This document shows positions 1-64,000 of a stretch of 64,000 bases of DNA, in pieces (the stretch's first letter is position 1; each line of letters starts with the position of its first letter). The notes below the pieces were generated by a model. That model saw nothing but the letters and a program-made list of their open reading frames with translations, was not told the origin of the DNA and searched no databases. A program made the position numbers and the translations under genes. The DNA comes from an uncultured Planctomycetota bacterium (GTDB taxonomy: Bacteria > Planctomycetota > Planctomycetia > Isosphaerales > Isosphaeraceae), in NCBI GenBank assembly GCA_963845755.1, contig CAWJTV010000018.1, positions 64,001 through 128,000 on the forward strand, written 5' to 3'.

Positions 1-3000
1 TCTGGCTCTCGATGGTGACGGCGACGCGCGGCGGCGGCGGCTCCCATCGAATCTCGCCAAGCCGGCTCGCGTCGTCCACCTGATAGGCCGTTCGAGACGA
101 CGCCGACCTCGAGCCGGTCACCTCGAGAGGCACCGGGGTCGTCGGAATTGGGGTCAATCCGTCGGCTCCCGTGAGCTCCGGTTTCGAATCGGATGAGACC
201 ACGAGCGAACCCGTCCCAGCCTCGGCGCCGATCCAGTCGACCCACGGGGTACGGACCCGATGCTGGCGCGATCCGACCTTGAGCGGATCTTCACTCAAAG
301 GGATCCACCCCGAGATCCGGACGTGCCGGCGCGGACCATTGCCGGGACGTTGCCAGATCAGGTGCAGGTGAAAGTCGGTGGAAATGGTCCAGTCCATCAG
401 CCCATCGCCGGAGACCTGCGTGACCTGGATTCCCTGGGGCAGCACGGCTTCGGTCGGCGGGGAATGGCCGGAGAGCTCGATCAAATCGGCGTCTAGGATC
501 AGGGCGATCCGACCCGATTCGATCTGGAGCTGCAGCGCGGGACGGACCTGGACCCTGCCGGGTGCCGGGCCGGTCTGGAACGTCGCAGCGAGCTCGCGCG
601 AATCGGCTGGTCCCGCTGAGGGTCAGCGGCTCTGGGGGGAGCTGTCCCCACGCTTTGACGAACGACTCATCGTTGATCGGGTCGGTGTTGGGCAGCGGTT
701 CGAGCCGGCCGGTCCAATCGCCGGGCCTGCGGACGCCGAGCGAACCGGCAAACCGTTCCACGCCCACGGGCTGGATTCGGGGTAGTTGCCGGACGACGAC
801 GTCGGGACGTCCGGGCGCGACCCGCGGCTTTCCCGAATCGCCCGCTGCCGCGTCCCGCGGTCGCCAGCAGTCGATGGCGAGGGTTGCCCCGGGCGGCAGG
901 GGTGGATCGATACTCAAGAGCCATTGGCCGTCCTGGGTCTCGTCGAAGAAGACTCTGGACCGGCCTGGCGCCTGCACCGAGCGAAGGATCAACTCCGGAT
1001 CGTGCGACAGCCGAATCGTGGACATCTCGGTCGGCTGATGGTAGCTGAACCGGCAGCGCAGCCGGTCGCCGGCCGGGTTGACGTCCCAGAGCATCAATCC
1101 CTCGACACTTCCCACCGACCGCGGAGCCTGCGGTGCACCGGGTCTTGCCCAACGAATTACGAGCCGGTCGGTGGGGCCGAGCAGGCCGACGAGAGCCCGA
1201 TCCGGCTTCCGCTCGGTGCGACCGCGAGAGGCCAGATCCCCCTGGGGGACCTCGTCACGAGGCGGGTCAAGGATGACGCGAGCTGTCGGCAACGGATTGA
1301 TAGGCAGGCTGAGCTCCTCGGAGCCTGTCTCGTCGACGGTCGCCGCGGCCCGGCGGCGGAGACTCAGGACATGGCTGCCAGCCTTCGGGATCATCACTCG
1401 GGCCTGATTCCCACCCGGCACCACCGCCAACGGGCAGGACTCCCCATCCAGCGTGGCCTCGATCTCCCTCGCGAGCGAGACGGGGACCTCCCAGGAGAAG
1501 GGACCCTGGCCGTGCGCCGTCAGCTCGATTCGGCTCTCCACGACGATGTCTTGTGCCCCAAGTCGCGTGATGCGGTGGACGGCCGAGATGGCTGTGACCG
1601 TCGCGAAAGTTATCGGCTCCGGATTCGCCAGGCGGGACAGCCGGTCGAAATCCTCCAGACGGAGGATGACCCGATCCGCCGGTCTTTTGGGATCGAATGC
1701 CCCTTCGTAAGGGAAAAGGGCCAGGATGGGCGATTCGCCCGTCGACGGTGCCGTGCGCAGCGAGTGGATCGCTCCGGCGATCAGAAGGACCAGCGATGCC
1801 CCCACCGCCGATCGCACCGCGACACGTTGAATCGAGCTCTCCGAGTGAACGGCGGAGAGGTCCGGCTGGGGGGCTCGGCGGACCCTCCGGCCGAGCTCGA
1901 GGAGCAACATCGCAACGGCCCCGACGAACCCGGCCGCTGTGGCGAAACTGAATCGCTCCGGAAGAGCCCGATCCAGGATTGCGCACGATGCCGCCATGAT
2001 CGTGAGGAGGATTGGCCAGCCGCGCGTGAGCCGGCTTCCGGCGGCCAGCCGGCCGGTTGCGACCAGCGCGACGATGATCCACGCCATCACGATCTGACCG
2101 CGAACGTCGATCAGATGGATGTAAGAATCACTTCCCGGCCAGCTCGCACCCGAGAACCTCCAGATTGACCGACCGGGTGGAAGCTTGAGCCGTCCAGCCG
2201 CCTCATCCTCGACGGTCGCCGCGGATCGTGGCGAAGCTTCCCTGCGCCAGCGGGCCGGCGTCTCGAAGCGGTCGGTCCGGTCGGACCCCCACGCCAGCGT
2301 CTCAGCGATCGCGCCGGCCCACGCCGACGGCTGGGCCAGACTCGCCGACTCGGCTGTGGTCGTGATCAGGAGGGCGTCCGGGAACGACACCACGGCCAGG
2401 CCGTTCTGCTGGAGCGTGGCCAGCGAGACTCCCTGGCGACCGGTCCTGGACCGGCCGGGAACGCACGGCGTCTTCGGGCCGAGCCCTGCGGCGTTCAGCG
2501 CCAGGCGGTCGATCACGATTGGCCACGGGCCTGCATCCCATCGGCTGAACCATTCGGCGAGCGTTACCTCGCCCGGGGCGGACAGATCGAGCCGGTCATC
2601 GAGCGTGTTGAGCCGCGCAGCGGCCCCCGGCGTGGCATGTCCGAGGAATGCGCTCCAGGCCGGGCTCCACAGTCCCAGCGCGCCTCCCGGCCAGTTGGCC
2701 GGATCGTCACGGTCGTTGGCGATCAGGCCCGGACCACCGTCCACGGCCTTCCAGCTCGCCGGGGTCGCGATCTCCCAGACGAAGGACAGGCAGGGCAGGC
2801 CGATCTCGGGGAGTTCGGGGTGGCGGAGCGAACCCGGGACTCCGTTTGCGCTCTCCGTGACATAGTCGATGAGGATCGTGCTCGATCGGGTGCCTCGCCC
2901 GGTGGCCGTCGCCGGCAGCAAGAACCGGTCCCCCGACCCTACGGGGGCAATCTCGGTCCCGTCGCGACGTACCCGGACCAGCGAGGAGCGGGCGGGCATG

Positions 3001-5544
3001 GCCAGTTCCAGGGACTCGGTCTGCTCGAGCTGAACCGACAGGCGGAGACGGTTGAGAGACCGGCCCGAGGCATCCACCGAGGTCGTCAGGACGGCCTCGC
3101 TCACGACCCCCGGCGCCGTGGATGGTGCGAGGGGCTCGGTGACGAGCTCCAGCTTGTCGCCGGGCTCGGTGTAGGCGAAGGCGTGGACGGCCCGGTTCTT
3201 CAAGGGAGAGCGATCACCTCGGAGGCCGCCCGCGTCCTCAGGTACTCGCCCGGTCCTCAGCATGTCGACGACGGAGGGGTTCAAGCGACCGAGCCCCACG
3301 TTCTCCACGCGGGAGCGCATGCCCGCCGGCGTCTCGATCACGATCGTACCGGAGCGGAACTCTTCACGGGGGACCGAGAGCAGGGGAATGGAACCGCGAG
3401 TATTCCACGGCGAGGCCGCCTCGAAATGAATGGCCTTCTGGGCCTGGGGCGACAGGTTGACGATCAACGCGCGGGCGGATCCTCTGGCGGGAAACCCCAG
3501 GCGCGCGCGGACCGGTTCCTCGATCGGACCTAGCGTCAACTCGGCACCATTCTCGTCGCGGAACCGCCACGACGCGAGGCGATCTTCGGGCTGATCGATC
3601 CAGAGCGGGAGGGATTCCAGGGGCGCGGCACCCGAGGTGAGCACGATCGTACCCTCGAGGGTGAGTTCACGCTGGTCCGGGCGGATCCGGGCTCGGGAGT
3701 AGATCGAGGCCATCGGGTCCTGATCGATCCGTTTGCGGTCAACGCGGCCCTCGGCGGCGGAAGACGTCCAGCGCCATGCGAGGGCCTCGCGGAGATGCGC
3801 ATCGGGGGCCCGCGGTGACGGCCCGGTCACCTCGGCGGGATCGATCCACGCCAGCCCTCGGGCCCGGGTGGGGCGAATCATGATGTCGTCGTCGGCCCAC
3901 GCCAGCCACGCCTCGTCCGCAGTCGCGGCCCCGACGGCGCGCACCCGAGGAAGCTCGAGGGGACCGCGGCCGCCCGGGACCGTCGAGGTCGCGCCGATCC
4001 GCAACGTCCATCGCTTCCTGGCCAGGACGGTTGCCGGGACCATTACATGCAGCCGGGTCGCGCCGGAAGCGAGTATAGCGGGGTGCCAGACCACCGGATC
4101 GTCCAGGCCCTCGATATGAACCTGTTCGGGCAGCCAAGTCGGTCCCATGTCAACCTCCAGCTCGGTGGCGGAACCGCGGTGGAGGTCCCAGTCGAGGCGG
4201 CACTCGAGCCGGGGCGAAGTATTGGTGATGAAGAGCTGCCCGCGCACGGTGCAAGCGAGGTCCACTCGGGGCCCGAGGAACACCAGCTCGGCGACGGAAC
4301 GGGGCGATTCTGCCTCGAAGATCAGCCGATTCGTGCCGCGCGGCTCGCGCGCGCCCGGACATGACGAGCCGGCCTGCCGCCTCCCGGCACTCCCGGACCA
4401 CGTGGAGCTCGTCCAGGACGACCGTCGTCCGGCCGCTCGTCCAGGTTGCGTCCAGGGGCCTCATCGCCGGGATCCGCCAGGGGCCCTCCGACGGGATCGA
4501 GGCATGGGCCAGGAACCGGATCACCGCGGAGGGAGACCCTCCATCCAGCGCGACGTTTACCCGTAGCGCCGAGCCCGCCGGCTCGATTCGATAGCCCCGG
4601 ACCGCCTGCCCTTGCACGTCGATCAGCTCGAGACCCGCGTCCAGCTCGGCCTCGATTCGTCCCGCGTGCCTCGGATCGATCTCCACTTGCCATTCTGTCG
4701 TCCAGTTGATGAGTTCTCCGGCGCGCTCCGAAATCCGCCGAAGGTCGATCTCCGTGAGTCCGCTCACCCAGGGCGCCGAGCCAAGGGATCGACCGGCCCG
4801 GCCCCTGCGTCGCCCGCACCTCGATGTCGAAGCGGCCGGACTCTCCCTCGATTTCCCAGAGCGCGCGTGGGGGATCCGCGGCGGCCCGCGGCGCTCGGCG
4901 TGCGCCACGCGGGCCCGAGGCGACCCATCCTCGGGGGAGGTCCAGCTCCAGGACTGTGGTCGCATCGCCGGGAAGGCCGAGCGTGAAACCGCGCCCCTGG
5001 GATTGGGGCCGCGCGCTCATTTCCCAATTGATGGTGAGGGTCTGTTCGCGGGGCGACCCGTCCAGCTCCAAGACCACCGTGCCGGCGGCTCGTGCGCCCA
5101 GCGTTTTCACCGAGTTCGACACGGAGAGGATCGCTGGGGTCCAGGGATCCAGGGCGTATTCCAAGGGACCGGCCGCCGAGACGGCCAGAACCAGTTCGCT
5201 CTGGCCGGTCAACACGCCTTCGGTCCATCGGGCGCGGTGCCGGGCCCGAACCAGCCGGGGCGAAGGCGTCGGCCGCCTGGCGTCGGCGCCGCGTTGCACG
5301 GCGGCCGATCAGTGACTGGAACGCCTTGGGGGAGAGGATGCGCAGCTCGGTGCCGGGGACGAAGTACTTCGAGACGTCTGGCGCTGGGAGATTGATGCCG
5401 ACCACGTCGGGGTCCGCCGCCGCCGTGAGGGCCAGCGACATCATCGCCGCCAGCAGGAGACGGACTCGCCCCGCAACCCGGACTCGGCCCGACAGCCGCG
5501 CGAGCAAGGTCATGGCCGATGACATGATAGGGCGATGGATCATG
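1..5544 (-). CDS. Very large hypothetical membrane/exported protein (>1800 aa), split by frameshifts; 3' end runs off the window start
   Basis: Overlapping minus-strand ORFs 4764-5615, 4322-5299, 4150-4965 and 291-4283 each carry protein-like segments that join end to end. N-terminal hydrophobic stretch (RLLLAAMMSLALTAAA) and a TM cluster at ~1760-2100. Start codon uncertain. Confidence 0.7.
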
Positions 5545-5603
5545 ATCGATCGGGACTCCAGGGCTTCTTCGGGAAGACGGAGGGCTGAGTCAGACCGGAT
5601 TGA

Positions 5604-5624
5604 TTCATCCTTCATCCTTCATCC
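5604..5624. repeat. Short heptamer tandem repeat (TTCATCC)x3, intergenic
   Basis: ttcatcc ttcatcc ttcatcc read directly between the two large genes. Confidence 0.8.
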
Positions 5625-5638
5625 TTTCCGGGAAGCCT

Positions 5639-8600
5639 TTACGTCCGTCCCAGTGTGGAGCTCCTCAATGGGTCCTCCGACGTGGAGCCGGCGATTGGTG
5701 ACGGGATGAAATCCATCGTGGAGGGGACGCGGACGCGAATGGCCGTCGAGTCATCCGACCCGACGATCGCCGGTCGTTCGACCGACGAATCGGAGAGGAC
5801 CTGGCCGGTCGCGGGGCTCGATTCCCTGGTCGGGGGGACTGTGGCCTTGTGCCGATCGAGCAGTCCTTGGATCAACAGGCCCAGGAAAGTCAGGGCCGCC
5901 CCCATGAATGACGATTGCAGGACGAGCCAGGTCACGCTCGGCTGCAAGAGCGCGGCGGCCAGCAGGGTGAGAACGGCCGCGCAGGCCCAGGCCGTCCGGA
6001 AGCGGATCCGCGCGAACATCGCGAGGAAGCCGAGGATCAGGGTCGCGCCCGAGCAGACCGCGACGATCCAGGCCCGGGAAAGGACCCAGACGCTCAGGTC
6101 GGTGGGCGGCCCGGCCCGGCTGAAGAGCCAATGATACGAGTCATCGTCGCTGGCCGCGCTTCGCTCGGCGCTCGCTGGCGCGGAGACGGCGTCTCCGATC
6201 CACTGGTCCAGCTCGGCCACGTCCTTCCCGGGCCGGCGCCTCCAGAGTTTGCCGCTCCAGTACCACTGGTTCTCATCGGACCAGCCCGTCGGGACACCGA
6301 CAATCACCCGATCCCAGGGGAGCTGCACATCCCAGAGCGTCTCGAGCACGACGGCACCGTCGAGGAGCTGCGGCATGCGCCAAGGCGATCCGGCGGCGGG
6401 GCCATCGAGCTGGTACTCCAGCTCGACCAGCGTGGGGCGAGAGCCGGCCTCAGGCGGCAGGCGCAACCGGTAGCCGGGTCGCGTCGCATCGTAATCCACC
6501 TGTTCGGTGACCCGGCCGTCAACCCGGGCGGCGAGCCAGCGGGCTCCGTCGGGCATCGCGAAGGAGACGACCGGCCCGTGAGTCTCGACCCAGTACCGCG
6601 CCTGGCTGCGGGTCGTTCCGTCGAAGCCTTGCACCGTGCGAATCAGCAGGCGGGGAACGACAAGGGACGGCATTGCGACCGGATCCCGCGCCAGGACCTT
6701 GAACGCAAACGGGCGGGCCGGCCCGTCCGGTCTGGCGGTGAAGGCCAGGGTGGAGGACGGGTTCCCTCGATTCGCCTGGGTGCCGTCGGCAACGGAGATC
6801 CAGGCCGGGTCGTTCCCCTGGAACTGGATTCCGGGTGCCATGGAGAGCTCCAACCGGACCGGTCCCGCGGCCTCCGGGAACGAGATCCAGGGTATCGTCA
6901 ATTCCCGCTGCGCGGTCGCGTCGAGATGCGGAGCGATCGGCAGGTGGCAGCCGAAGCGCAGCACGGCCTTGTCGAGCGCCGGTCGGGCGAAGGATAAACG
7001 GTAGTGCCGCGTTCCATCGGTCTCCTTGTCGAGCTCCTCGCGCTCGACGTCGCGGTCGAGCAGGTCCCAGCGATCCGCGATCGCCGCCGGCACGCGGACT
7101 TCCAGCGAGGTCAAGGTCCCGTGCCGGACGGTGAGGGTCGTTTCCTGGAGCAGGTCGACCGACCGCCGCGCAGACCTCGGCGGTGAGCACGGTCTGATGA
7201 GTGAGCGACCGCGCGTGCCGCACGATCCGGATCGGTAATGACCGGGCGGCTCCGCTGCCGGAGAGGAGCAGGGGGGGCGTGCCGGTCCGCCGTCGGTGGG
7301 CGACACTGGCCGATCGAGGGGATTCGTGGTCTTGGCCTGGGCCGGGAGGTCAATGGAGCGCGTGACCTGGCCGCTGTCGTCATCGAGCTCCATCGCGAGG
7401 CTGCGATCGGCGGAGACCGTGTAGGAAGTGGCGACGGACGTCGCGGCGTCGGGGGCGAACAGGCCGAGCTTCACCGGGCCGTCGCGGGGAATGCGTTGAT
7501 AGCCCTTGAGCTGGAGACTGGCCTTCATCCGTTCGCGTGCCACGGAAGTCAGGCCGATCTTCAACACCCGCGCCGCGGCGGGCCGAGCCCCGCGATCTTG
7601 ACTCTCCGCTGAGGCTCCATCCCTCGACCACGTCGTTCGGGCCCACGGAGACGACCTCGAGCCCCGGCCCGATGTCGAGCTCGACCTCGAAGAGCTGGCC
7701 GCGGACCCACTGCAGCTCGATGGTCGCTTCGCAACGGGCCTGGTCGGCATCGATTCGAAACGCCGTCTGCGATCGGGTCCGGAGCAACGGTGGCGAGGCT
7801 TCGACGTCCAGTTGCAGCAGGAAGGGTTGTTCCACGAATTCGAAGGCGAGCCGCGTCGAGGGCCGTTCGCGCAGGTCCGCGGGCAGCCCTCCGGTTTCGA
7901 TCCGGCGCAATCCTCGCGACACCGCCGGGCTGATCCAGAGGTTCGGGCTCTGCGTGATGCCGATGGCGCCAGACTGTTCCCGCGCATGGAGCAGGGGAAA
8001 CCCGCCGAACGCGAGCCGATGGGCGGCGGCCTTGGAGTAGGATCGCCGGGTTTTCATGACCAGCCGCCTGGGCGGTGCGTCCGGGCGGAGCGGAGTCCCC
8101 AGCGGGATCGTCAGCAGTCCGGCCTTGCGTGCCCCCTCGATGCCGGCGGCGTCCGTCGGCTGGTCGTCGAGGCGCAGCTCGGTCACCTGGTCTCGATCGT
8201 CGAGGCGGATCTCCAGGCTGCGCGTCATCCCGCGAACGCACCAGATCTGCCACAACGATCGGGTCAACATCTGCTCCGAGTCGATGTCGATCGCGATCTC
8301 CCCTTGCGCCGTCAGCAGCGGAGGAGCCTGGCCGCTCGAATCCGTGTCGTTGGCCCAGCTCACCTCGATCCGGGGCCGGATCGTGAGCGCGGCCGTCAAC
8401 TGCATCCCCTTGCCATCCCGGCGTTCGACCGTGGGAAAGACTTCATTCGCACCGATGATGATGTCGGACTCATGGCGGGAGAACGTAACGTCCAGCGAGG
8501 TCGAGGCGGCTTCGGGGATCGCCAGCGCGAGGACCTTACGCGCGGGCTTCGCCGTCACCTGGGCCCGGAGTTCGACCTCGACACGATGACGGCCCCTGGC

Positions 8601-9140
8601 GCATCAACTCGACTTCCCACTGGGACTGGCCGTTCCTCCGCAAGGTCAAGGCCCGGTCCCCCTCGCGCGCATCCGGCGAGCTTCTGGTCATCCAGTCGGA
8701 TCGGCACCCAGGTCGCGTCATCCGACGGCGTGACGATGGCCAGCTCGACCACGAGGTTCGCGGAATCCTCCTCGATCCGGCCTCGGACTCGGACCGATTG
8801 CACGAAGCCGGGAGTCGACGCCGGCCGGACGCCGGGCGCATTGCCACCCACCCCTTGCGCCGCCGGCGCGACCCGCCTGAGTTCCAGGTCGGGGTGGGCG
8901 ATCCTCTTCAGGAGTGAGTCGAGGTCAGCCGGGCCGGGGAGGATGATATAGATGGGATCGGCCGGTCGACGGACCTCCTCGCCCGGCGTCGACGACGACA
9001 CCGGGAGCCTGCGCCGCCAGGGCCGGCAGTGCGACCAGCGGGGCCAGGAACAGGCACCCCAGGCTCCCGATCAGTTTGCGGGGGAAATCCAAGGAGCAGC
9101 ACCTTCTCGAAGTGGCAAAACCTGGTAGAACCAGCCGCAC
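5639..9140 (-). CDS. Large hypothetical membrane protein (~1150 aa), split by frameshifts
   Basis: ORF pieces 8925-9140 (signal-like), 8555-9001, 7380-8558 and 5639-7987 are contiguous. C-terminal 3-TM region (RAWIVAVCSGATLILGFLAMF...). Confidence 0.7.
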
Positions 9141-9214
9141 CCTCCTCGTCGCCGGCTGTCGTGCTCTCGAGTCGGACGATGGGCACGGATGCGTGCAGAC
9201 GTCCGTCCGCCCAC

Positions 9215-11084
9215 CTAGTATCCACTATAACATAACATCGGCGTACAGTACCCTCCACGAGGCGGTTGTCCGGATTGCGACCCGGCATCTCGACAGGCGA
9301 TCGGGGATGTTTGCTGATACGTCACGCGCGGGATTGTTCCCTTTCGAGATGGCGAGGCACGTGAGGTGAATAGGGCGTGTTGACTTGTTGAAATCGCCCT
9401 GTCACGTCTTCCCCGTTCTGTCGTGATGGGCTCATCCGGATGACCATGGTCAAGCCCGCCCGGCCGCAGCCGTTCCCGGATCGACCGCCAAGGCAGTCCC
9501 GGAGGCTCACCCACGGCGTCTGCATCGAACGGAACCACTCGGCGAGGCGCCGAGATGGCTTCGTTTTGCCGGTTTTGATGATCGGCAGTAATGGCAGTGG
9601 GTTCGTTTTGCGAGCTCCGATGATTACGGGCCACGCTACCGGAGAGAATGACGAGAATCATCGCGAGCACGACGGTACGGTGAAAGGGTAGCGTGGAACG
9701 CGCGGTCAGCGCAACCTGCGGCGAGGTCGGTTCGTCCTGCCGAGTCGCATGATCGGCCGACGGGGTGGTGGGTTCGTATTGCAGGTTCTCGCGATCGATC
9801 GTCATGGGCCTCGGATCGACTTCGACCGTGGGGTCGGCGATTCCGCCAGTCACCGCCGGATCGAACTCTCCCGCCTCGGATCCTCGTCCTTCCGCGGTAT
9901 CCGCGGTGAAACCCCCGACGGCCTGGGTATCGGCGGGAATCTCACAAAGGCACGACGCAAGATCGTCGCTCGGGCAGGGGGGCGTCCCGTCCCGGGTCGG
10001 GGCGTCGGACTCTGGCTCGTCGGACAAAGGCGGAGCTTCCTCGCTCGACTCGGTTCGTATTCCGCTCCTCGCTCTCGAGCCCGATCGGCGGACTTTGAGG
10101 AGGGTGTCGAGGCTCCGGAATAGCGCTCGGCTGCACGAGAAGTGGTACCGGCGCAGCCGCTCTCCCTCGGTGCTGGTGTCGAACGACAGGAGGGCCGCCT
10201 GCCGGGCCACATCCGCCTCGGCGCGCTGACGATGCTCGGCGGTCAGCGGTTCCAGCCGCGCGATCGCCTGCTCAGCGACGCTCCGCAGCTCCTCGATCGT
10301 CGCCGCCTGGTCCTGCGCCAGTCCCTCGACCAACTGCCGGTCCAGCTTGCGGGCCAGGTACCCGTCGATTTCCGGATGAGGGTTGGCCCGCCGGCGTTCG
10401 CAGTGGTTTTCCCACTCCTCGGCCGTCAGGTTCAGCGGCGGTTTCCCCAGCAGGCGGATCGCCCTGGACTTCTCGATCGACGGCCAGGTCTGGCCCTGGT
10501 CGAGGATCGCGCGGAGCTCGATCCAGCGGTCGAGCATCCACTGGCAGCCGGGACCGGTGGATTCGAGGCGGCGGACGATGGCCCCGGCGTGATCCAGGAC
10601 GTCGAGGGGCCGGGAGGTCTGGGACTTGCGGCCCGGGAGCAGGGCTTCGAGGATCTGGCTCTGAAGCTTGAGGCTTCCCGATCCATTGCGATCGCTGAAG
10701 AGCCGACGGCCCAGGGCGGCGGCCTCTTCCTGCTGACGGTTCGCCTCCAGGACCGGCAGCGTTTCGATGATGTGGGAGAGCCGGGCGACCTCGGCGCGAT
10801 CGGCCCGATCTAATTTCCAGGAGGACTGCACGGCCTGCTCGACCAGGAACTGCTCGACCTCGTTCTGCGGCTGAAGGTCGCCGACTCCAGGACTCCAGCC
10901 GCGCCTGGAGTACCTCGGGATCCTCGCCGGGCAAGACGAGAGTCCTGGCGGTCATGCCGTGTTTCACGGCATTGAACCGCGAGCGGTTCTTGCCCTCGGG
11001 GGTCCGGGGTCCGGTGCTCTTCTGGGCATTGCGGCGGTTGATCTCGGCCCGATCGGACCTGGGCGGGGTCATGGTGGTGGTCAT
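9215..11084 (-). CDS. Hypothetical protein with N-terminal NRRNAQKSTGPRTPEGK...NAVKHG motif; frameshift near 10880
   Basis: ORF 10272-11162 (ATG at 11084) continues in ORF 9215-10831. The motif is a recurrent uncharacterised family, from recall. Low-complexity C-terminus. Confidence 0.65.
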
Positions 11085-11329
11085 GGTGCTCTGACCCTGG
11101 TGTGGATGCAACGGCAGTCGTCCCCGGGGCGACACCCGTTTGATCGCTTCGGGTGTCGCCACCGCCTCTTACCCTTACGATCCGCACATGCGCGTTCCCA
11201 GTTGCATAAAAATTGTTACATGTCACAGTTTTCCGACGGGGGAGCACGGGGATCATTCATTGCAACGCGATGGTAAGTCCAGGGTTACATCGAAGCGTGG
11301 GAGGTCTGGGAAGGCCTAAAAAAACCGCG

Positions 11330-11665
11330 ATGACAACCGTGCCCCGAGGAACCGGGTCCTGCCGCCTTGAGCTGGGAGAAGGCCCGACCGAACGCCTCGA
11401 TCTCAAGGCCCGGTCGCTGGAGCCGATGCGGGAGCTTCGTCAAGCCGAAGAAGCCGTCCGGCCAGCGCGTCAAACGTGCCCGGTCGGTCCAGCCCCAAGA
11501 TCAGCCGCGTTCCATCGAGGAACTCCCCCGGCCGCTGATGGCGCACGGCCTCATCACCCGCCTCCCCGATCCCGCGTGGACATCGACGAAGACGACCCGG
11601 GCGATCCGCCTATCCCCATCGTGGGCGAGCCTTCGTCGGAAGCCATCATCCGGGAGCGGCGCTGA
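11330..11665 (+). pseudogene. Decayed antitoxin-like gene of a vapBC-type pair
   Basis: Frame-switched reading LMAHGLITRLPDP...DEDDPGDPPIPIVGEPSSEAIIRERR* directly upstream of a PIN-like remnant. Confidence 0.5.
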
Positions 11666-11910
11666 AGCGGCGTTGTCGTATTTCGTCGATCCGAGTGCTC
11701 GGATCCGACGCGAGGTTCAGGAAATCCGAACCACCTGGGTTCGCGGCAGCACGGCCACGGCCCGTCCAACGTGATCGACATCGCCCGGCACACCGCCGTC
11801 GAATTCACCGGCCCCGTCGCGTGAGGGCGTAAAGGAAAACGCTCACCCCCCTGCGGCGCATCGTCGATTCTCCACCGCTTCGGCCCGCCTCTCGGTGGTC
11901 GGCATACCGT
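11665..11910 (+). pseudogene. Decayed, truncated PIN-domain (VapC-like) toxin
   Basis: SYFVDPSARIRREVQEIRTTWVRG / NVIDIARHTAVEFTGPVA* / SILHRFG resembles the PIN N-terminus YFxDSSALVKRYVxExGTxWV...IARITxVE; contains stops and frameshifts. Confidence 0.55.
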
Positions 11911-12155
11911 CGAGGCCGCGACGTTTCCCTCGGACGCCCGATGGCTCAGGGAGTCTTCGAACTCGCCTTCGCCCACTTCGAGAAGACGCCGCTCGCCATG
12001 AACGAGGATGAGCCGCTTGATCCACTGGAGGTAGGCAACCCTCGTGCGAATGCTGTAATGCAACCTCCAGACAACTTCACGGACCCGGTCGAGCAAGGTG
12101 GGCGTCTTATCTCGTCGCGTTTGGTCTGGATAAACCTTGGAAGGTCTGGTTGCAA
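11905..12155 (-). pseudogene. intI: Integron integrase, N-terminal SAM-like domain only; catalytic domain deleted
   Basis: LDRVREVVWRLHYSIRTRVAYLQWIKRLILVHG...LSHRASEGNVAAST matches the IntI N-terminus (LDQVRxxIRxxHYSxRTExAYxxWIxRFIxFH...VAASTQNQA). Similarity stops at VAAST. Gene is divergent from the attC array. Confidence 0.85.
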
Positions 12156-12178
12156 ATGTGGCCTTTCTCGATCATAAT
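12150..12178 (+). promoter_or_regulatory. Candidate cassette promoter Pc (TTGCAA-17-CATAAT)
   Basis: sigma70-like -35/-10 with 17-bp spacing, pointing into the array from the intI 5' end. Confidence 0.6.
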
Positions 12179-12194
12179 CAATCCCGTGATCCGT

Positions 12195-12200
12195 ATTATA
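12195..12200 (-). promoter_or_regulatory. Candidate -10 box (TATAAT) of the intI promoter
   Basis: attata on + strand upstream of the intI start; no good -35 seen. Confidence 0.35.
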
Positions 12201-12224
12201 CGCCCATGAGGGCGGGAAAAAAGA

Positions 12225-12256
12225 CGCCCATGCGGGCTTCGAAACAATGGTTAGCC
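12225..12256 (+). other. attI-like site; core GTTAGCC at 12250-12256
   Basis: cgaaacaatg/gttagcc resembles the attI1 ending aaacaaaGTTRRRY. It precedes the first cassette and pairs with that cassette's R'' box GGCTAAC. Confidence 0.7.
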
Positions 12257-12286
12257 CGCGCCAGGCGGCAGCAGAGGGGGGCGGAG

Positions 12287-12934
12287 TTGGCGACCTTCAC
12301 CGGATACGACCAGGACCGCATCGTCTTCGAGACGATCGCTGATGAGCGGGCCCCCGGCTTGCTACTCCTGATCCACGGGGCCGTCTTCGCAGGGGCACCT
12401 CTCTACGCCTCGGCACTGTACGGGCTGAAGGGGGCCTCAGCTTGGCTGCTCCTCGTCGTGGGAGTCCTGGCGGGCCTCGCCGAGACCGCCTTCGCCTCGA
12501 TCGTGCTGCTCAAATCCGAGTGGCTCGTCATCGACCTGCGGCGGCGGTCCTATACCGGGCATCGCGGGGTCTTGTTCTGGGGCGACAAGTGGTCCGGGCC
12601 CATCGGCGACTTCCATCATATCCGGCTGAGTGAGGTCCCTCGCGGGCGACATGGCCGTCATCGCCGCCTGGTCGTCGAATGGGTCTGGGCCGAGCCGGGA
12701 CGCCCTCCGTTCCGCGTCACCGGCTGGGGCCGCCTCAAGTCCTTCCGTATCACCCGATGTCCGCAGGGGGGTGACGGTCGAGGATTCCTGCGGGATCTCC
12801 GCGCCGTCGCTGAGGATGTGGGCCTCCCGTTGGTCGTCCCGGAGCGATATGTCGATGGCCTCGGCGTCAACGACCGGGAAGTCGACGGCCCGGCTAACAA
12901 GGCGATGCAGCGGACCCGCTGCGCGGGCCGCTGA
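12287..12934 (+). CDS. Cassette 1: hypothetical membrane protein (2 TM)
   Basis: TTG start after a GGAG RBS; ORF reads into the attC. Confidence 0.7.
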   Translation: MATFTGYDQDRIVFETIADERAPGLLLLIHGAVFAGAPLYASALYGLKGASAWLLLVVGVLAGLAETAFASIVLLKSEWLVIDLRRRSYTGHRGVLFWGDKWSGPIGDFHHIRLSEVPRGRHGRHRRLVVEWVWAEPGRPPFRVTGWGRLKSFRITRCPQGGDGRGFLRDLRAVAEDVGLPLVVPERYVDGLGVNDREVDGPANKAMQRTRCAGR

Positions 12935-12950
12935 TCTTGCGTCGTTAGGC
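12892..12950 (+). repeat. attC site (59 bp)
   Basis: GGCTAAC...GCAGCGGACCCGCtgcGCGGGCCGCTGA...GTTAGGC. Confidence 0.92.
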
Positions 12951-12967
12951 GGCTTACCGGAGGCACT

Positions 12968-13471
12968 ATGAACTACAAGCAAATAGCCTCGCGTCTCACC
13001 GGCATCAGTTGTCCCGTCTTCGGCGTTTCGTGGAATCCCCCGGCCACAGAGGTCGATGTCGCCCAGCGAGTCCTTTCGTTTCTCGAAGACCGCCGTGTAC
13101 TCTACAACGAGTACGAGATGGAGTTGCCTGACCATTGCATGATGTCGGTCATCGACATTCGCCGCTTTCTCACTGACGTTCTTGGCCGCCTTCCCAACAA
13201 GCAAGGGCTTCCGGCCCATCTGCGTATGATGCGTGCAGCTTGTCGTCAGTTCCTGGACAAGAATGGCGGCGAACGATTCCGCGATCACCAACCGCACATG
13301 TTTGGTGGCCCGGAGACGTGGGTTTTTGCCAGCGCACTTGGCGATCTCCGAACCACAATCGGGCTACACGTGGGAATCGTCTGCACCATGTATGGCCTTG
13401 GCGTCGAGGGCGACCTTGCGAAGATACTCCCCCCGCTGCCGAATGACGATAACGAGGAGGCCGATGCCTAA
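12968..13471 (+). CDS. Cassette 2: conserved hypothetical protein (DUF6650-like, from recall)
   Basis: IASRLTGISCPVFGVSWNPP...FLEDRRVLYN; GGAGG RBS; stop TAA lies inside the attC R'' box. Confidence 0.8.
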   Translation: MNYKQIASRLTGISCPVFGVSWNPPATEVDVAQRVLSFLEDRRVLYNEYEMELPDHCMMSVIDIRRFLTDVLGRLPNKQGLPAHLRMMRAACRQFLDKNGGERFRDHQPHMFGGPETWVFASALGDLRTTIGLHVGIVCTMYGLGVEGDLAKILPPLPNDDNEEADA

Positions 13472-13525
13472 CAGGCGGTTGCAGCGGACCCGCCTGCGGC
13501 GGGCCGCTGAACCTTTTCGTTAGGC
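13466..13525 (+). repeat. attC site (60 bp)
   Basis: GCCTAAC...GTTAGGC with the conserved internal palindrome. Confidence 0.92.
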
Positions 13526-13545
13526 GGCAGTGTGGAGGCGACGCT

Positions 13546-13812
13546 ATGCGGTCGGCCACCCGATCTTCTCTATTCGTGGTCGCGTGGTCGGTCGGGCTGG
13601 CCTCGCGCTACGCGAACCGCGGTGATCCTCAGTGGGCCACGAAGTTGCGGGTGGCGTGCCTGTTCTTCGTCCTCGGAGGAGCCTTGCTCTGGTCGATCCA
13701 GAAGATCTCCAAGCGGCCGTGGCCTTGGTTCGTAGAAGGCATCGCACTACCGTTCGTCGCCGGCGGCTTGATCTACGGGATCGTCGCCGTACGCAACGCG
13801 TTCAGGGGATAG
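13546..13812 (+). CDS. Cassette 3: small 3-TM membrane protein
   Basis: Hydrophobic ORF with GGAGG RBS between two attC sites. Confidence 0.65.
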   Translation: MRSATRSSLFVVAWSVGLASRYANRGDPQWATKLRVACLFFVLGGALLWSIQKISKRPWPWFVEGIALPFVAGGLIYGIVAVRNAFRG

Positions 13813-13816
13813 CTTT

Positions 13817-13874
13817 GTCTAACAATGCGATGCAGCGGACCCGCTGTGCGGGCCGCTGATCTTGGGCGTTAGCC
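13817..13874 (+). repeat. attC site (58 bp)
   Basis: GTCTAAC...GTTAGCC. Confidence 0.92.
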
Positions 13875-13886
13875 AGCGGAGGGCTC

Positions 13887-14162
13887 ATGGCCGACGATCT
13901 TGTGCACCTCCTGCTCGACATCAAGCTCGCCGGCGACGGGTTCGCATCGCCGGACGAGTTTGATCTCCGGGACCGGCTCGTTGAGCGGATCGAGCGACTG
14001 GGCATCGGTGAGGTCGGCGGCTATGGCTCGGGAGTCGGCGGCATGGACATCTCCGTGCTCGTCGCTGATGAAGCTGAAGGTCGGGGGCGGCTGAGTCGAA
14101 CTCATGCAGGAGGTCGCGCCGGATGCTCGCTTCACCATCGAGGTACTTGCAGACGAGGATGA
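13887..14162 (+). CDS. Cassette 4: small acidic hypothetical protein (possible frameshift near 14095)
   Basis: GGAGG RBS; MADDLVHLLLDIKLAGDGFASPDEFDLRDRL... Confidence 0.65.
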   Translation: MADDLVHLLLDIKLAGDGFASPDEFDLRDRLVERIERLGIGEVGGYGSGVGGMDISVLVADEAEGRGRLSRTHAGGRAGCSLHHRGTCRRG

Positions 14163-14163
14163 C

Positions 14164-14224
14164 GGCTAACGAGGCGATGCAGCGGACCCGCCTGTCGGCG
14201 GGCCGCTGATCTATGGCGTTAGCC
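14164..14224 (+). repeat. attC site (61 bp)
   Basis: GGCTAAC...GTTAGCC. Confidence 0.92.
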
Positions 14225-14234
14225 GGCGTGGGTC

Positions 14235-14564
14235 ATGACACACGATATCGAGGCCGAGTTGACCCTCCTTCCGACCGAGCACGGCGGGCGCCACCTTCCA
14301 GTGTCCTCCGGCTACCGCCCCCAGTTCTATTACAGCGGCCACGACTGGGACGCGGTCCATACATACGTCGATGTCACGGAAGCCCGTCCCGGCGATACCG
14401 TCACCGTCCGGTTGTCCTTCCTTAGCCCGGAAGCGCACGCGGGCAGGATCTTCGCCGGCATGCCGTTCCTCGTGCGCGAGGGTAATCGGGTCGTCGGATA
14501 TGGTCGCGTGACTCGCATCCTTGACTTGGAGGCGGCACATCGACAATCTTCGAAGGAGGGCTAA
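14235..14564 (+). CDS. Cassette 5: stand-alone EF-Tu C-terminal (domain III)-like protein
   Basis: IEAELTLLPTEHGGRHLPVSSGYRPQFYY...PGDTVTV...FLVREGNRVVGYGRVTRI parallels EF-Tu [29 protein letters not shown]...PGDN...FAIREGGRTVGAGVV; no GTPase domain. Confidence 0.85.
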   Translation: MTHDIEAELTLLPTEHGGRHLPVSSGYRPQFYYSGHDWDAVHTYVDVTEARPGDTVTVRLSFLSPEAHAGRIFAGMPFLVREGNRVVGYGRVTRILDLEAAHRQSSKEG

Positions 14565-14616
14565 CAAAGCGATGCAGCGGACCCGCTGCGCGGGCCGCTG
14601 AATTTGGGCGTTAGCC
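14559..14616 (+). repeat. attC site (58 bp)
   Basis: GGCTAAC...GTTAGCC. Confidence 0.92.
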
Positions 14617-14641
14617 AGCATTCCGATTGCACGGGGGGGAC

Positions 14642-15021
14642 ATGAGGGCCGATGATGACCCGTACTTCACGGCGACCGACAAGGCCAAGCCGCATCCGCC
14701 CCGCGGCATGGCGCAGCTCGTGGTGCGAATCCCTTGGTGCCTCTCCTGGGTCGCCGTGGCGCTCCTGTCTATGCAGGTGTTCGTCTCGCCGATCATCTAC
14801 CAGTCGCGGCTGGCGACCGGGGCCTATATCATGACGGAGATCGGGGCCGGGGCGGCTCGGTGCCATCTCGGCCTTCGGCGTGCTGGCCATCCGACTGGTG
14901 CGTTCAGGAGGCTCGCCCGATCCGTACACGAGGAGACTGGCTTGGTCGATACTGAGGGGCCTGCTGGTTGTCATCCTCATAATGACGGGGCTCGAGGTCG
15001 CCTGAGGGAGGCCCCGGCTAA
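14642..15021 (+). CDS. Cassette 6: hypothetical membrane protein, probable frameshift
   Basis: Hydrophobic N-terminal half in ORF 14627-15073; hydrophobic reading resumes in another frame ending at the R'' TAA. Confidence 0.5.
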
Positions 15022-15075
15022 CAAGGCGATGCAGCGGACCCCGCTGCGCGGGGCCGCTGATCTGGGGCGTTAGAC
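15016..15075 (+). repeat. attC site (60 bp)
   Basis: GGCTAAC...GTTAGAC. Confidence 0.92.
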
Positions 15076-15084
15076 GGTGGGGCA

Positions 15085-15420
15085 ATGAGCGTCAGCGACG
15101 ATCTTGACCGGTTGTTTCCAGGCCACCGCTCGCCCGAGCGGGTTGCCGATTGGGAGGCGCTCGAGCAGCGCCTTGCCTACGGGCAGTCCGTCACTGGTAC
15201 GGTCGTCGTCAAATCCCCGTTCGGGGCGTGGGTCGACCTCGGCGTCGGTTTCCCTGCCCTGCTGGAGATCATCGTCATTGTGGGCCTGACGCCCGAGAAA
15301 TATCGTGCGGGTGACTGGTGCCCTGTCGGTAGCGAAGTCTCGGCGTTTGTCGGTGGATTCCGCGATGACTCTCATCAGATAGGGCTGTGGCAGGTGCCGG
15401 TCGGCCATGGCCGCGTCTAA
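15085..15420 (+). CDS. Cassette 7: stand-alone S1 RNA-binding (OB-fold)-like protein
   Basis: WEALEQRLAYGQSVTGTVVVKSPFGAWVDLGVGFPALLEI resembles the S1 repeat motif (GxxVxGxV...FGAFVDLG..GLLHI). Confidence 0.7.
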   Translation: MSVSDDLDRLFPGHRSPERVADWEALEQRLAYGQSVTGTVVVKSPFGAWVDLGVGFPALLEIIVIVGLTPEKYRAGDWCPVGSEVSAFVGGFRDDSHQIGLWQVPVGHGRV

Positions 15421-15473
15421 CTCCGCGTTGCAGTGGACCCGCCTGCGGCGGGCCGCTGAACTTTCCGTTAGGC
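15415..15473 (+). repeat. attC site (59 bp)
   Basis: GTCTAAC...GTTAGGC. Confidence 0.92.
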
Positions 15474-15492
15474 TGCGGAGGCGCAGCGGGTT

Positions 15493-15810
15493 GTGGAGTG
15501 GCTCGTGCCATGGCATTCTGTCGCTGATGATCCAGCCTAGGTGGAGGGCATGGTACGTGAGTTACTCCGCGAGCTTGCTGAAGGTCACCCGCTCTACCGC
15601 CTCCCGGTGCGGACGTGGGGTCGCAGGCAGGACCGCGACGACGTGCTGTTCGCCATAGAAGATGGTAGCGGGCGCGTCGCGGTCGTCCATCTGGCGTGGA
15701 CTTGGAATCCACCCGATCCTCCGCCCTGGCCATGGACCATGCTGTATCGAAGCTTCGATGCGTGGATCGTCGAGGGTGTGCGCCGCGATTACGACGAGTT
15801 GCATGCCTAA
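15493..15810 (+). pseudogene. Cassette 8: small hypothetical protein with an in-frame TAG at 15538-15540
   Basis: GTG GAG TGG...GCC TAG GTG GAG GGC ATG, in frame with ORF 15541-15810 (ELLRELAEGHPLY...DDVLF...RVAVVHLAW). Confidence 0.55.
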
Positions 15811-15862
15811 CCTGCGGTGGCAGCGGACCCGCTCCGCGGGCCGCCGATCTTGGGCGTGAGGT
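15805..15862 (+). repeat. attC site (58 bp), degenerate R' (GTGAGGT)
   Basis: GCCTAAC...GCAGCGGACCCGCtccGCGGGCCGCCGA...GTGAGGT. Confidence 0.8.
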
Positions 15863-15882
15863 GGCGACAGGAGACACTCGGA

Positions 15883-15911
15883 TTGTGGCTCGCGCGGGCG
15901 TGATGTACGCT
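15883..15911 (+). promoter_or_regulatory. Candidate internal cassette promoter TTGTGG-17-TACGCT
   Basis: -10 box ends 6 nt before ATG 15918 (leaderless-type geometry). Confidence 0.4.
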
Positions 15912-15917
15912 GAGTGA

Positions 15918-16212
15918 ATGAGCCCGTCGATTCGAGAGGTCAACCCTGGCGAATTGCGGCTCCCACCGAGTCGGGCCAGCGGGGCCGACCCATGGAAGCT
16001 CCACCAGCAGATCCGACAATTTGGAGCGTCGAGGAACGGGATGCCCCCGATCCTTGTACGAGGATCCGGACGGCATCTTGGAGATCTCCGACGGGGTCAC
16101 CCGCGCCACCCGGATCGCCAAGCTGGCACCAGACCAGACAGTCCCGATCGTGGTGATCGGTCAGTATCGACGAAGCCGGGCAGGCTCCCCTTGCGTGAGG
16201 GACCGGTTATGA
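15918..16212 (+). CDS. Cassette 9a: small ParB/Sulfiredoxin-like protein (frameshift near 16055)
   Basis: IREVNPGELRLPPSR...GMPPIL / YEDPDGILEISDGVTRATRIAKL: PPI...(I)xDGxxR pattern of the ParB/Srx fold. Confidence 0.6.
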
Positions 16213-16434
16213 GCGAGAGCGATACCCGTGTGGAATTGTTCGCCGCCCTCCAGGAATTGTCCGAGGTCATCCCCGAGATGCGGTCCGGCCAGCTCGTGGC
16301 GGCGGTCGGGGAGCTGTGCGCCGATCTCCACGGGCGCGGCCTCTGGGACGCCGCCGACGGCGAGTTGCTCAAGGCCGTATGGCTGTTCCGCCGCAACTAT
16401 GAGGCGGCTCTTACCCCGAGCCGGGACGATACCT
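16209..16434 (+). CDS. Cassette 9b: small helical hypothetical protein; native stop displaced by IS insertion
   Basis: ATGA overlap with 9a; MSESDTRVELFAALQELSEVIPEMRSGQLV...; removing the IS restores in-frame ACC TAA. Confidence 0.7.
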
Positions 16435-16737
16435 TCTATGAACCCGCTGAAGTCAAGCCCCCCGACTGATTTTTTCCGGGCGTCCCGCGGGGCGCGGACA
16501 GCGATCGCTCCGAGTCCGACAGCGTATGTCCTGGCTCCCCGTTTGCGGGGAGCCAGGACACACGCTGTCTCTCGTTCTCCAGACAACGCCGGTGGTCCTG
16601 CGATCGACACTCTCCTTGTCCTTCTCGAAGAACTCCCGAGACCGCGGCTGGTGGCTTCGTCACGCGCGTCGCGCCTGCCAGGAGGCCGCGACCACCTTCT
16701 CTCCGTGTGGATCCTCACTCAAGGGACCGAGCACCCG
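16435..16737 (-). ncRNA. Candidate bridge/seekRNA region of IS copy 1
   Basis: Non-coding, structured, conserved in both IS copies, and 3' of the transposase as in IS1111-group elements; guide loops not assigned. Confidence 0.55.
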
Positions 16738-17950
16738 TTACTCTGTTCGTCCGCGGACGACTCCGAAGCCAGGTGTGGGGACAAACCCATCTAACTCACG
16801 GTCGGCTGCCGCCGACCAGGCGCTTTCCGCCCCCTCGGGGACCTCGCCCTGCTCCAGGTATCGCCACAGCGCGATCAACAACTTGCGGGCCAGGGCCACA
16901 ATCCCCACCTTGCGCCGCCGCGTTGCCCTCGCCGAACCGACGCTGATACCACTGGCTCAAGGCGCTGTGGAGCTGCCAGTGCAGCCAGCCCCAGGCGATC
17001 TCCACCGCCATCCACCGCAGACGACAGTTCCCCGCCTTGCTGATCCCTTGCTCGCGCTGACCGTCGCCACTGGCGTACGGCGTCGGGGCCAAACCGGCGA
17101 GGCTCGCCAGCTCGCGGCGGTTCTGGATCTGCCGCCAGCCGAAGAACTCGCGGACGAACCGCGTCGCGCTCATCGGACCGATCGCCTTGAGGTTCAGCAG
17201 CAGCCGCGGCTTCTCGACGTCGGCCGTCGCGTCGTCGCGGAACGCTCGCCGCTGGGCGTTCTCCAGGTCGCGCACCTGGCGGTCCACCAGTGTCCATCGC
17301 TTGAACTCGCGGCGGATGCGGGCACTCAGCTCGGCCGGGACCGGCCTGCCGTCCCATTGGCGAAGTTGGCCGAGGCGTTCCGGCAACGGGTCATCGACCA
17401 CGACGTCAAGGCCGAGGTTGGCGAGGAGTCCCTTGATGCGATTGGAGTGCTCGGTGCGCTGGCCCTTGACGGCGATCAGCTCGCGGTGGGGCTGACGGCG
17501 GTCCTCATCGTCGGGGGTGGGGATGCGGACGACGCTCCAGAGCTTGTGCTCGCCGCCGTGATAACGGATCAACATCGTCAGGAGCTTGCCGACGTCGAGC
17601 CGATCGCTCTTGGCGCGACGCGCGCGGCGGTTGACCTCGATGCTGGCGGCGTCAACGACGAGGTTCGTGACTGCGTGATGTTGGAGATCGCGATGGAGCC
17701 AGAAGCCGTCGCGGCCGGCCTCGTAGCAGGAGACGAGGGGGACATCGCCGGAAAGGGCGAAGCGTTGCCTGGCGAGGAGGATCTCGCGCTGGAGACCTTC
17801 GAGATCGCGAGCGGGGATGGTGCGGAGCCGCGGCTTCTGGGCCATGGCGGTGGTGAAGGCGAGGTTCAAGGACGTCCAGCCGAGGTCGAAGGCGAGGAAG
17901 AGCGTGTTCGAGGCGGTGGTGGTAGGATGAAGGTCGTGGGTCGCTGACAT
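16738..17950 (-). CDS. IS110-family transposase/recombinase (frameshift near 16915 before RKVGIVALARKLLIALWRYL)
   Basis: DEDD motifs AFDLG, YEAGRDGFWLHR, KSDRLD; C-terminal GLAPTPYASG...GISKAGN. Confidence 0.92.
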
Positions 17951-18050
17951 GGTAAGACTCCGAGGTTGAGAGGGATTTGGTGAAAGACCTCTTCTGAGGA
18001 GCTTACCGTCGGCGGCTCACCGTTTTCAGCCCGGTCGCTCCGGACATAGT

Positions 18051-18100
18051 ATCTAACCAGGCGATGCAGCGGACCCGGCCCGCTGAGCTTGACGTTAGGC
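18051..18100 (+). repeat. attC site (50 bp; R'' ATCTAAC partly supplied by the IS end)
   Basis: ATCTAAC caggcgatGCAGCGGACCCggcCCGCTGA...GTTAGGC. Confidence 0.85.
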
Positions 18101-18111
18101 GGCTTCGAGCG

Positions 18112-18357
18112 ATGGCTCGTGAAGACGTGAAGCTCGACATCCTGCGGCTGGTCGCCCGCCATGACGGAGAGTGGTTCTGGTATCACATCGATCGCGCACT
18201 CAGCGGCGCTCGCATCGGATGCGTCGGCCCCTTCACGGCCGAGATCGGTGATTTGGAGTCCGCAGGACTGATCGAGACCCGCCCGAACTTCGCGCTTGGC
18301 GATCAGGGGCGTTACTGGCGAACTGAGGCGGGACGCGCGGCGGTCGCGGACGCCTAA
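18112..18357 (+). CDS. Cassette 10: small winged-helix-like hypothetical protein
   Basis: KLDILRLVARHDGEWFWYHIDRAL...LESAGLIE...RYWRTEAGRA (wHTH-type ending). Confidence 0.65.
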   Translation: MAREDVKLDILRLVARHDGEWFWYHIDRALSGARIGCVGPFTAEIGDLESAGLIETRPNFALGDQGRYWRTEAGRAAVADA

Positions 18358-18449
18358 TCGGCGCGGCAGGGGACCTGAACCGCCACAGCACTTAAGGATG
18401 CGAACGAACTCATCTCGGTGGCCCCGGACACTGGCCCAAGTGGTCATGC
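18352..18449 (+). repeat. Degenerate long attC-like site (~98 bp)
   Basis: GCCTAAT at the gene stop ... GTCATGC followed by ggc; position fits a cassette boundary. Confidence 0.4.
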
Positions 18450-18457
18450 GGCTTCCA

Positions 18458-18485
18458 TTGCTGGTCGGTCCGATCGCGGTATAAT
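18458..18485 (+). promoter_or_regulatory. Promoter of the TA cassette (TTGCTG-16-TATAAT)
   Basis: Consensus -10 upstream of GGAGG RBS and ATG 18502. Confidence 0.65.
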
Positions 18486-18501
18486 GTTGGGGGAGGTGTC
18501 C

Positions 18502-18721
18502 ATGATCCAGACAGTTGAAGCGGTGGTCAACGCGACCGGCCACGTGCGATTGCTCGGCGAAGTGCGAGTCGAACGCGCCCCGTCGGGCTTTGGTGACCGT
18601 GCTCGAAGAGCCGGCCGCTGTACCCGGTGAGGCGGCGCTGCTGGCCGAGGCGGCCTTGGCCGCCGATTGGTCGAGGCCGGAGGAGGATGCCGCGTGGTCG
18701 TACCTTCAGCCGGCGAAGTAG
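18502..18721 (+). CDS. Cassette 11a: putative antitoxin (frameshift near 18575)
   Basis: MIQTVEAVVNATGHVRLLGEVR / PRRALVTVLEE...ALAADWSRPEEDAAWSYL; overlaps the MazF-like gene. Confidence 0.7.
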
Positions 18722-19038
18722 TGCTGGTCCCGTTCCCCTTCTCGGACCTGTCGCAGTCCAAGTTGCGGCCGGCAGTCTGCCTGGCCCCCGCCGGCCGGGG
18801 CGACTGGGTGCTCTGCCAGATCACGAGTAGTCCCTACGGCGATCCCTCGGCGGTGCCGTTGGACGCAACGGACTTCACCACGGGCGGGCTGCTGGTGGCG
18901 AGTTTCGCCCGGCCGGGTAAGCTCTTCACCGCCAGCGTCGGCCTCATGGTGAAATCGGTCGGCATTCTTTCTCCCGCTGCGCTGGCCCGGGTACTTTCGG
19001 TGGTCGCTGCACTCTTCCAGCCACCTTCGGGGCCCTGA
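18694..19038 (+). CDS. Cassette 11b: PemK/MazF-family endoribonuclease toxin
   Basis: GEVVLVPFPFSDLSQSKLRPAVCL...VLCQITS motif. Confidence 0.9.
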   Translation: MVVPSAGEVVLVPFPFSDLSQSKLRPAVCLAPAGRGDWVLCQITSSPYGDPSAVPLDATDFTTGGLLVASFARPGKLFTASVGLMVKSVGILSPAALARVLSVVAALFQPPSGP

Positions 19039-19039
19039 C

Positions 19040-19098
19040 GCCTAACGAGGCGATCCAGCGGACCCGCTGGCGCGGGCCGCTGATCTTTAACGTTAGGA
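19040..19098 (+). repeat. attC site (59 bp)
   Basis: GCCTAAC...GTTAGGA. Confidence 0.9.
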
Positions 19099-19117
19099 AG
19101 CAAGAAAAGGGGCTGGC

Positions 19118-19453
19118 ATGAAAGCCTTCGTGGTGTCTCTCAACGGCCAACCGTTCGTGACAGCCGGGGTCGGTGATGATGGCGTCCTCGCCACAGGGCT
19201 CAGCTGGGTCGGTGGCTCCCCACCACGTCCCGTCGAGGGCCGGCTAGATTTTCGCGTGGGCGGCGTTGACGGGCGCACTGGGGAGCACATCAATTGGTCG
19301 GTCCCCGAGATCGGCGTTGGCGACGAGATCACGATCAAGGTCATCGAGACGGCTCAGGTGACGCCTGAAGACGAGCGCTACCGCTTCGACGAGTCGAACT
19401 GCCATATCGGCGTCAGGGGCGAAGAGACCGAGGCGGGAGAAGAGGAGCCTTGA
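19118..19453 (+). CDS. Cassette 12: small beta-rich hypothetical protein
   Basis: MKAFVVSLNGQPFVTAGVGDDGVL...GDEITIKVIE; followed by IS copy 2. Confidence 0.75.
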   Translation: MKAFVVSLNGQPFVTAGVGDDGVLATGLSWVGGSPPRPVEGRLDFRVGGVDGRTGEHINWSVPEIGVGDEITIKVIETAQVTPEDERYRFDESNCHIGVRGEETEAGEEEP

Positions 19454-19458
19454 GTTCT

Positions 19459-21026
19459 TCTATGAAACCGCTGAAGTCAAGCCCCCCGACTGATTCTTTC
19501 CGGGCGCCCCGCGGGCGCGGACAGCGATCGCTCCGAGTCCGACAGCGTGTGTCCTGGCTCCCCGCAAACGGGGAGCCAGGACACACGCTGTTTCTCGTTC
19601 TCCAGGCAACGCCGGTGGTCCTGCGATCGGCACACTCCTTCCTCTTGCGAAAGAACTCCCGGGACCGCGGCTGGTGGCTTCGTCACGCGCGTCGCGCCTG
19701 CCAGGAGGCCACGACCACCTTCTCTCCGTGTCGGTCCTCATTCCAGGGACCGAGCACCCGTTACTCTGTTCGTCCGCGGACAACTCCGAAGCCAGGTGTG
19801 GGGACAAACCCATCTAACTCACGGTCGGCTGCCGCCGACCAGGCGCTTTCCGCCCCCTCGGGGACCTCGCCCTGTTCCAGGTATCGCCACAGCGCGATCA
19901 ATAACTTGCGGGCCAGGGCCACAATCTCCACCTTCGCGCCGCGCGTTGCCCTCGCCGAACCGACGCTGATACCACTGGCTCAAGGCGCTGTGGGGCTGCC
20001 AGTGCAGCCAGCCCCAGGCGATCTCCACCGCCATCCACCGCAGACGACAGTTCCCCGCCTTGCTGATCCCTTGCTCGCGCTGACTGTCGCCACAGGCGCA
20101 CGGCGTCGAGGCCAAGCCGGCGAGGCTCGCCAGCTCGCGGCGGTTCTGGATCTGCCGCCAGCCGAAGAACTCGCGGACGAACCGCGTCGCGCTCATCGGA
20201 CCGATCGCCTTGAGGTTCAGCAGCAGCCGCAGCTTCTCGACGTCGGCCGTCGCGTCGTCGCGGAAGGCACGCCGCTGGGCGTTCTCCAGGTCGCGCGCCT
20301 GGCGGTCCACCAAAGTCCAGCGGTCGAACTCGCGGCGGATGCGGGCACTCAGCTCGGCCGGGACCGGCCTCCCATCCCATTGGCGAAGTTGGCCGAGGCG
20401 TTCCGGCAACGGGTCATCGGCCTCGACGTCAAGGCCGAGGTTGGCGAGCAGGCCTTTGATGCGATGGGAGTGCTCGGTGCGCTGACCCTTGAGGGCGATC
20501 AGCTCGCGATGGGGCTGGCGGCGATCTCCGTCGTCGGGCGTGGGGATGCAGACGATGCTCCAGAGCTTGTGCTCGCCGCCGTGATAACGGATCAACATCG
20601 TCAGGAGCTTGCCGACGTCGAGCCGATCGCTCTTGGCGCGGCGGGCGCGGCGATTGCCCTCGATGCTGGCGTCGTCGACGACGCAGTTGGTGACGGCGTG
20701 GTGTTGGAGATCGCGATGGAGCCAGAAGCCGTCGCGGCCGGCCTCGTGGCCGGAGAGCACGGGGGCGTCGCCGGGGAGGGCGAAGCGGTCTCGGGCGCAG
20801 AGGATCTCGCGCTGAAGGGCGTCGAGATCGCGAGCGGGGATGGTGCGGAGCCGCGGCTTCTGGGCCATGGCGGTGGTGAAGGCGAGGTTCCAGGACGTCC
20901 AGCCGAGGTCGAAGGCGAGGTCGAGCGTGTTCGAGGCGGCGGTGGTAGGATGAAGGTCGTGGGTCGCTGACATGGTAAAACTCCGAGGTTGAGAGGGATT
21001 TGGCGAAAGACCTCTTCTGAGGAGGT
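19459..21026 (-). mobile_element. IS110-family element copy 2, decayed; transposase-upstream end missing
   Basis: Begins after CT (19457-58) with tctatgaa as in copy 1; similarity to copy 1 ends at about 21026. Confidence 0.88.
19761..20973 (-). pseudogene. IS110 transposase copy 2 (same frameshift; SCYEAG>SGHEAG, PYASG>PCACG)
   Basis: Highly similar to copy 1, but the conserved C-terminal Ser is replaced by Cys. Confidence 0.85.
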
Positions 21027-21164
21027 TAGAGCGCCCCACCGTTGGGTGGCACCCACTCGAAGCCTGCTCCCGAAGAACCCCCTGAACCCCCCCTGCGAAG
21101 GGGGGGTTCGGGGGTGAGTTCGCAGCGCCTCAGGGCGTGCGCAACGCAAGAGTTAAGCGCTCTA
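21027..21164. mobile_element. MITE-like 138-bp element with 8-bp terminal inverted repeats TAGAGCGC/GCGCTCTA
   Basis: IRs at 21027-34 and 21157-64; internal hairpin ccccctgaaccccccctgcgaagggggggttcggggg. Confidence 0.5.
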
Positions 21165-21366
21165 GCTGGCGGCCCGCGGAGGTGGCTGCGTGGGCGGGTT
21201 GCTGGTGGAGCTCAACTTCAGGACCATAGTCGAGGTCTTCAAGGCAGCCTGGCGACATGACTTCCCCAATTCCCCGTGAGGTCCCCGGCGCGCAGATGTC
21301 ATTGAGGTCGCCTCGCAGCCAATGCCCTCACATCCCCTCTGGGACCGCGAGATCGACGGCCGTTAG

Positions 21367-21395
21367 TTGTCCCGGGGTTCGACGGTCGTTATTGT
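21367..21395 (+). promoter_or_regulatory. Candidate internal cassette promoter TTGTCC-17-TATTGT
   Basis: Overlaps/follows a GTTAGTT (R'-like) box at 21362-68, upstream of the RusA-like gene. Confidence 0.45.
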
Positions 21396-21449
21396 AACGG
21401 GGAGAAGTCGCCTCTCACGAAGGGAGGTGACGCTCGAGAGACTGCGAAA

Positions 21450-21854
21450 ATGCATTTGGAGTTTGTCGTAGTCGGTGTTCCCATCTCAAACCAGTCGGCA
21501 GGAACTGCCGCCCTTCAAGCCTGGCGGACGGCGGTAGAGACCGAAGTAAAGAAGAACTGGACTGGTACTCCACTGACCGGCAGGCTGAAGGCGGTTATCA
21601 TCAACTTTCACACGGGTGATAAGCCATCCCTCGACCTCGACAACATGACGAAACCGATACTGGACGTCATGCAGCAAATCGTCTACGACGATGACCGCCA
21701 GGTTCGGCAGGCCGAACTCACACACGTCCGGATCGACGCGCCGTTCGTCTTCGTCGGGGCCTCGAAACTTATCGTGGCCGCCGTGCAAGCCGGTAATGAG
21801 TTTGTGTACGTGAGAATAGAGGACCCGATCGATCCATTCCCATTACCGACGTGA
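21450..21854 (+). CDS. Cassette gene: RusA-family endodeoxyribonuclease-like protein
   Basis: FVVVGVPIS...DLDNMTKPILDVMQQIVYDDDRQV: RusA DxDNxxKxxxD...DDxQV motif. Confidence 0.85.
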   Translation: MHLEFVVVGVPISNQSAGTAALQAWRTAVETEVKKNWTGTPLTGRLKAVIINFHTGDKPSLDLDNMTKPILDVMQQIVYDDDRQVRQAELTHVRIDAPFVFVGASKLIVAAVQAGNEFVYVRIEDPIDPFPLPT

Positions 21855-21858
21855 TACC

Positions 21859-22542
21859 ATGGATTACGAACAAGAGTTGAATCGTTTGGCAGACATTTAT
21901 CGAGGTCACGGCTACGACGTGACCGTCCGGCCTGGCCCGGATCAATTGCCTCCGTTCGCCAGAGATTTCAGGGTGGAAATCCTCGGCCGCCGCGGAGCCG
22001 AGGGTGTGCTCGTTGCAGTCAGGAGAAACCGCGACGAAGTTGCAGCCGACAGCGACATGCAGCGGTATGCTGAGACCACGGGAGCTCAGCCTGGGTGGCG
22101 ATTCGATTTCGCCATTCTCGAGTCGGAGCAGCCGAATGCCAGAGAGGTGCGGGGAGCGAAGGAGCTTTCGCAGGACGACATCAACAAGTCACTTGAACAG
22201 GCACGGGAACTCAGCCGAATGGGCTTCACAGGGTTTGCGGTCGTCGCAGCTTGGGCCACGTTGGAAGCGGCCATGCGGATGCGGCTCCGGGCTCTCGGAC
22301 AGGAAGCGGGTTGGGGAAGCATCCCCAGGCAGATGACAAGAGAACTCTATTCCGCAGGCGCGTTATCCCCAGACGAATTCCGTCGAATTGAGAGCGCGTC
22401 CCAGCTCAGGAACCAGATCGTTCACGGCTTCGCGTCGCAGCCCGCTGAGCCAGGCGATTCTGAGGCTGCGATGGTCGAAGTTCTGAGCGGCGTCGCTCAT
22501 CGCCTCGTTAATGAATCCCAACCCGCAGCGCAATCCACTTGA
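21859..22542 (+). CDS. Cassette gene: REase (AHJR-like) N-terminal domain fused to HEPN-like domain
   Basis: LADIYRGHGYDVTVRPGPDQLPPF...PGWRFDF (AHJR-like REase, from recall); AWATLEAAMR...LRNQIVHG (RxxxxH HEPN motif). Confidence 0.7.
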   Translation: MDYEQELNRLADIYRGHGYDVTVRPGPDQLPPFARDFRVEILGRRGAEGVLVAVRRNRDEVAADSDMQRYAETTGAQPGWRFDFAILESEQPNAREVRGAKELSQDDINKSLEQARELSRMGFTGFAVVAAWATLEAAMRMRLRALGQEAGWGSIPRQMTRELYSAGALSPDEFRRIESASQLRNQIVHGFASQPAEPGDSEAAMVEVLSGVAHRLVNESQPAAQST

Positions 22543-22556
22543 GCCGACTACCTATC

Positions 22557-22614
22557 GGCTAACCCGCGGTTGCAGCGGACCCGCTGCGCGGGCCGCTGAA
22601 CCTGGGCGTTAGCC
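22557..22614 (+). repeat. attC site (58 bp)
   Basis: GGCTAAC...GTTAGCC. Confidence 0.92.
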
Positions 22615-22631
22615 GGCGGGGGAACGTAATC

Positions 22632-22946
22632 ATGAAAGCGATCTCGTCCGTGCTGCTCATCCTGGCAGTCGCCTGCTCCGGCACGGGGCAAGAGCCGGAG
22701 GACGGCTACGTCCCGGACGATGGATTCGTCCCAAGCAAGGAAGTTGCTATCAAGATTGCCGTCGCGGTCTGGGAGCCGATCTACGGCGCGGAGAAAATCG
22801 CCAAGGAGAAGCCCTACCGTGCGACCCTGGCCGACGGCGTTTGGACCGTCGAGGGATCGCTATCGAAGGGCAGCAACGGCGGTGTGGCCCTCGCCAGGAT
22901 CGCGAAGAAGGACGGCCGCATCCTTCGCGTCACCCACGGCAAGTGA
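22632..22946 (+). CDS. Cassette: YbbC/YhhH-family NTF2-fold immunity protein with signal peptide
   Basis: GFVPSKEVAIKIAVAVWEPIYG...KPY...WTVEGSL...GGVA...I.KKDGRILRVTHGK. Confidence 0.85.
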   Translation: MKAISSVLLILAVACSGTGQEPEDGYVPDDGFVPSKEVAIKIAVAVWEPIYGAEKIAKEKPYRATLADGVWTVEGSLSKGSNGGVALARIAKKDGRILRVTHGK

Positions 22947-22975
22947 CTCTGAACCGGGGCGCCATCGAGGGTCGC

Positions 22976-23032
22976 GCCTAGCCTTGCGATGCAGCGGACC
23001 CGCTTTGCGGGCCGCTGAGCTTTGTGTGAGGT
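22976..23032 (+). repeat. attC site (57 bp), both R boxes degenerate
   Basis: GCCTAGC...GCAGCGGACCCGCtttGCGGGCCGCTGA...GTGAGGT. Confidence 0.8.
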
Positions 23033-23038
23033 GGCGTA

Positions 23039-23386
23039 GTGAGAGCGTCCACGCGACAACGTGACCATGGACTCCCGCTCGTCCTTCGTTGGTCGCGGGA
23101 CGTCCTGGGAGCGTTCGTCACTCTGGTAGCCCTCGTGTTCACGACCCGGAACTGGGGGACGCCAGCGGCGGCAGTCAACTGCGCCCTCGCTGTCGCCGGG
23201 GCCGTCGGGCTCCGGCTGCGATCGTGGCCGGTCCTCGCAGCCTTGTCTGGTGCGTATCTCGGCGCCATCGCGGGGACCTCCATGGGGGACTCGGCGGTAA
23301 ACGCGCCGGTTCATGGTCTGTTGCTCGCCATCTGCGGGACGGTTGTGGGATATGGCTTTCAAATGATGGAGCGGGGACCGGCCTAA
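23039..23386 (+). CDS. Cassette: small multi-TM membrane protein
   Basis: Hydrophobic ORF with stop inside R''; start uncertain. Confidence 0.6.
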   Translation: MRASTRQRDHGLPLVLRWSRDVLGAFVTLVALVFTTRNWGTPAAAVNCALAVAGAVGLRLRSWPVLAALSGAYLGAIAGTSMGDSAVNAPVHGLLLAICGTVVGYGFQMMERGPA

Positions 23387-23439
23387 CGAAGCATGGCAGC
23401 AGCCCCACTGCGCGGGGCCGCTGATCCTGGGCGTTAGGC
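23381..23439 (+). repeat. attC site (59 bp)
   Basis: GCCTAAC...GTTAGGC. Confidence 0.88.
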
Positions 23440-23461
23440 GGCGGAAGGGGAGGGTTTGGGG

Positions 23462-24100
23462 ATGCGTTCGTTCTGGGGCGAGTTCGTTCGCGCGCGTGCC
23501 TTCTGGGTGAGCTACGTCAGCGCGGGGGTGGATTTCGTCGGTTGCGGCAGCCTCCAGGCTGACCAACGGCTGCTCTGGGAGGAGCCGACGTGCGGGGCGA
23601 CGCTGATGTTCCGCTTCCCCGACTCCCACCGGCTGCGCCTGGATGTTGCGGCGGGGGAGCATAAGCTGCAACTGCTGCACCCCGACTACGACGAGCCGCA
23701 ACTTGTTGGCACGATGGACTGTCACCAGATGAGCGATCTCTTCCGGTGGGACGAGTTCCGGGCGGTCACCCGGCACCTGGCCACGACTTCCGGCCCGACG
23801 TCGGCGCACGAACTGTTGCTGAGTTTCTACGTCGCCGTCACCGAGGATTGTGCGGATGAGCATGCGGTGGTGCTGCGGCGGACCCTGGAAGCGTCGGAGG
23901 TATTTGCCGTCCCGGAAATCGAGCATATCTTGGCCTATACGCGTCGGGTTGCGGTGCGTCGGGATTTCCGATGGGTCCACACCCCGGGGTTGGGGTGGCT
24001 GGCAGAGGGCCGCGACACCTACTGCATGCGGCACACGCGGGGTGAGCTCGACTTCGATCGGTTCAGCCGGTTCCTGGGAGCGCTGGCCAGCGACGCGTGA
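23462..24100 (+). CDS. Cassette: hypothetical protein (213 codons)
   Basis: ORF fills the cassette; stop TGA inside an R''-like box. Confidence 0.75.
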   Translation: MRSFWGEFVRARAFWVSYVSAGVDFVGCGSLQADQRLLWEEPTCGATLMFRFPDSHRLRLDVAAGEHKLQLLHPDYDEPQLVGTMDCHQMSDLFRWDEFRAVTRHLATTSGPTSAHELLLSFYVAVTEDCADEHAVVLRRTLEASEVFAVPEIEHILAYTRRVAVRRDFRWVHTPGLGWLAEGRDTYCMRHTRGELDFDRFSRFLGALASDA

Positions 24101-24194
24101 CCTGCGCTGCAACGGAACCGGACCGCGGCTGCGGCTTTCTGGTAGAATCGAGGCAGATGCTCGGCGGGCCGGGCTGTTGAGCTTGTTGTTACGC
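24095..24194 (+). repeat. Long attC-like site (100 bp), different family
   Basis: GCGTGAC...GTTACGC are near-complementary ends, with imperfect arms (caacggaaccgg / ccgggctgttg). Confidence 0.65.
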
Positions 24195-24256
24195 GGCGGC
24201 CAATCTACCGACAGTGGTGATGTCGCGGGGGACCACGCCTGCAGTCGGGGGCTACT

Positions 24257-24604
24257 ATGCAAGAATTCGGGCCCTACTTCCTTCTTGCCTCAATGCTCGG
24301 TTCGCTCCTCGCTCCTCTCCTCATCGGAATCTTACCGAGGGAGGCAGCCAGGCGTGTGGTGGTATGGGCTCTCCGCATCTTGGTCCCGACCTTCCTCGTA
24401 AGTTTCATCTCGCTCGCGGCACAAGGGGATCGAGGCTTCCTCAGCAACTCGCAATCCGTGCTAACGGGCTCCGTCTTCTTGATCCTGTCCGTAGGCCTCG
24501 GCTACTTCGTATCATGGCTGCGTCACACATTGTCGAGCCGAGGTATTCAAGGCTCCCGGGGTGGGAAAATCAAGGCGGGACTATTGGACGATGAATTGGC
24601 CTGA
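24257..24604 (+). CDS. Cassette: 3-TM membrane protein
   Basis: Hydrophobic ORF ending GLLDDELA at the attC. Confidence 0.7.
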   Translation: MQEFGPYFLLASMLGSLLAPLLIGILPREAARRVVVWALRILVPTFLVSFISLAAQGDRGFLSNSQSVLTGSVFLILSVGLGYFVSWLRHTLSSRGIQGSRGGKIKAGLLDDELA

Positions 24605-24644
24605 CCTGCGGTTGCAGCGGGCCGCTGCAACCTTCACGATTGGA
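24599..24644 (+). repeat. Collapsed, degenerate attC (~46 bp)
   Basis: GCCTGAC ctgcGGTTGCAGCGG g CCGCTGCAACC ttcac GATTGGA; central hairpin lost. Confidence 0.6.
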
Positions 24645-24654
24645 GGCTCTCTCG

Positions 24655-24918
24655 ATGGTCCGTCAACTCTTCACTGTCGAGGATGTCTTCACGATCCGTC
24701 AGCGTGGCACCATCCTCGTGCCGGGAATCGTGCCCGAGGGCGATGAGTGGTTCCATATCGGCGACGGCTTGTGCCTGCGCCGCCCCGATGGGTCGGAAGT
24801 TCGGACGGCGATCGATGGCATCGACTTCTTCAACGTCAGCGAGCACGGTGCTTACGCGATCGTGGTGCCCTTACCTGCATCCGATGTGCCACTTGGCATC
24901 GAGGTCTGGTCGGCATAG
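24655..24918 (+). CDS. Cassette: stand-alone EF-Tu domain II-like beta-barrel protein
   Basis: LFTVEDVFTIRQRGTILVPGI...IGDGLCLRRPDG...TAIDGIDFF parallels EF-Tu [20 protein letters not shown]...VGEEVEI...TCTGVEMF. Confidence 0.65.
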   Translation: MVRQLFTVEDVFTIRQRGTILVPGIVPEGDEWFHIGDGLCLRRPDGSEVRTAIDGIDFFNVSEHGAYAIVVPLPASDVPLGIEVWSA

Positions 24919-24924
24919 GCTGGA

Positions 24925-24985
24925 GCCCAACAATTGGTTGCAGCCGACGCGCCTGTCGGCGGGCCGCTGAACCTTCGCGTTAGGC
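24925..24985 (+). repeat. attC site (61 bp)
   Basis: GCCCAAC...GTTAGGC. Confidence 0.88.
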
Positions 24986-25036
24986 GGTGGGAGTCTTGGA
25001 GCATCCTTGAGGCGCTGGTGTCGATCGAGGGGTCAT

Positions 25037-25579
25037 ATGCCTTCATCCGTCCGCGGCCTGCTGGGGGCTGTCCCCGTCGTGATGATCGGTTGCCTCGCCA
25101 TCCGGGGCGCTGCTCTGCCGGCTCCCTGGGTCATCACGACCGCGGCGTTCTTGTTCGGCCTCCCCGCATTACTCAGTCCCTCGGCTCGGCCCGAGTGGCG
25201 ATCCGCCTTGATTGCGTTCGCCTGGGCCGGCTCGCTTTACCTCGTGCTGTGCTTCGGCCCCGGCCTCGACCTGTGCGAACTCGAGTACCTCCCCTCCACG
25301 GCGGCACTCAATCGCCTCTTCCCGGTGATATTCACAGAAGGCTATCTCCAAGACCTGGCGGTCGAGCGTGAAGGCTGCACTTGCGACCGATGTGTCACTG
25401 ATGTCCGGGACGGCCTCCGTAGCGGATTTCTCCAGGCAGGCCACATCGTCACCGCGTTGCTCGCGGCGGCACTCTCTGGGCTGGCAGCTTGGGCGCTGTC
25501 ATCGTATCGTGGGGTGGGCGTACGAAAAGAGGCCCGGCCTAACCCACGGTTGCAGCGGACCCCTGCCGCGGGCCGCTGA
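25037..25579 (+). CDS. Cassette: 4-TM membrane protein
   Basis: Hydrophobic ORF reading into the attC. Confidence 0.7.
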   Translation: MPSSVRGLLGAVPVVMIGCLAIRGAALPAPWVITTAAFLFGLPALLSPSARPEWRSALIAFAWAGSLYLVLCFGPGLDLCELEYLPSTAALNRLFPVIFTEGYLQDLAVEREGCTCDRCVTDVRDGLRSGFLQAGHIVTALLAAALSGLAAWALSSYRGVGVRKEARPNPRLQRTPAAGR

Positions 25580-25594
25580 CCTCGAGCATTAGGC
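25537..25594 (+). repeat. Last clear attC site (58 bp), R' mutated to ATTAGGC
   Basis: GCCTAAC...GCAGCGGACCC...GGGCCGCTGA...ATTAGGC. Confidence 0.85.
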
Positions 25595-25747
25595 CGACCG
25601 TCGCTGGGCCGTGGTGTTGCGTCCGCCTGACGCCACCGTTACGCTGGGGCCGCGTGAGTCGGTGGGCGACGGCGGCCTAACCATCGGGCCAGGCCCAATA
25701 CCTTTGAATTAGCGTTAAGACTAAGAAAAGTCGAGATTTGCAAATAT

Positions 25748-25879
25748 CTTGTTCCCACGCTCACGCGCGGGAACACGCTTCCTGGACGCTCTGTGTCCCC
25801 GCGGTTTCCTTGCCGCCCCGATGCGAAACCGGCGTGGAGCGTCGAGACGGACAATCCCACGCAGGAGCGTGGGAACGAG
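25748..25879. repeat. REP-like inverted pair (CTTGTTCCCACGCTC...GAGCGTGGGAACGAG)
   Basis: Imperfect inverted repeats, each with an internal palindrome. Confidence 0.65.
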
Positions 25880-25927
25880 AAGTAAGTCCTCGTCTGCCTT
25901 CAATTTACCACTAATTCAACGCTATTG

Positions 25928-26010
25928 CCCCTAACCCCACCTTCGCAAGGGGGAAACTATGGCGGGATGGCTCGGTCCCTTTCCCCCCATTGCGAAGGGG
26001 GTAGGGGGGG
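25928..26010. repeat. REP-like palindrome (cccctaacccc.ccttcgcaaggggg), related to 21076-21116
   Basis: Inverted pair ccttcgcaagggggaaa / tttccccccattgcgaagg. Confidence 0.6.
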
Positions 26011-26170
26011 CTTCGGTCGAGGACTCCGAGAGTGTGCAAGCCAGCCGCTAAGCGTTCTCGAACGACCAACTCGCAACTCTCGTTGTGAGCGAATTCCATA
26101 GCTCGGACTATCACTTCGCCCCTGGTGGTTCCATCCTCGTGTTTGGGCCAGAAAGCGATGTCGGAGTTCC

Positions 26171-27603
26171 ATGAAAAAGGTCCGCGAAGCACTTCCTGTC
26201 GACTTGCGACGGCCCTCTGTCGAAAAACCCTATACCTTTGCGTCGCGCCCTTCGCGGTCTGAACTGATCGCGCGCGGAGAGGCCATGCGGAAACAATGCC
26301 CGCGCAACTCCCACGCCGTCTGGAGTGCGCCGGATGACCGACCGGACCCGGTCCGGCTGGTTGAAGAAGGCAACAGCGGGCGAATTGCTGAACTGATCCC
26401 CCTGCGCCACGGCCGCATGCTGCCGTCGCCGTTCACCTTCTATCGCGGGACGGCGCTCAACATGGCGGTGGACCTGGCCGGCACACCCACCACGGGCTTT
26501 CGCGTGCAGGCTTGCGGCGATGCGCACCTGGGCAACTTCCGCTGCTTTGCCACGCCCGAGCGGCGGGTCATCTTCGACATTCACGACCTGGATGAAACGA
26601 TTCCGGCGCCATGGGAGTGGGACATCAAACGCCTGGCCGCCAGCTTTGTCCTCGCATGCCGCACGAACGGCTTCAGCGACACGCTCGCCCGTGATGCCGT
26701 GCTGACCTGCGTCCGCTCGTACCGCGAAGCCATGGCCCTGTTCAGCACGATGCGGGCCCTGGACGTGTGGTATGCCCGATTTGACGCCAAGAAGCTCGTC
26801 GCGGACATCGATGACGCCGACATCCGCGCCGGACTCGAAAGCTCCTGACCAAGGCGAAGAAGGTCTGCATCGTTGAGCACGTTTTCCCCAAGATCGCCGA
26901 CAAATCGGGAGAGACCCCGACAATCAAAGACAACCCGCCGTTCATCTACCACCACCTGGAGCGCGGGGAGGAGGAATTCTACGCTTCGATCGAGGAAGTC
27001 TTTGCTTTCTACCGCGAATCGTTGCCGGACGATCGGCGTGTCCTCCTGGACCGATATGTCCTCAAGGACAAGGCCATCAAGGTCGTGGGGGTCGGCAGCG
27101 TCGGCACGGTTTGCAGCGTCGCTCTCCTGATGGCGGGTGACAAGGACCCCCTCTTCCTCCAGCTCAAGGAAGCGCGCCCTCGGTCCTGGAGGCCTATGCG
27201 GGACCGAGCGTTTATCCCAACCACGGGCAACGGGTCGTGACGGGGCACCGTCTCATGCAATCGGCGAGCGACATCTTCCTCGGTTGGACGCAGGACAGCA
27301 GCGGCCGGCATTTCTACGTCCGGCAGTTGCGGGACATGAAGCTCAAGTTCCCCGTCGAACACTTCAAGTCGGCCAAGATGGTCATCTTCGCCGAATGGTG
27401 TGGGGGCACGCTGTGCGTGCGCCCACGCCCGTTCCGGTGAACCCGCCTTGATCAGCGGCTATCTCGGCAAAGCCGACACGTTTGATCAAGCGATCACCGC
27501 CTTTGCAGTGACTTATGCCGACCAGGTCGAGCGCGATTACGAAAGCTTCACGAAGGCGGTTCGCGAGGGGAGAATCGAAGCCCGATTGGATGACGTCGTC
27601 TGA
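26171..27603 (+). CDS. DUF2252-family protein (kinase-like), split by several frameshifts
   Basis: GRMLPSPFTFYRG...CGDAHLGNF...FDIHDLDET..PWEWDIKRL; KVVGVGSVGT; LMQSASDIFLGW..FYVRQLRDMK; AHARSG...YADQVERDY. Confidence 0.88.
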
Positions 27604-27824
27604 TTCGTGCCGGCCGATGCTCAACGACCCTAATCCCGCGCGGACTTCGGGTCAACGGTGCCGAAAAGGGCGAAGAATGGCAAGCTTGGGGTCAGGCCGC
27701 ACCTGGAGCCTCTGGAGGCAGTCCCGAAGGTCCTGAGATGCGGGGAGGAGGCTTGTCAGAGACCCTCGGGCTTGTTATGTAACAGGATCAGACTTCTCGA
27801 TGTTGAGCACGGAAAGGACCAAGC

Positions 27825-29002
27825 GTGACGACAAACCGCGCCGCCGAACCAGGGTCACGCGCCGATGCGGGCGACACGCCGTCGCCCAGTACGCCGTTAC
27901 ACACGCGGGCCTTCCGTTTTCTAAAAAAGATTTTCATAATATCCGATACCAAAAATCTCTGTGCACTCGCATACTACCAGTGCGTTCAACAACGAGTACC
28001 AGGGGCTCGAGGGATTGATTGGCATCCCGGAGGACCCGAAAGCGGCGCGAGACGGCCAATGCCATCAGGAAGAAGGCCGAGGTGTGTTCCCGCTCCCTCA
28101 CGATCGGGGACGCGATCCTGTTCGAAAGGATGTTGATCCGGCTGCTACCGGAGGCGTACCTCCGGCGCAAGGCGTCGGGCCTGCGCGAGCGGTTTCGCCG
28201 GCTCATCGAGCCCGAGGAGTATCAGTTCTACCTGGAGAGCGGCCCACCCGACCCCCTCCAGGGGGACCTGGCTCAGCTCCGGACCGACGTTGACGAAGTC
28301 CTCAATAGGATTAATTATATTTATGTCATTTCTCCATTTAAAGAGGAGATGCGCACCCGGATCTCGTCCCGAATCTCCGGCCTTCTCCTGCTGTTCCTGT
28401 CATCCGTCGGGATCTTCATCTTCTATCGGACTTCGGATCCCAGCACCAGGCTGATCCCCGCCCTGGTTCCCGTCGTGATCGCCGGGGCGATCGGGGGGTT
28501 CGTGAGCGTCCAGCAGCGAATCCAGACGGCGCCCACGGGTGGGGACGCGATCCGCGGGGTCCTCTCGCTCTACGACGGCTGGTTCAGCGTCTACCTCTCC
28601 CCGCTCACGGGGTCGATCTCCGCAACGATCCTCTACTTCTTATTCGTCGGTGAATTCCTGAAAGGGAGTATGTTCCCCGAGATCAACGACCCGGCGGTTG
28701 CAGGCAGGGCGATCGACTTTCAAGCCTTCTTTTCGACCATCGGGCCGAAGAACGGCGTCGAATATGCGAAGCTCATCGTCTGGGCGTTCGTCGCGGGATT
28801 TGCCGAGCGTCTCGTCCCCGACACGTTGAATCGCCTCGTCGAATCGGTCGAGAGCGGCTCGAAGTCGAAGCCGGTGGCGGTGGTCGAGGCGAAGGGTAAA
28901 GCCCCTACAGGCCAGGCCGAGAACGCCGGTCTGCCGAAGAAGGGCAAACCGGAGGTCGTGGGCAACTCGGAGGCTGGAGCCACGGTCACCAAGCCGGTCT
29001 GA
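27825..29002 (+). CDS. Hypothetical membrane protein (4 TM); 5' end frameshifted or uncertain
   Basis: ORF 28019-29002 with GAIGGFVSVQQRI...LIVWAFVAGFAERLVPDTL. Confidence 0.7.
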
Positions 29003-29034
29003 GAGTCGGTCCCTGAAGCCTCAATTGCCGTCTC

Positions 29035-29100
29035 GTAGGGTGCACTGTGAGCACCGAATTCGGCAAAGTCCGCCGGATCGGTGCTCACAGAGCACCCTAC
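29035..29100. repeat. GTAG-type REP doublet (GTAGGGTGC.CTGTGAGCACC...GGTGCTCACAGAGCACCCTAC)
   Basis: 21-bp inverted repeat; second family member at 32800-32864. Confidence 0.8.
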
Positions 29101-29378
29101 AAAGACCTTCCGAGACAGTCACTGAGTTATCACGTCCGATGAACTCTCGACTGGCCATGCTGGCGCGGCCTTTGCAGGTGACCCGAAATAGGGGACGGGG
29201 GGCCCGGCCATACCTCGAGGACAAGCGACCTCTTCCCTTCATTGCCGCTTCCTACCAGAATACCGGTAGGGCGGTATTCCGCGTGTCGAGGCATCGCGCG
29301 GGGCGAGATGGGGTCGCCCGTCTCGACGTGAGACGATGCTGATGCCGGCCTGGGGGTGGTTGCTGATGGTCGAAACTA

Positions 29379-30391
29379 TGATACCGGCCACCGTCATCGG
29401 GAGCTGGTCGTTACCGGGCTGGTTCGAGAAGTTCATCGAGGACGTCAAGGCGGAGCCGGACCGCTTCGGGCCGTCGGATCGCGAGGAGGCCGTGCGCGAC
29501 GCGGTCCGCCTGGCCGTCGACGACCAGCTTCGTGCCGGGCTCGGCCGGATCACCGACGGCGAGATCCAGCGCGTCGACTTCAACCTGGGCTTTTACGAGT
29601 ATCTCGGCGGCCTCGAGCCAATTCCGAACGCGCGGCGATGGGGCGCGCCGGCGCACGATCAGCGCGATCGCTATCGATGCGTCGCGCCGCTCTCCGCGCC
29701 CGGCGGCCTGGGCATCGTGGCGGAGTATTGCCGGCTCCGGGAGATTACCTCGGCACCGGTCAAGATGCCCGTCCCCGGGCCGTTCACCCTGGCGGGCTGC
29801 ATCGACGGCGGCGCGGTTTACGCCGATCGCGACGCGGTGACCGCCGCGCTGATCCCGATCGTCAATGCCGAGCTCCGGTCGCTCGTCATCGCCGGCGCGG
29901 ACTTCATCCAGCTCGATGAACCCAGTTTCGCCTGCCATCCCCACGCCGCCGGGGAATTCCTCGACACGATCGCCCGCACAGTCGAGGGCGTGGTCTCTTA
30001 CATCAGTATGCACATGTGCTTCGGCAACTACCGGGCGCGCGCCGTCGGGCACCGGTCGTACCGGCCGCTGTTCCCCCACCTCGGACGGGTGCCGGTCGAT
30101 CAACTCGCACTCGAGTTCGCCAGCCGGGAGATGGCCGAGATCGAGCTGCTCGCCGAGCTGCCCGAGACGCTCGACGTCGCCGTGGGGCTGGTCGACGTGA
30201 AGAACACGTGGATCGAGCCCGCGGAGCTGGTCGCCGATCGGCTGCGTACCGTGTTGAAGTATGTTGCTCCGTCGCGGGTCTCGGTCACCCCCGACTGCGG
30301 ATTCTCCCAGACCGCGCGGCACGTCGCCGTCGCCAAGGCCAGGGCGATGGTCGAAGGCGTGAACCTGGTGCGGAACGAGCTGAAGTCATGA
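29379..30391 (+). CDS. Cobalamin-independent methionine synthase II-like protein (catalytic domain only)
   Basis: TVIGSW..ITDGEIQR..PGPFTL..IQLDEP..HMCFGN..LEFA..GLVDVK..PDCG. Confidence 0.88.
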
Positions 30392-31233
30392 TCGAGCCGG
30401 TCCGTCGCGGTGCCGAACTGGTCGAGGAGATCGCGGGGACGATCCCCGCTCCGGGGACGCTCAGCGTCTGGTGGCTGGGTCAGAGCGGGTACGTGATCAG
30501 GTCGTGCGAGGGGTTGCTCGCCATCGACCTCTACCTGTCGGAGCACCTGACGAAGAAATACGCGGCCACGAATCGCCCCCATGTCCGGATGACCCGGGCA
30601 CCTCTGGGCGGCGGCGACCTGCGCCAGGTCGACCTGGTCCTGGCCAGTCACAAGCATTCCGATCACCTTGATCCGGGGACTTTGCCGGACCTCATGACGG
30701 TCACGCCGGGCGCGATTCTCGCCCTGCCGGAGGCGATCCGGGATCACGCCATCGGCCTGGGACTGCCTTCCGAGCGAATCGTCGGCCTGGACGCCGGGGG
30801 CGACTTGGAGCGCGCCGGGTTCCGGGTCCGCGCGATCCCCTCGGCGCACGAGGGACTCGACACCGACGAGTCCGGGCGTCATCTTTACCTGGGATACGCG
30901 ATCGAATCCGAAGGATTGAGGCTGTATCACAGCGGAGACAGCCTGGCTTACGAGGGACTGACCGGCCGGCTCGGCCCCGATCGATTCGACGTCCTGTTCT
31001 TGCCGATCAACGGGCGGGACCCGGTGCGCGGGGTCCCCGGCAACATGTCGGCGGCCGAGGCGGTCAACCTGGCCGTCCGGGTCCGTCCTCGCTTCGTCGT
31101 GCCCCATCATTATGACATGTTTACATTCAACACGATCCCCGTCGAGGCGTTCGCGGAGGAGGCCCGCCGGCTCCCGGCCGGGGTCCAGCCGCGGATCCTC
31201 CGTTGCGGGGAGCGTTGGGAGGTCGCGCCGTGA
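30388..31233 (+). CDS. MBL-fold metallo-hydrolase (UlaG-like)
   Basis: WWLGQSG..IDLYLS..SHKHSDHLD..YHSGD..LPING..PHHYDMF. Confidence 0.88.
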   Translation: MIEPVRRGAELVEEIAGTIPAPGTLSVWWLGQSGYVIRSCEGLLAIDLYLSEHLTKKYAATNRPHVRMTRAPLGGGDLRQVDLVLASHKHSDHLDPGTLPDLMTVTPGAILALPEAIRDHAIGLGLPSERIVGLDAGGDLERAGFRVRAIPSAHEGLDTDESGRHLYLGYAIESEGLRLYHSGDSLAYEGLTGRLGPDRFDVLFLPINGRDPVRGVPGNMSAAEAVNLAVRVRPRFVVPHHYDMFTFNTIPVEAFAEEARRLPAGVQPRILRCGERWEVAP

Positions 31234-32768
31234 GCATCACGTTGGGCATCGACATCGGGACCTCGGGGACCAAGACGCTGGCGATTGATGAGACGGGGGC
31301 GATCCTTGCGTCGGCGACGCTCGAGTATCCCTGCGACCATCCGCGGCCAGGGTGGTCCGAGCAGCAGCCGGAATTCTGGTGGAATGCCACCGTCCAGACG
31401 GTGAAGCAAGTCCTAGGCTCGGGCAAGTTCCGCCCGGAGGACGTGGCCGGGCTCGGGCTGAGCGGGCAGATGCACGGCTCGGTCTTCCTCGACGCGGCGG
31501 GTCGGGTCATCCGCCCGGCCCTGCTGTGGAACGACCAGAGGACAGCGGCCGAATGCCGGGAGATCGAGGAGAAGGCGGGAGGTCGCGAGGCCCTGATCCG
31601 CCTGGTCGCCAACCCGGCCTTGACGGGATTCACCGCGCCCAAGCTGCTGTGGGTCCGCACGCACGAGCCCCGGAATTGGGACCAGGTCCGCCAGGTCTTG
31701 TTGCCGAAGGACTATGTCCGCTACCGGCTGACCGGGACGTATGCCACCGAGGTGAGCGACGCGTCGGGGACGCTGTTGCTCGACGTCGCCAACCGTCGAT
31801 GGAGCCGCGAGCTGCTCGGCAAGCTCGAGATCGACCCGGCGCTCTTGCCTCCCTGTTACGAGAGCGCGGAGGTCTCGGCCAGGGTGAGCGAGCTGGGCTC
31901 GATGGCGACCGGCCTGCCGACCGGGACGCCGGTGGTCGGCGGGGGCGGCGACCAGCCGGCCGGCGCGGTCGGCAACGGGATCGTTCGCCAGGGGGTGGTT
32001 TCGGCGACGATGGGGACGTCGGGCGTCGTCTTCGCGCACGCCGACGAGCTGGGCTTCGACCCGCTGGGCCGGCTCCAGCGCGGCTGCCATGCCGTGCCGG
32101 GCGCCTGGCACGTCATGGGGGTGGTGCTCGCGGCCGGTGGGAGCCTGCAGTGGTTCCGCAACGAGCTGGGCAAGGCCGAGGTCGCGCTGGCCAAGGAGCG
32201 GGGAGAGGACCCTTATTACCTCCTCACCGCCGAGGCCGCGCTCGCGGGTCCCGGTGCGGAAGGCTTGTTCTTCCTCCCTTACATGACCGGCGAACGGACA
32301 CCGCACTTCGACCCCGATGCCAAGGCCGCCTGGATCGGGCTGACGGTCCGGCATGGCCGGCCGCACATGATCCGCAGCCTGCTCGAAGGGGCGACCTTCG
32401 CCATGCGCGATAGCCTGGAGCTGATCCGCGAAATGGGCGTGACGATCGAGCAAGTGCGCGTCTCCGGCGGCGGAGCCCGCAACCCGCTCTGGCGGCAGAT
32501 CCAGGCCGATATCTACGGCTGCGACGTTCACACGCTGAATTCGACCGAAGGACCGGCCTTCGGCGTCGCCCTGCTGGCCCAGGTCGGCACCGGCGGGTTT
32601 TCCTCGGTCCCCGAGGCGTGTGATGCCACCATCCGTGCGGTGGACTCCACGACCGTCGATCCTCGCGCCAGGAATTACTACGACCGCGCGTATGCGGTCT
32701 ATCGACGGCTCTATCTGGACCTTCGTTCGTCGTTCCGGTCGATCAGTGCGCTGGTCAATGAGTTCTGA
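31230..32768 (+). CDS. xylB: Xylulokinase (FGGY family)
   Basis: LGIDIGTSGTK..GLSGQMHG..LWNDQR..LLPKDY..SDASGT..GGGDQ..LPYMTGERTP. Confidence 0.92.
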   Translation: MSITLGIDIGTSGTKTLAIDETGAILASATLEYPCDHPRPGWSEQQPEFWWNATVQTVKQVLGSGKFRPEDVAGLGLSGQMHGSVFLDAAGRVIRPALLWNDQRTAAECREIEEKAGGREALIRLVANPALTGFTAPKLLWVRTHEPRNWDQVRQVLLPKDYVRYRLTGTYATEVSDASGTLLLDVANRRWSRELLGKLEIDPALLPPCYESAEVSARVSELGSMATGLPTGTPVVGGGGDQPAGAVGNGIVRQGVVSATMGTSGVVFAHADELGFDPLGRLQRGCHAVPGAWHVMGVVLAAGGSLQWFRNELGKAEVALAKERGEDPYYLLTAEAALAGPGAEGLFFLPYMTGERTPHFDPDAKAAWIGLTVRHGRPHMIRSLLEGATFAMRDSLELIREMGVTIEQVRVSGGGARNPLWRQIQADIYGCDVHTLNSTEGPAFGVALLAQVGTGGFSSVPEACDATIRAVDSTTVDPRARNYYDRAYAVYRRLYLDLRSSFRSISALVNEF

Positions 32769-32799
32769 AAAAGTGTATGAGCAGCCTGGCAGGCGGTTC

Positions 32800-32864
32800 G
32801 TCGGGTGCTCGGTGAGCACCGATGCGCAAGCGTCGGCCGTTCTGGTGCTCACCGAGCACCCGAC
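32800..32864. repeat. REP doublet, perfect 21-bp inverted repeat
   Basis: GTCGGGTGCTCGGTGAGCACC / GGTGCTCACCGAGCACCCGAC. Confidence 0.8.
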
Positions 32865-32889
32865 ATCAAGGCTATCACAACGCGCGACC

Positions 32890-35221
32890 GACAGTCCGGG
32901 AGATCTCGCTTGGCACGGAAATCCAGACGGACCTCAGCGAAGACGGCGCGGCAGGACGGCGAAGGGAGGGTTCGTGCCACGTCGCCGTCGAGCCCTCCCG
33001 ACGCGCCGTCGCCGTCGCCTGCGCCCGAGACCGCAATCCAGAGCGAGCCCGAACGTCCCAGGTGGCGAGCCCGGCTCTGGACCAGTATCGCCGTGATCGG
33101 GCTGCTGACGCTCCATTACGCCCTGGCGGCTCAGAGTCTCCTCCTGGAGAACCCGACGGTCGACGAGGTCGTGCACATGCCGGCCGGCATCAGCTACTGG
33201 CAGAAGGGGACGTTCAAGCTCTATCACCACAACCCGCCGCTGTTCAAGCTGGTCGCCGCGCTGCCGGTCGTGATGGCGCAACCGGAGACCGAACCACTCT
33301 ACGGAATGAAGAGTTGGAGGTCCAAAGACCCTTCGGCGATTACGTTCTCGCAAGAGTTCGCCATCATCAACACCCATCGCTATTTCGAGCTCTTCCAGCT
33401 CGCCCGGCTGATGATGCCGTTGTTCTCGATCGTCGGCGGCCTGATCGTGTTCGCGTGGTCGCGGCGACTCTATGGCGCCTGGGCCGGCGTGTTGAGCCTG
33501 GCGCTCTGGGTGTTCTGTCCCAACATCCTCGCCCATGCCCGGCTGGTCACGTCGGATATCTGCTCGACCGCGATGGGGGTCGCGGCGACCTATGTCTTCT
33601 GGCGATTCTTGCAGGCGCCGACCCGCCGCTGGGCGTTCGCGGCGGGCGTCGCGCTGGGAATCGCCCAGTTGAGCAAGTTCAGCATGCTGCTCCTCTACGC
33701 GATCTGGCCGTTCCTCGGGCTCGTGCGGCTCGGGCTAGTGGTCCCCAGGAGCGAGTGGCGCCGGGCCGTCGTCAAGGGGACGGTCCACGGGTTGGTGATT
33801 GTCGCCTCGAGCATTGTCACGATCGATGTCGGCTATCTCTTCGAGGGGGTGGGGATTCCGCTCGGCAGGTACGAATTCGCCTGCCGCTCCCTGACGCGCC
33901 CCGCGACGCCCGTCGAGATTCGTCTGAGGAGCGAGAACCCGCTGCTCGACACGGCCTGGCAGTTCCGGGTCAATCGATTCCGAGGGACCTGGCTAGGTCG
34001 CATCCCCGCGCCCTGCCCGAGCACTACCTCCTGGGCTTCGACGAGCAGAAGCTCGAATCCGAGGGGATACCGAGGCGCTTCACCAAGGCCGTCCAGGACG
34101 ATTGGATGGCCCGTGCCTCGAGGCAGCCGGCAACCCGGGTCAAGGAAGAACTCCGGGTTCCGGAGGCGCACGATGAGCCGCAGGATGCCTATCCGGTCTA
34201 TCTCAACGGTGAGCTGCGCCGGAATGGGTGGTGGTATTATTATCTGCTCACCCTGATTTACAAGGTCCCGGAAGGGACGTGGCTCCTGGTTCTCCTGTCG
34301 CTGGCGGTCCTGGTGCTGGCGAGGCGGTCGCGCACCGAGTGGGCCGACGAGATCGCGCTGGGCACCGTCCCGCTGGTGATCTTCCTCTCGATGAGCCTGC
34401 TTACGGACATCAACCTGGGCCTGCGCTATGTGCTGCCGATCGCGCCTTACGTGTTCATCGCCGCGGGGAAGGTCGTGCCCTGGTCGATGGGCCTGGCGGG
34501 TCGTTGGCGTTTCGTGATGGGAGCGCTGATCGCCGGGTCGCTGGGCTTGACGATCGCGGCGTCGGTCGCGATCCGCCCGGACTACCTTTCGTATTTCAAC
34601 TGGGCTTCGGGCGGCCCGGACCGGGTGCCGGCGCGGCTGATCGACAGCAACCTGGATTGGGGCCAGGACCTGGTCGCGCTCCAGAGATGGTGGAAGGAGA
34701 CGATCCCGGATCAGGAGATTGGTCTGGCGTATTTCGGCCAGATCAACCCGTCGCTCTTCGCGGTGCGCGGCGAGCCGTTCCGATGGTTCCTCCCGCCGGG
34801 AGAGCCGGGCACCATTCGCCCGATGGCCGAGAACCCGAGCCCGATGCTCAAAGGCCCCGAGCCCAGGCTGACACCCGGCTATTATGCCGTCAGCGCGACG
34901 GTGCTCTATGGGCTGCCCTGGCGGTTCTATGACCCGGCGCCGCCCGAAACCGTGCCCGCAGCCTGGGCGATGGCCTGGAATGCCTATCAATTCGGCGCAT
35001 TCCAGTATTTTCGCCAATTCACGCCGATCAAACGGATCGGGCACTCGATTTATGTCTATCAACTCAGCGCCGAGGACGTGACGCGCGTGAACGACTCATT
35101 CCGCAAGGCGGCAGACATAGACCTGGGCCATGTCATCATCATGGGTCGGTCCGAAGAAAGAGTCGACTTCGAAATCCCGCTTGCCGTAGCAGGTCTGGAA
35201 GATCGGCGCCGAACTCGGTGA
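32890..35221 (+). CDS. GT39/ArnT-like integral membrane glycosyltransferase (frameshift near 34010; ends uncertain)
   Basis: PTVDEVVHMPAG..HNPPLFK..PNILAHARLVTSD..LSKFS; GWWYYY..YKVP..GLRYVLP..YLSYFN..LIDSNLDWGQDL. Confidence 0.85.
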
Positions 35222-35992
35222 AGACGGGGTAGCCCCAGTCGCCGCCAGGGATGGGCGATCCGCGGGGCGAGATCCTCGACCGTTCCGTCTGGCCGGAGCA
35301 CTGCCCGGGGAAACGTCGAGGATGTCCTGGGGCAGAAGAGGGACGGTGAAGATATGACGCCCGCCGGGCGCGAGCACACGGCGAATTTCGCTCAGTGCGG
35401 CCTCGAGATCGGGGACGTGCTCCAATGTCTCCGAGGTCAGGACGAGATCGAAACTCGCCCCTGGGTACGTCAGCTTGGTCAAGTCCTCCGAGCGGGTTCC
35501 CTCGACGACTCCCGGCGCCAGGTCGGGCTGATAGTCTGAGCCGACAAATCCCGGCAGATGGGCCAGCGGATCGTGCAGTCCCTCGATCCGGTTGATCTCG
35601 GCAATGCGGAGCCGCCGGATTTCCGCGCACTCGACCCAATCGACGATCGACGGGGCCGGGGCAGGGGGGGTACCGACAGGATACAGGTTCAGCACGACCT
35701 GGGCGATCCGTCGGCATCGGAGATTGGCCCCGCAGTGCGTGCAGTGGCATGACTCCTTTCTCGCGAACGCCTGGGCCTGTCGCGGCGAGATCCCCCAGCG
35801 TTCTTCCAGACGGCGGGGGATGATGCGACGGCGATAAAGCATCGGTCGGAACCGGCCGCAGACTGTGCAGCGCTCGAAGCGACCATGCCCGATGGCGTTC
35901 AGCATGTCGTAAGCGAGCCAACCGAAGCGATGGGCGGCGTTCCATCCGGACACGAGGAACCACTTCAACCGGCCGGGGACCCGACGTCTCAT
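35096..35992 (-). CDS. Class I SAM-dependent methyltransferase with CxxC motifs (frameshift near 35320)
   Basis: EDLTKLTYPGASFDLVLTSETLEHVPD..EIRRVLAPGGRHIFTVP. Confidence 0.82.
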   Translation of the reverse strand: MRRRVPGRLKWFLVSGWNAAHRFGWLAYDMLNAIGHGRFERCTVCGRFRPMLYRRRIIPRRLEERWGISPRQAQAFARKESCHCTHCGANLRCRRIAQVVLNLYPVGTPPAPAPSIVDWVECAEIRRLRIAEINRIEGLHDPLAHLPGFVGSDYQPDLAPGVVEGTRSEDLTKLTYPGASFDLVLTSETLEHVPDLEAALSEIRRVLAPGGRHIFTVPLLPQDILDVSPGSAPARRNGRGSRPADRPSLAATGATPSSPSSAPIFQTCYGKRDFEVDSFFGPTHDDDMAQVYVCRLAE

Positions 35993-36032
35993 GGAATCGT
36001 GATGCTCTTGCGATGGTGTCTGTCTCACGTCC

Positions 36033-36368
36033 CTACGAGACGGCGAATTCCATGAGACGTCTCATCTCGATCGGCTTGTACGCCATCACGATCCGTTCTT
36101 TGGGAATGCCGGCCTCGAGCAGATCGGTGACGACTCCGTGCTCGATGCCGTCGCGCTGAATCCAGAACTTGCCATCGATGATGTCGATATGGGCCAAGCA
36201 CCAATGGGCCCTCTCGCGGCCGTCCCAGCCGACGTTGATCAGCGCATAGTGATCGCGAGTCCGATCGAAGAGGGCCTCGGTGTGGAAGTCGCCGTAGGAG
36301 TAGGGGATTTCCGTATACTTGGTCAAGATCGACTCAACGATCGAACGATCGCGCTCTAAGGTATCCAT
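36033..36368 (-). CDS. xisI: XisI-family protein
   Basis: FDRTRDHYALINVGW..HIDIIDGKFWIQRDGIEHGVVTDLLEAGIPKERIV. Confidence 0.9.
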   Translation of the reverse strand: MDTLERDRSIVESILTKYTEIPYSYGDFHTEALFDRTRDHYALINVGWDGRERAHWCLAHIDIIDGKFWIQRDGIEHGVVTDLLEAGIPKERIVMAYKPIEMRRLMEFAVS

Positions 36369-36772
36369 CGCGTGATCACCTCAGCTTGGGGCTCGAATCC
36401 GACGATTCGGAGCGAGTAATCGGTCACGATCAACTGTCCCAGTGGTTCGTCAAAAATGTTGCTCAGAACGTTGTCCGGCACGGCCAGAAAAAGAGTCCGA
36501 TCTGGCTCTCTCCGAGCCAGGACTGACCGGTACAAGGCAAACTGGCCAATCGCTCTCTCCAAATCCTCGAGTTCCGATTTCCCGAGGAAGCTTTTGATCT
36601 CCACGGCAATGCGTCGCTGGTTCTTCTCGGCTGCCAAGAGCAATTCGGCGCCCAGGTCAACGTACATGTCTTTCTTGCCCCATGGCAAGCGGAGGGGATC
36701 GTGCGTGATGACCCAACCGTCTTTGATCAGGGCGTTCTTGACGCAATCGTGATATCGGTCTCTGGCCGACAT
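36356..36772 (-). CDS. xisH: XisH-family protein (restriction-endonuclease-like fold)
   Basis: ARDRYHDCVKNALIKDGWVITHDPL..VDLGAE..IAVEIKSF..AIGQFALYR..EPDRTLFLAVP. Confidence 0.92.
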   Translation of the reverse strand: MSARDRYHDCVKNALIKDGWVITHDPLRLPWGKKDMYVDLGAELLLAAEKNQRRIAVEIKSFLGKSELEDLERAIGQFALYRSVLARREPDRTLFLAVPDNVLSNIFDEPLGQLIVTDYSLRIVGFEPQAEVITRWIP

Positions 36773-36998
36773 CCGGGGAGCCTCCATGACACGACTTGGA
36801 TGCAATCGCTTCATTGACTATGATACATGAGTCGAGGATTTACGAGGAGAGGAACTGCCCTGACAATCGAACAACTCCGGGCCGTACATTACCTTACCTT
36901 GACCCCGGGGCCGTGTTTGATTACGATAATCTCATCGGATCGGCGCAAGTGGAACGAGCGCAAACGTTTGACTCAACGGAACCCCAGGACGACGAACG

Positions 36999-38168
36999 AT
37001 GGCGTACGCGACGACGGTCCCGCGGCACAAGACGCGCGAAGTGGGTGTGGGCGATCATATCGTCGGCGGCGAGCAGCCCATCTGGGTCCAGTCGATGACG
37101 ACGACCAACACCTTCGACGTCGAGGCGACGCTCGACCAGATCCACCGGCTCGAAGAAGCCGGCTGCGAGATCGTCCGCGTCACCATCCCCAAGAAGGAGG
37201 ACGTCGACGCCGTCAAGCTGATCCGCGACCGGATCCGCATCCCGCTCATCGCCGACATTCATTACGACTACCGGATGGCCCTGGCCTGCATCGATGCGGT
37301 CACGCCGTCGGGCCGGCAGGCCGTGGACAAGATCCGGATCAATCCCGGGAATATCGGCGGCGAAGAGCGGTTCAAGGAGGTCGTCCGCAAGGCGCGCGAC
37401 AAGGGCATCCCGATGCGGGTCGGGGTCAACTCCGGCAGCCTCGAGAAAGACCTGATCGACAAGTACGGCTTCCCGTGCCCGGAGGCGATGGTCGAGAGCG
37501 CCCTGCGGTACATCGAGATGTCCGAGCGGCTCGGCTATCACTTGATGATCATCAGCCTCAAGGCCAGCCACGTCCCGACGGCCGTGGAATGCTATACCCA
37601 GTACGCCGCACAGAGCGACTATCCCACGCACGTCGGGATCACCGAGGCCGGCTCGCGCGAGTACGGCACGCTCAAGAGCGCCGCGGGTATTGGCGCGATC
37701 GTGCTCCGCGGGATCGGCGATACGATCCGCGTCTCGCTGCTGGGTGATCCCGTCCCCGAGATCCAGGCCGGGTTCGATATCCTCCGCGCCTGTGACCGAC
37801 GTGTCACCAAGCCCGAGGTCGTCGCCTGTCCGACCTGCGGCCGGCTGGATATCGACCTCGAGCGGATCGTCGCCGAGGTCGAGGAGAAGATGAAGAACCT
37901 CAAGAACCCGCTGCGGATCAGCATCCTCGGCTGCCTGGTCAACGGCTTCGGCGAGGCCAAGGAGGCCGACCTGGGCATCGCCGCCGGCTCCGGCAAAGGG
38001 ATCATCTTCAAGCGCGGGGTGCCCATCCGCCACGTCAAGGAACACGAGATGGTCCAGGCCCTCCTCGAGGAAGTCGAGCGGTTCCACGAGGAGACCACGC
38101 CGCTGGCCTCCTACCTCGAAAAAGAAAAGCAGCGCCAGCAGAAGATGGCGCTGCCGGTGTTGTCGTAG
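36999..38168 (+). CDS. ispG: HMBPP synthase (MEP pathway)
   Basis: PIWVQSMT..GCEIVRV..ADIHY..RINPGNIG..RVGVNSGSLE..HVGITEAG..GIGDTIRVSL..ACPTCGR..GCLVNG. Confidence 0.96.
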   Translation: MAYATTVPRHKTREVGVGDHIVGGEQPIWVQSMTTTNTFDVEATLDQIHRLEEAGCEIVRVTIPKKEDVDAVKLIRDRIRIPLIADIHYDYRMALACIDAVTPSGRQAVDKIRINPGNIGGEERFKEVVRKARDKGIPMRVGVNSGSLEKDLIDKYGFPCPEAMVESALRYIEMSERLGYHLMIISLKASHVPTAVECYTQYAAQSDYPTHVGITEAGSREYGTLKSAAGIGAIVLRGIGDTIRVSLLGDPVPEIQAGFDILRACDRRVTKPEVVACPTCGRLDIDLERIVAEVEEKMKNLKNPLRISILGCLVNGFGEAKEADLGIAAGSGKGIIFKRGVPIRHVKEHEMVQALLEEVERFHEETTPLASYLEKEKQRQQKMALPVLS

Positions 38169-38192
38169 TCCGCTCGCCTCAAGGCCCCGACA

Positions 38193-39656
38193 TTAACTCT
38201 GCCGCAGGCCGATCGAGACGCACTTGGTTTCGAGGTAGGCGTCGAGTCCCTCGATGCCCAGCTCGCGGCCCAGGCCCGATTCCTTCATGCCGCCGAAGGG
38301 GCATTGGGGCGTCGCCGGGACGGGATCGTTGATGCCGATGATCCCCGCCTCGAGTCCTTCGGCCATCCGGGTGGCGACGGTCAGGTCGTTGGTGAAGACA
38401 TACGCCGCCAGGCCGTAGGGGGTGTCATTGGCCGCGGCGATGACATCATCGAGCTTGGAGAAATCCAGCAGCGGCATCACCGGTGCGAAGGGCTCCTCGC
38501 TCATGAGCTTCATCGAGCCGTTGACCTCACGCAGCACGGTCGGCTCGAACCAGTAACCCTTGTCGAATCGCGACGATCGCCCGCCGCCGGTGAGGATCTT
38601 GCCCCCCTTGCTCCGGGCGTCCTCGACCAGCTCCGCGGTCTTCTCCAATGCCTTGGCCTCGAACATCGGGCCGACCTGTACCCCCGGCTCCAGCCCGTTG
38701 CCCATTTTCAGGTTGCGCGCCAGCTCGACGGCGACCTCGGTGAACTCGTTGGCGATCTTCTCGTGGACGTAGAACCGCGAGGGCGCGATGCACACCTGGC
38801 CGTTGTTGCGGAACTTGCCGATGACGGCGGCCTGGGCGACCTGCTGGACGTCCGCGTCGGGGAAGACGATCAAGGGCGCGTGGCCGCCCAGCTCCATGCT
38901 GATCCGCTTCACCTGGTCGGCCGAGCGGCGGATCAGCTCCTTGCCGACCTCCGTCGAGCCCGTGAAGCTGATCTTGCGGACCGCCGGGTGCTCGAAGAAC
39001 GCGGCGGCGAGCGGCCGCGACGGGCCGATCACCAGGTTGGCCACGCCCGGCGGCACCCCGGCGTCGGCGAGGCATTCGAACATGTGGATCAGCGTCAATG
39101 GCGTCTGATCGGCGGGTCGACTAACAACCGTACAGCCCGCGGCCAATGCAGGGGCGATCTTGCGGCTGGGCAAGGCGGCCGGGAAGTTCCAGGGCGTGAT
39201 CGAGGCGACGACGCCGACAGGATGCTTGATCGCATAATACCGCTTGGCGATGTTGGTCGGCGGGATGATCCGGCCGTAGGTCCGCTTCCCCTCCTCGGCG
39301 AACCATTCGAAGGTGTCGGCGGCGTGGAGCACCTCCATCTTGGCCTCGGCCAGCGGCTTGCCCTGCTCCAGGGTCAGGCTGCGGGCGATCCGATCGGCAC
39401 GCTCGCGCATCAGGTCGGCGGTCCGCTTGAGGACCTTGGCTCGATCGTGGGCCGACACGGCACGCCACGCTGGGAACGCCCGCGCGGCGGCCTCGATCGC
39501 CCGCTCCGCATCCTCCCGCGTCCCGTAGGCCACCTCCGCGACAACCGACTCATCGGCCGGATTGATCACGGCCAGGGTCTTGCCCTGGGGTGAGTCGCAC
39601 CACTTTCCATCGATGTACATCTGTTTCGTCAGCTCGGTCGCAACCGCCGTGGCCAT
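38193..39656 (-). CDS. gabD: NAD(P)-dependent succinate-semialdehyde dehydrogenase-like aldehyde dehydrogenase
   Basis: ITPWNFP..KISFTGSTEVG..MELGGHAP..KFRNNGQVC..EEPFAP..PFGGMKESG. Confidence 0.85.
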   Translation of the reverse strand: MATAVATELTKQMYIDGKWCDSPQGKTLAVINPADESVVAEVAYGTREDAERAIEAAARAFPAWRAVSAHDRAKVLKRTADLMRERADRIARSLTLEQGKPLAEAKMEVLHAADTFEWFAEEGKRTYGRIIPPTNIAKRYYAIKHPVGVVASITPWNFPAALPSRKIAPALAAGCTVVSRPADQTPLTLIHMFECLADAGVPPGVANLVIGPSRPLAAAFFEHPAVRKISFTGSTEVGKELIRRSADQVKRISMELGGHAPLIVFPDADVQQVAQAAVIGKFRNNGQVCIAPSRFYVHEKIANEFTEVAVELARNLKMGNGLEPGVQVGPMFEAKALEKTAELVEDARSKGGKILTGGGRSSRFDKGYWFEPTVLREVNGSMKLMSEEPFAPVMPLLDFSKLDDVIAAANDTPYGLAAYVFTNDLTVATRMAEGLEAGIIGINDPVPATPQCPFGGMKESGLGRELGIEGLDAYLETKCVSIGLRQS

Positions 39657-39991
39657 CGCTGTTCCTCCCCGTTGGTCGGCTACTGAGAATCCCGTCGTCA
39701 AGATAACCGGCGATACCCCGCGACATCAACGGACGCGCCCCGGCACAGCCCAGCCGCACCGGTCCTGCCGCTCCTGCCGAGGCATGGTTCACCCTGCCGA
39801 AATCTTGCCTCAAACTCCTGTATTTCTCATCTTAACAAGGCTGGGGTAGACACAATCGCACTGTTCCTCATAATCCGTTCAATCGTTCGAGCGATCGTAG
39901 CCGATAAAGAACGTGAGGGTCCAGGACCGGTCCCCGGGATCGGTCGAATTGGCCCCGGCTTTTTGCTTTTCCTCAGTGGGTGGGTAACGGA

Positions 39992-40564
39992 ATGAAGGGA
40001 ATCAGGCGAAGGCCGACGTGGACCATCGGATCGAGCCGGTCCTGGGCTGGCTGGGCCGTGGTCGGCGCGTTGGTCATGGGTGGCATCCGGGCCGAAGCGG
40101 CTCCGATCCGCCACGAGGATCACTCCGAGGCCGACGCGACCGCGCTCAAGGAATGGTCTCGTTACCTGGCGGCCAGTCCGAAGGTCTGGGAGCATGTGCT
40201 CCATCCGCCCGTAACGCCGGCGGTCGAATCTTCGATCTGGAAGAGCGTCAAGACGGACCCGGGTGGGGCGGATCCGATGGTCCGCTATCTGCTCTGGAAG
40301 CAAGACCTCGATCCGGCGCGATTCGCGCATTTTCATCCCAAGCTCGCCCCGGCCTTGCACAAGATCGCCGAGTCGACCCCGACGGCCCCTCAATTGCTCA
40401 ACCCGCCTCCTAGCTCTTCGACCGGGACGACCCTACCCCCGCCGGCGGGGGACACAGGGGGAACCGGGACTTCGCCGGTCCCCGAGCCGAGCACGCTGCT
40501 CCTCGCCGTAGGGATGGCCGGATGGTGCATCTGGCGGGCTCGTCGCAGGCCGGCGAATCCCTAA
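39992..40564 (+). CDS. PEP-CTERM surface protein
   Basis: Signal-like N-terminus, Pro/Thr/Gly linker, VPEPSTLLLAVGMAGWCIWRARRR. Confidence 0.9.
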   Translation: MKGIRRRPTWTIGSSRSWAGWAVVGALVMGGIRAEAAPIRHEDHSEADATALKEWSRYLAASPKVWEHVLHPPVTPAVESSIWKSVKTDPGGADPMVRYLLWKQDLDPARFAHFHPKLAPALHKIAESTPTAPQLLNPPPSSSTGTTLPPPAGDTGGTGTSPVPEPSTLLLAVGMAGWCIWRARRRPANP

Positions 40565-40590
40565 CGCAGCCTGCGGACACAACCCAAGAG

Positions 40591-40670
40591 GGATTCGAGA
40601 TTCGAGATTCCCGATTCCGGATCCAGAAATCGTTCCTTTGGGAATCTCGAATCGGGAACCCAGGAATCCC
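40591..40670. repeat. GATTC(GA/CG) heptamer cluster with inverted copies
   Basis: gattcga gattcga gattccc gattccg ... ggaatctcgaatcggga. Confidence 0.75.
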
Positions 40671-40921
40671 CAGATGCGCGCACGGTGCAGTGTTCGTACG
40701 GAGGGGGGATCCCAGTTCCTGGTGACGCTCATCTCGTTCGACAAGGCTTGCCTTCTGCGTCTTCCCTCGTCGCTACTTCCTCTCTTATGATAGATTGAAT
40801 CGGTTGCCGCCAACGAGCGAACCGAACCGAGGCCGGGCGCATCGAAAGAGTGTCGCCTGGCGAGCCCGAGCAATCCTCCACTGACGGATCTCGGCGACCT
40901 GTGCAACGAGGATGGGGACTG

Positions 40922-42517
40922 ATGGACGCAGAAGCGCGCTATTACATCACAACGGCGATCGACTATCCTAACAGCCGTCCGCACATCGGCACCGCGTTCG
41001 AGAAGATCGGCGCCGACGTCCAGGCCCGATTCCGCCGGATGGAAGGCGCCGTGGTCCATTTTCTGATGGGCAACGACGAGAACACCATCAAGGTTCCCCA
41101 GCGCGCCCGCGAGCGCGGCGTCGAACCCAAGACTTATGTCGACGAGATGGCTCGTCAGTTCCAGGACGTCTCGCGCGCACTCGATATCTCCTTCGACGAC
41201 TTCATCCAGACGAGTGAAGAACGTCATCATGCCGGCTGCCGCCAATTCATCCAGGCCGTGTATGATGCCGGTGATATCTACAAAGGAGTCTATGCCGGTC
41301 ATTACTGCACGGGCTGCGAGGCCTTCAAGACGGAGAAGGAAGTGGCGGAGGGAGGCGGGAAGTGTCCCAACCATCCCAACACGCCGCTGACCTGGGTCGA
41401 GGAGGATAACTACTATTTCCGCCTCTCGGCGTACCGCGAACGGTTGCTGGCCCACTATGGGGCCCATCCGGAGTTCATCCAGCCCGAGAGTCGGCGGAAT
41501 GAGATCCTCAGCCTGGTGGAATCGGAGCTGAAGGACGTCGCGATCACTCGCAAGGGATTCACCTGGGGGATCAAGGTCCCGTTCGACCCGGAGCAGACGA
41601 TCTACGTCTGGTTCGACGCGCTTTTGAATTACATCACCGGGGTCGGTTACGGGACCGATGAGGAGCGTTTCCGACGGCTCTGGCCGGCCGACGTGCACGT
41701 CATCGGCAAGGACATCACCCGGTTCCACTGCGCGCTCTGGCCGGCGATGCTGATGTCAGCCGGCGTACCGTTGCCCCGCATGGTCTTCGGGCATGGCTTC
41801 GTCTACCGGAAGAACGAGGAGACCGGCGAGATCCAGAAGCTGAGCAAGAGCCTGGGGAACGTCGTGGAGCCGATGGAGTTGATCGAGAAGTTCTCGTCGG
41901 AGGGTTTCCGCTACTACTTCATGAGCCAGTGCCCGTTCGGCGGCGACGGCGAGTTTTCCTTCGAACGGTTCGCCGACGTCTACAATAGCGGGCTGGCCAA
42001 TAACCTGGGCAATCTCTATAGCCGCATCCTCACGATGTGCGCGAAGTACTTCGACGGCCGGCTCGACGGTGGCGAACCGGTCGATGTGACCCGATGGAGA
42101 CGCGGCCTGGACTTCGAGGGACTCATCGCCGCCGTGCGCACGCTCGTGGGCTCGTTCGAGTACAACGTCGCCTTGCAGCGGATCTGGCTGGAAGTCGTCG
42201 ATTCGGCGAATCGTTACATCCAGGAGACCGAGCCCTTCAAGCTGGCCAAGACCGATCTGGAGGCATGCCGCACGGTCCTCGTCAACCTGGCCGACTGGCT
42301 GAGAATCGCCGCGATCCTGATCAAGCCGTTCCTGCCGCGGACCGCGGAGACATTCTACCGCGCCTTTAATTTCGAAGAAATGAAGGCGTGGGAATCCGTC
42401 GGATATGCCGATGCGCTCCAGCCCCTCCGCCAGTCGGGGCTGCACGTCACCGCGCCGCTGTCGGGCGGCAAGCCGGCGCCGCTGTTCCCCAAGATCGAGG
42501 TTCGACCGGCGCGTTGA
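40922..42517 (+). CDS. metG: Methionine--tRNA ligase
   Basis: YITTAIDYPNSRPHIG..YVWFDALLNY..HVIGKDITRFH..KLSKSLGN. Confidence 0.95.
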   Translation: MDAEARYYITTAIDYPNSRPHIGTAFEKIGADVQARFRRMEGAVVHFLMGNDENTIKVPQRARERGVEPKTYVDEMARQFQDVSRALDISFDDFIQTSEERHHAGCRQFIQAVYDAGDIYKGVYAGHYCTGCEAFKTEKEVAEGGGKCPNHPNTPLTWVEEDNYYFRLSAYRERLLAHYGAHPEFIQPESRRNEILSLVESELKDVAITRKGFTWGIKVPFDPEQTIYVWFDALLNYITGVGYGTDEERFRRLWPADVHVIGKDITRFHCALWPAMLMSAGVPLPRMVFGHGFVYRKNEETGEIQKLSKSLGNVVEPMELIEKFSSEGFRYYFMSQCPFGGDGEFSFERFADVYNSGLANNLGNLYSRILTMCAKYFDGRLDGGEPVDVTRWRRGLDFEGLIAAVRTLVGSFEYNVALQRIWLEVVDSANRYIQETEPFKLAKTDLEACRTVLVNLADWLRIAAILIKPFLPRTAETFYRAFNFEEMKAWESVGYADALQPLRQSGLHVTAPLSGGKPAPLFPKIEVRPAR

Positions 42518-42556
42518 CGCAGGATCTCGGTCCCGATCGATCGCGAGAGCGGGGAT

Positions 42557-42622
42557 GAATCGATTCAGCAATTCGAGATTCGAGATTCAATAGAAAGAGA
42601 ACTTCTTTTGAATCGGGAATCT
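42557..42622. repeat. GATTCGA heptamer cluster with inverted copy, between convergent genes
   Basis: aattcga gattcga gattcaa ... ttgaatcgggaatc. Confidence 0.7.
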
Positions 42623-42646
42623 TTCATCCGCTTCTCCGAGGTTTGA

Positions 42647-43787
42647 TCAGCCCGCGGCCTTGAGCGCCTCGGCACCCAGGAATCGACCGACCGCCGACAC
42701 GATCCGTTCCGAAGCCTGGCCGTCTCCGTAGGGGCTCACGCCCCGGGCCATCGCCCGGTAGGCGACCGGATCCGCCAGGAGCCGGCTCGCCTCGGAGACG
42801 ATCCGATCGGGCGCGTGTCCGACGAGCCGGGCCACACCCGCGGTGATCGCCTCGGGACGTTCGCTCTCCTCGCGTAATACCAGCACCGGCTTTCCCAGCG
42901 CCGGTGCTTCTTCCTGGACGCCGCCGGAGTCGGTCAGGATCAGCGTGGCCCGCTTCAGGGCGGAGACGAACGGCCCATAGCCCAGCGGCTCGCAGAGCCG
43001 CACGCGCGGCCGATCCGCCATCGCTTGCTCGACGACCGGCTTGATCGAAGGATTAGGATGGACCGGCCAGAGGAATTGCACGTCGGGGAACCGGTCGTGG
43101 AGCTGATGGATCGCGCGGCAGATCTGGCGGATCGGCTCGCCGAAGCTATCGCGGCGATGCGCCGTGACCAGCACCAGCCGCTTCGTCGGGTCGAGCTCGA
43201 CCCCGATCGGGACGTCGCGCCCGGCAGCCAGGAGCAGCGCGTCGATCACCGTATTCCCGGTCACGACGACCTGACTGTCAGCGATCCCCTCGCGCAGGCA
43301 GGTTATCGCGCGCGGATGCGGTCGGCGCGAAGTGGAGGGCGGCCAGGTGGCCGGCCAGGACGCGATTGGCCTCCTCGGGGAACGGCGCGTAGAGCTGGCC
43401 GGTGCGCAATCCGGCCTCGACGTGGCCGAATGGGATCTTGTGATAGAAGCTCGCCAGGGCCGTGGCCAGGACGGTCGTCGTATCGCCCTGGGCGAGCACC
43501 ATGTCGGGCTGCTCCCGCGCGATGGCGCCGTGGACCGCCAGCAGCAGCCGGCTGGTCAGCTCGATGAGCGTCTGGTTGGGTCGCATGATGTCGAGGTCGA
43601 GGTCGGGCTGGATCGCGAAGAACGCCAGCATCGGGTCGACCAGCTCGCGATGCTGCGCCGTGAACAAGACCCGGCATCGCGCCCAGGGTGCCGACTGGAA
43701 GGCATGGATCACCGGGGCCATCTTGATCGCCTCGGGCCGGGTCCCGATCGTGCAGAGGATCGTCTTGATCCCGCCGCTGGGTCTCAT
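42647..43787 (-). CDS. wecB: UDP-N-acetylglucosamine 2-epimerase (frameshift near 43280)
   Basis: GTRPEAIKMAP..QGDTTT..GHVEAGLR..PFPEE; TGNTVIDAL..TAHRR..LTDSGGVQEEA..ERPE..SPYGDG. Confidence 0.93.
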
Positions 43788-43816
43788 GCGGCACATCCTT
43801 TCGAGTCCGATGGCGG

Positions 43817-43884
43817 GAGTCCCTCGAGAAAAGGGGACAGGCACCTCGACGACTCGGAGCCAGTCCCCTTTTCTCGAGGGACTC
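43817..43884. repeat. REP-like perfect 22-bp inverted repeat; related copy at 54906-54980
   Basis: GAGTCCCTCGAGAAAAGGGGAC / GTCCCCTTTTCTCGAGGGACTC. Confidence 0.8.
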
Positions 43885-43892
43885 GAGAATCG

Positions 43893-45410
43893 TCAACCCG
43901 CCAATCGCGTCGTGCCACGCCCACGGAGGATCCGGTCGATCGCGATCGCCAGGTCCCGATGGCGCGCCTGCCACGTATTCTCTCGGGCGAACGCCCGACG
44001 GCGATCGGGCAAGCTCGGCTCTCCGCCCTGCAACTCCGCTTCGATCGCGCCGGCGAATTGCTCGGCGGTGTCGCCCAGCCGGATCAGTCCGTCTGCGGCG
44101 ATGGGGACCAGCTCCGGCAGCCCGACCGCCACCACGAGTTTGCCCGTCGCCAGCATCTCGTACACCTTGACCGGGTTGGTCGCCTCGGTCAGCGGCACCC
44201 GCTTGAACGGGATGATGAAGACATCCCAATCGTGGATCAAATTCGGGAGCTCGTCATAAGGCCGCTCGCCCAGGAGCCGGATGTTCGGTACGTCTTCCAG
44301 CAGCCGCACGTCTCCGGCCAGGGTCGAACCGATCAGCTCGAACCGCCAGCCGGGGCGCAGCCCGGCCAGCTCCGCGACCAGTTGGCCGTCGAACCACTCG
44401 GCGATCGCCCCGTAATAGCCGATCCTTGGCGCATCCGGCCGGCCGGGCGGCCTGGCGGCGCCTCGCACAAAAATGCTCGTACTCGCAGGCGTTGCGGAGC
44501 AGGAGCGAGGCCCGAGCGCGGCGCCGCATACTCTCGAACAGTAACGCGGAGCTGGCGAGTACGAGATCCGCCTCGGCGACCAGCCGGCTCTCGGTTTCGA
44601 GGATATCCGAGGTGTTATGGAGGAACCCCGCGTGGTCGTCCATGCAGTCGTAGACGATCGGCCAGCCGAACCGCTCGCGGAGCGCTTCCGACAGCGCCGT
44701 CCAGTACGGGTGCTGGGCGACGATGACCGCATCATCCACGCCCAGCTCGACGCGGAGCCGAGCCAGCGCCTCGACCATCCGGTCCCGATCGGTCTCCGCG
44801 GGGAGTGACTGATAAATGTTGGCGGCCGGGTCGCCGGGCAGGGTGATCTCCACGATGTTGGTCGCGATGGATCGCGTCCGCGCGGCGGCACCCCGATGAA
44901 ATTGATTGGCGGCGTAGAGGACCAGGTGCCCGTTCTGGGCGAACTGTCGCATCAATTGCTGAGGACGCTGGAACCGAAACCCCCATTCGATCATGGGGAG
45001 GCAGAAGACCGCATGGTTCTCCCGGACAGCCGCCTCGATCCGGAGCGGGCCGGCATCGCCCCGCGCAGGCGCGCGGGATCCTTCGCGGGCCTGCTGGACC
45101 AGCCGCGCGACACGTTTCTTGAGCCGCCGCAGGCCGCGGATGCCCGACCGTGTCAGACGATCGCGGCGCGTTCCGCGAGGGGCCAGCGCGTCTCGGACCT
45201 GGCCCAGGGTCCTCAGCATCGCCCAGCCATCGCTGGTCTGGATCGCGCGGAGCTGGTCCCGCAATTCTCGCGATTCCCGGTCCCTGGCCCGCAATTCGGC
45301 TCGTAGCTGTTCGATCAGTTCCCGATCAAGAGAGGACTCGTGCGCTCGCCTCCCCGGGGGACGGCCGGGCTTCCGTCGTCATCTCAGGAACCGTCAGATC
45401 GTCCGACATC
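43893..45410 (-). CDS. Glycosyltransferase (GT4-like) with N-terminal coiled coil; frameshifted
   Basis: IEWGFRFQRPQQL..VYDCMDDHAGF..; IGYYGAIAEWFD..TNPVKVYEMLATGK. Confidence 0.85.
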
Positions 45411-45704
45411 AACGTCCCATCCTGGTCGGATCTCGAGGCGGTCATCGTGACCGAGGGAATCATCGCGGAAGGTTATAAGCGGAGTGGACCGACGGGGCAA
45501 GCCGATTCTGACCGGGTTCGGAAACGCTTCGGGACATCCGGACCCCGAGAAAAGGGCTTCCGCGCGTTTTGCTCCGAATGAGATTCAAGTCCTGCGGACA
45601 TTCGACCGAATGAGGGGCGCATGCGGTTTCGGCCATCGTCCGCGATGACCGGGACTTCGGCCTTTCTGCCCAGCCCATCTCTCCTAGATCCCCGTCAACC
45701 ATAC

Positions 45705-45762
45705 GTAAATCAGGCGATCCAGCCTGACAGGACCGGACGTCAGGCTGGAAAGCCTGACCGAC
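45705..45762. repeat. REP-like doublet (TCAGGC..TCCAGCCTGAC / GTCAGGCTGGAAAGCCTGA)
   Basis: Inverted pair, each unit palindromic. Confidence 0.7.
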
Positions 45763-45798
45763 TCTCTTGCCGGCGTAGTATCCCGGAGGGGTTGAACC

Positions 45799-46518
45799 AT
45801 GAAACTGTCTCTCAGGACGAACCGTCTGGTCGCCAGGGTGCTCGGCACCTCGAAATCCAGGATCGGTCCGCGCGTAGGAGGGTCGCGGCGGGTCATCCTC
45901 GAGAACGCGCGATGGTCCGGGACGGAATTCCGGAATTCGCCCTACTATGACATGGCCGAGCCTCACATGGAGGTGCAGTGGAAGCATACGATCTGGCCGC
46001 TGATTCAGCACGCCGACTTCTCCTGCGTCCTGGACCTGGCCGCCGGTCATGGTCGCAATAGTGCGATGCTTGAAGCGGTGGCGGATCGGATCATCATCGT
46101 GGACATCACCCAGGAGAACATCGACTACTGTCGCAAACGATTCCAGGGAGATGACCGCTTCACCTTCATCAAGAACGATGGACTCTCTCTCAACGGCGTT
46201 GCCGATGCGAGCGTCTCGCTGGTCTATTCGTTCGATTCCATGGTCCACTTCGACAGCGACGTGATGCGGGAGTACCTCAAGGAATTCCGGCGGGTCTTGA
46301 AGCCGGGCGGTACTGGGTTCATCCACCACTCGAATTACACGGGAGACCCTACCGGCAATTTCACGACGGCTCCGCACTGGCGGAATTTCATGTCCAAGGA
46401 ACTGTTCGCCCACTACTGCTATAAGAGCGGCCTCGAAGTGATCGAACAGCACGTCATGGACTGGGAGGTGTCGAGGCTCGATTGTCTCTCGATCTTCCGC
46501 AGGGCCCCTGGGAATTGA
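45799..46518 (+). CDS. Class I SAM-dependent methyltransferase
   Basis: VLDLAAGHGR..YSFDSMVHF..EFRRVLKPGG. Confidence 0.88.
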   Translation: MKLSLRTNRLVARVLGTSKSRIGPRVGGSRRVILENARWSGTEFRNSPYYDMAEPHMEVQWKHTIWPLIQHADFSCVLDLAAGHGRNSAMLEAVADRIIIVDITQENIDYCRKRFQGDDRFTFIKNDGLSLNGVADASVSLVYSFDSMVHFDSDVMREYLKEFRRVLKPGGTGFIHHSNYTGDPTGNFTTAPHWRNFMSKELFAHYCYKSGLEVIEQHVMDWEVSRLDCLSIFRRAPGN

Positions 46519-46617
46519 CTCGATTCGGCTTGACGAAATCGCGTCGATCCGGTCTACCAACGTGTCGCCGGAATACTGGAGGATGCCACCGGACGAGAGT
46601 TCCCCAGGAGCAAGGAC

Positions 46618-49428
46618 GTGATCTCGAGGAATTCCCCTGCCGCGTCGCCCCTACGACGCGAGGCGGCGCGCCCCGATCGAGCAACATCCGCGACTGGGGG
46701 GCAGGCTGCCATCTCGCCCGTTCCCGGCGGCGGAGCGTTGCGGGCGAGATCGATCGTCGCGCGTAAACTCGCAACGCGCCAGCTCGCCCGGCTGGAGTGG
46801 CTCGCCTCGCGCGTGGTGAAGAGGGCACGTCAAGGGCCGCGAATGTTTGCGGTCGCGCTCGGCGGGTTCCTCTCCCGACGGTCGCGACTCCTCTACTCCC
46901 GAGTGAAGCGCGCGATGTTTCTGAAGAGATCCGTCAAGCGGATCTCGGCGCGACCCTGGAGCGGACGCCCAGTTCAATGCCCGTGCGTTCCCGGCCTCGT
47001 CAGCGTCGTCCTGCCCGTCTACAACCAGGCCGATCTCCTCGCCGACTCGATCGAGAGCGTCTTGAATCAGACGTACGGCGATCTCGAGCTGATCGTCGTC
47101 AACGACGGATCCACCGACGGCGTCGAGCTGGTCCTGTCCCGCTATCTCGATCATCCTCGGGTCCGCGTCTTGAGCCAGGCCAACCAGAAGCTCCCCAAGG
47201 CCCTGAGCAATGGATTCGAATTCGCGCGGGGCGAATACTGGACCTGGACCTCGGCCGACAACCTGATGCATCCCGAACAACTGGCCCGTCAGGTCGAATT
47301 CCTCCGCGGTCATCCCGAGTCCTCATTGGTTTACGCGGACTACCTGGCGATCGACGACCGGGGCGAGCCCCTGGAGGATCCTTCGTTCCGCCCCCAGGAT
47401 CGCCCGGATCCCAGATCGCCCGAGATCCACCTGCCCCGCAACCCGTGGCTGATCAATCTCGAACAGGACAATTTTATCGGTCCCTGTTTCCTGTATCGCG
47501 CCGTCGTGGGCCACGCCGTCGGGGAGTACGATCCCAACCTGGGACTGGAGGACTACGACTACTGGATGCGGGTCAATCATGCGTTCGTCATCGCGCACCT
47601 CGGAACGGAAGAGATCCTCTATCGCTACCGCGTGCACGACCGCAGCTTGAGCGCCTGCGCCGCCGAGCTGAAAATCGCCGAGCGGGCCCGCCTGCTGATG
47701 GACTACGAACGAAGTCGCCAGGATTTCTATCGCCGGCCCTGGACCCTGGTGCTGGATGCCGCGATGCGCGCCCAACTGGCCGGCGCGATTCCCGGGTCCA
47801 TACCGGTCGTCGACTTCGAGACGGCCCCACACTCGCCGGCGCACCCCAGCCTGATGGCCGAGAAGGTCCTCTACCTGATCGACAGCGCGAATCTCGAGGC
47901 ACTGGCCGCCGCCGATCGCCCGTCCTCGTGCCGCGTAGCGGCGTGGTTCGAATCCGTAGACGACGCCTATGAGCGTTGGTACGCGGCCGCCGCCTGTGGC
48001 GCCATGGGCCTCACGAATCAGCCCGAGGTGGCCGAACGGCTGGATCTGCTCGGCGTTCGACGCTTTCGTGGTCGGCTCGGCGCATCCGTCCTGGACCTGG
48101 CGCGGATTCACGCGAACAACCGCGCCTTCTTCGAGCAGACCCGCTCGCCATCGCTTCGAGCCCGTTCCCTGCCGCAACCCCTCCGGACGCCGGAACCCGG
48201 TCCGGTCCTGATTCAGGTCGAGCATTTTGATCGTGGGGGCATGGAGAACATGATCCTCCTGCTGGCCGAAGGGCTGCGCGGCAGGGGCATGGACGTGTCC
48301 CTGCTGGTCCTCGGCCGAGCCGGCCCTGCGGCCGAGCAGGCACGGAGCGTGGGCCTCCGCGTGCTGACCCTTCCCGAAGATCGGCGAGGCCCGGCCTACC
48401 GGTCGCTCCTGCAAGAGCGAGGGATCAAGCTGGTCAACGCCCATTACGCGCCGTTCGGCGCCGCGATCGCCGCCGAGCTGCGAATCCCGTTCGTCCAGGT
48501 CGTGCACAATTCCTACGTCTGGCTCGACGATCGCGCCGTCGCGCAGTACCGCCAGGCCGATCCTCATACGACGGCCTATCTCTGCGTCTCGGCCCAGGTG
48601 GCGCGCTGATGCCGACTGTGCGCTGAGCCTGTCGGCCTCCAAGATGGTCGTCGTCCCCAATGGCATCGATGGACACCGACTGGACGCGGCGCGGTCCTAT
48701 CCGCCGGATACGCTTCGGGAGGAGCTGGGCCTCTCTCGAGACGATTTCGTCTTCTTGAACGTCGCCTCGATCCACGCGACGAAGGCGCACAAGGTGCTGG
48801 TCCAGGCCTTCGCGCGCGTCGCGAGCACGCATCCGCGGGCCCGGCTGCTGATCGTCGGCCCGGCCGCTGATGCCGATTACGAGGCTCAGGTCCGCCGCCT
48901 GATCGGGCGCTTGCACCTGGAGCAACGGGTCATCCTGACCGGCCCGCGCGAGGATGTCGCGCGCTTCTACTGGATGGCCGATGCGTTCGTCCTGCCTTCC
49001 TACTGGGAGGGATGGAGCCTCGCCCTGAGCGAGGCGGCTTACACTGGCTTGCCCGCGGTCGCCAGCGACGTCGGCTCGCGCGCGAGCTGCTCGGTGCGAG
49101 TGGCGGCCGGCTCATCAAACCCCCGTTCTCATCGATCAATGAGTTGAACTGCGATTCGATCGGCCGGCTCGTCCATGGCGAGGACCCACGGTTCCTCGCC
49201 GAGCTGGCCGAATCCCTCAGCGTGATGATCACCTCGCACCGTCGGAGCACCCCCACCGATTCGAAGAAGCACCTCCTGGACCAGGAACGGATGGTGGACC
49301 TCCACTTCACGATCCTGAATTGGCTCCTCCACGGCGGGCACGCCAGCGCGGCCCGGGCGTGGAGCCGCACAACGATCCGATCGGAGCCGATCGTTGAGGC
49401 GGTCAACCGCGCACGGGGCGCGGCGTGA
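46618..49428 (+). CDS. Bifunctional GT2+GT4 glycosyltransferase (frameshifts near 48607 and 49080)
   Basis: VSVVLPVYNQ..IVVNDGSTD..EDYDYW; GGMENMI..VVVPNGID..ADAFVLPSYWEG. Confidence 0.85.
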
Positions 49429-49453
49429 GAGGATGTGGAAGAATCGGATGGAA

Positions 49454-49614
49454 GATTCGAGATTCGAGATTCCGGATTCGAGATTCGAGATTCCGGATTC
49501 GAGATTCCGGATTCGAGATTCCGGATTCGAGATTCGAGATTCGAGATTCGAGATTCCGGATTCGAGATTCGAGATTCGAGATTCCGGATTCGAGATTCGA
49601 GATTCGAGATTCCG
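49454..49614. repeat. Tandem array of 23 heptamers: GATTCGA x16 and GATTCCG x7
   Basis: Parsed directly; followed by GATTCAA and an inverted partial copy at about 49667-49690. Confidence 0.95.
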
Positions 49615-49737
49615 GATTCAAAAATGGAATGCACTGTGCCGACAGGACTTGCGACCATTTGTTATCTTGAATCTCCGATTTCGAATCGATTCTTTCAAAG
49701 ACTCTGAGTCGTCCAAGCTTCGGAAGGATCGAATTTC

Positions 49738-52700
49738 ATGGATGAATCGACCCTTGTCCTCGACGAGCTGGGGGCCAGCGACGAGTCGCTCGCGCGGTTG
49801 AATCACGAGCTCCACGGCGCGAAAGCGGAGCTCACGCGCATCCGAGGCGTCCTGTCCGCCGCCGAGGTGGAGGCCGACCAAGCCGGGCGCCAGTTGGTAC
49901 GACTCCGGGACGACGTGCGGACCTTGATCGGTGAGAATTCCGCGCTTCGCGTCGATAACTCGGTTTTCGTCGAGCAATCGCGGGTCCATGCGAAAATCCA
50001 GGAGCAGATCGTCCAGCTCAGGAATCAGCTCGAGGAGATCCATGGCAGCCGGGCCTGGGCCATGGTCCGAAAGGCCCGCTCGGCCCGGACGCGGTTGATC
50101 CGTGCCGTGACACTGCCCCGGCGATGGAGGGACTGGGTGCGGTCGTTCAAGAGGGCGGCCGTTTTCCGGCAATCGTGCGCGGCCAACCGCGGGCTCTCGG
50201 GGCCTTCGCATCCCGCCATCGCCTCCACACCTGCTGCCACTGGCGAGTTGGCGCCAGCCAACGCCGTTGCGGCCGTCGTACCATTGACGTTCGACGAGTT
50301 GCCCTGGCGGCGGCTCGGCGATTCCCGCGAGCATGGCTCCGTCCTGGGTCGATCTTACCCGATCCTCTTGATCGCGCACGGAGGCGACAGCACACCGGAG
50401 CTTCTCGGCCTGCTCCGGCTCGCCGGCGAGCTCTCGCAGTGCCGCGATTTCGACTGTCGCATCATCCTGGAACATCGCGGCGCGCTGTCGGACGCCTTCG
50501 CCCACATCGCCCCCACCCTTGAGATCGAAGCACTCCAGGAGCTAGGGTTGGACCTCGGACCGGCGCCAGAGTCGCTGGCCGCCGTGATGCGAAGGTTGAC
50601 GTGCCGTGGCGTCGCGGTCGTCAGCACCGCGACCGGCCCCGAGTACTTCACCGCGTTCGCGGATCGCGGCATCGGGATCATCCCCTGGATCGTGGAGCCG
50701 GCAACGACGAACACTTCCGCGAACGAACTGGTCCGCCTCGCCGTGACACGGACCCTGCGAGGGGGGGTCGCCATCGCACCGGCCGACCTGGAACCCGAGA
50801 TCGCGAGGACCCGATGGGGCCTCGCACCCGACCTCATCCAGTTCTTCCCGACGGATCCCGGCGGAGCGACCGATGCGCACGACGCGGCATGGACCCAATT
50901 CCGACAGCAATTCCTCCGGATCCTCGAGGATCACCACGAGTATCATCCGTCGCGCGACCTCAAGGTCTCGGTGATCGTCCCGAATTACAACCACGAGCGC
51001 TACCTGGACGAGCGCTTGCGGAGCATCTTCACCCAGACGTATCCGCCCCACGAGATCATCTTCCTCGATGACTGTTCCCACGACGATAGCGTCGCCGTGG
51101 CCCAGCGGTTGGCGGTCGAGTCGCCCGTGCCGTTCCGCCTGGTGCAGAACGAGACCAACAGCGGCAGCACGTTCCGGCAGTGGCTCAAGGGGCTCGACCT
51201 GGCCACGGGGGATCTCGTCTGGATCGCGGAATCCGATGACGCTTGCCAGCCTCAGTTGCTCGAGCGACTGGTCCCGGAGTTCTTCGACCCGGCCGTGACG
51301 CTGGCCTATGTCCAGTCGGCGAGCATCGGCCCGGATGGGCGGATCCTCGCCCCCGACTATCTCGGCTGGAGCGACGACCTGTCCGCCGCGCACTGGCGTC
51401 ACCCCTACCGTGTGCCCGGCGACGAGGAAGTGGAGCTCGCACTCAGCCAGAAGAACACGATTCCCAACGCCAGCGCCGTGGTCTTCCGGAGGAAGGCCGA
51501 GCTCGATTGTCGCGCGGAACTCGAGACGAGCCGGCTCGCGGGCGACTGGTTGTTCTACGCGATGCAGATCCGCGGCGGGACGATCGCCTACATCCCCGAC
51601 GTGTTGAACTTCCACCGCCACCACGACCACACCGTCCGAACGACCTTCGAGCGGACGACCCAGCCCTTCGTGGAGCAATTGAAGGTGAAGGCCCGGATCT
51701 TCGAAACGTTCCCGGTCTCGCCGAATGCCATCTCGCGCAGCCTGGCCCGTACCATTCAGGATTACCGCTTCCGTCTCGGAGCACTCGGGGCCGGTCGGCC
51801 GGCGTTGACAGGTCAGCCCCAATTCGTGCCCCTGCTGGAGCGCATCGAGGCGACGTTCACGAGCCGTCTCCCGGCGGCGCGTGACCTCCGGATCCTGATG
51901 GTCCTTGCCGACATCGAGGGCGGCCCCGGCCGCGAGGCGGCCATCTCGCTGGCCAACGCATTGGCGCGACGGTTCCGGGTCTTCCTTTGCAACGCCCGTC
52001 CCTGGCTGCTGGACCCCGAGATGGCTGCCCATGTGGATGAGAAGGTCGTCCTGCTCGAGGGGACGCTCGGCATGACGCCGTGGGCCCAGTACGGCGGCCC
52101 ACGTCACGGGAGTGAGGCCCATTCGACTGTGGACGACCCGCGCACCGAGGTGATCGCGGAGTTGATCCGCTTCCATCGCATCGATGTCATTCATACGCAA
52201 GGCTGGGAGGCGGTTCGGCTGGTCTCGGCCGTCGCTCCGGAGCCGCGAATCCCCTGGTTCGTCAACCTGCAGGACGGCGAGACCCCGTGGCACGACGCCG
52301 ACTTCGGCCGAATCGCGGGCGAGCTCCTGATTCGGGCATCCGCCGAGCCGACCATCGACGAGCCCGCCATGGGCTCGATCGAGAGCCAGACGGAGACTCA
52401 TGCCGAGGCGATCGAGGCGATCCGCGGTTTCTCGTCCGGCCCCGGGGCGATCCTCGATACGTCACGTGCGTCGTCCCGGGAGTTGACGCATCTCCGGATC
52501 CACAGAACGGCCCTCGCCCTGGAAGTCGATCGACTTCAGCGCGCCTTGCGCAACTGCCGGCAGCGCCTGTCCGCGGCCGAGGAGCTGACCTCGGTGTATC
52601 TGGATCGGACGGCCTCGTTGACATGGCGGATGGTCGAGAAAGTGGCGCGGTCGACTCGCTGGGTCGCACCCCGAGGAAGCCTGCGCCGGCGCACGATTCG

Positions 52701-53982
52701 TCATATCTTCCACGGCGTCCTGGCGATTTCGCGGCCCAGGCCGCACCGGGCCCCGGCCCATCGACTCGAGCCTTCCGCCCGGCGCTCGGCTTTGGGGCTC
52801 AGACCGCTCGACACACTCCTTCGAAACGAAACGGGCAAAGCGCTCGGCATCGCCGCGCCCACGACCAACCGGCGCGGGCGGATCCTGGTCATCGATCATG
52901 CAATTCCCACGCCGGACCGCGACGCCGGGTCGCTGCGCATGAGGGAAATCCTCAAGGCGATCCTGAGGCGTGGACATCATGTCGCGTTCATTCCCGACGA
53001 CATGCTCCTCATGACGCCTTACGCCCAGGATCTGCAGAATCTCGGCGTGGACTTGATCCATCAACCGCGTTATCCATCGGTGACCCATTATCTCGAACGG
53101 CACGGGAGTGAGTTCGACCTCGTCATCATCTCACGCGCCCCCATCGCTTCGAGGCATCTCGGGGCGGTCAAGTCACTGGCCCCGCAAGCCAGGGTCGTCT
53201 TCGACACGGTCGACCTCTATTTCCTCCGCGAGTCCCGCGCAGCCGACCTGCTGAAGGACGAGGACTTGCAACGTGCGGCTGCCGTTCGCAAGCGAGAAGA
53301 ACTCGACCTGGTGCGGAAGGCCGACGCCACTCTGGTCGTCAGCCCCATCGAGAGAGAGATCCTCAAGAGCGAGTGTCCCGGTATCGACGTTCGGGTTCTC
53401 CCGACGATCGTGGAACTCCCCGACGACGCGCCGACCCCTCATGAAAATCGCCGGAACGTTGTATTCATCGGCGGGTTCGCACATGCCCCGAACGTGGACG
53501 CCGTCGTCTACTTCGTGGAAGAGATTCTGCCTCGGGTCGTCAAGGCCATGCCCTCGGTCGTCTTTCAGATTGTCGGCTCGAATGTGCCGGCCAGGGTCCG
53601 CGAGCTCTCGGGCCCGAATGTCGAGGTCCTCGGCTATGTTCCCCAGCTCGGGCCGATTCTCGATCGGGCGGTCGCCGCGGTCGCTCCGCTACGGTATGGT
53701 GCCGGGGTCAAAGGCAAGGTGAATCAGAGCATGGCGCACGGCGTGCCCACGGTGGCGACGTCCGTCGCCGCCGAGGGAATGTACCTGGTCCACGAAGACA
53801 ACGCGATGATTGCCGACAATCCCGCCGAATTCGCCGACGCCGTCGTTCGGCTCTTCAACTCTCGGGAGCTGTGGGAACGGATCTCCGCCAGCGGGCGACA
53901 GAACGTGCGCCAGCACTTCTCGGTCGAGGCGGCCACGCAACGAATCGACGAGCTCCTGACCCTGGCCGGTCTCGCACGATAA
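49738..53982 (+). CDS. Multidomain glycosyltransferase, 1414 aa (coiled coil, GT2, GT4)
   Basis: KVSVIVPNYNH..LDDCSHD..WIAESDD; PTPDRDAGSLR..FDTVDL..FIGGFAHAPNVDAV..APLRYGAGVKGK. Confidence 0.92.
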   Translation: MDESTLVLDELGASDESLARLNHELHGAKAELTRIRGVLSAAEVEADQAGRQLVRLRDDVRTLIGENSALRVDNSVFVEQSRVHAKIQEQIVQLRNQLEEIHGSRAWAMVRKARSARTRLIRAVTLPRRWRDWVRSFKRAAVFRQSCAANRGLSGPSHPAIASTPAATGELAPANAVAAVVPLTFDELPWRRLGDSREHGSVLGRSYPILLIAHGGDSTPELLGLLRLAGELSQCRDFDCRIILEHRGALSDAFAHIAPTLEIEALQELGLDLGPAPESLAAVMRRLTCRGVAVVSTATGPEYFTAFADRGIGIIPWIVEPATTNTSANELVRLAVTRTLRGGVAIAPADLEPEIARTRWGLAPDLIQFFPTDPGGATDAHDAAWTQFRQQFLRILEDHHEYHPSRDLKVSVIVPNYNHERYLDERLRSIFTQTYPPHEIIFLDDCSHDDSVAVAQRLAVESPVPFRLVQNETNSGSTFRQWLKGLDLATGDLVWIAESDDACQPQLLERLVPEFFDPAVTLAYVQSASIGPDGRILAPDYLGWSDDLSAAHWRHPYRVPGDEEVELALSQKNTIPNASAVVFRRKAELDCRAELETSRLAGDWLFYAMQIRGGTIAYIPDVLNFHRHHDHTVRTTFERTTQPFVEQLKVKARIFETFPVSPNAISRSLARTIQDYRFRLGALGAGRPALTGQPQFVPLLERIEATFTSRLPAARDLRILMVLADIEGGPGREAAISLANALARRFRVFLCNARPWLLDPEMAAHVDEKVVLLEGTLGMTPWAQYGGPRHGSEAHSTVDDPRTEVIAELIRFHRIDVIHTQGWEAVRLVSAVAPEPRIPWFVNLQDGETPWHDADFGRIAGELLIRASAEPTIDEPAMGSIESQTETHAEAIEAIRGFSSGPGAILDTSRASSRELTHLRIHRTALALEVDRLQRALRNCRQRLSAAEELTSVYLDRTASLTWRMVEKVARSTRWVAPRGSLRRRTIRHIFHGVLAISRPRPHRAPAHRLEPSARRSALGLRPLDTLLRNETGKALGIAAPTTNRRGRILVIDHAIPTPDRDAGSLRMREILKAILRRGHHVAFIPDDMLLMTPYAQDLQNLGVDLIHQPRYPSVTHYLERHGSEFDLVIISRAPIASRHLGAVKSLAPQARVVFDTVDLYFLRESRAADLLKDEDLQRAAAVRKREELDLVRKADATLVVSPIEREILKSECPGIDVRVLPTIVELPDDAPTPHENRRNVVFIGGFAHAPNVDAVVYFVEEILPRVVKAMPSVVFQIVGSNVPARVRELSGPNVEVLGYVPQLGPILDRAVAAVAPLRYGAGVKGKVNQSMAHGVPTVATSVAAEGMYLVHEDNAMIADNPAEFADAVVRLFNSRELWERISASGRQNVRQHFSVEAATQRIDELLTLAGLAR

Positions 53983-54108
53983 GGAGGCATCGTGACCACG
54001 CACCCGAGTGCGTGGCTCGGACAGGGCGCAGCCCACCAACCTCGGGCGTCAGCCCGATCGGCTGAGGGGATCGCACTGACGTGCGAGGTTGGAGGGTTCC
54101 CCGTCCGA

Positions 54109-54879
54109 TCAGACGCGGTAGACTCTCATGTGCATTCCGCCGAGCGAGATGCGGCAAATGGGCTTGAAGATGAGTTTGTGTTTCGTCCGCTCATAGAATT
54201 CGAAGAACGCCTTTGTCTCGCCGGTTTCCGGGTCGTCTGTCCAGTCATCGAAACAGAGATACGCGCCGTGACTGAGCCGATCTTCGAGAAAGGCCAGGCA
54301 ATCCACCGCGGATTGGTACAGGTCGCAATCGACGCGGGCGAAGGCGACTTCGCGAATCGCCTCTTGAATACCAGGATCCGCGAGCGTCTCGGAAAACCAA
54401 CCTTTGACCAGGTGTACATGAGGGCGCACGTCCGTCTTAAGCCGCTGCGATACCGCTTCATAAGGGGCCGCGAACTCCCCTTTGTGCCACCATTGCGGAT
54501 CGTGAGGTGACAGGTCGGGCAAGCCCTCGAAACTGTCGAGCCCGTAAATGTTGATCTTCAGTCCGAGGTCATCGCAGTAGCCGATCAGTTCGTCGAGGCT
54601 GTTTCCCGTGGCGACTCCGAATTCCACAAGGTCGCCAGGGACCTTCTCGTCCTGGAGGGTTGCCAAGAACTGCTTCCACGCCAGGCTGTCGATCTTCCAG
54701 ATGGTCTTCTGCAACTCGGCCGCTTCCGGCGATCCCCAGGGATAAGGGAAGTGAATCCACCTCGGGGGAGGATCGGGCTCGCTGTGGAATGCCTCCCGGT
54801 GGAGGCTGGCGTAGTCGTTCGCTTTTTTGTCGCGACGAAGCATCGTCGAAGATCCGCCGATTCGATGTAGAAACTTCAC
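54109..54879 (-). CDS. TylF/MycF-like O-methyltransferase
   Basis: PGDLVEFGVATGNS..DSFEGLP..VKGWFSETL..VDCDLYQS..FDDW. Confidence 0.88.
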   Translation of the reverse strand: MKFLHRIGGSSTMLRRDKKANDYASLHREAFHSEPDPPPRWIHFPYPWGSPEAAELQKTIWKIDSLAWKQFLATLQDEKVPGDLVEFGVATGNSLDELIGYCDDLGLKINIYGLDSFEGLPDLSPHDPQWWHKGEFAAPYEAVSQRLKTDVRPHVHLVKGWFSETLADPGIQEAIREVAFARVDCDLYQSAVDCLAFLEDRLSHGAYLCFDDWTDDPETGETKAFFEFYERTKHKLIFKPICRISLGGMHMRVYRV

Positions 54880-55424
54880 GGAGAACCTCCCTGCCTGGTT
54901 CGCCCTCAGAGCCCCTTAAAAGAGGGGGGACCGTTCCCTCGAAGACTCGGAGTCAGTCCCCGTTTTCTTGGAGACTCTGATCTTGGGCGGGTCGTGTTGG
55001 GTTTCAGAAAAGGTGCCGAGGCATCGTGGCACCCCTGCATTAAACAAAAACCCCAGTTGACGCAAGACAAGATCGACATCCCAAGACGGTGGATCTCCCC
55101 GGTCTGGAGCGCCCATGAACTCGATGATGTGCAGCGCCGGTTCTCCGCTTCCATCTTCTCTTGACACTTACCAGAGAAAGGGCTAATCACAGGCCACGCG
55201 TTTGCCGTCTTCTCGGTCCTCAACCGTTTATTCGATTACGGCGCATCGGTTTCTTTCTCAGAATTGCGCCTCGACTTTCCCAACCGAACGTTGGGTCGAG
55301 TCACTGGGTCAAGGGCGTGCCATGGGAAGGCCTAGAGCGACGCAATGAAGCAATCCATCCGTGTCCGCCGATTTTCGGGGTGCGAGCAGTTCGATCGCCA
55401 CGACTTTTACGGAAGGACGGTTGC

Positions 55425-56363
55425 ATGCCGACGAGAATCCTCGTGACTGGCGGGGCGGGCTACATCGGATCCGTCCTGGTTCCCATGCTGCTCCAGGAGG
55501 GATACGCGGTTCACGTACTCGATTCCTTTCTCTTCAGCCAGACGAGCCTTGCCGACTGCTGCATCGACCCGAATTTCCAGGTGACGCGGGGCGACTGCCG
55601 CGATCGTGAGACGGTCTCGCGCTTGATGCGGCAAGCGGACGTCATCATCCCTCTTGCTGCGATTGTCGGCGCCCCAGCTTGCAAGAACGATGCAACGGCC
55701 GCCATCTCGATCAATCGCGAGGCGATCAAGCTCATCCTTTCCCTCCGGTCTCTTCAGCAACGAATCATCTTGCCCAATACCAACAGCGGCTATGGGATCG
55801 GTGAGAAGCAGTCGTTCTGCACCGAAGAGAGTCCTCTCCGGCCAATCAGCCTCTACGGCAAGACCAAGGTCGAGGCCGAACTCGCCGCGCTCGATGCCGG
55901 CAACGCGGTCACTTTCCGCCTGGCCACCGTTTTTGGAATGTCGCCCCGGATGCGCATCGACCTGCTCGTCAACGACTTCGTCTATCGCGCCGTCCACGAT
56001 CGCGCGGTGGTCGTCTTCGAGGGACACGCGAAACGAAACTATATCCACATTCGCGACGTGGCTCGGGCCTTCCTCCATGCCCTGGATCGATTCGACGCGA
56101 TGAAGGACCAGGCGTATAACGTCGGCCTGAGTGATGCCAATCTGTCGAAGCTGGAACTCTGCGCCCAGATCCGCAAGCAGATTCCGGGCTTCGTCTGTCT
56201 CGAGTCGCCGATCGGCGAAGATCCGGACAAGCGCGACTATATTGTCTCCAATGCCAAGATCGAGGCCACGGGCTTCTTGCCCCGTTACTCGCTCGGCGAC
56301 GGGATTCAAGAATTGATCAAGGGCTACAGGATTCTGAACAACAACCGCTTCGGGAACGTGTGA
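55425..56363 (+). CDS. NAD-dependent epimerase/dehydratase
   Basis: ILVTGGAGYIGS..LAAIVG..SLYGKTK..RLATVFG. Confidence 0.92.
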   Translation: MPTRILVTGGAGYIGSVLVPMLLQEGYAVHVLDSFLFSQTSLADCCIDPNFQVTRGDCRDRETVSRLMRQADVIIPLAAIVGAPACKNDATAAISINREAIKLILSLRSLQQRIILPNTNSGYGIGEKQSFCTEESPLRPISLYGKTKVEAELAALDAGNAVTFRLATVFGMSPRMRIDLLVNDFVYRAVHDRAVVVFEGHAKRNYIHIRDVARAFLHALDRFDAMKDQAYNVGLSDANLSKLELCAQIRKQIPGFVCLESPIGEDPDKRDYIVSNAKIEATGFLPRYSLGDGIQELIKGYRILNNNRFGNV

Positions 56364-56437
56364 GCCGGACTTTTTGCCGGTTTCTTCGTTTCGATCGATG
56401 AGAGGCGTTCGATCAGTCTTCCTGGACGGAGCGATTC

Positions 56438-58090
56438 ATGAAGCGAAAGCTCTACATCATTAACAACGGGATGAAAGACCTGCGGGGCCACTATTTCGAG
56501 ACTTCGGTTTCGATCGCGGAGGCGAGCCGGTCCCTGGGCTTGCATCCCATTCTCGCCGCGCACGTCACATGCCCGAGTGGCATCGTTCCCGACGAGCTGG
56601 AGTTCCACCCCGTCTTCACAACCGATCACTGGATGGCCGAACCGCCTCCACCGCAGTCCGACTTGCTGGGCCTTCGCGGCGAACTGGCACCCCTGGCATC
56701 CAACTCGATTGAAGACTTGCTGGCAGGCAAGATCGGCTTCGATCAGTACCTCGAGGCACGTTTCCTGCCGGAAGACACCGCGACCGGTTTCGTGCAGCCG
56801 GCGTTCCGATCGGTCGGGAGGCTGATCCCTCCCGCACTGCAAGAGCAGATCCGGCGCGTCACGCGGGCGGTGCTGCCGCCGGCGCTGCAAGAGTTGGGCC
56901 CTGTCCTTGTACGCGTCAGGCGTACGCTCAAGAGCGTGGTCCGACAACTCACCCCTCCGTTCGTCTGGAAGCGTCTTCATGCCCATCGTGCCAGGTCGGT
57001 GGAAGCCGCCATCGAGAAGACGTCGCCACCGTCAACCGGGCCGGCGATGGCGCTGGAGCGAATCGGGAATCGGATCGAATATGGGTATTCCATTCGCTTT
57101 CGGGATGATCTCGAACGATTGCTGAGCTTGACTGGATGCACATCAAATGATCATGTCTATATGCCTACGGCTCACGGTCGCGAATTGTACGCGGTCCTGG
57201 ATCTGATCGCGCGCTGGCCGGTCGAGTTACGCCCCACGTTTCATCTCGAATTCCGTCATGCGCTGGCGCTCACCGGGGCTGAGGGCCTGACCGAGGAACA
57301 CCCGTATTGCGCAGACCCACCGCGTCTACTTCGAAGCCGCGAGAGCCTTCCCATTCAACAGGTATGTTCATCTTTACACCGACACTGAGGGATTGTCCGA
57401 GGAATACGAACGGATCTCGGGCTTGGAGTTCGGCGTATTGCCGATTCCCTTTCGATCGCAACTCCTCAGTAGCCGGCCCCGAGAGGCAGGATCGCTGTGC
57501 ATCGCCCAGTTCGGGGACGTGCGCGACGAGAAGGGCTTTCACTGGTTGCCCGACCTCATCGACGCCATGATGGATGATTATCTTCGACCGGGACGAGTCC
57601 GTTTCTTGATCCAGGCATCGCTGATTCATCCGGAATATGAACCGAAGAGCCAAGCCGCCCTGGAGCGATTGAAGGGCTATCCCCGGGACTCGGTGCGATT
57701 GGTCGGGCTCGACGGACCGCTGAAACCGGATTCCTACTATCGACTGGTCTCCGAGGCCGATCTCGTCCTCTGCCCCTATGAGGCGATCACGTACCGGAAT
57801 CGCAGCTCGGGTACGCTCGCCGAGGCGATCGCGGCGGGAATCCCGACCGTGGTGCCACAGAACTGCTGGCTGTCGAGTCAGCCGCCCCCGGGTAGTGGAA
57901 AGACCTTCTTCGATCTCGAGTCATTTATCGACGCGGTCCGGTCGATCTGCGACGATTACCCCACCTATCATTCGCGCGCAAGGCCGGCCGGTACTCCTGG
58001 CTGGCCCATCATTCCCCGGAGCGCCTGGTCCGGTTACTCCTGGGGGAACGGGGTGAGTCCAGCGCCATTGCCGGAAAGGTTGCCTGACCT
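56438..58090 (+). CDS. Glycosyltransferase-like protein (frameshifts near 57315 and 57985)
   Basis: DLRGHYFE..; FGDVRDEKGF..ADLVLCPY..YRNRSSGTLAEAIAAGIPTVVP. Confidence 0.75.
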
Positions 58091-58116
58091 CTCGCTCTCG
58101 GGAAAGGATTCCACGG

Positions 58117-59292
58117 ATGCGTGTTCTTCACTACTACAACTGGGGGTACTTCGAACCGATTAGTTGCGGCGCGGACGTGGTCGCATCGAATCAGTTGGAG
58201 TACTTTCACCGTCGTGGCTGGGATGTCGATATCGTGCTGCACGCTCAACCGTGGCGCACTCATCATGCAGACGCGTTCCAGGCGCGATATCCCTGGATCC
58301 GATCCGTGCAGGTCGTCGATATGCCCTCGGGAGATTTCACGTTCCGTGGCCAGCTTTTCGCTCATCGACGGCTCGCGCGTTCCGAGCTCTACCGGAAACT
58401 GGCGCAGCAGGGACACGATCTCTTCTTGACGAATTATGTGTTCTCGGCGCCGCTGCTCGAGGCATTACCGAGCGGTTGCCTCAAGATTCTGGAGGCGGTC
58501 GATATCATGACTCATTCCTTCGCGCTGAACGAGCGGATTCACAATCCTGAACGAGACCCGATGTCGCGGGCTCGCGATCGCTTTACCTGGAATACCGAGC
58601 TGGAGCTTTATCGTCTCTTCGATAGCGTTCTGTTCCTCAACGAGGATGAGAGCCGACTGGTGGCACCTCGGCTTCCCGGACGGACTCACACGGTTCCCTC
58701 GATGATGCCCTGGGAGAGCCGACCGGATCGGGAAACCGAAACCACCCCGGCGGTGGATGAGACGTTCGACCTGATCTTCGTGGGCAGCGAGGCACACGCG
58801 AACCTGAGAGCCATCACCTCCTTCTACCGCGAGATCTTCGTGCCCTACTTGCGGAAACTTCAGATCAAGATGGCGGTCGTCGGAAAGGTCTGCGATCGTC
58901 TGGACTTTTCTGATTGGTACGTGACCAAGCTGGGCGTCATCCCCGGGGATCTTCGGGAGTATTACGAGCGGTCCAAGATCGTCATCGTACCGATCCTCGA
59001 AGGGAGCGGCCTCTCCATCAAGACCATCGAATGCCTGGCAAACGGACGAGCCGTGGCAACGACCCCGGTGGGGGCTCGGGGACTTCGCCACGATCCCGAG
59101 GCATTCCTCCAGCTCGATATGGCCCGAGATCCGCGGGGCACGGCCGAGGCGATCCTTGATCTCCTGGCCTCCGAGCCGAAACGGCTCCGCATGCAACGCG
59201 CAGCCCGCGACTACTATCGGACCCATTTCGGTGCGGACCGCTATTTTCGCGCCATGGACGAGGTTATGAGCTCGATCGGTATACCCGCCTAG
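58117..59292 (+). CDS. Glycosyltransferase family 4
   Basis: LIFVGS..VPILEGSGLSIKTIECLANGRAVATTPVGARG. Confidence 0.88.
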   Translation: MRVLHYYNWGYFEPISCGADVVASNQLEYFHRRGWDVDIVLHAQPWRTHHADAFQARYPWIRSVQVVDMPSGDFTFRGQLFAHRRLARSELYRKLAQQGHDLFLTNYVFSAPLLEALPSGCLKILEAVDIMTHSFALNERIHNPERDPMSRARDRFTWNTELELYRLFDSVLFLNEDESRLVAPRLPGRTHTVPSMMPWESRPDRETETTPAVDETFDLIFVGSEAHANLRAITSFYREIFVPYLRKLQIKMAVVGKVCDRLDFSDWYVTKLGVIPGDLREYYERSKIVIVPILEGSGLSIKTIECLANGRAVATTPVGARGLRHDPEAFLQLDMARDPRGTAEAILDLLASEPKRLRMQRAARDYYRTHFGADRYFRAMDEVMSSIGIPA

Positions 59293-59495
59293 GGTCGAGT
59301 CACTCGGGAATCGATGGGTGGAACTCCCGGCGTTAGCCGGTCCTTTCCGCCTGAAGGCGGACCTCAACCGATCAAGGGAAGGTTAACCGGTCACGAGTCG
59401 CTGAGTCGTGGGAAGGCGAATTATCGCAAGGACTTGGCCGCGATCAGCGGCGGTTTCTCCAGAGTCCTGGAGATCAGGGGAAAGGGACAATCGCG

Positions 59496-60638
59496 ATGAT
59501 CCAACACCGGCTTCGTCAGTTCGGCGACACGCTCCGACGACTGCTCAAGGTCACCACGCTGGCCGAGCACGAAGCGGTGTTGCAGCGTATCGAGTCGCTC
59601 AGTTCCCAGATGAACGCGCTTCCTCGACTCATCCGGTCCGAAGCGGCTGCCGGTCTCGAGACGACCTTGCAGTCGGCCTGTGAGTTGGAGGAGCGTCTTC
59701 GCCTGATGTTGGACTCCGAACTGGGACGCACCGCGATGACTCAGGAAGCCCGATTCGAAGAGCTCCGAACCAATATTCAAACTTATATCGATATCATCAA
59801 AAGTTGGGACCTGGATCGCTGGAAGATCGCGGAGTATGAGGGCCTCCTGCGCTACCTCCGCAGGCAGGATTATCTGCGTGCGATCCGCGAGGGGAGCCTG
59901 GCCGTACCCCGGCTGGAAACCCAACATCCCGTTGCCGTCTCGTCCAATGATACCAAGTTCCCACGGGGCAGCCGGAACGACAACTCGATCGCTCCTCGCT
60001 TTAACCGCAAACTCTACGGGTTCCTGGGGAACGATTCCGACCTCCGGGTGCTCGACATCGGCTGCGCGGGGGGTGGGTTCGTCCGCTCGCTGATCGACGA
60101 CGGACATTTCGCCGTGGGGCTCGATGGGAGCGATTACCCACTCTTGAATCAGACCGGAGAGTGGGCTACGATATCATTGCATTTGTTCACATGTGATGTG
60201 ACGAAGCCGTTCCGGCTCACGAACAGCGCGACGGGCGAACCGCTGCTGTTCGAGGCCATCACGGCCTGGGAACTGATGGAGCATATCTCCGAGGACAGCC
60301 TTGGCGGTCTGTTCGAGAATCTCGACCGTCACCTGGCCCCCAACGGCTCGCTCCTGTTCTCGGTCGCGACTTTCCTCGATTGGGATCCTCGGACCGGGAC
60401 CATCTGGCACGTCACGGTCAAGCCGCGCGGATGGTGGGAAGAGCTGTTCGCCAAGCAGGGGTTCATCGTGGAGGATCAGCATCCCTTCGGTAAGGACGAC
60501 TGGATTCGCGGTTCCGGCCGATGCCGGGGGGACTGGCACGAAGACGACGGTCTCGGTTTTCATGTGGTCCTGAGAAGGAAGGGTGCCTCGAGGGCGCTCT
60601 CCCAGGGTAAGAGCGAATGGCGAGCGTCCGTGGCATGA
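59496..60638 (+). CDS. Class I SAM-dependent methyltransferase with N-terminal coiled coil
   Basis: VLDIGCAGGG..ITAWELMEHI. Confidence 0.85.
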   Translation: MIQHRLRQFGDTLRRLLKVTTLAEHEAVLQRIESLSSQMNALPRLIRSEAAAGLETTLQSACELEERLRLMLDSELGRTAMTQEARFEELRTNIQTYIDIIKSWDLDRWKIAEYEGLLRYLRRQDYLRAIREGSLAVPRLETQHPVAVSSNDTKFPRGSRNDNSIAPRFNRKLYGFLGNDSDLRVLDIGCAGGGFVRSLIDDGHFAVGLDGSDYPLLNQTGEWATISLHLFTCDVTKPFRLTNSATGEPLLFEAITAWELMEHISEDSLGGLFENLDRHLAPNGSLLFSVATFLDWDPRTGTIWHVTVKPRGWWEELFAKQGFIVEDQHPFGKDDWIRGSGRCRGDWHEDDGLGFHVVLRRKGASRALSQGKSEWRASVA

Positions 60639-60736
60639 TCGGTATTGGTCCCTCAGGCGGCTGAGTCGCAACCCCGAATGACGAAGCCTCCTCGAGCAGG
60701 GTGTGGACTTCTCTTTCCCATGCATTCAGGAGTCGA

Positions 60737-61684
60737 ATGAAGATGGAAATCCTCGTCACCGGAGCGACCGGCTTCGTCGGGACTGGTCTTTCCACATATC
60801 TCGAATCGTTAGGGCACCGGGTCGTTCGCCTCGGCTCCCGGAATTGCGACCTCACCAAGCCCGATTCCTTGCAAGATCTCGCTGACCGTCGCTACGATCA
60901 GATCTACCATCTCGCGGCCTGGACCCAGGCCGGCGACTTCTGCCTGTACCATCCGGGCGAGCAGTGGATCATCAACCAGCAGATCAACACCAATGTCCTT
61001 GCCTGGTGGCAGCGGCATCAGCCCCAGGCGAAATTGATCACGATGGGAACGAGTTGTGCTTACCCGCCCGACCGCGAGCTCATCGAGGAGAACTATCTCG
61101 AGGGCCAGCCGATCGAGAGCCTCTTCAGCTACGGGATGACGAAGCGGATGCTCTATGCGGGACTGATTGCCCTTCGACGGCAATACGGGCTGCGCTATCT
61201 GTACCTGATCCCATCGACCTTGTATGGGCCGGAGTACCACATGGACGGGCGACAGATGCACTTCATCTTCGACCTGATTCGCAAGATTCTCCTCGCACGT
61301 CGTGATGGCACTCCCGCGGTGCTCTGGGGCGATGGTCATCAGCGCAGGGAAATCGTCCATCTCGATGATTTCGTGAGGGTGGCGGCCCGGCTGGCGGAGA
61401 CCGTCGATGACACGGTCGTCAACATCGGTGCCGGCGAGGAGTTCTCGATCCGCGAATTCGCTAGCACGATCTGCGAGCTGACCGGCTACGATTTTGATCG
61501 GATCCAGTTCGACACGTCGAGGTACGTGGGGGCCAGGTCCAAGTGTTTGTCCGTGGCGAGACTTCAAGGGCTCATGCCGGACTTAGCGCTCACTCCATTG
61601 CGGCAAGGTCTATCGCAAATGATCCGATGGTTTGAAGACCATTTCAACGCGTGCAACGATCACTCGACTCCGGCGGCCGCATGA
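60737..61684 (+). CDS. GDP-L-fucose synthase-like NAD-dependent epimerase/reductase
   Basis: ILVTGATGFVG..YHLAA..GTSCAYP..YGMTK..LYGP..WGDG..RE. Confidence 0.88.
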   Translation: MKMEILVTGATGFVGTGLSTYLESLGHRVVRLGSRNCDLTKPDSLQDLADRRYDQIYHLAAWTQAGDFCLYHPGEQWIINQQINTNVLAWWQRHQPQAKLITMGTSCAYPPDRELIEENYLEGQPIESLFSYGMTKRMLYAGLIALRRQYGLRYLYLIPSTLYGPEYHMDGRQMHFIFDLIRKILLARRDGTPAVLWGDGHQRREIVHLDDFVRVAARLAETVDDTVVNIGAGEEFSIREFASTICELTGYDFDRIQFDTSRYVGARSKCLSVARLQGLMPDLALTPLRQGLSQMIRWFEDHFNACNDHSTPAAA

Positions 61685-62120
61685 GGGCGGCCGAGCCCGA
61701 ATGACCTCACAACCTCAGAATGGCTAGTCAGTTGGGTCGGCGCGAATGCCCATCGACCTTGGGCGTTTACGTCGCCCGGCTGACGTCTTGCATTCCTGGG
61801 TGTGGTTGGAGGTCCGCCGTCTACAACACGGGCTGCAACTCAGGTTCAACCCCTGGGGTTCGCCAAATCGCCTCGGATTCCTTCAATCTGTCGATCGGGT
61901 TCCGCCGATTGTTCTTGGGAAGACCACTCGCGCGATGCCGGACATTCGACTTCCTATCCTGTCTGGGACCTTGGCGGCCGGTGAGGTCGTCCTGGGTGCT
62001 CGTTCCGACCAAGGTCAGGAGTGGGTCGGACGGCCGTTGACCGAGTTCTCCAGTCTCGGTGTTCCCGTGTGACATTCGGGGCGATCATTCCCCGAGGAAC
62101 CTCTCAGGACGGGCGAGATC

Positions 62121-63149
62121 ATGATTATCACGCAGACGCCGTTACGGATCAGCTTCCTCGGGGGTGGGACGGACTATCCCGAGTATTTTGAGAAGCATGG
62201 TGGGGCGATCCTCGGGACGGCCGTGAACAAATCGGCATTCTTCAGCGTGTCGCGGTTCTACAGCAAGATGTTCGATTATTCGATCCGGATCGCTTACCGC
62301 AAGGTGGAATGCGTCAATTCAATCGATGATCTGGAGCATGCGCCGTTCCGGGAATGCCTCCGCTGGGCCGATATCACCGAGGAAATCGAGGTCAACCACT
62401 CGTCGGAGTTGCCGGCGTTCACCGGCCTCGGTTCATCGTCGTCGTTCGTTGTGGGGCTGTTGAACACGCTTTACGCGTTCCGTCGCCGACTGGTTCCGCG
62501 CCTGGATCTCGCCTACGAGGCGATCGATCTCGAGCGGGGCGTGCTCAAGGAGTCGGTGGGTTGCCAGGATCAGACGCTGGCCGCGGTCGGTGGATTCAAC
62601 CTGATCGAGTTCCGCGGCATGGGCAACTTCGCGATCCATCGCGTCCCGTTCACCCCCAGCCGACTCGAGGCGTTCGAGAATCATCTGCTCGTGTTCTTCA
62701 CGGGCATCAAGCGGAAGGCCGAGGAGCTCGCCGCGCGGCAGGTCCGGAACGTCGTCCAGAATCGGCCCTATCTCAAGGAGATGCGCCGGCTCGTCGATGA
62801 AGGGTATGAACTCCTCTCCGGGGGAGGAAGCTTGACCGCCTTCGGCGGATTGTTGCACCGGTCGTGGGAGCTCAAGAGGCAGCTCGATCAGACGATTTCC
62901 AACGACGTGATCGATGCCATGTATCGGGCGGGGATCGAGGCCGGGGCGCTCGGCGGGAAGCTGCTCGGGGCCGGCGGTGGAGGCTTCTTGCTCTTCTTCG
63001 TTCCTCCCGAGAAACGGGCTGCGGTCGAGCTGCGCCTCGCCGAGTTCCAGCGCGTGGATTTTCGCGTGGACGAACCCGGTTCCCAGATCATTCACTGCGG
63101 GGCCGACACGCGGGTGACCGGGTCGTTTCGGTCCCGGGAGGCCGTATGA
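62121..63149 (+). CDS. hddA: D-glycero-alpha-D-manno-heptose 7-phosphate kinase (GHMP family)
   Basis: TPLRISFLGGGTD..GLGSSSSF..GCQDQ..GGKLLGAGGGGF. Confidence 0.85.
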   Translation: MIITQTPLRISFLGGGTDYPEYFEKHGGAILGTAVNKSAFFSVSRFYSKMFDYSIRIAYRKVECVNSIDDLEHAPFRECLRWADITEEIEVNHSSELPAFTGLGSSSSFVVGLLNTLYAFRRRLVPRLDLAYEAIDLERGVLKESVGCQDQTLAAVGGFNLIEFRGMGNFAIHRVPFTPSRLEAFENHLLVFFTGIKRKAEELAARQVRNVVQNRPYLKEMRRLVDEGYELLSGGGSLTAFGGLLHRSWELKRQLDQTISNDVIDAMYRAGIEAGALGGKLLGAGGGGFLLFFVPPEKRAAVELRLAEFQRVDFRVDEPGSQIIHCGADTRVTGSFRSREAV

Positions 63150-64000
63150 GCCCGCCAGGTTCCCTGGAGGTATGTCCGGTCGTGATCCTGGCCGGAGGGC
63201 TGGGCACGCGGCTACTCCCCGCGGTATCCGACCGCCCGAAAGGGTTGGCACCGATCGGCGATCGACCCTTTCTGGAGATCCAGATCGAACTGCTCCGCGA
63301 CCAGGGAGCGCAGGCGATTCGTGATCTGCGTCGGCCACAGGGCCTCGCAGATCCGCGATTGCCTCGGGGACGGGTCCCGTCTGGGGGTCGACATCGAATA
63401 CTCGGTCGAGCCGGAGATGCTGCTGGGAACCGGAGGGGCCTTACGCCTCGCGGAGCGGTTCTTTCAGCCCTATGCACTCGTACTCAACGGCGACACGTAT
63501 CTGGCTGCGAACTATACGGAGATCCTCCGGCATCATGTCGGAGAACGGGCCGAAGGAAGGCTCGGAGCGACCATGACCCTCGCGCGACTCGAGGAATCCC
63601 GGCGATTCGGGACCGTCCTCCTGGAATCGTCGGGGCGCTATGTGACCGGATTCCACGAAAAAGTCGAGAACCCGCACGACGCGGGCTGGCTCAATGCCGG
63701 CGCCTATGTGATCGAGCGTGAGTTGCTGGCGCGGATCCCTCGGGACATAACCTGCTCGCTCGAGCGAGATGTATTCCCGGCCGCCCTGGCCGATGGGATC
63801 CGGCTCGCGGCCCATCGATCGTCACAGCCCTTCTTCGATATCGGGACCGCGGAGGACTTCCAGCGGTTCCGGCGCCTCTACGACGGATGGCGCCAGCAAT
63901 TGACGCCGGAACCCGGTCGAACGTGCGGGATGATCTCGCCTCGTAACGCGCATCCCACACTTCCCACGATCGGCCGAAGCCCCAACGCGCTAGACGCGAC
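63146..64000 (+). CDS. hddC: Sugar-phosphate nucleotidyltransferase (HddC-like); frameshift near 63312; open at window end
   Basis: VILAGGLGTRL..PKGLAPI; LGTGGAL..VLNGDT..NAGAYV..SLERDVFP..FFDIGT. Confidence 0.8.

What the first reader, a model, noticed from the sequence alone, without database searches (positions are those of the whole stretch)
12250..25594. Sedentary-type integron array of ~19 mostly unknown cassettes with a homogeneous ~58-bp attC family
Seen: 15 clear attC sites sharing RYYTAAC-N-GCAGCGGACCCGC-loop-GCGGGCCGCTGA-N-GTTAGNC (57-61 bp; one is 50 bp), plus longer or degenerate ones. Many gene stops sit inside R''. Established: homogeneous attC sites mark sedentary chromosomal integrons, and cassette arrays are enriched in TA and anti-phage genes. 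Most ORFs here have no function I can name, so this is a compact library of candidate defence/immunity genes from a little-studied lineage.
Basis: partly seen in the sequence, partly recalled or inferred. Interest (0 to 1): 0.75.

Follow-up and report, generated by a model that had tools for sequence, protein, structure and literature searches.

The report
Integron cassette array, integrase gene truncated
This is a genuine chromosomal integron gene-cassette array of about 19 small, mostly unannotated genes in a Planctomycetota-like genome, but its own integrase gene is cut down to a stub and two insertion sequences sit in it, so it is an ordinary, partly decayed member of a known kind of element.

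Summary
Fifteen 50-61-bp repeats of one family lie at 12892-25594, all in one orientation. None lies in the other ~51 kb of the window. A model built only from sites in other genomes recovers all 15, plus a 100-bp site (24095-24194) and two remnants. The same family flanks full-length integron integrases in related Planctomycetota assemblies, so these are attC sites.

The window's own intI is a stub of about 66 codons. Two IS110/IS1111-type elements are inserted at the R'' end of attC sites.

By IntegronFinder's published definitions this is an attC cluster lacking an integrase (CALIN). It has 18 detectable sites, so it misses the ">19 attC" rule for "sedentary".

The cassette genes are mostly unannotated: 15 of 22 ORFs have no family. 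None of 27 reading frames hit PADLOC. Conflict-type content is limited to a MazF-like pair, an NTF2-fold immunity protein and a RusA-like/REase-HEPN pair predicted to bind each other. Two cassettes encode stand-alone copies of EF-Tu domains II and III.

Verdict: a new member of a known kind, of modest interest.

The parts
11908..12102 (-). intI remnant: first ~66 codons of an integron integrase (N-terminal SAM-like domain only)
   Evidence: PF13495 at 41.4 bits. TIGR02249 integron integrase, model positions 1-63 of 315, 39.4 bits against a cutoff of 265. tblastn with 11 IntI sequences from related loci matches only 12102-11908. DNA homology to 5 loci stops at 11909.
12150..12178 (+). Pc-like promoter facing the cassettes (TTGCAA-17-CATAAT)
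   Evidence: It is the only + strand sigma-70-like match in 11000-13000 (1 found, 0.2 expected). By eye, CTTGCnA and a -10-like element recur at the same columns in the 8-locus alignment A5. Function is not shown.
12190..12256 (+). attI-like region with the conserved GATTATACG block (TATAAT on the - strand, 12200-12195) and the crossover GTTAGCC at 12250-12256
   Evidence: Alignment of the intI-to-first-cassette region of 8 loci (A5). The ATTATACG block is invariant or nearly so, and GTTAG[G/C/A]C follows about 55 bp downstream.
12892..12950 (+). attC 1 (59 bp)
   Evidence: R1 77.2 bits; R2 47.7 bits. The bottom strand folds into R box, spacer and L box with a bulged T.
13466..13525 (+). attC 2 (60 bp)
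   Evidence: R1 73.0 bits; R2 51.3 bits; fold z-score -5.48.
13817..13874 (+). attC 3 (58 bp)
   Evidence: R1 79.3 bits; R2 54.0 bits; fold z-score -4.08.
14164..14224 (+). attC 4 (61 bp)
   Evidence: R1 74.2 bits; R2 51.6 bits; fold z-score -5.96.
14559..14616 (+). attC 5 (58 bp)
   Evidence: R1 77.9 bits; R2 42.8 bits.
15016..15075 (+). attC 6 (60 bp)
   Evidence: R1 73.2 bits; R2 53.9 bits.
15415..15473 (+). attC 7 (59 bp)
   Evidence: R1 66.7 bits; R2 48.2 bits. The fold z-score is only -1.24.
15805..15862 (+). attC 8 (58 bp, R' degenerate: GTGAGGT)
   Evidence: R1 69.0 bits; R2 36.3 bits.
16435..18052 (-). IS copy 1 (1618 bp, IS110 family, IS1111-type layout), inserted in R'' of attC 9 and flanked by CT at 16433-34 and 18053-54. 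Transposase ORF at 16796-17950.
   Evidence: PF02371 at 54.4 bits. NF033542 IS110 RNA-guided transposase at 139 bits against a cutoff of 140. Junctions of 5 copies compared. A 361-bp non-coding region lies downstream of tnp.
18051..18100 (+). attC 9 (50 bp, short loop); its first bases (AT) come from the IS end
   Evidence: R1 50.7 bits; R2 43.3 bits. The fold is not better than shuffles, z -0.07. Junction reading.
18352..18452 (+). degenerate attC remnant after ORF 18109-18357
   Evidence: R2 16.3 bits, E 0.045; not found by R1. Weak.
19040..19098 (+). attC 10 (59 bp)
   Evidence: R1 73.4 bits; R2 50.7 bits.
19459..21028 (-). IS copy 2 (93.4% identical to copy 1 over 1572 bp). It lacks the last ~47 bp at the transposase-proximal end, and the attC it sat in is gone. 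It is followed by GTTAGAGC.
   Evidence: PF02371 at 46.3 bits.
22557..22614 (+). attC 11 (58 bp)
   Evidence: R1 76.2 bits; R2 45.8 bits; fold z-score -4.87.
22976..23032 (+). attC 12 (57 bp; R'' CTAGCC and R' GTGAGGT both degenerate)
   Evidence: R1 63.1 bits; R2 38.9 bits.
23381..23439 (+). attC 13 (59 bp)
   Evidence: R1 65.2 bits; R2 30.6 bits; fold z-score -3.47.
24095..24194 (+). attC 14, ~100-bp size class (R'' GCGTGAC, R' GTTACGC)
   Evidence: R2 52.6 bits, E 3.9e-12; not found by R1. Its single-strand fold is no better than shuffles, z +0.52 for 24100-24203.
24599..24644 (+). truncated attC remnant
   Evidence: R1 12.7 bits, E 0.85; R2 11.5 bits, E 0.93; hairpin z-score -3.44. Weak.
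24925..24985 (+). attC 15 (61 bp)
   Evidence: R1 60.1 bits; R2 33.5 bits; fold z-score -0.80.
25537..25594 (+). attC 16, last site (R' ATTAGGC)
   Evidence: R1 65.0 bits; R2 38.8 bits; fold z-score -2.55.
12206..12934 (+). cassette 1 ORF (242 aa from an ATG inside attI; membrane-like; runs through R'' to the TGA in L')
   Evidence: no family in Pfam, NCBIfam, PADLOC or PHROGs.
12968..13471 (+). cassette 2 ORF, DUF6650
   Evidence: PF20355 at 57.6 bits; phrog_29952 E 7.8e-32.
13546..13812 (+). cassette 3 ORF, 88 aa, membrane-like, no family
13887..14169 (+). cassette 4 ORF, broken by a frameshift (frame 0 then frame 1), no family
14235..14564 (+). cassette 5 ORF: stand-alone homologue of EF-Tu domain III (109 aa)
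   Evidence: PF03143 at 42.9 bits; TIGR00485 positions 304-393; PDB EF-Tu residues 305-396, E 3.5e-14.
14642..15005 (+). cassette 6 ORF, membrane-like, frameshifted, no family
15085..15420 (+). cassette 7 ORF, weak S1/OB-like similarity
   Evidence: NCBIfam ribosomal protein S1 models, E 6.5e-5, far below their cutoffs; PF00575 E 0.043.
15541..15810 (+). cassette 8 ORF, no family; homologues in arrays L074 and L053
15918..16434 (+). cassette 9: two ORFs (a 98-aa type, frameshifted here, and an ~75-aa ORF from 16209). Without the IS the second ORF would end at ACC TAA in R''.
   Evidence: 83-89% aa identity to the intact pair in L053; no Pfam family even for the intact L053 copy.
18109..18357 (+). 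cassette 10a ORF, 82 aa, no family
   Evidence: only MarR-like hits at E 0.2; homologue in L025.
18502..19038 (+). cassette 10b: antitoxin-like small ORF (frameshifted) and a MazF/PemK-like toxin (18667-19038)
   Evidence: PF02452 at 29.6 bits against a cutoff of 23.1; phrog_1936 MazF-like; homologues in L078 and L058.
19118..19453 (+). cassette 11a ORF, 111 aa, no family
21450..21854 (+). cassette 11b gene 1: RusA-like protein (134 aa)
   Evidence: PF05866 at 42.3 bits; 360 homologue clusters.
21859..22542 (+). cassette 11b gene 2: AHJR-like restriction-endonuclease fold fused to a HEPN-like domain (227 aa; R184-N-x3-H189)
   Evidence: PF18743 at 61.5 bits; sub-threshold HEPN families; homologues named HEPN or DUF86 by JGI; motif conservation; model pLDDT 86; best PDB fold match is HEPN 2hsb, E 3.8e-4.
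22632..22946 (+). cassette 12 ORF: NTF2-fold immunity protein with a signal-like N-terminus
   Evidence: PF15631 at 76.1 bits.
23039..23386 (+). cassette 13 ORF, 115 aa, no family
23462..24100 (+). cassette 14a ORF, 212 aa, no family
24257..24604 (+). cassette 14b ORF, membrane-like, no family
24655..24918 (+). cassette 14c ORF: stand-alone homologue of EF-Tu domain II (87 aa)
   Evidence: 332 cluster representatives; 0 of 50 members hit Pfam GTP_EFTU_D2; 50-sequence profile against PDB matches EF-Tu 219-299, E 4.4e-7; model pLDDT 95.6; Foldseek top hits are EF-Tu, TM 0.64-0.71.
25037..25579 (+). cassette 15 ORF, membrane-like, no family; runs on to the TGA in L'

Best explanation
The region 11908-25594 is a chromosomal integron of a Planctomycetota (Isosphaeraceae-like) genome that has lost its integrase. 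From left to right it holds a 66-codon intI stub on the - strand, a Pc-like promoter, an attI-like site with its crossover at 12250, and then about 19 cassettes on the + strand. Each cassette carries one or two small genes and ends in an attC site of one conserved family (~58 bp, one ~100 bp). In such elements the bottom strand of attC folds into a hairpin made of an R box, an unpaired spacer, an L box with bulged bases and a loop. IntI recombines that hairpin with attI to insert a cassette, or with another attC to excise one. Cassettes are read from Pc (established integron biology). Here nothing in cis can perform that reaction. The array is therefore frozen unless an IntI encoded elsewhere in the genome acts in trans (inference; related genomes carry several such loci). 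Two copies of an IS110/IS1111-type element then landed in the R'' end of two attC sites. Shown here: the repeats, their fold, their one-per-cassette order, their link to real IntI genes in relatives, the intI truncation and the IS junctions. Inferred: promoter activity, past recombination, mobilisation in trans, and all cassette functions.
For: REPEATS. There are 15 sites at 50.7-79.3 bits, all on one strand, and none elsewhere in the window. R2, built only from other genomes, recovers them and adds a 100-bp site.

FOLD. Seven of 10 family sites folded as single-stranded DNA beat at least 197 of 200 shuffles. They show an R-box stem, a spacer and an L-box stem with a bulged T on the 3' arm (consensus). 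In 28 long sites of other genomes, 97.9% of cells pair. Seven of 20 pairs show double changes, 0 of 500 shuffles reach that, and sliding the partner drops pairing to 28-45%.

LINK TO INTEGRASES. The same family gives 355 matches in 67 related loci. In L012 and L071 it lies next to 319- and 326-aa proteins that score 459 and 479 bits on TIGR02249 integron integrase, cutoff 265. L010 has at least 22 sites beside an intact intI. intI and the cassettes are divergent in the window, L010, L071 and L004 alike.

attI. A conserved block and GTTAGNC occur in 8 of 8 aligned loci.

intI STUB..

CHROMOSOMAL SETTING. GcpE, MetRS, aldehyde dehydrogenase and an FGGY kinase lie downstream.

IS. In 4 of 5 compared copies the right junction is ...GTAT-CT-AAC followed by differing attC bodies, and the left junction is a differing cassette 3' end followed by CT. 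This restores an RYYTAAC R'' at the empty site. The IS1111 family is known to have its non-coding region downstream of tnp, and members such as ISKpn4 and ISPst6 target one end of attC (PMC11187229, passages read).

PRIOR KNOWLEDGE. Integrons were reported in Planctomycetes (PMC4889954). A Planctomycetes-specific attC covariance model was published (PMC8352920).
Against: IntegronFinder's own attC model could not be run. Rfam holds no attC family, so its 0 hits say nothing either way.

Three of 10 short sites (15415, 18051, 24925) and the long site fold no better than shuffles.

The short class is so conserved in sequence that covariation is slight: 4 of 15 pairs with double changes, reached by 11 of 500 shuffles.

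The second bulged base is a C where I recall a G in the classical sites. That comparison rests on memory and was not checked in a paper.

No integrase, no excised circles and no expression data exist for this locus.

Strong single sites occur alone in 20-kb stretches of related genomes, for example L020, L021, L048 and L050. The repeat is therefore not confined to arrays in the lineage.

The assembly is indel-prone (see Noticed in passing), so the frameshifts in cassettes 4, 6, 9 and 10b cannot be read as decay.
Confidence: 0.9

Rival explanations
1. A complete, self-sufficient sedentary integron, as the finding's title implies: the integrase is present and the array is actively shuffled in cis.
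For: The attI-like site and a Pc-like promoter are intact and conserved. Most attC sites are well preserved. Related loci have intact integrases.
Against: Only codons 1 to about 66 remain. Eleven IntI queries find nothing else in 64 kb at E below 0.1. DNA homology to five loci stops sharply at 11909. The Pfam scan of the ORF shows only the N-terminal SAM-like domain.
Confidence: 0.03
2. The intI truncation is an assembly artefact: the real genome has an intact gene and the contig is mis-joined or collapsed at 11908.
For: The contig is visibly indel-prone. The DUF2252 gene lies in four frames, and an epimerase and a glycosyltransferase are each split in two.
Against: Indels shift frames but keep homology. 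Here about 760 bp of intI are absent in all frames, replaced by 825 bp with no relative in the loci. The neighbour gene that follows intI in L071, L004, L038 and L020 is in its usual place and orientation. Integrase decay is common in this group: L033, L053, L055, L067 and L076 carry partial or broken copies.
Confidence: 0.05
3. The array is in function a defence/immunity island: most cassettes are anti-phage or anti-competitor genes.
For: A MazF/PemK-like pair, an Imm-NTF2-2 protein and an REase-HEPN protein with a RusA-like partner are present. For that pair the fold model supports binding. The score is 0.72 and the best of 3 controls is 0.00. The mark was reached by 116 of 157 solved complexes and 2 of 215 mismatched pairs. 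The runs agree in at least 80% of contacts and the partner's pLDDT is at least 84. These counts hold only roughly because my own alignments were used. In V. cholerae, 16 of 88 unknown cassettes were anti-phage and invisible to DefenseFinder.
Against: 0 of 27 cassette reading frames hit PADLOC. Fifteen of 22 ORFs have no family at all, and five cassettes encode small membrane-like proteins of no known role. Nothing here was tested against phage.
Confidence: 0.12
4. The repeats are a generic REP-like palindromic element of the genome, unrelated to integrons.
For: They are GC-rich imperfect palindromes. Strong single copies occur outside arrays in related genomes.
Against: They sit one per gene in a single orientation. 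The ends are RYYTAAC/GTTAGNC. None occurs in the other 51 kb of the window. They lie adjacent to bona fide IntI and a conserved attI in at least 8 related loci. An IS family known to target attC is inserted at their R''.
Confidence: 0.01

Closest known systems
Clusters of attC sites lacking an integron integrase (CALIN) and chromosomal integrons found by IntegronFinder, including those of Planctomycetes (Cury et al. 2016, PMC4889954; passages read)
   Same: A chromosomal array of attC-bounded promoterless small genes of unknown function. The attC sites are more alike within the array than is usual for mobile integrons. There is no functional intI nearby. IS elements are present.
   Different: An N-terminal intI stub, an attI-like site and a Pc-like promoter are still in place, so the origin by integrase loss is visible. 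In that survey only 15 of 279 CALIN had a recognisable intI pseudogene nearby. With 18 sites this array is larger than most CALIN: 6.6% had more than 10.
Taxon-specific attC families, Planctomycetes model (Ghaly, Tetu, Gillings 2021, PMC8352920; passages read)
   Same: A conserved attC sequence and structure shared across members of the phylum.
   Different: I could not see or run their model, so identity with this ~58/100-bp family is not shown. Here the family also appears next to IntI genes in assemblies labelled Alcaligenaceae (L073), Rokubacteria (L078), Anaerolineales (L067) and Roseiflexaceae (L033).
Vibrio cholerae superintegron and other large sedentary chromosomal integrons (description recalled; preprint 10.1101/2024.07.02.601686, passages read)
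   Same: Homogeneous attC sites, TA cassettes inside the array, mostly unknown cargo.
   Different: This array is an order of magnitude smaller, has no integrase, belongs to another phylum, and has much shorter attC sites (58 bp; the ~120-bp Vibrio figure is recalled).
IS1111-family insertion sequences that target attC sites (ISKpn4, ISPst6, ISPa25; the 'IS1111-attC group'). Seen through PMC11187229 (passages read). The original papers (Tetu and Holmes 2008; Post and Hall 2009) were seen only as references; PMC2447020 is not held.
   Same: A DEDD-type IS110-family transposase, a long non-coding region downstream of tnp, orientation-specific insertion at one end of attC, no long terminal repeats.
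   Different: The host phylum differs. The relationship of this transposase to ISKpn4/ISPst6 was not measured. A seekRNA was not identified: only 6-7-nt matches to the target were found. Whether the insertion point within attC is the same as for the known group could not be checked.

Membership tests
attC recombination site | Inverse core sites R'' (RYYYAAC) and R' (GTTRRRY) at the two ends | tested here: met
   12 of 15 short sites have exact TAAC...GTTA ends. Three have one-base departures (15805, 22976, 25537). The long site has TGAC/GTTACGC.
attC recombination site | The bottom strand folds into an R box, unpaired spacer, L box with extrahelical base(s) on the '' arm, and a variable loop | tested here: met
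   a conserved 5-bp R stem and a 10-bp L stem with a bulged T, and in several sites a bulged C. Seven of 10 sites fold better than at least 197 of 200 shuffles; 3 do not. Compensatory changes occur in relatives. The canonical base identities are recalled and were not checked.
attC recombination site | One site at the 3' end of each cassette, all in one orientation, ORFs co-directional | tested here: met
   16 strong sites on one strand. Spacings are 347-612 bp except where an IS or a two-gene cassette intervenes.
attC recombination site | Recognised by the IntegronFinder attC covariance model | not testable with these tools
   That model is not in Rfam (0 hits, no attC family held). I used models of my own instead.
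attC recombination site | Recombined by an integron integrase | not testable with these tools
   The only support is indirect: the same family lies beside intact IntI genes in L010/L012, L071, L004, L046 and L073.
Complete integron | intI encoding a full integron-type tyrosine recombinase (catalytic domain and IntI-specific insertion) | tested here: not met
   Only model positions 1-63 of 315 are present. There is no C-terminal match in any frame of the window.
Complete integron | attI site next to intI, ending in GTTRRRY | tested here: inconclusive
   A conserved region with GTTAGCC at 12250 lies in the expected place in 8 of 8 aligned loci. attI function is not testable here.
Complete integron | Pc promoter reading into the cassettes | tested here: inconclusive
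   A consensus match at 12150-12178 with by-eye conservation. There are no expression data, and Planctomycetota promoters may differ.
CALIN (Cury et al. 2016) | [quoted passage not shown] | tested here: met
   16 strong sites. No PF00589 appears among the Pfam results of the flanking ORFs, and no IntI C-terminal tblastn match was found. The intI_Cterm profile itself was not available.
Sedentary chromosomal integron (Cury et al. 2016 rule) | More than 19 attC sites | tested here: not met
   16 strong sites plus 2 remnants make 18.
Sedentary chromosomal integron (Cury et al. 2016 rule) | Present in 100% of the species' genomes | not testable with these tools
   The window's own genome was not among the 116 loci fetched; the best DNA match is the IS at 89%. 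No set of genomes of the species is available.
Sedentary chromosomal integron (general usage) | Chromosomal location and homogeneous attC sites | tested here: met
   Housekeeping genes lie downstream. Mean attC identity is 78.6%.
IS110 family, IS1111 type, attC-targeting | DEDD transposase of the IS110 family | tested here: met
   PF02371 at 54.4 and 46.3 bits against a cutoff of 21.3. NF033542 at 139 bits, one bit under its cutoff of 140.
IS110 family, IS1111 type, attC-targeting | Long non-coding region downstream of tnp, and insertion at one end of attC | tested here: met
   361 bp lie between the tnp stop and the IS end. Four of 5 copies abut TAAC of an attC. Features as stated in PMC11187229.
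IS110 family, IS1111 type, attC-targeting | seekRNA/bridge RNA with stretches matching both target strands | tested here: inconclusive
   Only 6-7-nt matches were found, which are uninformative in GC-rich DNA. There is no Rfam hit.
Known anti-phage defence systems (PADLOC-DB 2.0) | A protein matching a model of a known or candidate system | tested here: not met
   0 of 27 cassette reading frames, and 0 of 6 flank proteins, at E up to 0.01.
Type II toxin-antitoxin, MazF/PemK | A PemK-fold toxin preceded by a small overlapping antitoxin gene | tested here: met
   PF02452 at 29.6 bits against a cutoff of 23.1. A small upstream ORF overlaps the toxin start, but it has no family and is frameshifted.

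The most novel reading that the evidence does not exclude
A few cassettes may be undescribed conflict modules that travel through Planctomycetota integrons. (a) The first is a two-gene unit of a RusA-like protein and an AHJR-type nuclease fused to a HEPN RNase-like domain. The pair recurs together on many contigs and is sometimes fused. The fold model supports binding through the nuclease domain. It could be a new toxin-antitoxin or abortive-infection pair. (b) The second is a set of stand-alone copies of EF-Tu domain II (a ~90-aa family with 332 cluster representatives and no Pfam model) and domain III. They could act as decoys that soak up toxins or phage proteins that need EF-Tu.
Probability: 0.2. 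Interest if true: 0.65.

Novelty: new member of a known kind. Interest (0 to 1): 0.35.

Why it matters
The locus adds a well-resolved example of how a chromosomal integron decays outside the Proteobacteria. The integrase is cut to a stub while attI, the promoter-like site and most attC sites stay intact, and attC-seeking insertion sequences have moved in.

It also shows one attC sequence family shared by many Planctomycetota species and by a few assemblies labelled with other phyla. That fits the published idea that attC types follow habitat as much as phylogeny.

The cargo is where something new could lie. The RusA-like/REase-HEPN pair and the free-standing EF-Tu domain proteins are cheap to clone and test.

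None of this changes what is known about integrons.

Tried and rejected
- Rfam scan of the window: 0 families. tRNA scan: none. Neither is informative for attC.
- 'ParB-like' reading of cassette 9 gene 1 was my by-eye impression. Neither the window fragments nor the intact 98-aa homologue in L053 hit any Pfam family, so I dropped it.
- seekRNA search: k-mer matches between the IS non-coding region and the rebuilt target gave only 6-7-mers. No conclusion.
- The 825-bp stretch between the intI stub and the neighbour gene (11084-11908): blastn found no relative in the loci. tblastx gave only scattered low-complexity noise. Its origin is unexplained.
- G/C-rich palindromes at about 21040-21110 and 25935-26010 share TGCGAAGGGGG: 4 matches against 2.5 expected, reached by 21 of 100 shuffles. 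Not significant.
- ESM Atlas: no usable hit for ORF 23462-24097, and only unnamed clusters at 0.89-0.90 for ORF 19118-19450.
- PDB sequence searches: nothing for 24655-24915 as a single sequence, only noise for 19118-19450 and 18109-18354, and nothing for the REase-HEPN protein by sequence.
The taxon call therefore rests on relatives of the IS, intI stub, neighbour gene and cassette proteins.
- Tetu and Holmes 2008 (PMC2447020) is not held, so the exact insertion point of the known IS1111-attC group could not be compared.
- Literature on free EF-Tu domains in cassettes or as decoys: two searches (listings only) showed no such title. That is not proof of absence.

Full report

Yes. The window has about 65% G+C. 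A strict search for NNNTAAC...GTTANNN pairs 35-130 bp apart finds 12 canonical sites on the + strand between 12892 and 23439.

I aligned 15 sites and folded their bottom strands together. From these I built a covariance model, R1. Run over all 64 kb with filters off, R1 gives 15 matches of 50.7-79.3 bits. All lie at 12892-25594 and all are on one strand. The best match anywhere else scores 13.2 bits, E 0.59.

R1 matches its own training sites by construction. I therefore built a second model, R2, from 28 sites of about 100 bp taken only from other genomes. R2 finds all 15 window sites again at 30.6-54.0 bits. It adds three more:
- a 100-bp site at 24095-24194 (52.6 bits, E 3.9e-12);
- a weak remnant at 18352-18452 (16.3 bits, E 0.045);
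- a truncated one at 24599-24644 (11.5 bits, E 0.93).

Site lengths are 57-61 bp with one of 50 bp. Mean pairwise identity is 78.6% over 105 pairs.

Stop codons fall inside R'' in 10 of 19 cassettes. Two further ORFs run on to the TGA in L'. This count is my reading.

2. ARE THEY attC SITES?

Folded as single-stranded DNA, the bottom strands give the expected hairpin. It has a 5-8-bp stem from the two end motifs, an unpaired spacer, and a GC-rich stem with a bulged T on the 3' arm. In several sites a bulged C lies six pairs further out. The loop is 3-4 nt. Seven of 10 sites beat at least 197 of 200 shuffles. Three short sites (15415, 18051, 24925) and the long site do not.

It returned 117 stretches, mostly from Planctomycetota and Isosphaeraceae assemblies. 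R1 finds 355 matches (E up to 1e-3) in the 67 loci I gave it, out of 116 held; the rest were overlapping or 600-bp pieces. The matches form arrays in one orientation. A ~100-bp size class is mixed in with the ~58-bp one.

In the 28 long sites, 97.9% of cells pair and 7 of 20 pairs carry double changes. None of 500 shuffles reaches this, and sliding the partner drops pairing to 28-45%. The short class, 105 sites from 32 loci, is almost invariant in sequence, so it says little about covariation: 4 of 15 pairs have double changes, and 11 of 500 shuffles reach that.

The decisive link is to integrases. tblastn with the window's integrase fragment finds neighbours of these arrays in at least 11 loci. 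The ORFs in L012 (319 aa) and L071 (326 aa) score 459 and 479 bits on NCBIfam TIGR02249 'integron integrase', against a cutoff of 265. L010 holds at least 22 sites beside an intact intI. In L010, L071 and L004, as in the window, intI and the cassettes point away from each other.

The stretch between intI and the first cassette aligns across 8 loci. A sigma-70-like match (TTGCAA-17-CATAAT, 12150-12178) faces the cassettes. By eye it sits on conserved columns.

(a) The integrase is gone. The ORF at 11554-12096 (-) carries only the N-terminal SAM-like domain (PF13495). It matches positions 1-63 of the 315-position integron-integrase model.

Eleven IntI proteins from relatives match only 12102-11908 and nothing else in the window at E below 0.1. 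DNA similarity to five loci stops sharply at 11909.

The next 825 bp have no relative. After them comes a gene (11083-9215, -) whose homologues follow intI in L071 and L004 and lie beside arrays in L038 and L020. That gene belongs to a multi-copy family of hypothetical proteins: 276 hits, several named from Isosphaeraceae, none with a Pfam domain.

Broken or partial integrases are common in the related loci. L033, L053, L055, L067 and L076 have them, against full-length copies in L004, L010-L019, L046, L049, L051, L071, L073 and L078.

(b) Two copies of an IS110-family element lie in the array. They are 93.4% identical over 1572 bp, and 348 of 384 transposase residues are identical.

I compared five copies: two in the window, two in L049 and one in L044. 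The element runs from TCTATGA... to ...GGACATAGTAT and is flanked on both sides by CT. In 4 of 5 copies the right flank is AAC followed by a different attC body, and the left flank is a different cassette 3' end. The empty site is therefore RY[CT]AAC, the R'' motif.

Copy 1 (16435-18052) sits in R'' of the 50-bp attC at 18051-18100. Without it the upstream ORF would end ACC TAA in R'', like its neighbours. Copy 2 (19459-21028) has lost its last ~47 bp and the attC it sat in. It is followed by GTTAGAGC.

The 361-bp non-coding region lies downstream of the transposase gene. That is the IS1111-type layout. Members of that family are known to target one end of attC sites under guidance of a seekRNA (PMC11187229, passages read). 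I could not identify the guide here.

4. THE CARGO

All 22 cassette ORFs are on the + strand.

Six pass a Pfam gathering score:
- DUF6650;
- EF-Tu C-terminal domain;
- PemK/MazF;
- RusA;
- AHJR-like nuclease;
- Imm-NTF2-2.

One more, at 24655-24915, is placed by profile and fold (below). Fifteen have no family in Pfam, NCBIfam, PHROGs or PADLOC. PADLOC hits 0 of the 27 cassette reading frames that I submitted. Five cassettes encode small proteins with two or more hydrophobic segments.

Some cassettes recur in other arrays. The two-gene cassette 9 recurs in L053 at 83-89% aa identity. ORF 24640-24918 recurs in L040, L028 and L030. ORF 15541-15810 recurs in L074 and L053, and ORF 18109-18357 in L025. 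The MazF-like pair recurs at 60% in a locus labelled Rokubacteria (L078).

Two items deserve a note.

The first is the pair in cassette 11b. The 227-aa protein at 21859-22542 is an AHJR-type nuclease fused to a HEPN-like domain. Three HEPN Pfam families hit it below threshold. JGI names several homologues 'HEPN' or 'YutE/DUF86'. R184 and N185 are nearly invariant and H189 is invariant in 30 sequences. A model with pLDDT 86 has HEPN proteins as its best PDB fold matches, led by 2hsb (E 3.8e-4, TM 0.71 on the target), followed by HEPN-MNT toxins. Holliday-junction resolvases match the N-terminal half lower in the list.

Its upstream neighbour is RusA-like. Of 117 distinct contig lengths in the nuclease list, 49 recur in the RusA list, 28 of them on contigs of 5 kb or less. 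Two 366-aa fused forms exist.

The complex prediction supports binding but does not show it. The score is 0.72 and the best of 3 controls is 0.00. The mark was reached by 116 of 157 solved complexes and 2 of 215 mismatched pairs. The runs agree in at least 80% of contacts and the partner's pLDDT is at least 84. These counts hold only roughly because my own alignments were used. The interface joins nuclease residues 81-90 to RusA-like residues 95-115.

The second is a pair of cassettes that encode free-standing EF-Tu domains. ORF 14235-14564 matches domain III (PF03143; PDB EF-Tu 305-396, E 3.5e-14).

ORF 24655-24915 belongs to a ~90-aa family with 332 cluster representatives. No Pfam model covers the family: 0 of 50 members hit GTP_EFTU_D2. 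Its 50-sequence profile matches EF-Tu residues 219-299 (domain II) at E 4.4e-7, and nearly all 61 PDB hits are EF-Tu. The model (pLDDT 95.6) has EF-Tu chains as its top fold matches (TM 0.64-0.71, probability 1.0), although the Foldseek E-values are only about 1e-2.

A decoy role is my speculation. It rests only on the known use of EF-Tu by some interbacterial toxins (PMC9071432, abstract in a search listing).

5. HOW IT WORKS, AND WHAT IS INFERRED

Established integron biology says that IntI recombines folded bottom-strand attC hairpins with attI or with each other, and that Pc drives the cassettes. The parts for that are present here except the enzyme. The array therefore cannot shuffle by itself. 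Mobilisation by an IntI encoded elsewhere is plausible but untested. One related assembly shows intI or arrays at four or more places: L004, L038, L071 and L076.

Promoter activity, past recombination and all cargo functions are inferred.

6. COMPARISON AND NOVELTY

By the definitions of Cury et al. 2016 (passages read) this is a CALIN. It is unusual in keeping an intI stub, attI and Pc, and in its size. It fails their '>19 attC' rule for a sedentary integron, and the alternative rule (100% of the species) cannot be tested.

Three things are already in print: integrons in Planctomycetes, a Planctomycetes-specific attC model (PMC8352920) and attC-targeting IS1111 elements. The locus is therefore a new member of a known kind.

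7. CAVEATS

IntegronFinder and its attC model were not available. The contig is indel-prone: the DUF2252 gene lies in four frames, and an epimerase and a glycosyltransferase are each split. Frameshifts in cassettes 4, 6, 9 and 10b therefore cannot be called decay.

The lineage assignment (Planctomycetota, Isosphaeraceae-like) rests on relatives only. 

Noticed in passing
window 26171-27600; 42647-43844; 46618-49147: Ordinary genes are broken by frameshifts. The DUF2252 gene is spread over four reading-frame pieces. A UDP-GlcNAc 2-epimerase is split into two ORFs, and a glycosyltransferase has its GT4 part in a separate ORF. This looks like an indel-prone assembly, so frameshifts inside cassettes should not be read as pseudogenes.
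   Followed up: partly
window 9215-11083 (-); L071 14047-15663; L004 ~5300-7071; L038 5537-6527; L020 16172-16754: The gene next to the intI stub has homologues right beside intI or arrays in four related loci. It belongs to a multi-copy family of hypothetical proteins with no Pfam domain: 276 hits, with several copies named from one Isosphaeraceae assembly. It may be a mobile-element gene or a lineage-specific paralogue family. Its link to integrons is unexplained.
   Followed up: partly
L053 4179-6518 (-), next to attC 6518-6578: A 779-aa group II intron protein (RVT_N, RVT_1, maturase and HNH domains) abuts an attC site in a related array. This recalls the group IIC-attC introns described in PMC3001079, seen as a search listing only.
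   Followed up: partly
L073, L078, L067, L033, L001, L006, L031, L047, L064, L069: The same attC family scores 45-68 bits in assemblies labelled Alcaligenaceae, Rokubacteria, Anaerolineales, Roseiflexaceae, Competibacter, Acidobacteriota, Burkholderiales and Methylococcaceae. Four of them have IntI genes or fragments 53-68% identical to the Planctomycetota ones. This points to cross-phylum sharing of an attC type, or to binning errors. Pattern matches in Mycobacterium, Nocardia and Paracoccus are not among the 300 listed of 355 R1 matches, so they look like chance.
   Followed up: partly
L020, L021, L048, L050, L079 (position ~10000 in each): In some related genomes a strong site stands alone in a 20-kb stretch. 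These are single attC sites outside arrays.
   Followed up: no
window 12206-12256: The longest reading of the first cassette's ORF starts at an ATG (12206 or 12230) inside the attI-like region, upstream of the crossover point. If so, attI would supply the start of whatever cassette sits first. It could be chance.
   Followed up: no
window 36033-36368 (-) and 35096-36028 (-): A XisI-family gene (PF08869, E 7.8e-38) lies next to a methyltransferase in a local G+C dip (0.556 at 36-37 kb).
   Followed up: no
window 54000-59500: This stretch has lower G+C (0.58-0.60) and no long ORF with the high third-position G+C typical of the rest. It sits inside a glycosyltransferase/sugar-nucleotide gene cluster.
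   Followed up: no
window 291-8558 (-): Three large ORFs (1330, 782 and 392 aa) left of the integron have no hit in Pfam, NCBIfam, PHROGs or PADLOC and no relative in the fetched loci.
   Followed up: no
window 18470-18505: The MazF-like cassette has what looks by eye like its own TATAAT box and a GGGGAGG ribosome-binding site just before the antitoxin ATG at 18502. The promoter scan did not list it because no -35 match was found. Own promoters are usual for TA cassettes (recalled).
   Followed up: no

Follow-up and report, generated by a model that had tools for sequence, protein, structure and literature searches.

In the window, the 64,000-nucleotide stretch of planctomycete DNA analysed here, a cassette array lies downstream of an integron integrase remnant and contains two copies of an insertion sequence (Table 1). 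The transposase genes are on the minus strand and the cassettes on the plus strand, so that both copies are antisense to the array, as an earlier note on this DNA had claimed. In the whole genome we found 98 attC sites in 6 arrays, with R'' boxes of the form RYYYAAC, R' boxes of the form GTTRRRY, an internal imperfect palindrome and a location near intI. One integron integrase gene, on contig C3, is intact (484.9 bits against a cut-off of 265), and integrase remnants adjoin the other arrays, that of the window included.

Table 1. Coordinates of the features in and around the occupied cassette (window positions).
Feature	Position	Strand	Details
Integron integrase remnant, upstream of array	11908..12096	-	model positions 1-63 only; C18:75908-76096; 38.9 bits
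Cassette array	12892..25593	+	15 attC sites; C18 76892-89593
Cassette ORF	16209..16434	+	75 codons; no Pfam family; ATG at 16209
Core dinucleotide CT, cassette side	16433..16434	.	AG in transposase orientation; YCT at all 7 such junctions
IS copy 1	16435..18052	-	1618 bp (1620 bp including one CT); alignable over its whole length with 4 further full copies in the genome
TTGACT, -35-like hexamer	16451..16456	-	16 nt from right end; GGGCTTGAC conserved in relatives
Perfect-stem hairpin, 51 nt	16519..16569	.	3' non-coding region; hairpin kept, sequence differs in relatives
Candidate donor-binding part	16695..16746	-	ACAGAGUAAC, second hairpin, then GGAGAGAAGG; support weaker than for target guides
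Proposed guide identical to top strand	16789..16797	-	GAGUUAG + AU; GUUAG = 16791-16795
Transposase reading frame	16796..17950	-	384 codons; frameshift near 16910; truncated by deletion; mechanical stop within guide module
Hairpin between target guides	16800..16817	-	GGUCGGC-GGCA-GCCGACC; compensatory changes in relatives
Proposed guide complementary to top strand	16818..16823	-	GCGCCU; pairs with AG-GCGC, first four R'' bases + flank
Junction of ~162-bp deletion	16819..16831	-	common to both window copies
5' non-coding end	17951..18052	-	102 bp; terminus ATACTATG
attC behind IS	18051..18100	+	ATCTAAC (AT from IS, CTAAC original R'') ... GTTAGGC (R'); nhmmer
Core dinucleotide CT, attC side	18053..18054	.	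belongs to R'' box
IS copy 2	19459..21028	-	93% identity to copy 1; same deletion and frameshift; last ~47 bp and attC missing

Both termini of copy 1 are present: in transposase orientation the element starts with ATACTATG at 18052 and ends with TTCATAGA at 16435. Its left junction reads gatacCT^tctatg and its right junction catagtat^CTaaccagg, with the caret at the element boundary. The CT on both sides places the insertion inside the R'' box at ACCT^AAC, in agreement with the earlier note. When copy 1 is removed in silico, the frame opened by the ATG at 16209 reads GAT ACC TAA C, with the TAA stop inside ACCTAAC, which bears out the further claim that excision would restore both the stop codon and the box. 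We infer rather than observe this product because a genome search with the flanks found no uninterrupted paralogue of the occupied cassettes; the attC-side flanks of C39a, C39b, C47a and C47b matched solely other attC sites. With the IS in place the cassette ORF gains 11 codons, up to a TGA at 16467-16469. Behind copy 1 the nhmmer match to attC begins at model position 3 (CTAAC). The site running from ATCTAAC to GTTAGGC is a member of the array's attC family, and L'', L', R' and five of the seven R'' bases are still contiguous after the insertion.

Across the genome the element is present in 5 full copies, 2 partial copies and 2 fragments. All seven cassette-side junctions read YCT^TCTATG, and all six readable attC-side junctions lie within R'' boxes, where CTAAC (CTCAC at C47b) and the remaining attC come directly after CATAGTAT, or after CATCGTCT in the C5 fragment. 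CT flanks both sides of each of the five full copies and there is no longer repeat, that is, no target duplication. The same geometry had been claimed for copy 2, and its left junction (TGA gtt CT^tctatg) agrees; its right side does not, as the end and the attC are absent, the copy diverging past ...ctcttctgaggag at 21028 and continuing as gttagagcgcc... Both window copies are defective, which the earlier note missed: they carry the frameshift and the common ~162-bp deletion, which has removed the end of the transposase coding sequence together with the 5' portion of the RNA module described below. Since the frame is broken in all six genomic copies, the element cannot be presumed active in this genome.

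Transposase and family placement

The Pfam profile Transposase_20 (PF02371) matches the transposase at 1.7e-14. With the NCBIfam model NF033542, 'IS110 family RNA-guided transposase', the broken window copy reaches 139 bits (residues 22-337) against a cut-off of 140, and the intact relative L022, which has an open frame of 395 codons, reaches 166.2 bits. The NF033542 alignment covers the N-terminal half of the transposase, the Pfam DEDD model is unreported even at E = 10, and a PDB sequence search returned no match at E <= 0.01. Judged by its PF02371 and NF033542 profile matches, the element is a member of the IS110 family in the broad sense.

The IS1111 group is defined by subterminal inverted repeats of 7-17 bp, and the repeat between the ends of our element is only 5 bp long (CTATG/CATAG). 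The longer non-coding region downstream of the transposase gene that is likewise used to define the group is present, with 102 bp upstream versus 361 bp downstream in copy 1 and ~525 bp downstream in undeleted copies; such a 3' region is also found in some IS110-family groups. Compared with IS1111-type plasmid copies the transposase has about 25-27% identity across about half the length, which falls short of full-length relatedness. The closest named transposase belongs to an ISRel9-like branch (a PGAP name, from a Rhizobium plasmid), with 36-38% identity to ISRel9-family copies, and unnamed Burkholderiaceae relatives in Caballeronia, Paraburkholderia and Cupriavidus have 46-51% identity. The Caballeronia copy shares with our element its termini (ATACTATG / CATAGA) and its AG core, and it too has a guide module on the 3' side. 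The ISRel9-like and Burkholderiaceae copies differ from our element in having other targets, e.g. CTAG-TGTAGTGC, and none was observed in attC. In a tree of 15 proteins the transposase groups with an ISRel9-family transposase in a clade with 100/99 support, while ISKpn4, ISPa21, ISPsy16, ISShdy1 and an unnamed Klebsiella IS110-family transposase form a separate clade with 100/100 support. We consider it highly probable that the element is a relic copy in an ISRel9-related subgroup of the IS110 family, outside the IS1111 group, and that its own lineage was guided by RNA onto R''.

A candidate guide RNA

A direct 6-mer comparison of the non-coding region with target and element ends proved too noisy in this G+C-rich DNA, and retargeted relatives were compared instead. 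Guides and targets co-vary across four target classes, which argues for the RNA-guided mechanism with a 2-nt core that the earlier note had invoked. The guide of L024, UUAUUCAG, matches its own target, TTATTCAG, at 8 of 8 positions, and those of L068 and L062 match theirs at 7 positions each; attC-class guides have 5-7 matching positions against targets of their own class versus 2-4 against unrelated targets. In the Caballeronia relative the 5' guide is complementary to 9 nt of the right flank. For several copies from our genome the 5'-guide match is weak (3-4 nt), and it is noisy in the match matrix. Among 12 sequences, compensatory changes occur in 16 of the 30 pairs of the predicted RNA structure. 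In the guide identical to the top strand, the final AU matches the first two bases of the IS. The candidate donor-binding assignment is based on short matches, GGAGAGAAGG resembling the right end ATAGA plus the core AG plus G. With loops predicted to match both the target and the element ends, the module would encode a non-coding RNA of the IS110 kind. An Rfam scan of the element gave just two sub-threshold miRNA-like matches, both on the palindrome. We also weighed, and dropped, a likeness of the guide hairpin to the interior of attC: in L024 the hairpin is retained although the target is not an attC, and in L025 it is altered.

We propose that the transposase gene of this subgroup is followed by a long non-coding region encoding the bridge or seek RNA, and that the target-binding part of this RNA would be a stem around two guides, one 5' and one 3', with a hairpin between them. 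The 3' guide of the lineage would be (U)NGUUAG and the 5' guide GCGCCU or CGUCU. Jointly the two would select GTT-AG-G/A-C, which is the integron R'' heptamer in reverse complement, and recombination at the AG/CT core would therefore insert the IS within R'' (GCCT^AAC), in every case antisense to the cassettes and with no target duplication. Such a scheme presumes that the RNA is made and that a circular intermediate is formed, across whose junction TTGACT would face GATACT at 17-nt spacing as a putative junction promoter (TTGACT-17-GATACT). The shared-deletion variant of the window would have been moved in trans.

The candidate RNA resembles the IS621 bridge RNA in its two-part organization, its guides flanking a distal stem-loop and its 2-nt core; as in IS621, the bases after each guide match the partner DNA. 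It differs in location, the IS621 RNA being 5' of the recombinase gene and the module found here 3', and in guide order, the top-strand match coming first. This order has also been reported for IS1111 seekRNAs, which are encoded downstream of the transposase gene and carry the top-strand match ahead of the bottom-strand match.

Relation to known attC-targeting elements

The IS1111-attC elements (ISPst6, ISPa21, ISKpn4 and the ISPa25 branch) are IS110-superfamily elements with a DEDD transposase, and ours falls in the same superfamily. The published accounts describe site-specific insertion in a single orientation near the attC 5' end, antisense to the cassettes, and a guide RNA from the non-coding stretch that follows the transposase gene. 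Such a shared habit and RNA position are what would be expected if our element were a member of that group and thus already known, but we see next to no chance of this. BLASTP finds 24% identity with the ISKpn4 transposase over 176 aa, whereas members of the group have 76-89% identity to ISPst6 and the ISPa25 branch about 46%; the tree places the two transposases in separate, fully supported clades. The insertion points also differ. Taking the known position from actual copies, we find ISKpn4 in a class 1 integron at ATCTAAC AATTCA^, about 6 nt 3' of R'' and between R'' and L'', and an ISPst6-like fragment at CCCTAAC AACTGG^; the point ACCT^AAC is about 9 nt from that of ISKpn4. ISKpn4-type insertion splits attC by parting R'' from L'', whereas our element leaves CTAAC joined to the rest of the site, and ISKpn4 has a 13-bp subterminal repeat (ATGGACTCTCCCC/GGGGAGAGTCCAT) against 5 bp here. 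The hosts are Pseudomonadota in the one case and a member of the Planctomycetota in the other. The suggestion in the earlier note that this is an independent lineage is upheld by protein identity, by the lack of grouping with the ISKpn4/ISPa21 clade and by insertion position. Within the limited literature collection searched, we found no description of IS110-type elements that sit in R'' or in the integrons of planctomycetes. Group IIC-attC introns likewise insert near the attC 5' end and antisense to the array but, as retroelements, work by an entirely different mechanism.

Both the spread of the copies and their restriction to R'' admit other explanations. The copies lie within cassette boundaries, and the end of copy 2 coincides with gttagag, resembling an R' core, as might be seen if the integron integrase had moved IS-bearing cassettes in place of transposition. 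We regard this as very improbable, since the seven cassette-side and six attC-side flanks are mutually different and no flank is duplicated elsewhere in the genome, IS-free or IS-bearing; nor was a duplicated IS-bearing cassette found there. Transposition remains our reading. The restriction to R'' within this genome exceeds chance: all six junctions are in R'', against only 54 of the 1080 GTTAG[GA][CAT] sites. GTTAGGC itself occurs 293 times, 22 times in R'', 24 times in R' and 247 times elsewhere. Because the guides cover only ~7-9 bp and GTTAGGC lies mostly elsewhere, pairing alone fails to explain six of six insertions in R'' and none in R'. All ten attC insertions found here for the element and its relatives (6 in this genome, 3 in L022/L026 and 1 in L079) are in R'' and none in R', although R' has the same heptamer on the other strand. 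The element could then read more than the heptamer (fold, strand or L''-side contacts) and be a true attC specialist, as opposed to a GTTAGRC-seeker that survives in integrons. We consider such specialization conceivable, if on the unlikely side. Relatives with the same guide outside this genome occupy 4 attC sites and 5 non-attC GTTAG sites (L023, L025, L076, L080 and L081) without attC features, and further complementarity of the guides to the conserved attC interior was looked for and not found. The same pattern could also arise through loss of harmful insertions elsewhere, through selection against the sense orientation, or through the T two bases upstream of GTTAG, which is commoner in R'' (T.GTTAG in 54 R'' versus 18 R'). 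The attC targeting that had been proposed has only partial support: the R'' restriction holds in this genome, but the guides correspond to little more than the heptamer GTTAG-GC and five relatives are at non-attC sites.

The occupied attC and its meaning

The IS end had been thought to regenerate R'', and ATCTAAC is indeed observed. The two IS-derived bases, AT, are however a conserved terminus of the whole clade, present also in relatives aimed at non-attC targets, so that the fit of ATCTAAC to RYYYAAC is a by-product. As entry inside R'' keeps CTAAC, L'', L' and R' contiguous, the occupied attC may still fold and may stay recombination-competent; the known IS1111-attC group is considered to disrupt attC function. 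We are doubtful of the fuller proposal drawn from these sequences, that the occupied attC is competent, that the integrase would move gene and IS together, that the IS would gain a second route, and that the R''-only antisense pattern would reflect more than pairing. If it were true, the lineage would have an integrase-driven second route of spread, and the IS would ride harmlessly in the sedentary integrons of Planctomycetota.

As dead relics, the copies in the window have only a small direct biological effect: one cassette ORF is 11 codons longer. For the family, the finding indicates that attC has become the programmed target of RNA-guided IS110-type elements at least twice, in distant branches and at positions about 9 nt apart. 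It extends attC targeting by IS110-type elements to a phylum far from the clinical Pseudomonadota, and the natural relatives, with four targets on a common scaffold, offer a set for mapping the guides of this little-studied 3'-RNA subgroup. Insertion inside R'' raises the question of whether attC function may be spared here, unlike what is assumed for the known group.

Insertions in attC R'' boxes

The junctions of the first window copy (C18a) of this IS110-family element read exactly as the earlier note had claimed, with gatacCT/tctatg on the left and catagtat/CTaaccagg on the right (slashes mark the ends of the element). In silico removal of C18a gives GAT ACC TAA C when read in frame from the ATG at 16209, which bears out the claimed restoration of an in-frame stop within an ACCTAAC R'' box; with the element in place this cassette ORF is prolonged by 11 codons. 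The R''-box TAA is also the stop of three further array ORFs ending at 14564, 15420 and 15810, for which the attC sites start at 14559, 15415 and 15805, respectively.

A whole-genome BLAST search (14.27 Mb, 49 contigs) detected five IS copies with both ends (C18a, C39a, C39b, C47a and C47b, named after their contigs), incomplete copies (C18b, the second window copy, and C39c, which runs into a contig end), and fragments consisting of a 335-bp end beside a lone attC on C5 and 54 bp on C36. Cassette-side junctions are YCT/TCTATG in all seven readable cases (acct, ttct, gcct, ttct, gcct, ttct and gcct). On the attC side the IS terminus is followed by CTAAC (CTCAC once) and then by the rest of the attC, and the expectation that genomic copies would abut R'' boxes held at 6/6 readable junctions, that of C18a included. 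Since the flanks are all mutually different and no duplicates of them were found elsewhere in the genome, we regard the copies as separate insertion events. The second window copy had been assigned the same geometry. This is true of its left junction but not of its right part, which ends at 21028 without ∼47 bp and without an attC and passes into gttagagcgcc..., the start of a two-gene cassette. The truncation falls exactly at the start of gttagag; this break resembles an R' core, so it may have arisen by integrase-type recombination at a secondary site within the IS end.

The attC family of the window has the consensus G[GCT]CTAAC ... GCAGCGGACCCGC ... GCGGGCCGCTGA ... GTTAG[GCA]C. With a profile built from 11 window sites we found 98 attC sites genome-wide (C39 31, C41 23, C18 15, C47 9, C3 8, C34 8 and four singles), six of which have an IS end directly before them. 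The genome holds six cassette arrays. The arrays that contain IS copies (C18, C39 and C47) all have a degraded integrase, and no IS copy was found in the arrays of C3 (intact integrase), C41 and C34. Short integrase remnants flank the arrays other than that of C3, and several of them match model positions 1-63 only. Seven positions within the cassette arrays carry a 100% identical stretch of 135-137 nt, one adjoining C47b and the other six on C47 (three), C41 (two) and C3; it may represent a further repeat element or a recurring segment of cassettes.

Coordinates of the IS copies, cassettes and integrase genes
Feature	Position	Strand	Remark
IS copy 1 (C18a)	window 16435-18052	-	transposase antisense to cassettes
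IS copy 2 (C18b)	window 19459-21028		antisense to cassettes
Two-gene cassette, RusA-like and AHJR-like nucleases	window 21029-22614		1.6 kb; runs up to next attC
Cassette array, 15 attC sites of one family	window 12892-25593	+	attC profile
Integron integrase gene fragment	window 11908-12096	-	immediately upstream of window array
Integron integrase gene	C3:161245-162186		sole intact one in genome; 484.9 bits
Integron integrase gene remnants	C39:444197-444658; C41:42494-42691; C47:23641-23829		beside arrays
Repeated stretch beside C47b	C47:6643-6779		
Second IS110-type element of L042	L042:∼659880-664103		Caballeronia plasmid

A predicted guide RNA and its targets

In transposase orientation the gene is preceded by 102 bp of non-coding sequence and followed by 361 bp (∼525 bp in copies without the deletion); a long downstream non-coding region is described for some IS110-type groups by Siddiquee et al. 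(2024). Relatives from other genomes and metagenomes have common termini, ATACTATG and (C/T)ATAGA, and a common AG core, with some of them inserted in other sequences. The target of L024 and L027, two copies in a Planctomycetota MAG, is REP-like, as known for other IS110-family members; they lie in a dispersed short repeat, gtccgattattcaggcgtcacacgt, with further occurrences within 100 bp of the element.

A conserved module ∼140 nt past the stop codon comprises a stem (GGGGGCGACC), a variable segment, a hairpin and a second variable segment that ends in AG and is followed by two bases and the stem partner GGGUUUGUCCCC. This structure was predicted by RNAalifold from 12 sequences, and changes on both sides keep 16 of 30 pairs. 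The left flank plus core of the target is reproduced in the second variable segment, and the core plus right flank is complementary to the first. When all guides were compared with all targets, they had 5-8 matches to their own targets or, for the attC class, to targets of that class (4 for the Caballeronia copy), as against 2-4 to unrelated targets; under longest-match scoring, complementarity of the first segment gave a noisier signal than the second. The succession of stem, guide, hairpin, guide and stem is similar to a bridge RNA loop, and in the guide order the top-strand match comes first, as has been reported for IS1111 seekRNAs. A second RNA part, composed of (A)CA.AGUA, a hairpin and GGA(G/U/A)AGAAG, fits the conserved left end TACT... 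and right end ATAGA-AG by short matches. TTGACT is located 16 nt from the right end and is conserved in relatives as GGGCTTGAC; judging from the sequence, it would face GATACT at 17 nt across a predicted circle junction.

Targets and guide segments of the element and its relatives
Copy	Target	Second segment, guide / target	First segment
L024/L027	ccgATTATTC-AG-GCGTCAC (local repeat)	UUAUUCAG / TTATTCAG (L024)	ACGCC vs GGCGT (L024)
L062	GGGGTC-AG-AAGGAACC (genome of same genus)	GGGUCAG / GGGTCAG	7 nt complementary
L068	CCGGATG-AG-(AA)GGGGGAC	GGAUGAG / GGATGAG	
Caballeronia copy	TTGCT-AG-TGTAGTGC		9 nt complementary
C39a		UUGUUAG / TTGTTAG	
Other attC-type copies		GUUAG / GTTAG	
Window copies and L022			GCGCCU vs AGGCGC
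C39/C47 copies			CGUCU vs AG(A/G)CG

We conclude that this member of the IS110 family has a predicted 3' guide RNA directed at the R'' heptamer, which corresponds to a guide span of approximately GTT-AG-GC. This heptamer, GTTAGGC, occurs 293 times in the genome (22 in R'', 24 in R' and 247 elsewhere), and GTTAG[GA][CAT] occurs 1080 times (54 in R''). Because few of these sites are R'' boxes, the location of 6/6 own copies in R'' goes beyond what pairing alone would give. Outside the source genome we surveyed elements that share the terminus or carry a GUUAG guide. Of these, L022 (an intact relative, two junctions), L026 and L079 are in attC R'', L074, L075 and L077 end in GTTAG with a flank too short to judge, and L078 ends in CTTAA. 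The proposed attC targeting is only partly supported, since five outside relatives (L023, L025, L076, L080 and L081) occupy sites without attC features. In L079, a metagenome copy, 4 nt of the IS terminus are duplicated at the left junction, which reads GTTAG-ATAC-ATACTATG.

R' is not occupied by any of the 10 attC insertions. Possible reasons for this R''-only pattern are a T two bases upstream of GTTAG, which is commoner in R'', the loss of harmful insertions elsewhere, selection against the sense orientation, or some further determinant. Occupied R'' boxes are ACC/GCC/TTC-TAAC, with no GGCTAAC or GTCTAAC among them though these are common at free sites.

Ancestry and decay of the element

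The IS110 C-terminal domain is the sole Pfam match. Against the NCBIfam model 'IS110 family RNA-guided transposase' the broken window copy scores 139 bits vs a cut-off of 140, and L022 scores 166.2 bits. Transposase identity is 46-51% to the closest plasmid relatives (Paraburkholderia, Caballeronia and Cupriavidus), 36-38% to ISRel9-family copies, 27% to ISSso6 and ∼25-27% over half the protein to IS1111-type copies (ISShdy1, ISPsy16 and Klebsiella copies). A maximum likelihood tree of 15 proteins (midpoint root, computed without L030 and the window copy, and with a long-branch warning for ISSso6 and ISRel9) unites the element and its relatives with ISRel9 in one clade (support 100/99) and places ISKpn4, ISPa21, ISPsy16, ISShdy1 and one Klebsiella copy in a separate clade (100/100). 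Siddiquee et al. (2024, supplement file 6) list ISRel9 in their identity matrix far from the IS1111 block and with ∼20% identity to ISPst6. Eight of 36 other same-family genomes gave DNA matches (E <= 1e-20), and none of 24 genomes searched from other families of the same class did; labels of protein-level relatives also include Fimbriimonadales, Bryobacteraceae, Isosphaeraceae and Sphingomonadales. The Caballeronia plasmid L042 carries a second, related IS110-type element as three head-to-tail copies with a spacing of 1738 bp, and three further occurrences of it lie elsewhere on the plasmid.

Intact relatives have a transposase frame of 395-400 codons. When the L022 protein was aligned to six copies, two reading frames were needed in five, and C47a gave one unbroken alignment at 60% identity only; DNA alignment reveals three 1-nt deletions in the C47a transposase gene. 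Both window copies have in common a 2-nt shortfall near window 16910 and a ∼162-bp deletion, through which the final codons of the transposase gene and the 5' portion of the conserved non-coding region are lost. The two copies are 93% identical but occupy different attC sites, which implies at least one round of copying of the deleted form, presumably assisted in trans. Divergence among the genomic copies is 5-12%, and the IS family looks old and inactive in the source genome.

Insertion point and the regenerated box

The known insertion position of IS1111-attC elements was taken from actual ISKpn4 and ISPst6-like copies. The right-end pattern of ISKpn4/ISPst6 in a supplementary table led to an ISPst6-like fragment and from there to named ISKpn4 and ISPa21 plasmid copies. 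Plasmid pPC9 has the order intI1, aadB, qacL, ISKpn4, with the ISKpn4 transposase antisense to the cassettes, and its junctions in transposase orientation (...gtcggcttgaa/IS/tgaattGTTAGAT) place ISKpn4 ∼6 nt past the R'' box, between R'' and L''. The same holds for the ISPst6-like fragment (/ccagttGTTAGGG). The named ISPa21 copy of L034, a P. aeruginosa plasmid, has CGAATTG on both sides and adjoins a dndB gene, and no recognisable attC was seen around it.

The element shares with the IS1111-attC group an antisense orientation and a position near the attC 5' end, both described for the known group by Léon and Roy (2010). In contrast to ISKpn4 it lies inside R'', ∼9 nt from the ISKpn4 insertion point, and its transposase is 24% identical to that of ISKpn4 over 176 aa (BLASTP). 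These differences and the separate tree clade agree with the suggestion of an independent lineage: neither its ancestry nor its insertion point is that of the IS1111-attC group, and the element is represented here by decayed copies only.

The earlier note also proposed that the IS end regenerates the R'' box. ATCTAAC at the C18a junction does fit RYYYAAC, and CTAAC is still contiguous with L'', L' and R'. However, five of its seven bases come from the target and AT forms the terminus of every relative, also of those at other targets, and we therefore do not consider the fit an adaptation. The AU that follows GUUAG in the guide equals the first two bases of the element, so the junction ATCTAAC mirrors the guide. 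Comparing ATCTAAC with the complement of GTTAGGC, the two outer R-box pairs would be lost; at free genomic attC sites the second position is often mismatched, for example GGCTAAC with GTTAGGC. A 2024 paper raises possible disruption of attC sites by ISPa21 insertions and describes the experimental evidence as limited. The point of interest in the present element is whether an attC may remain functional with an insertion inside R''.
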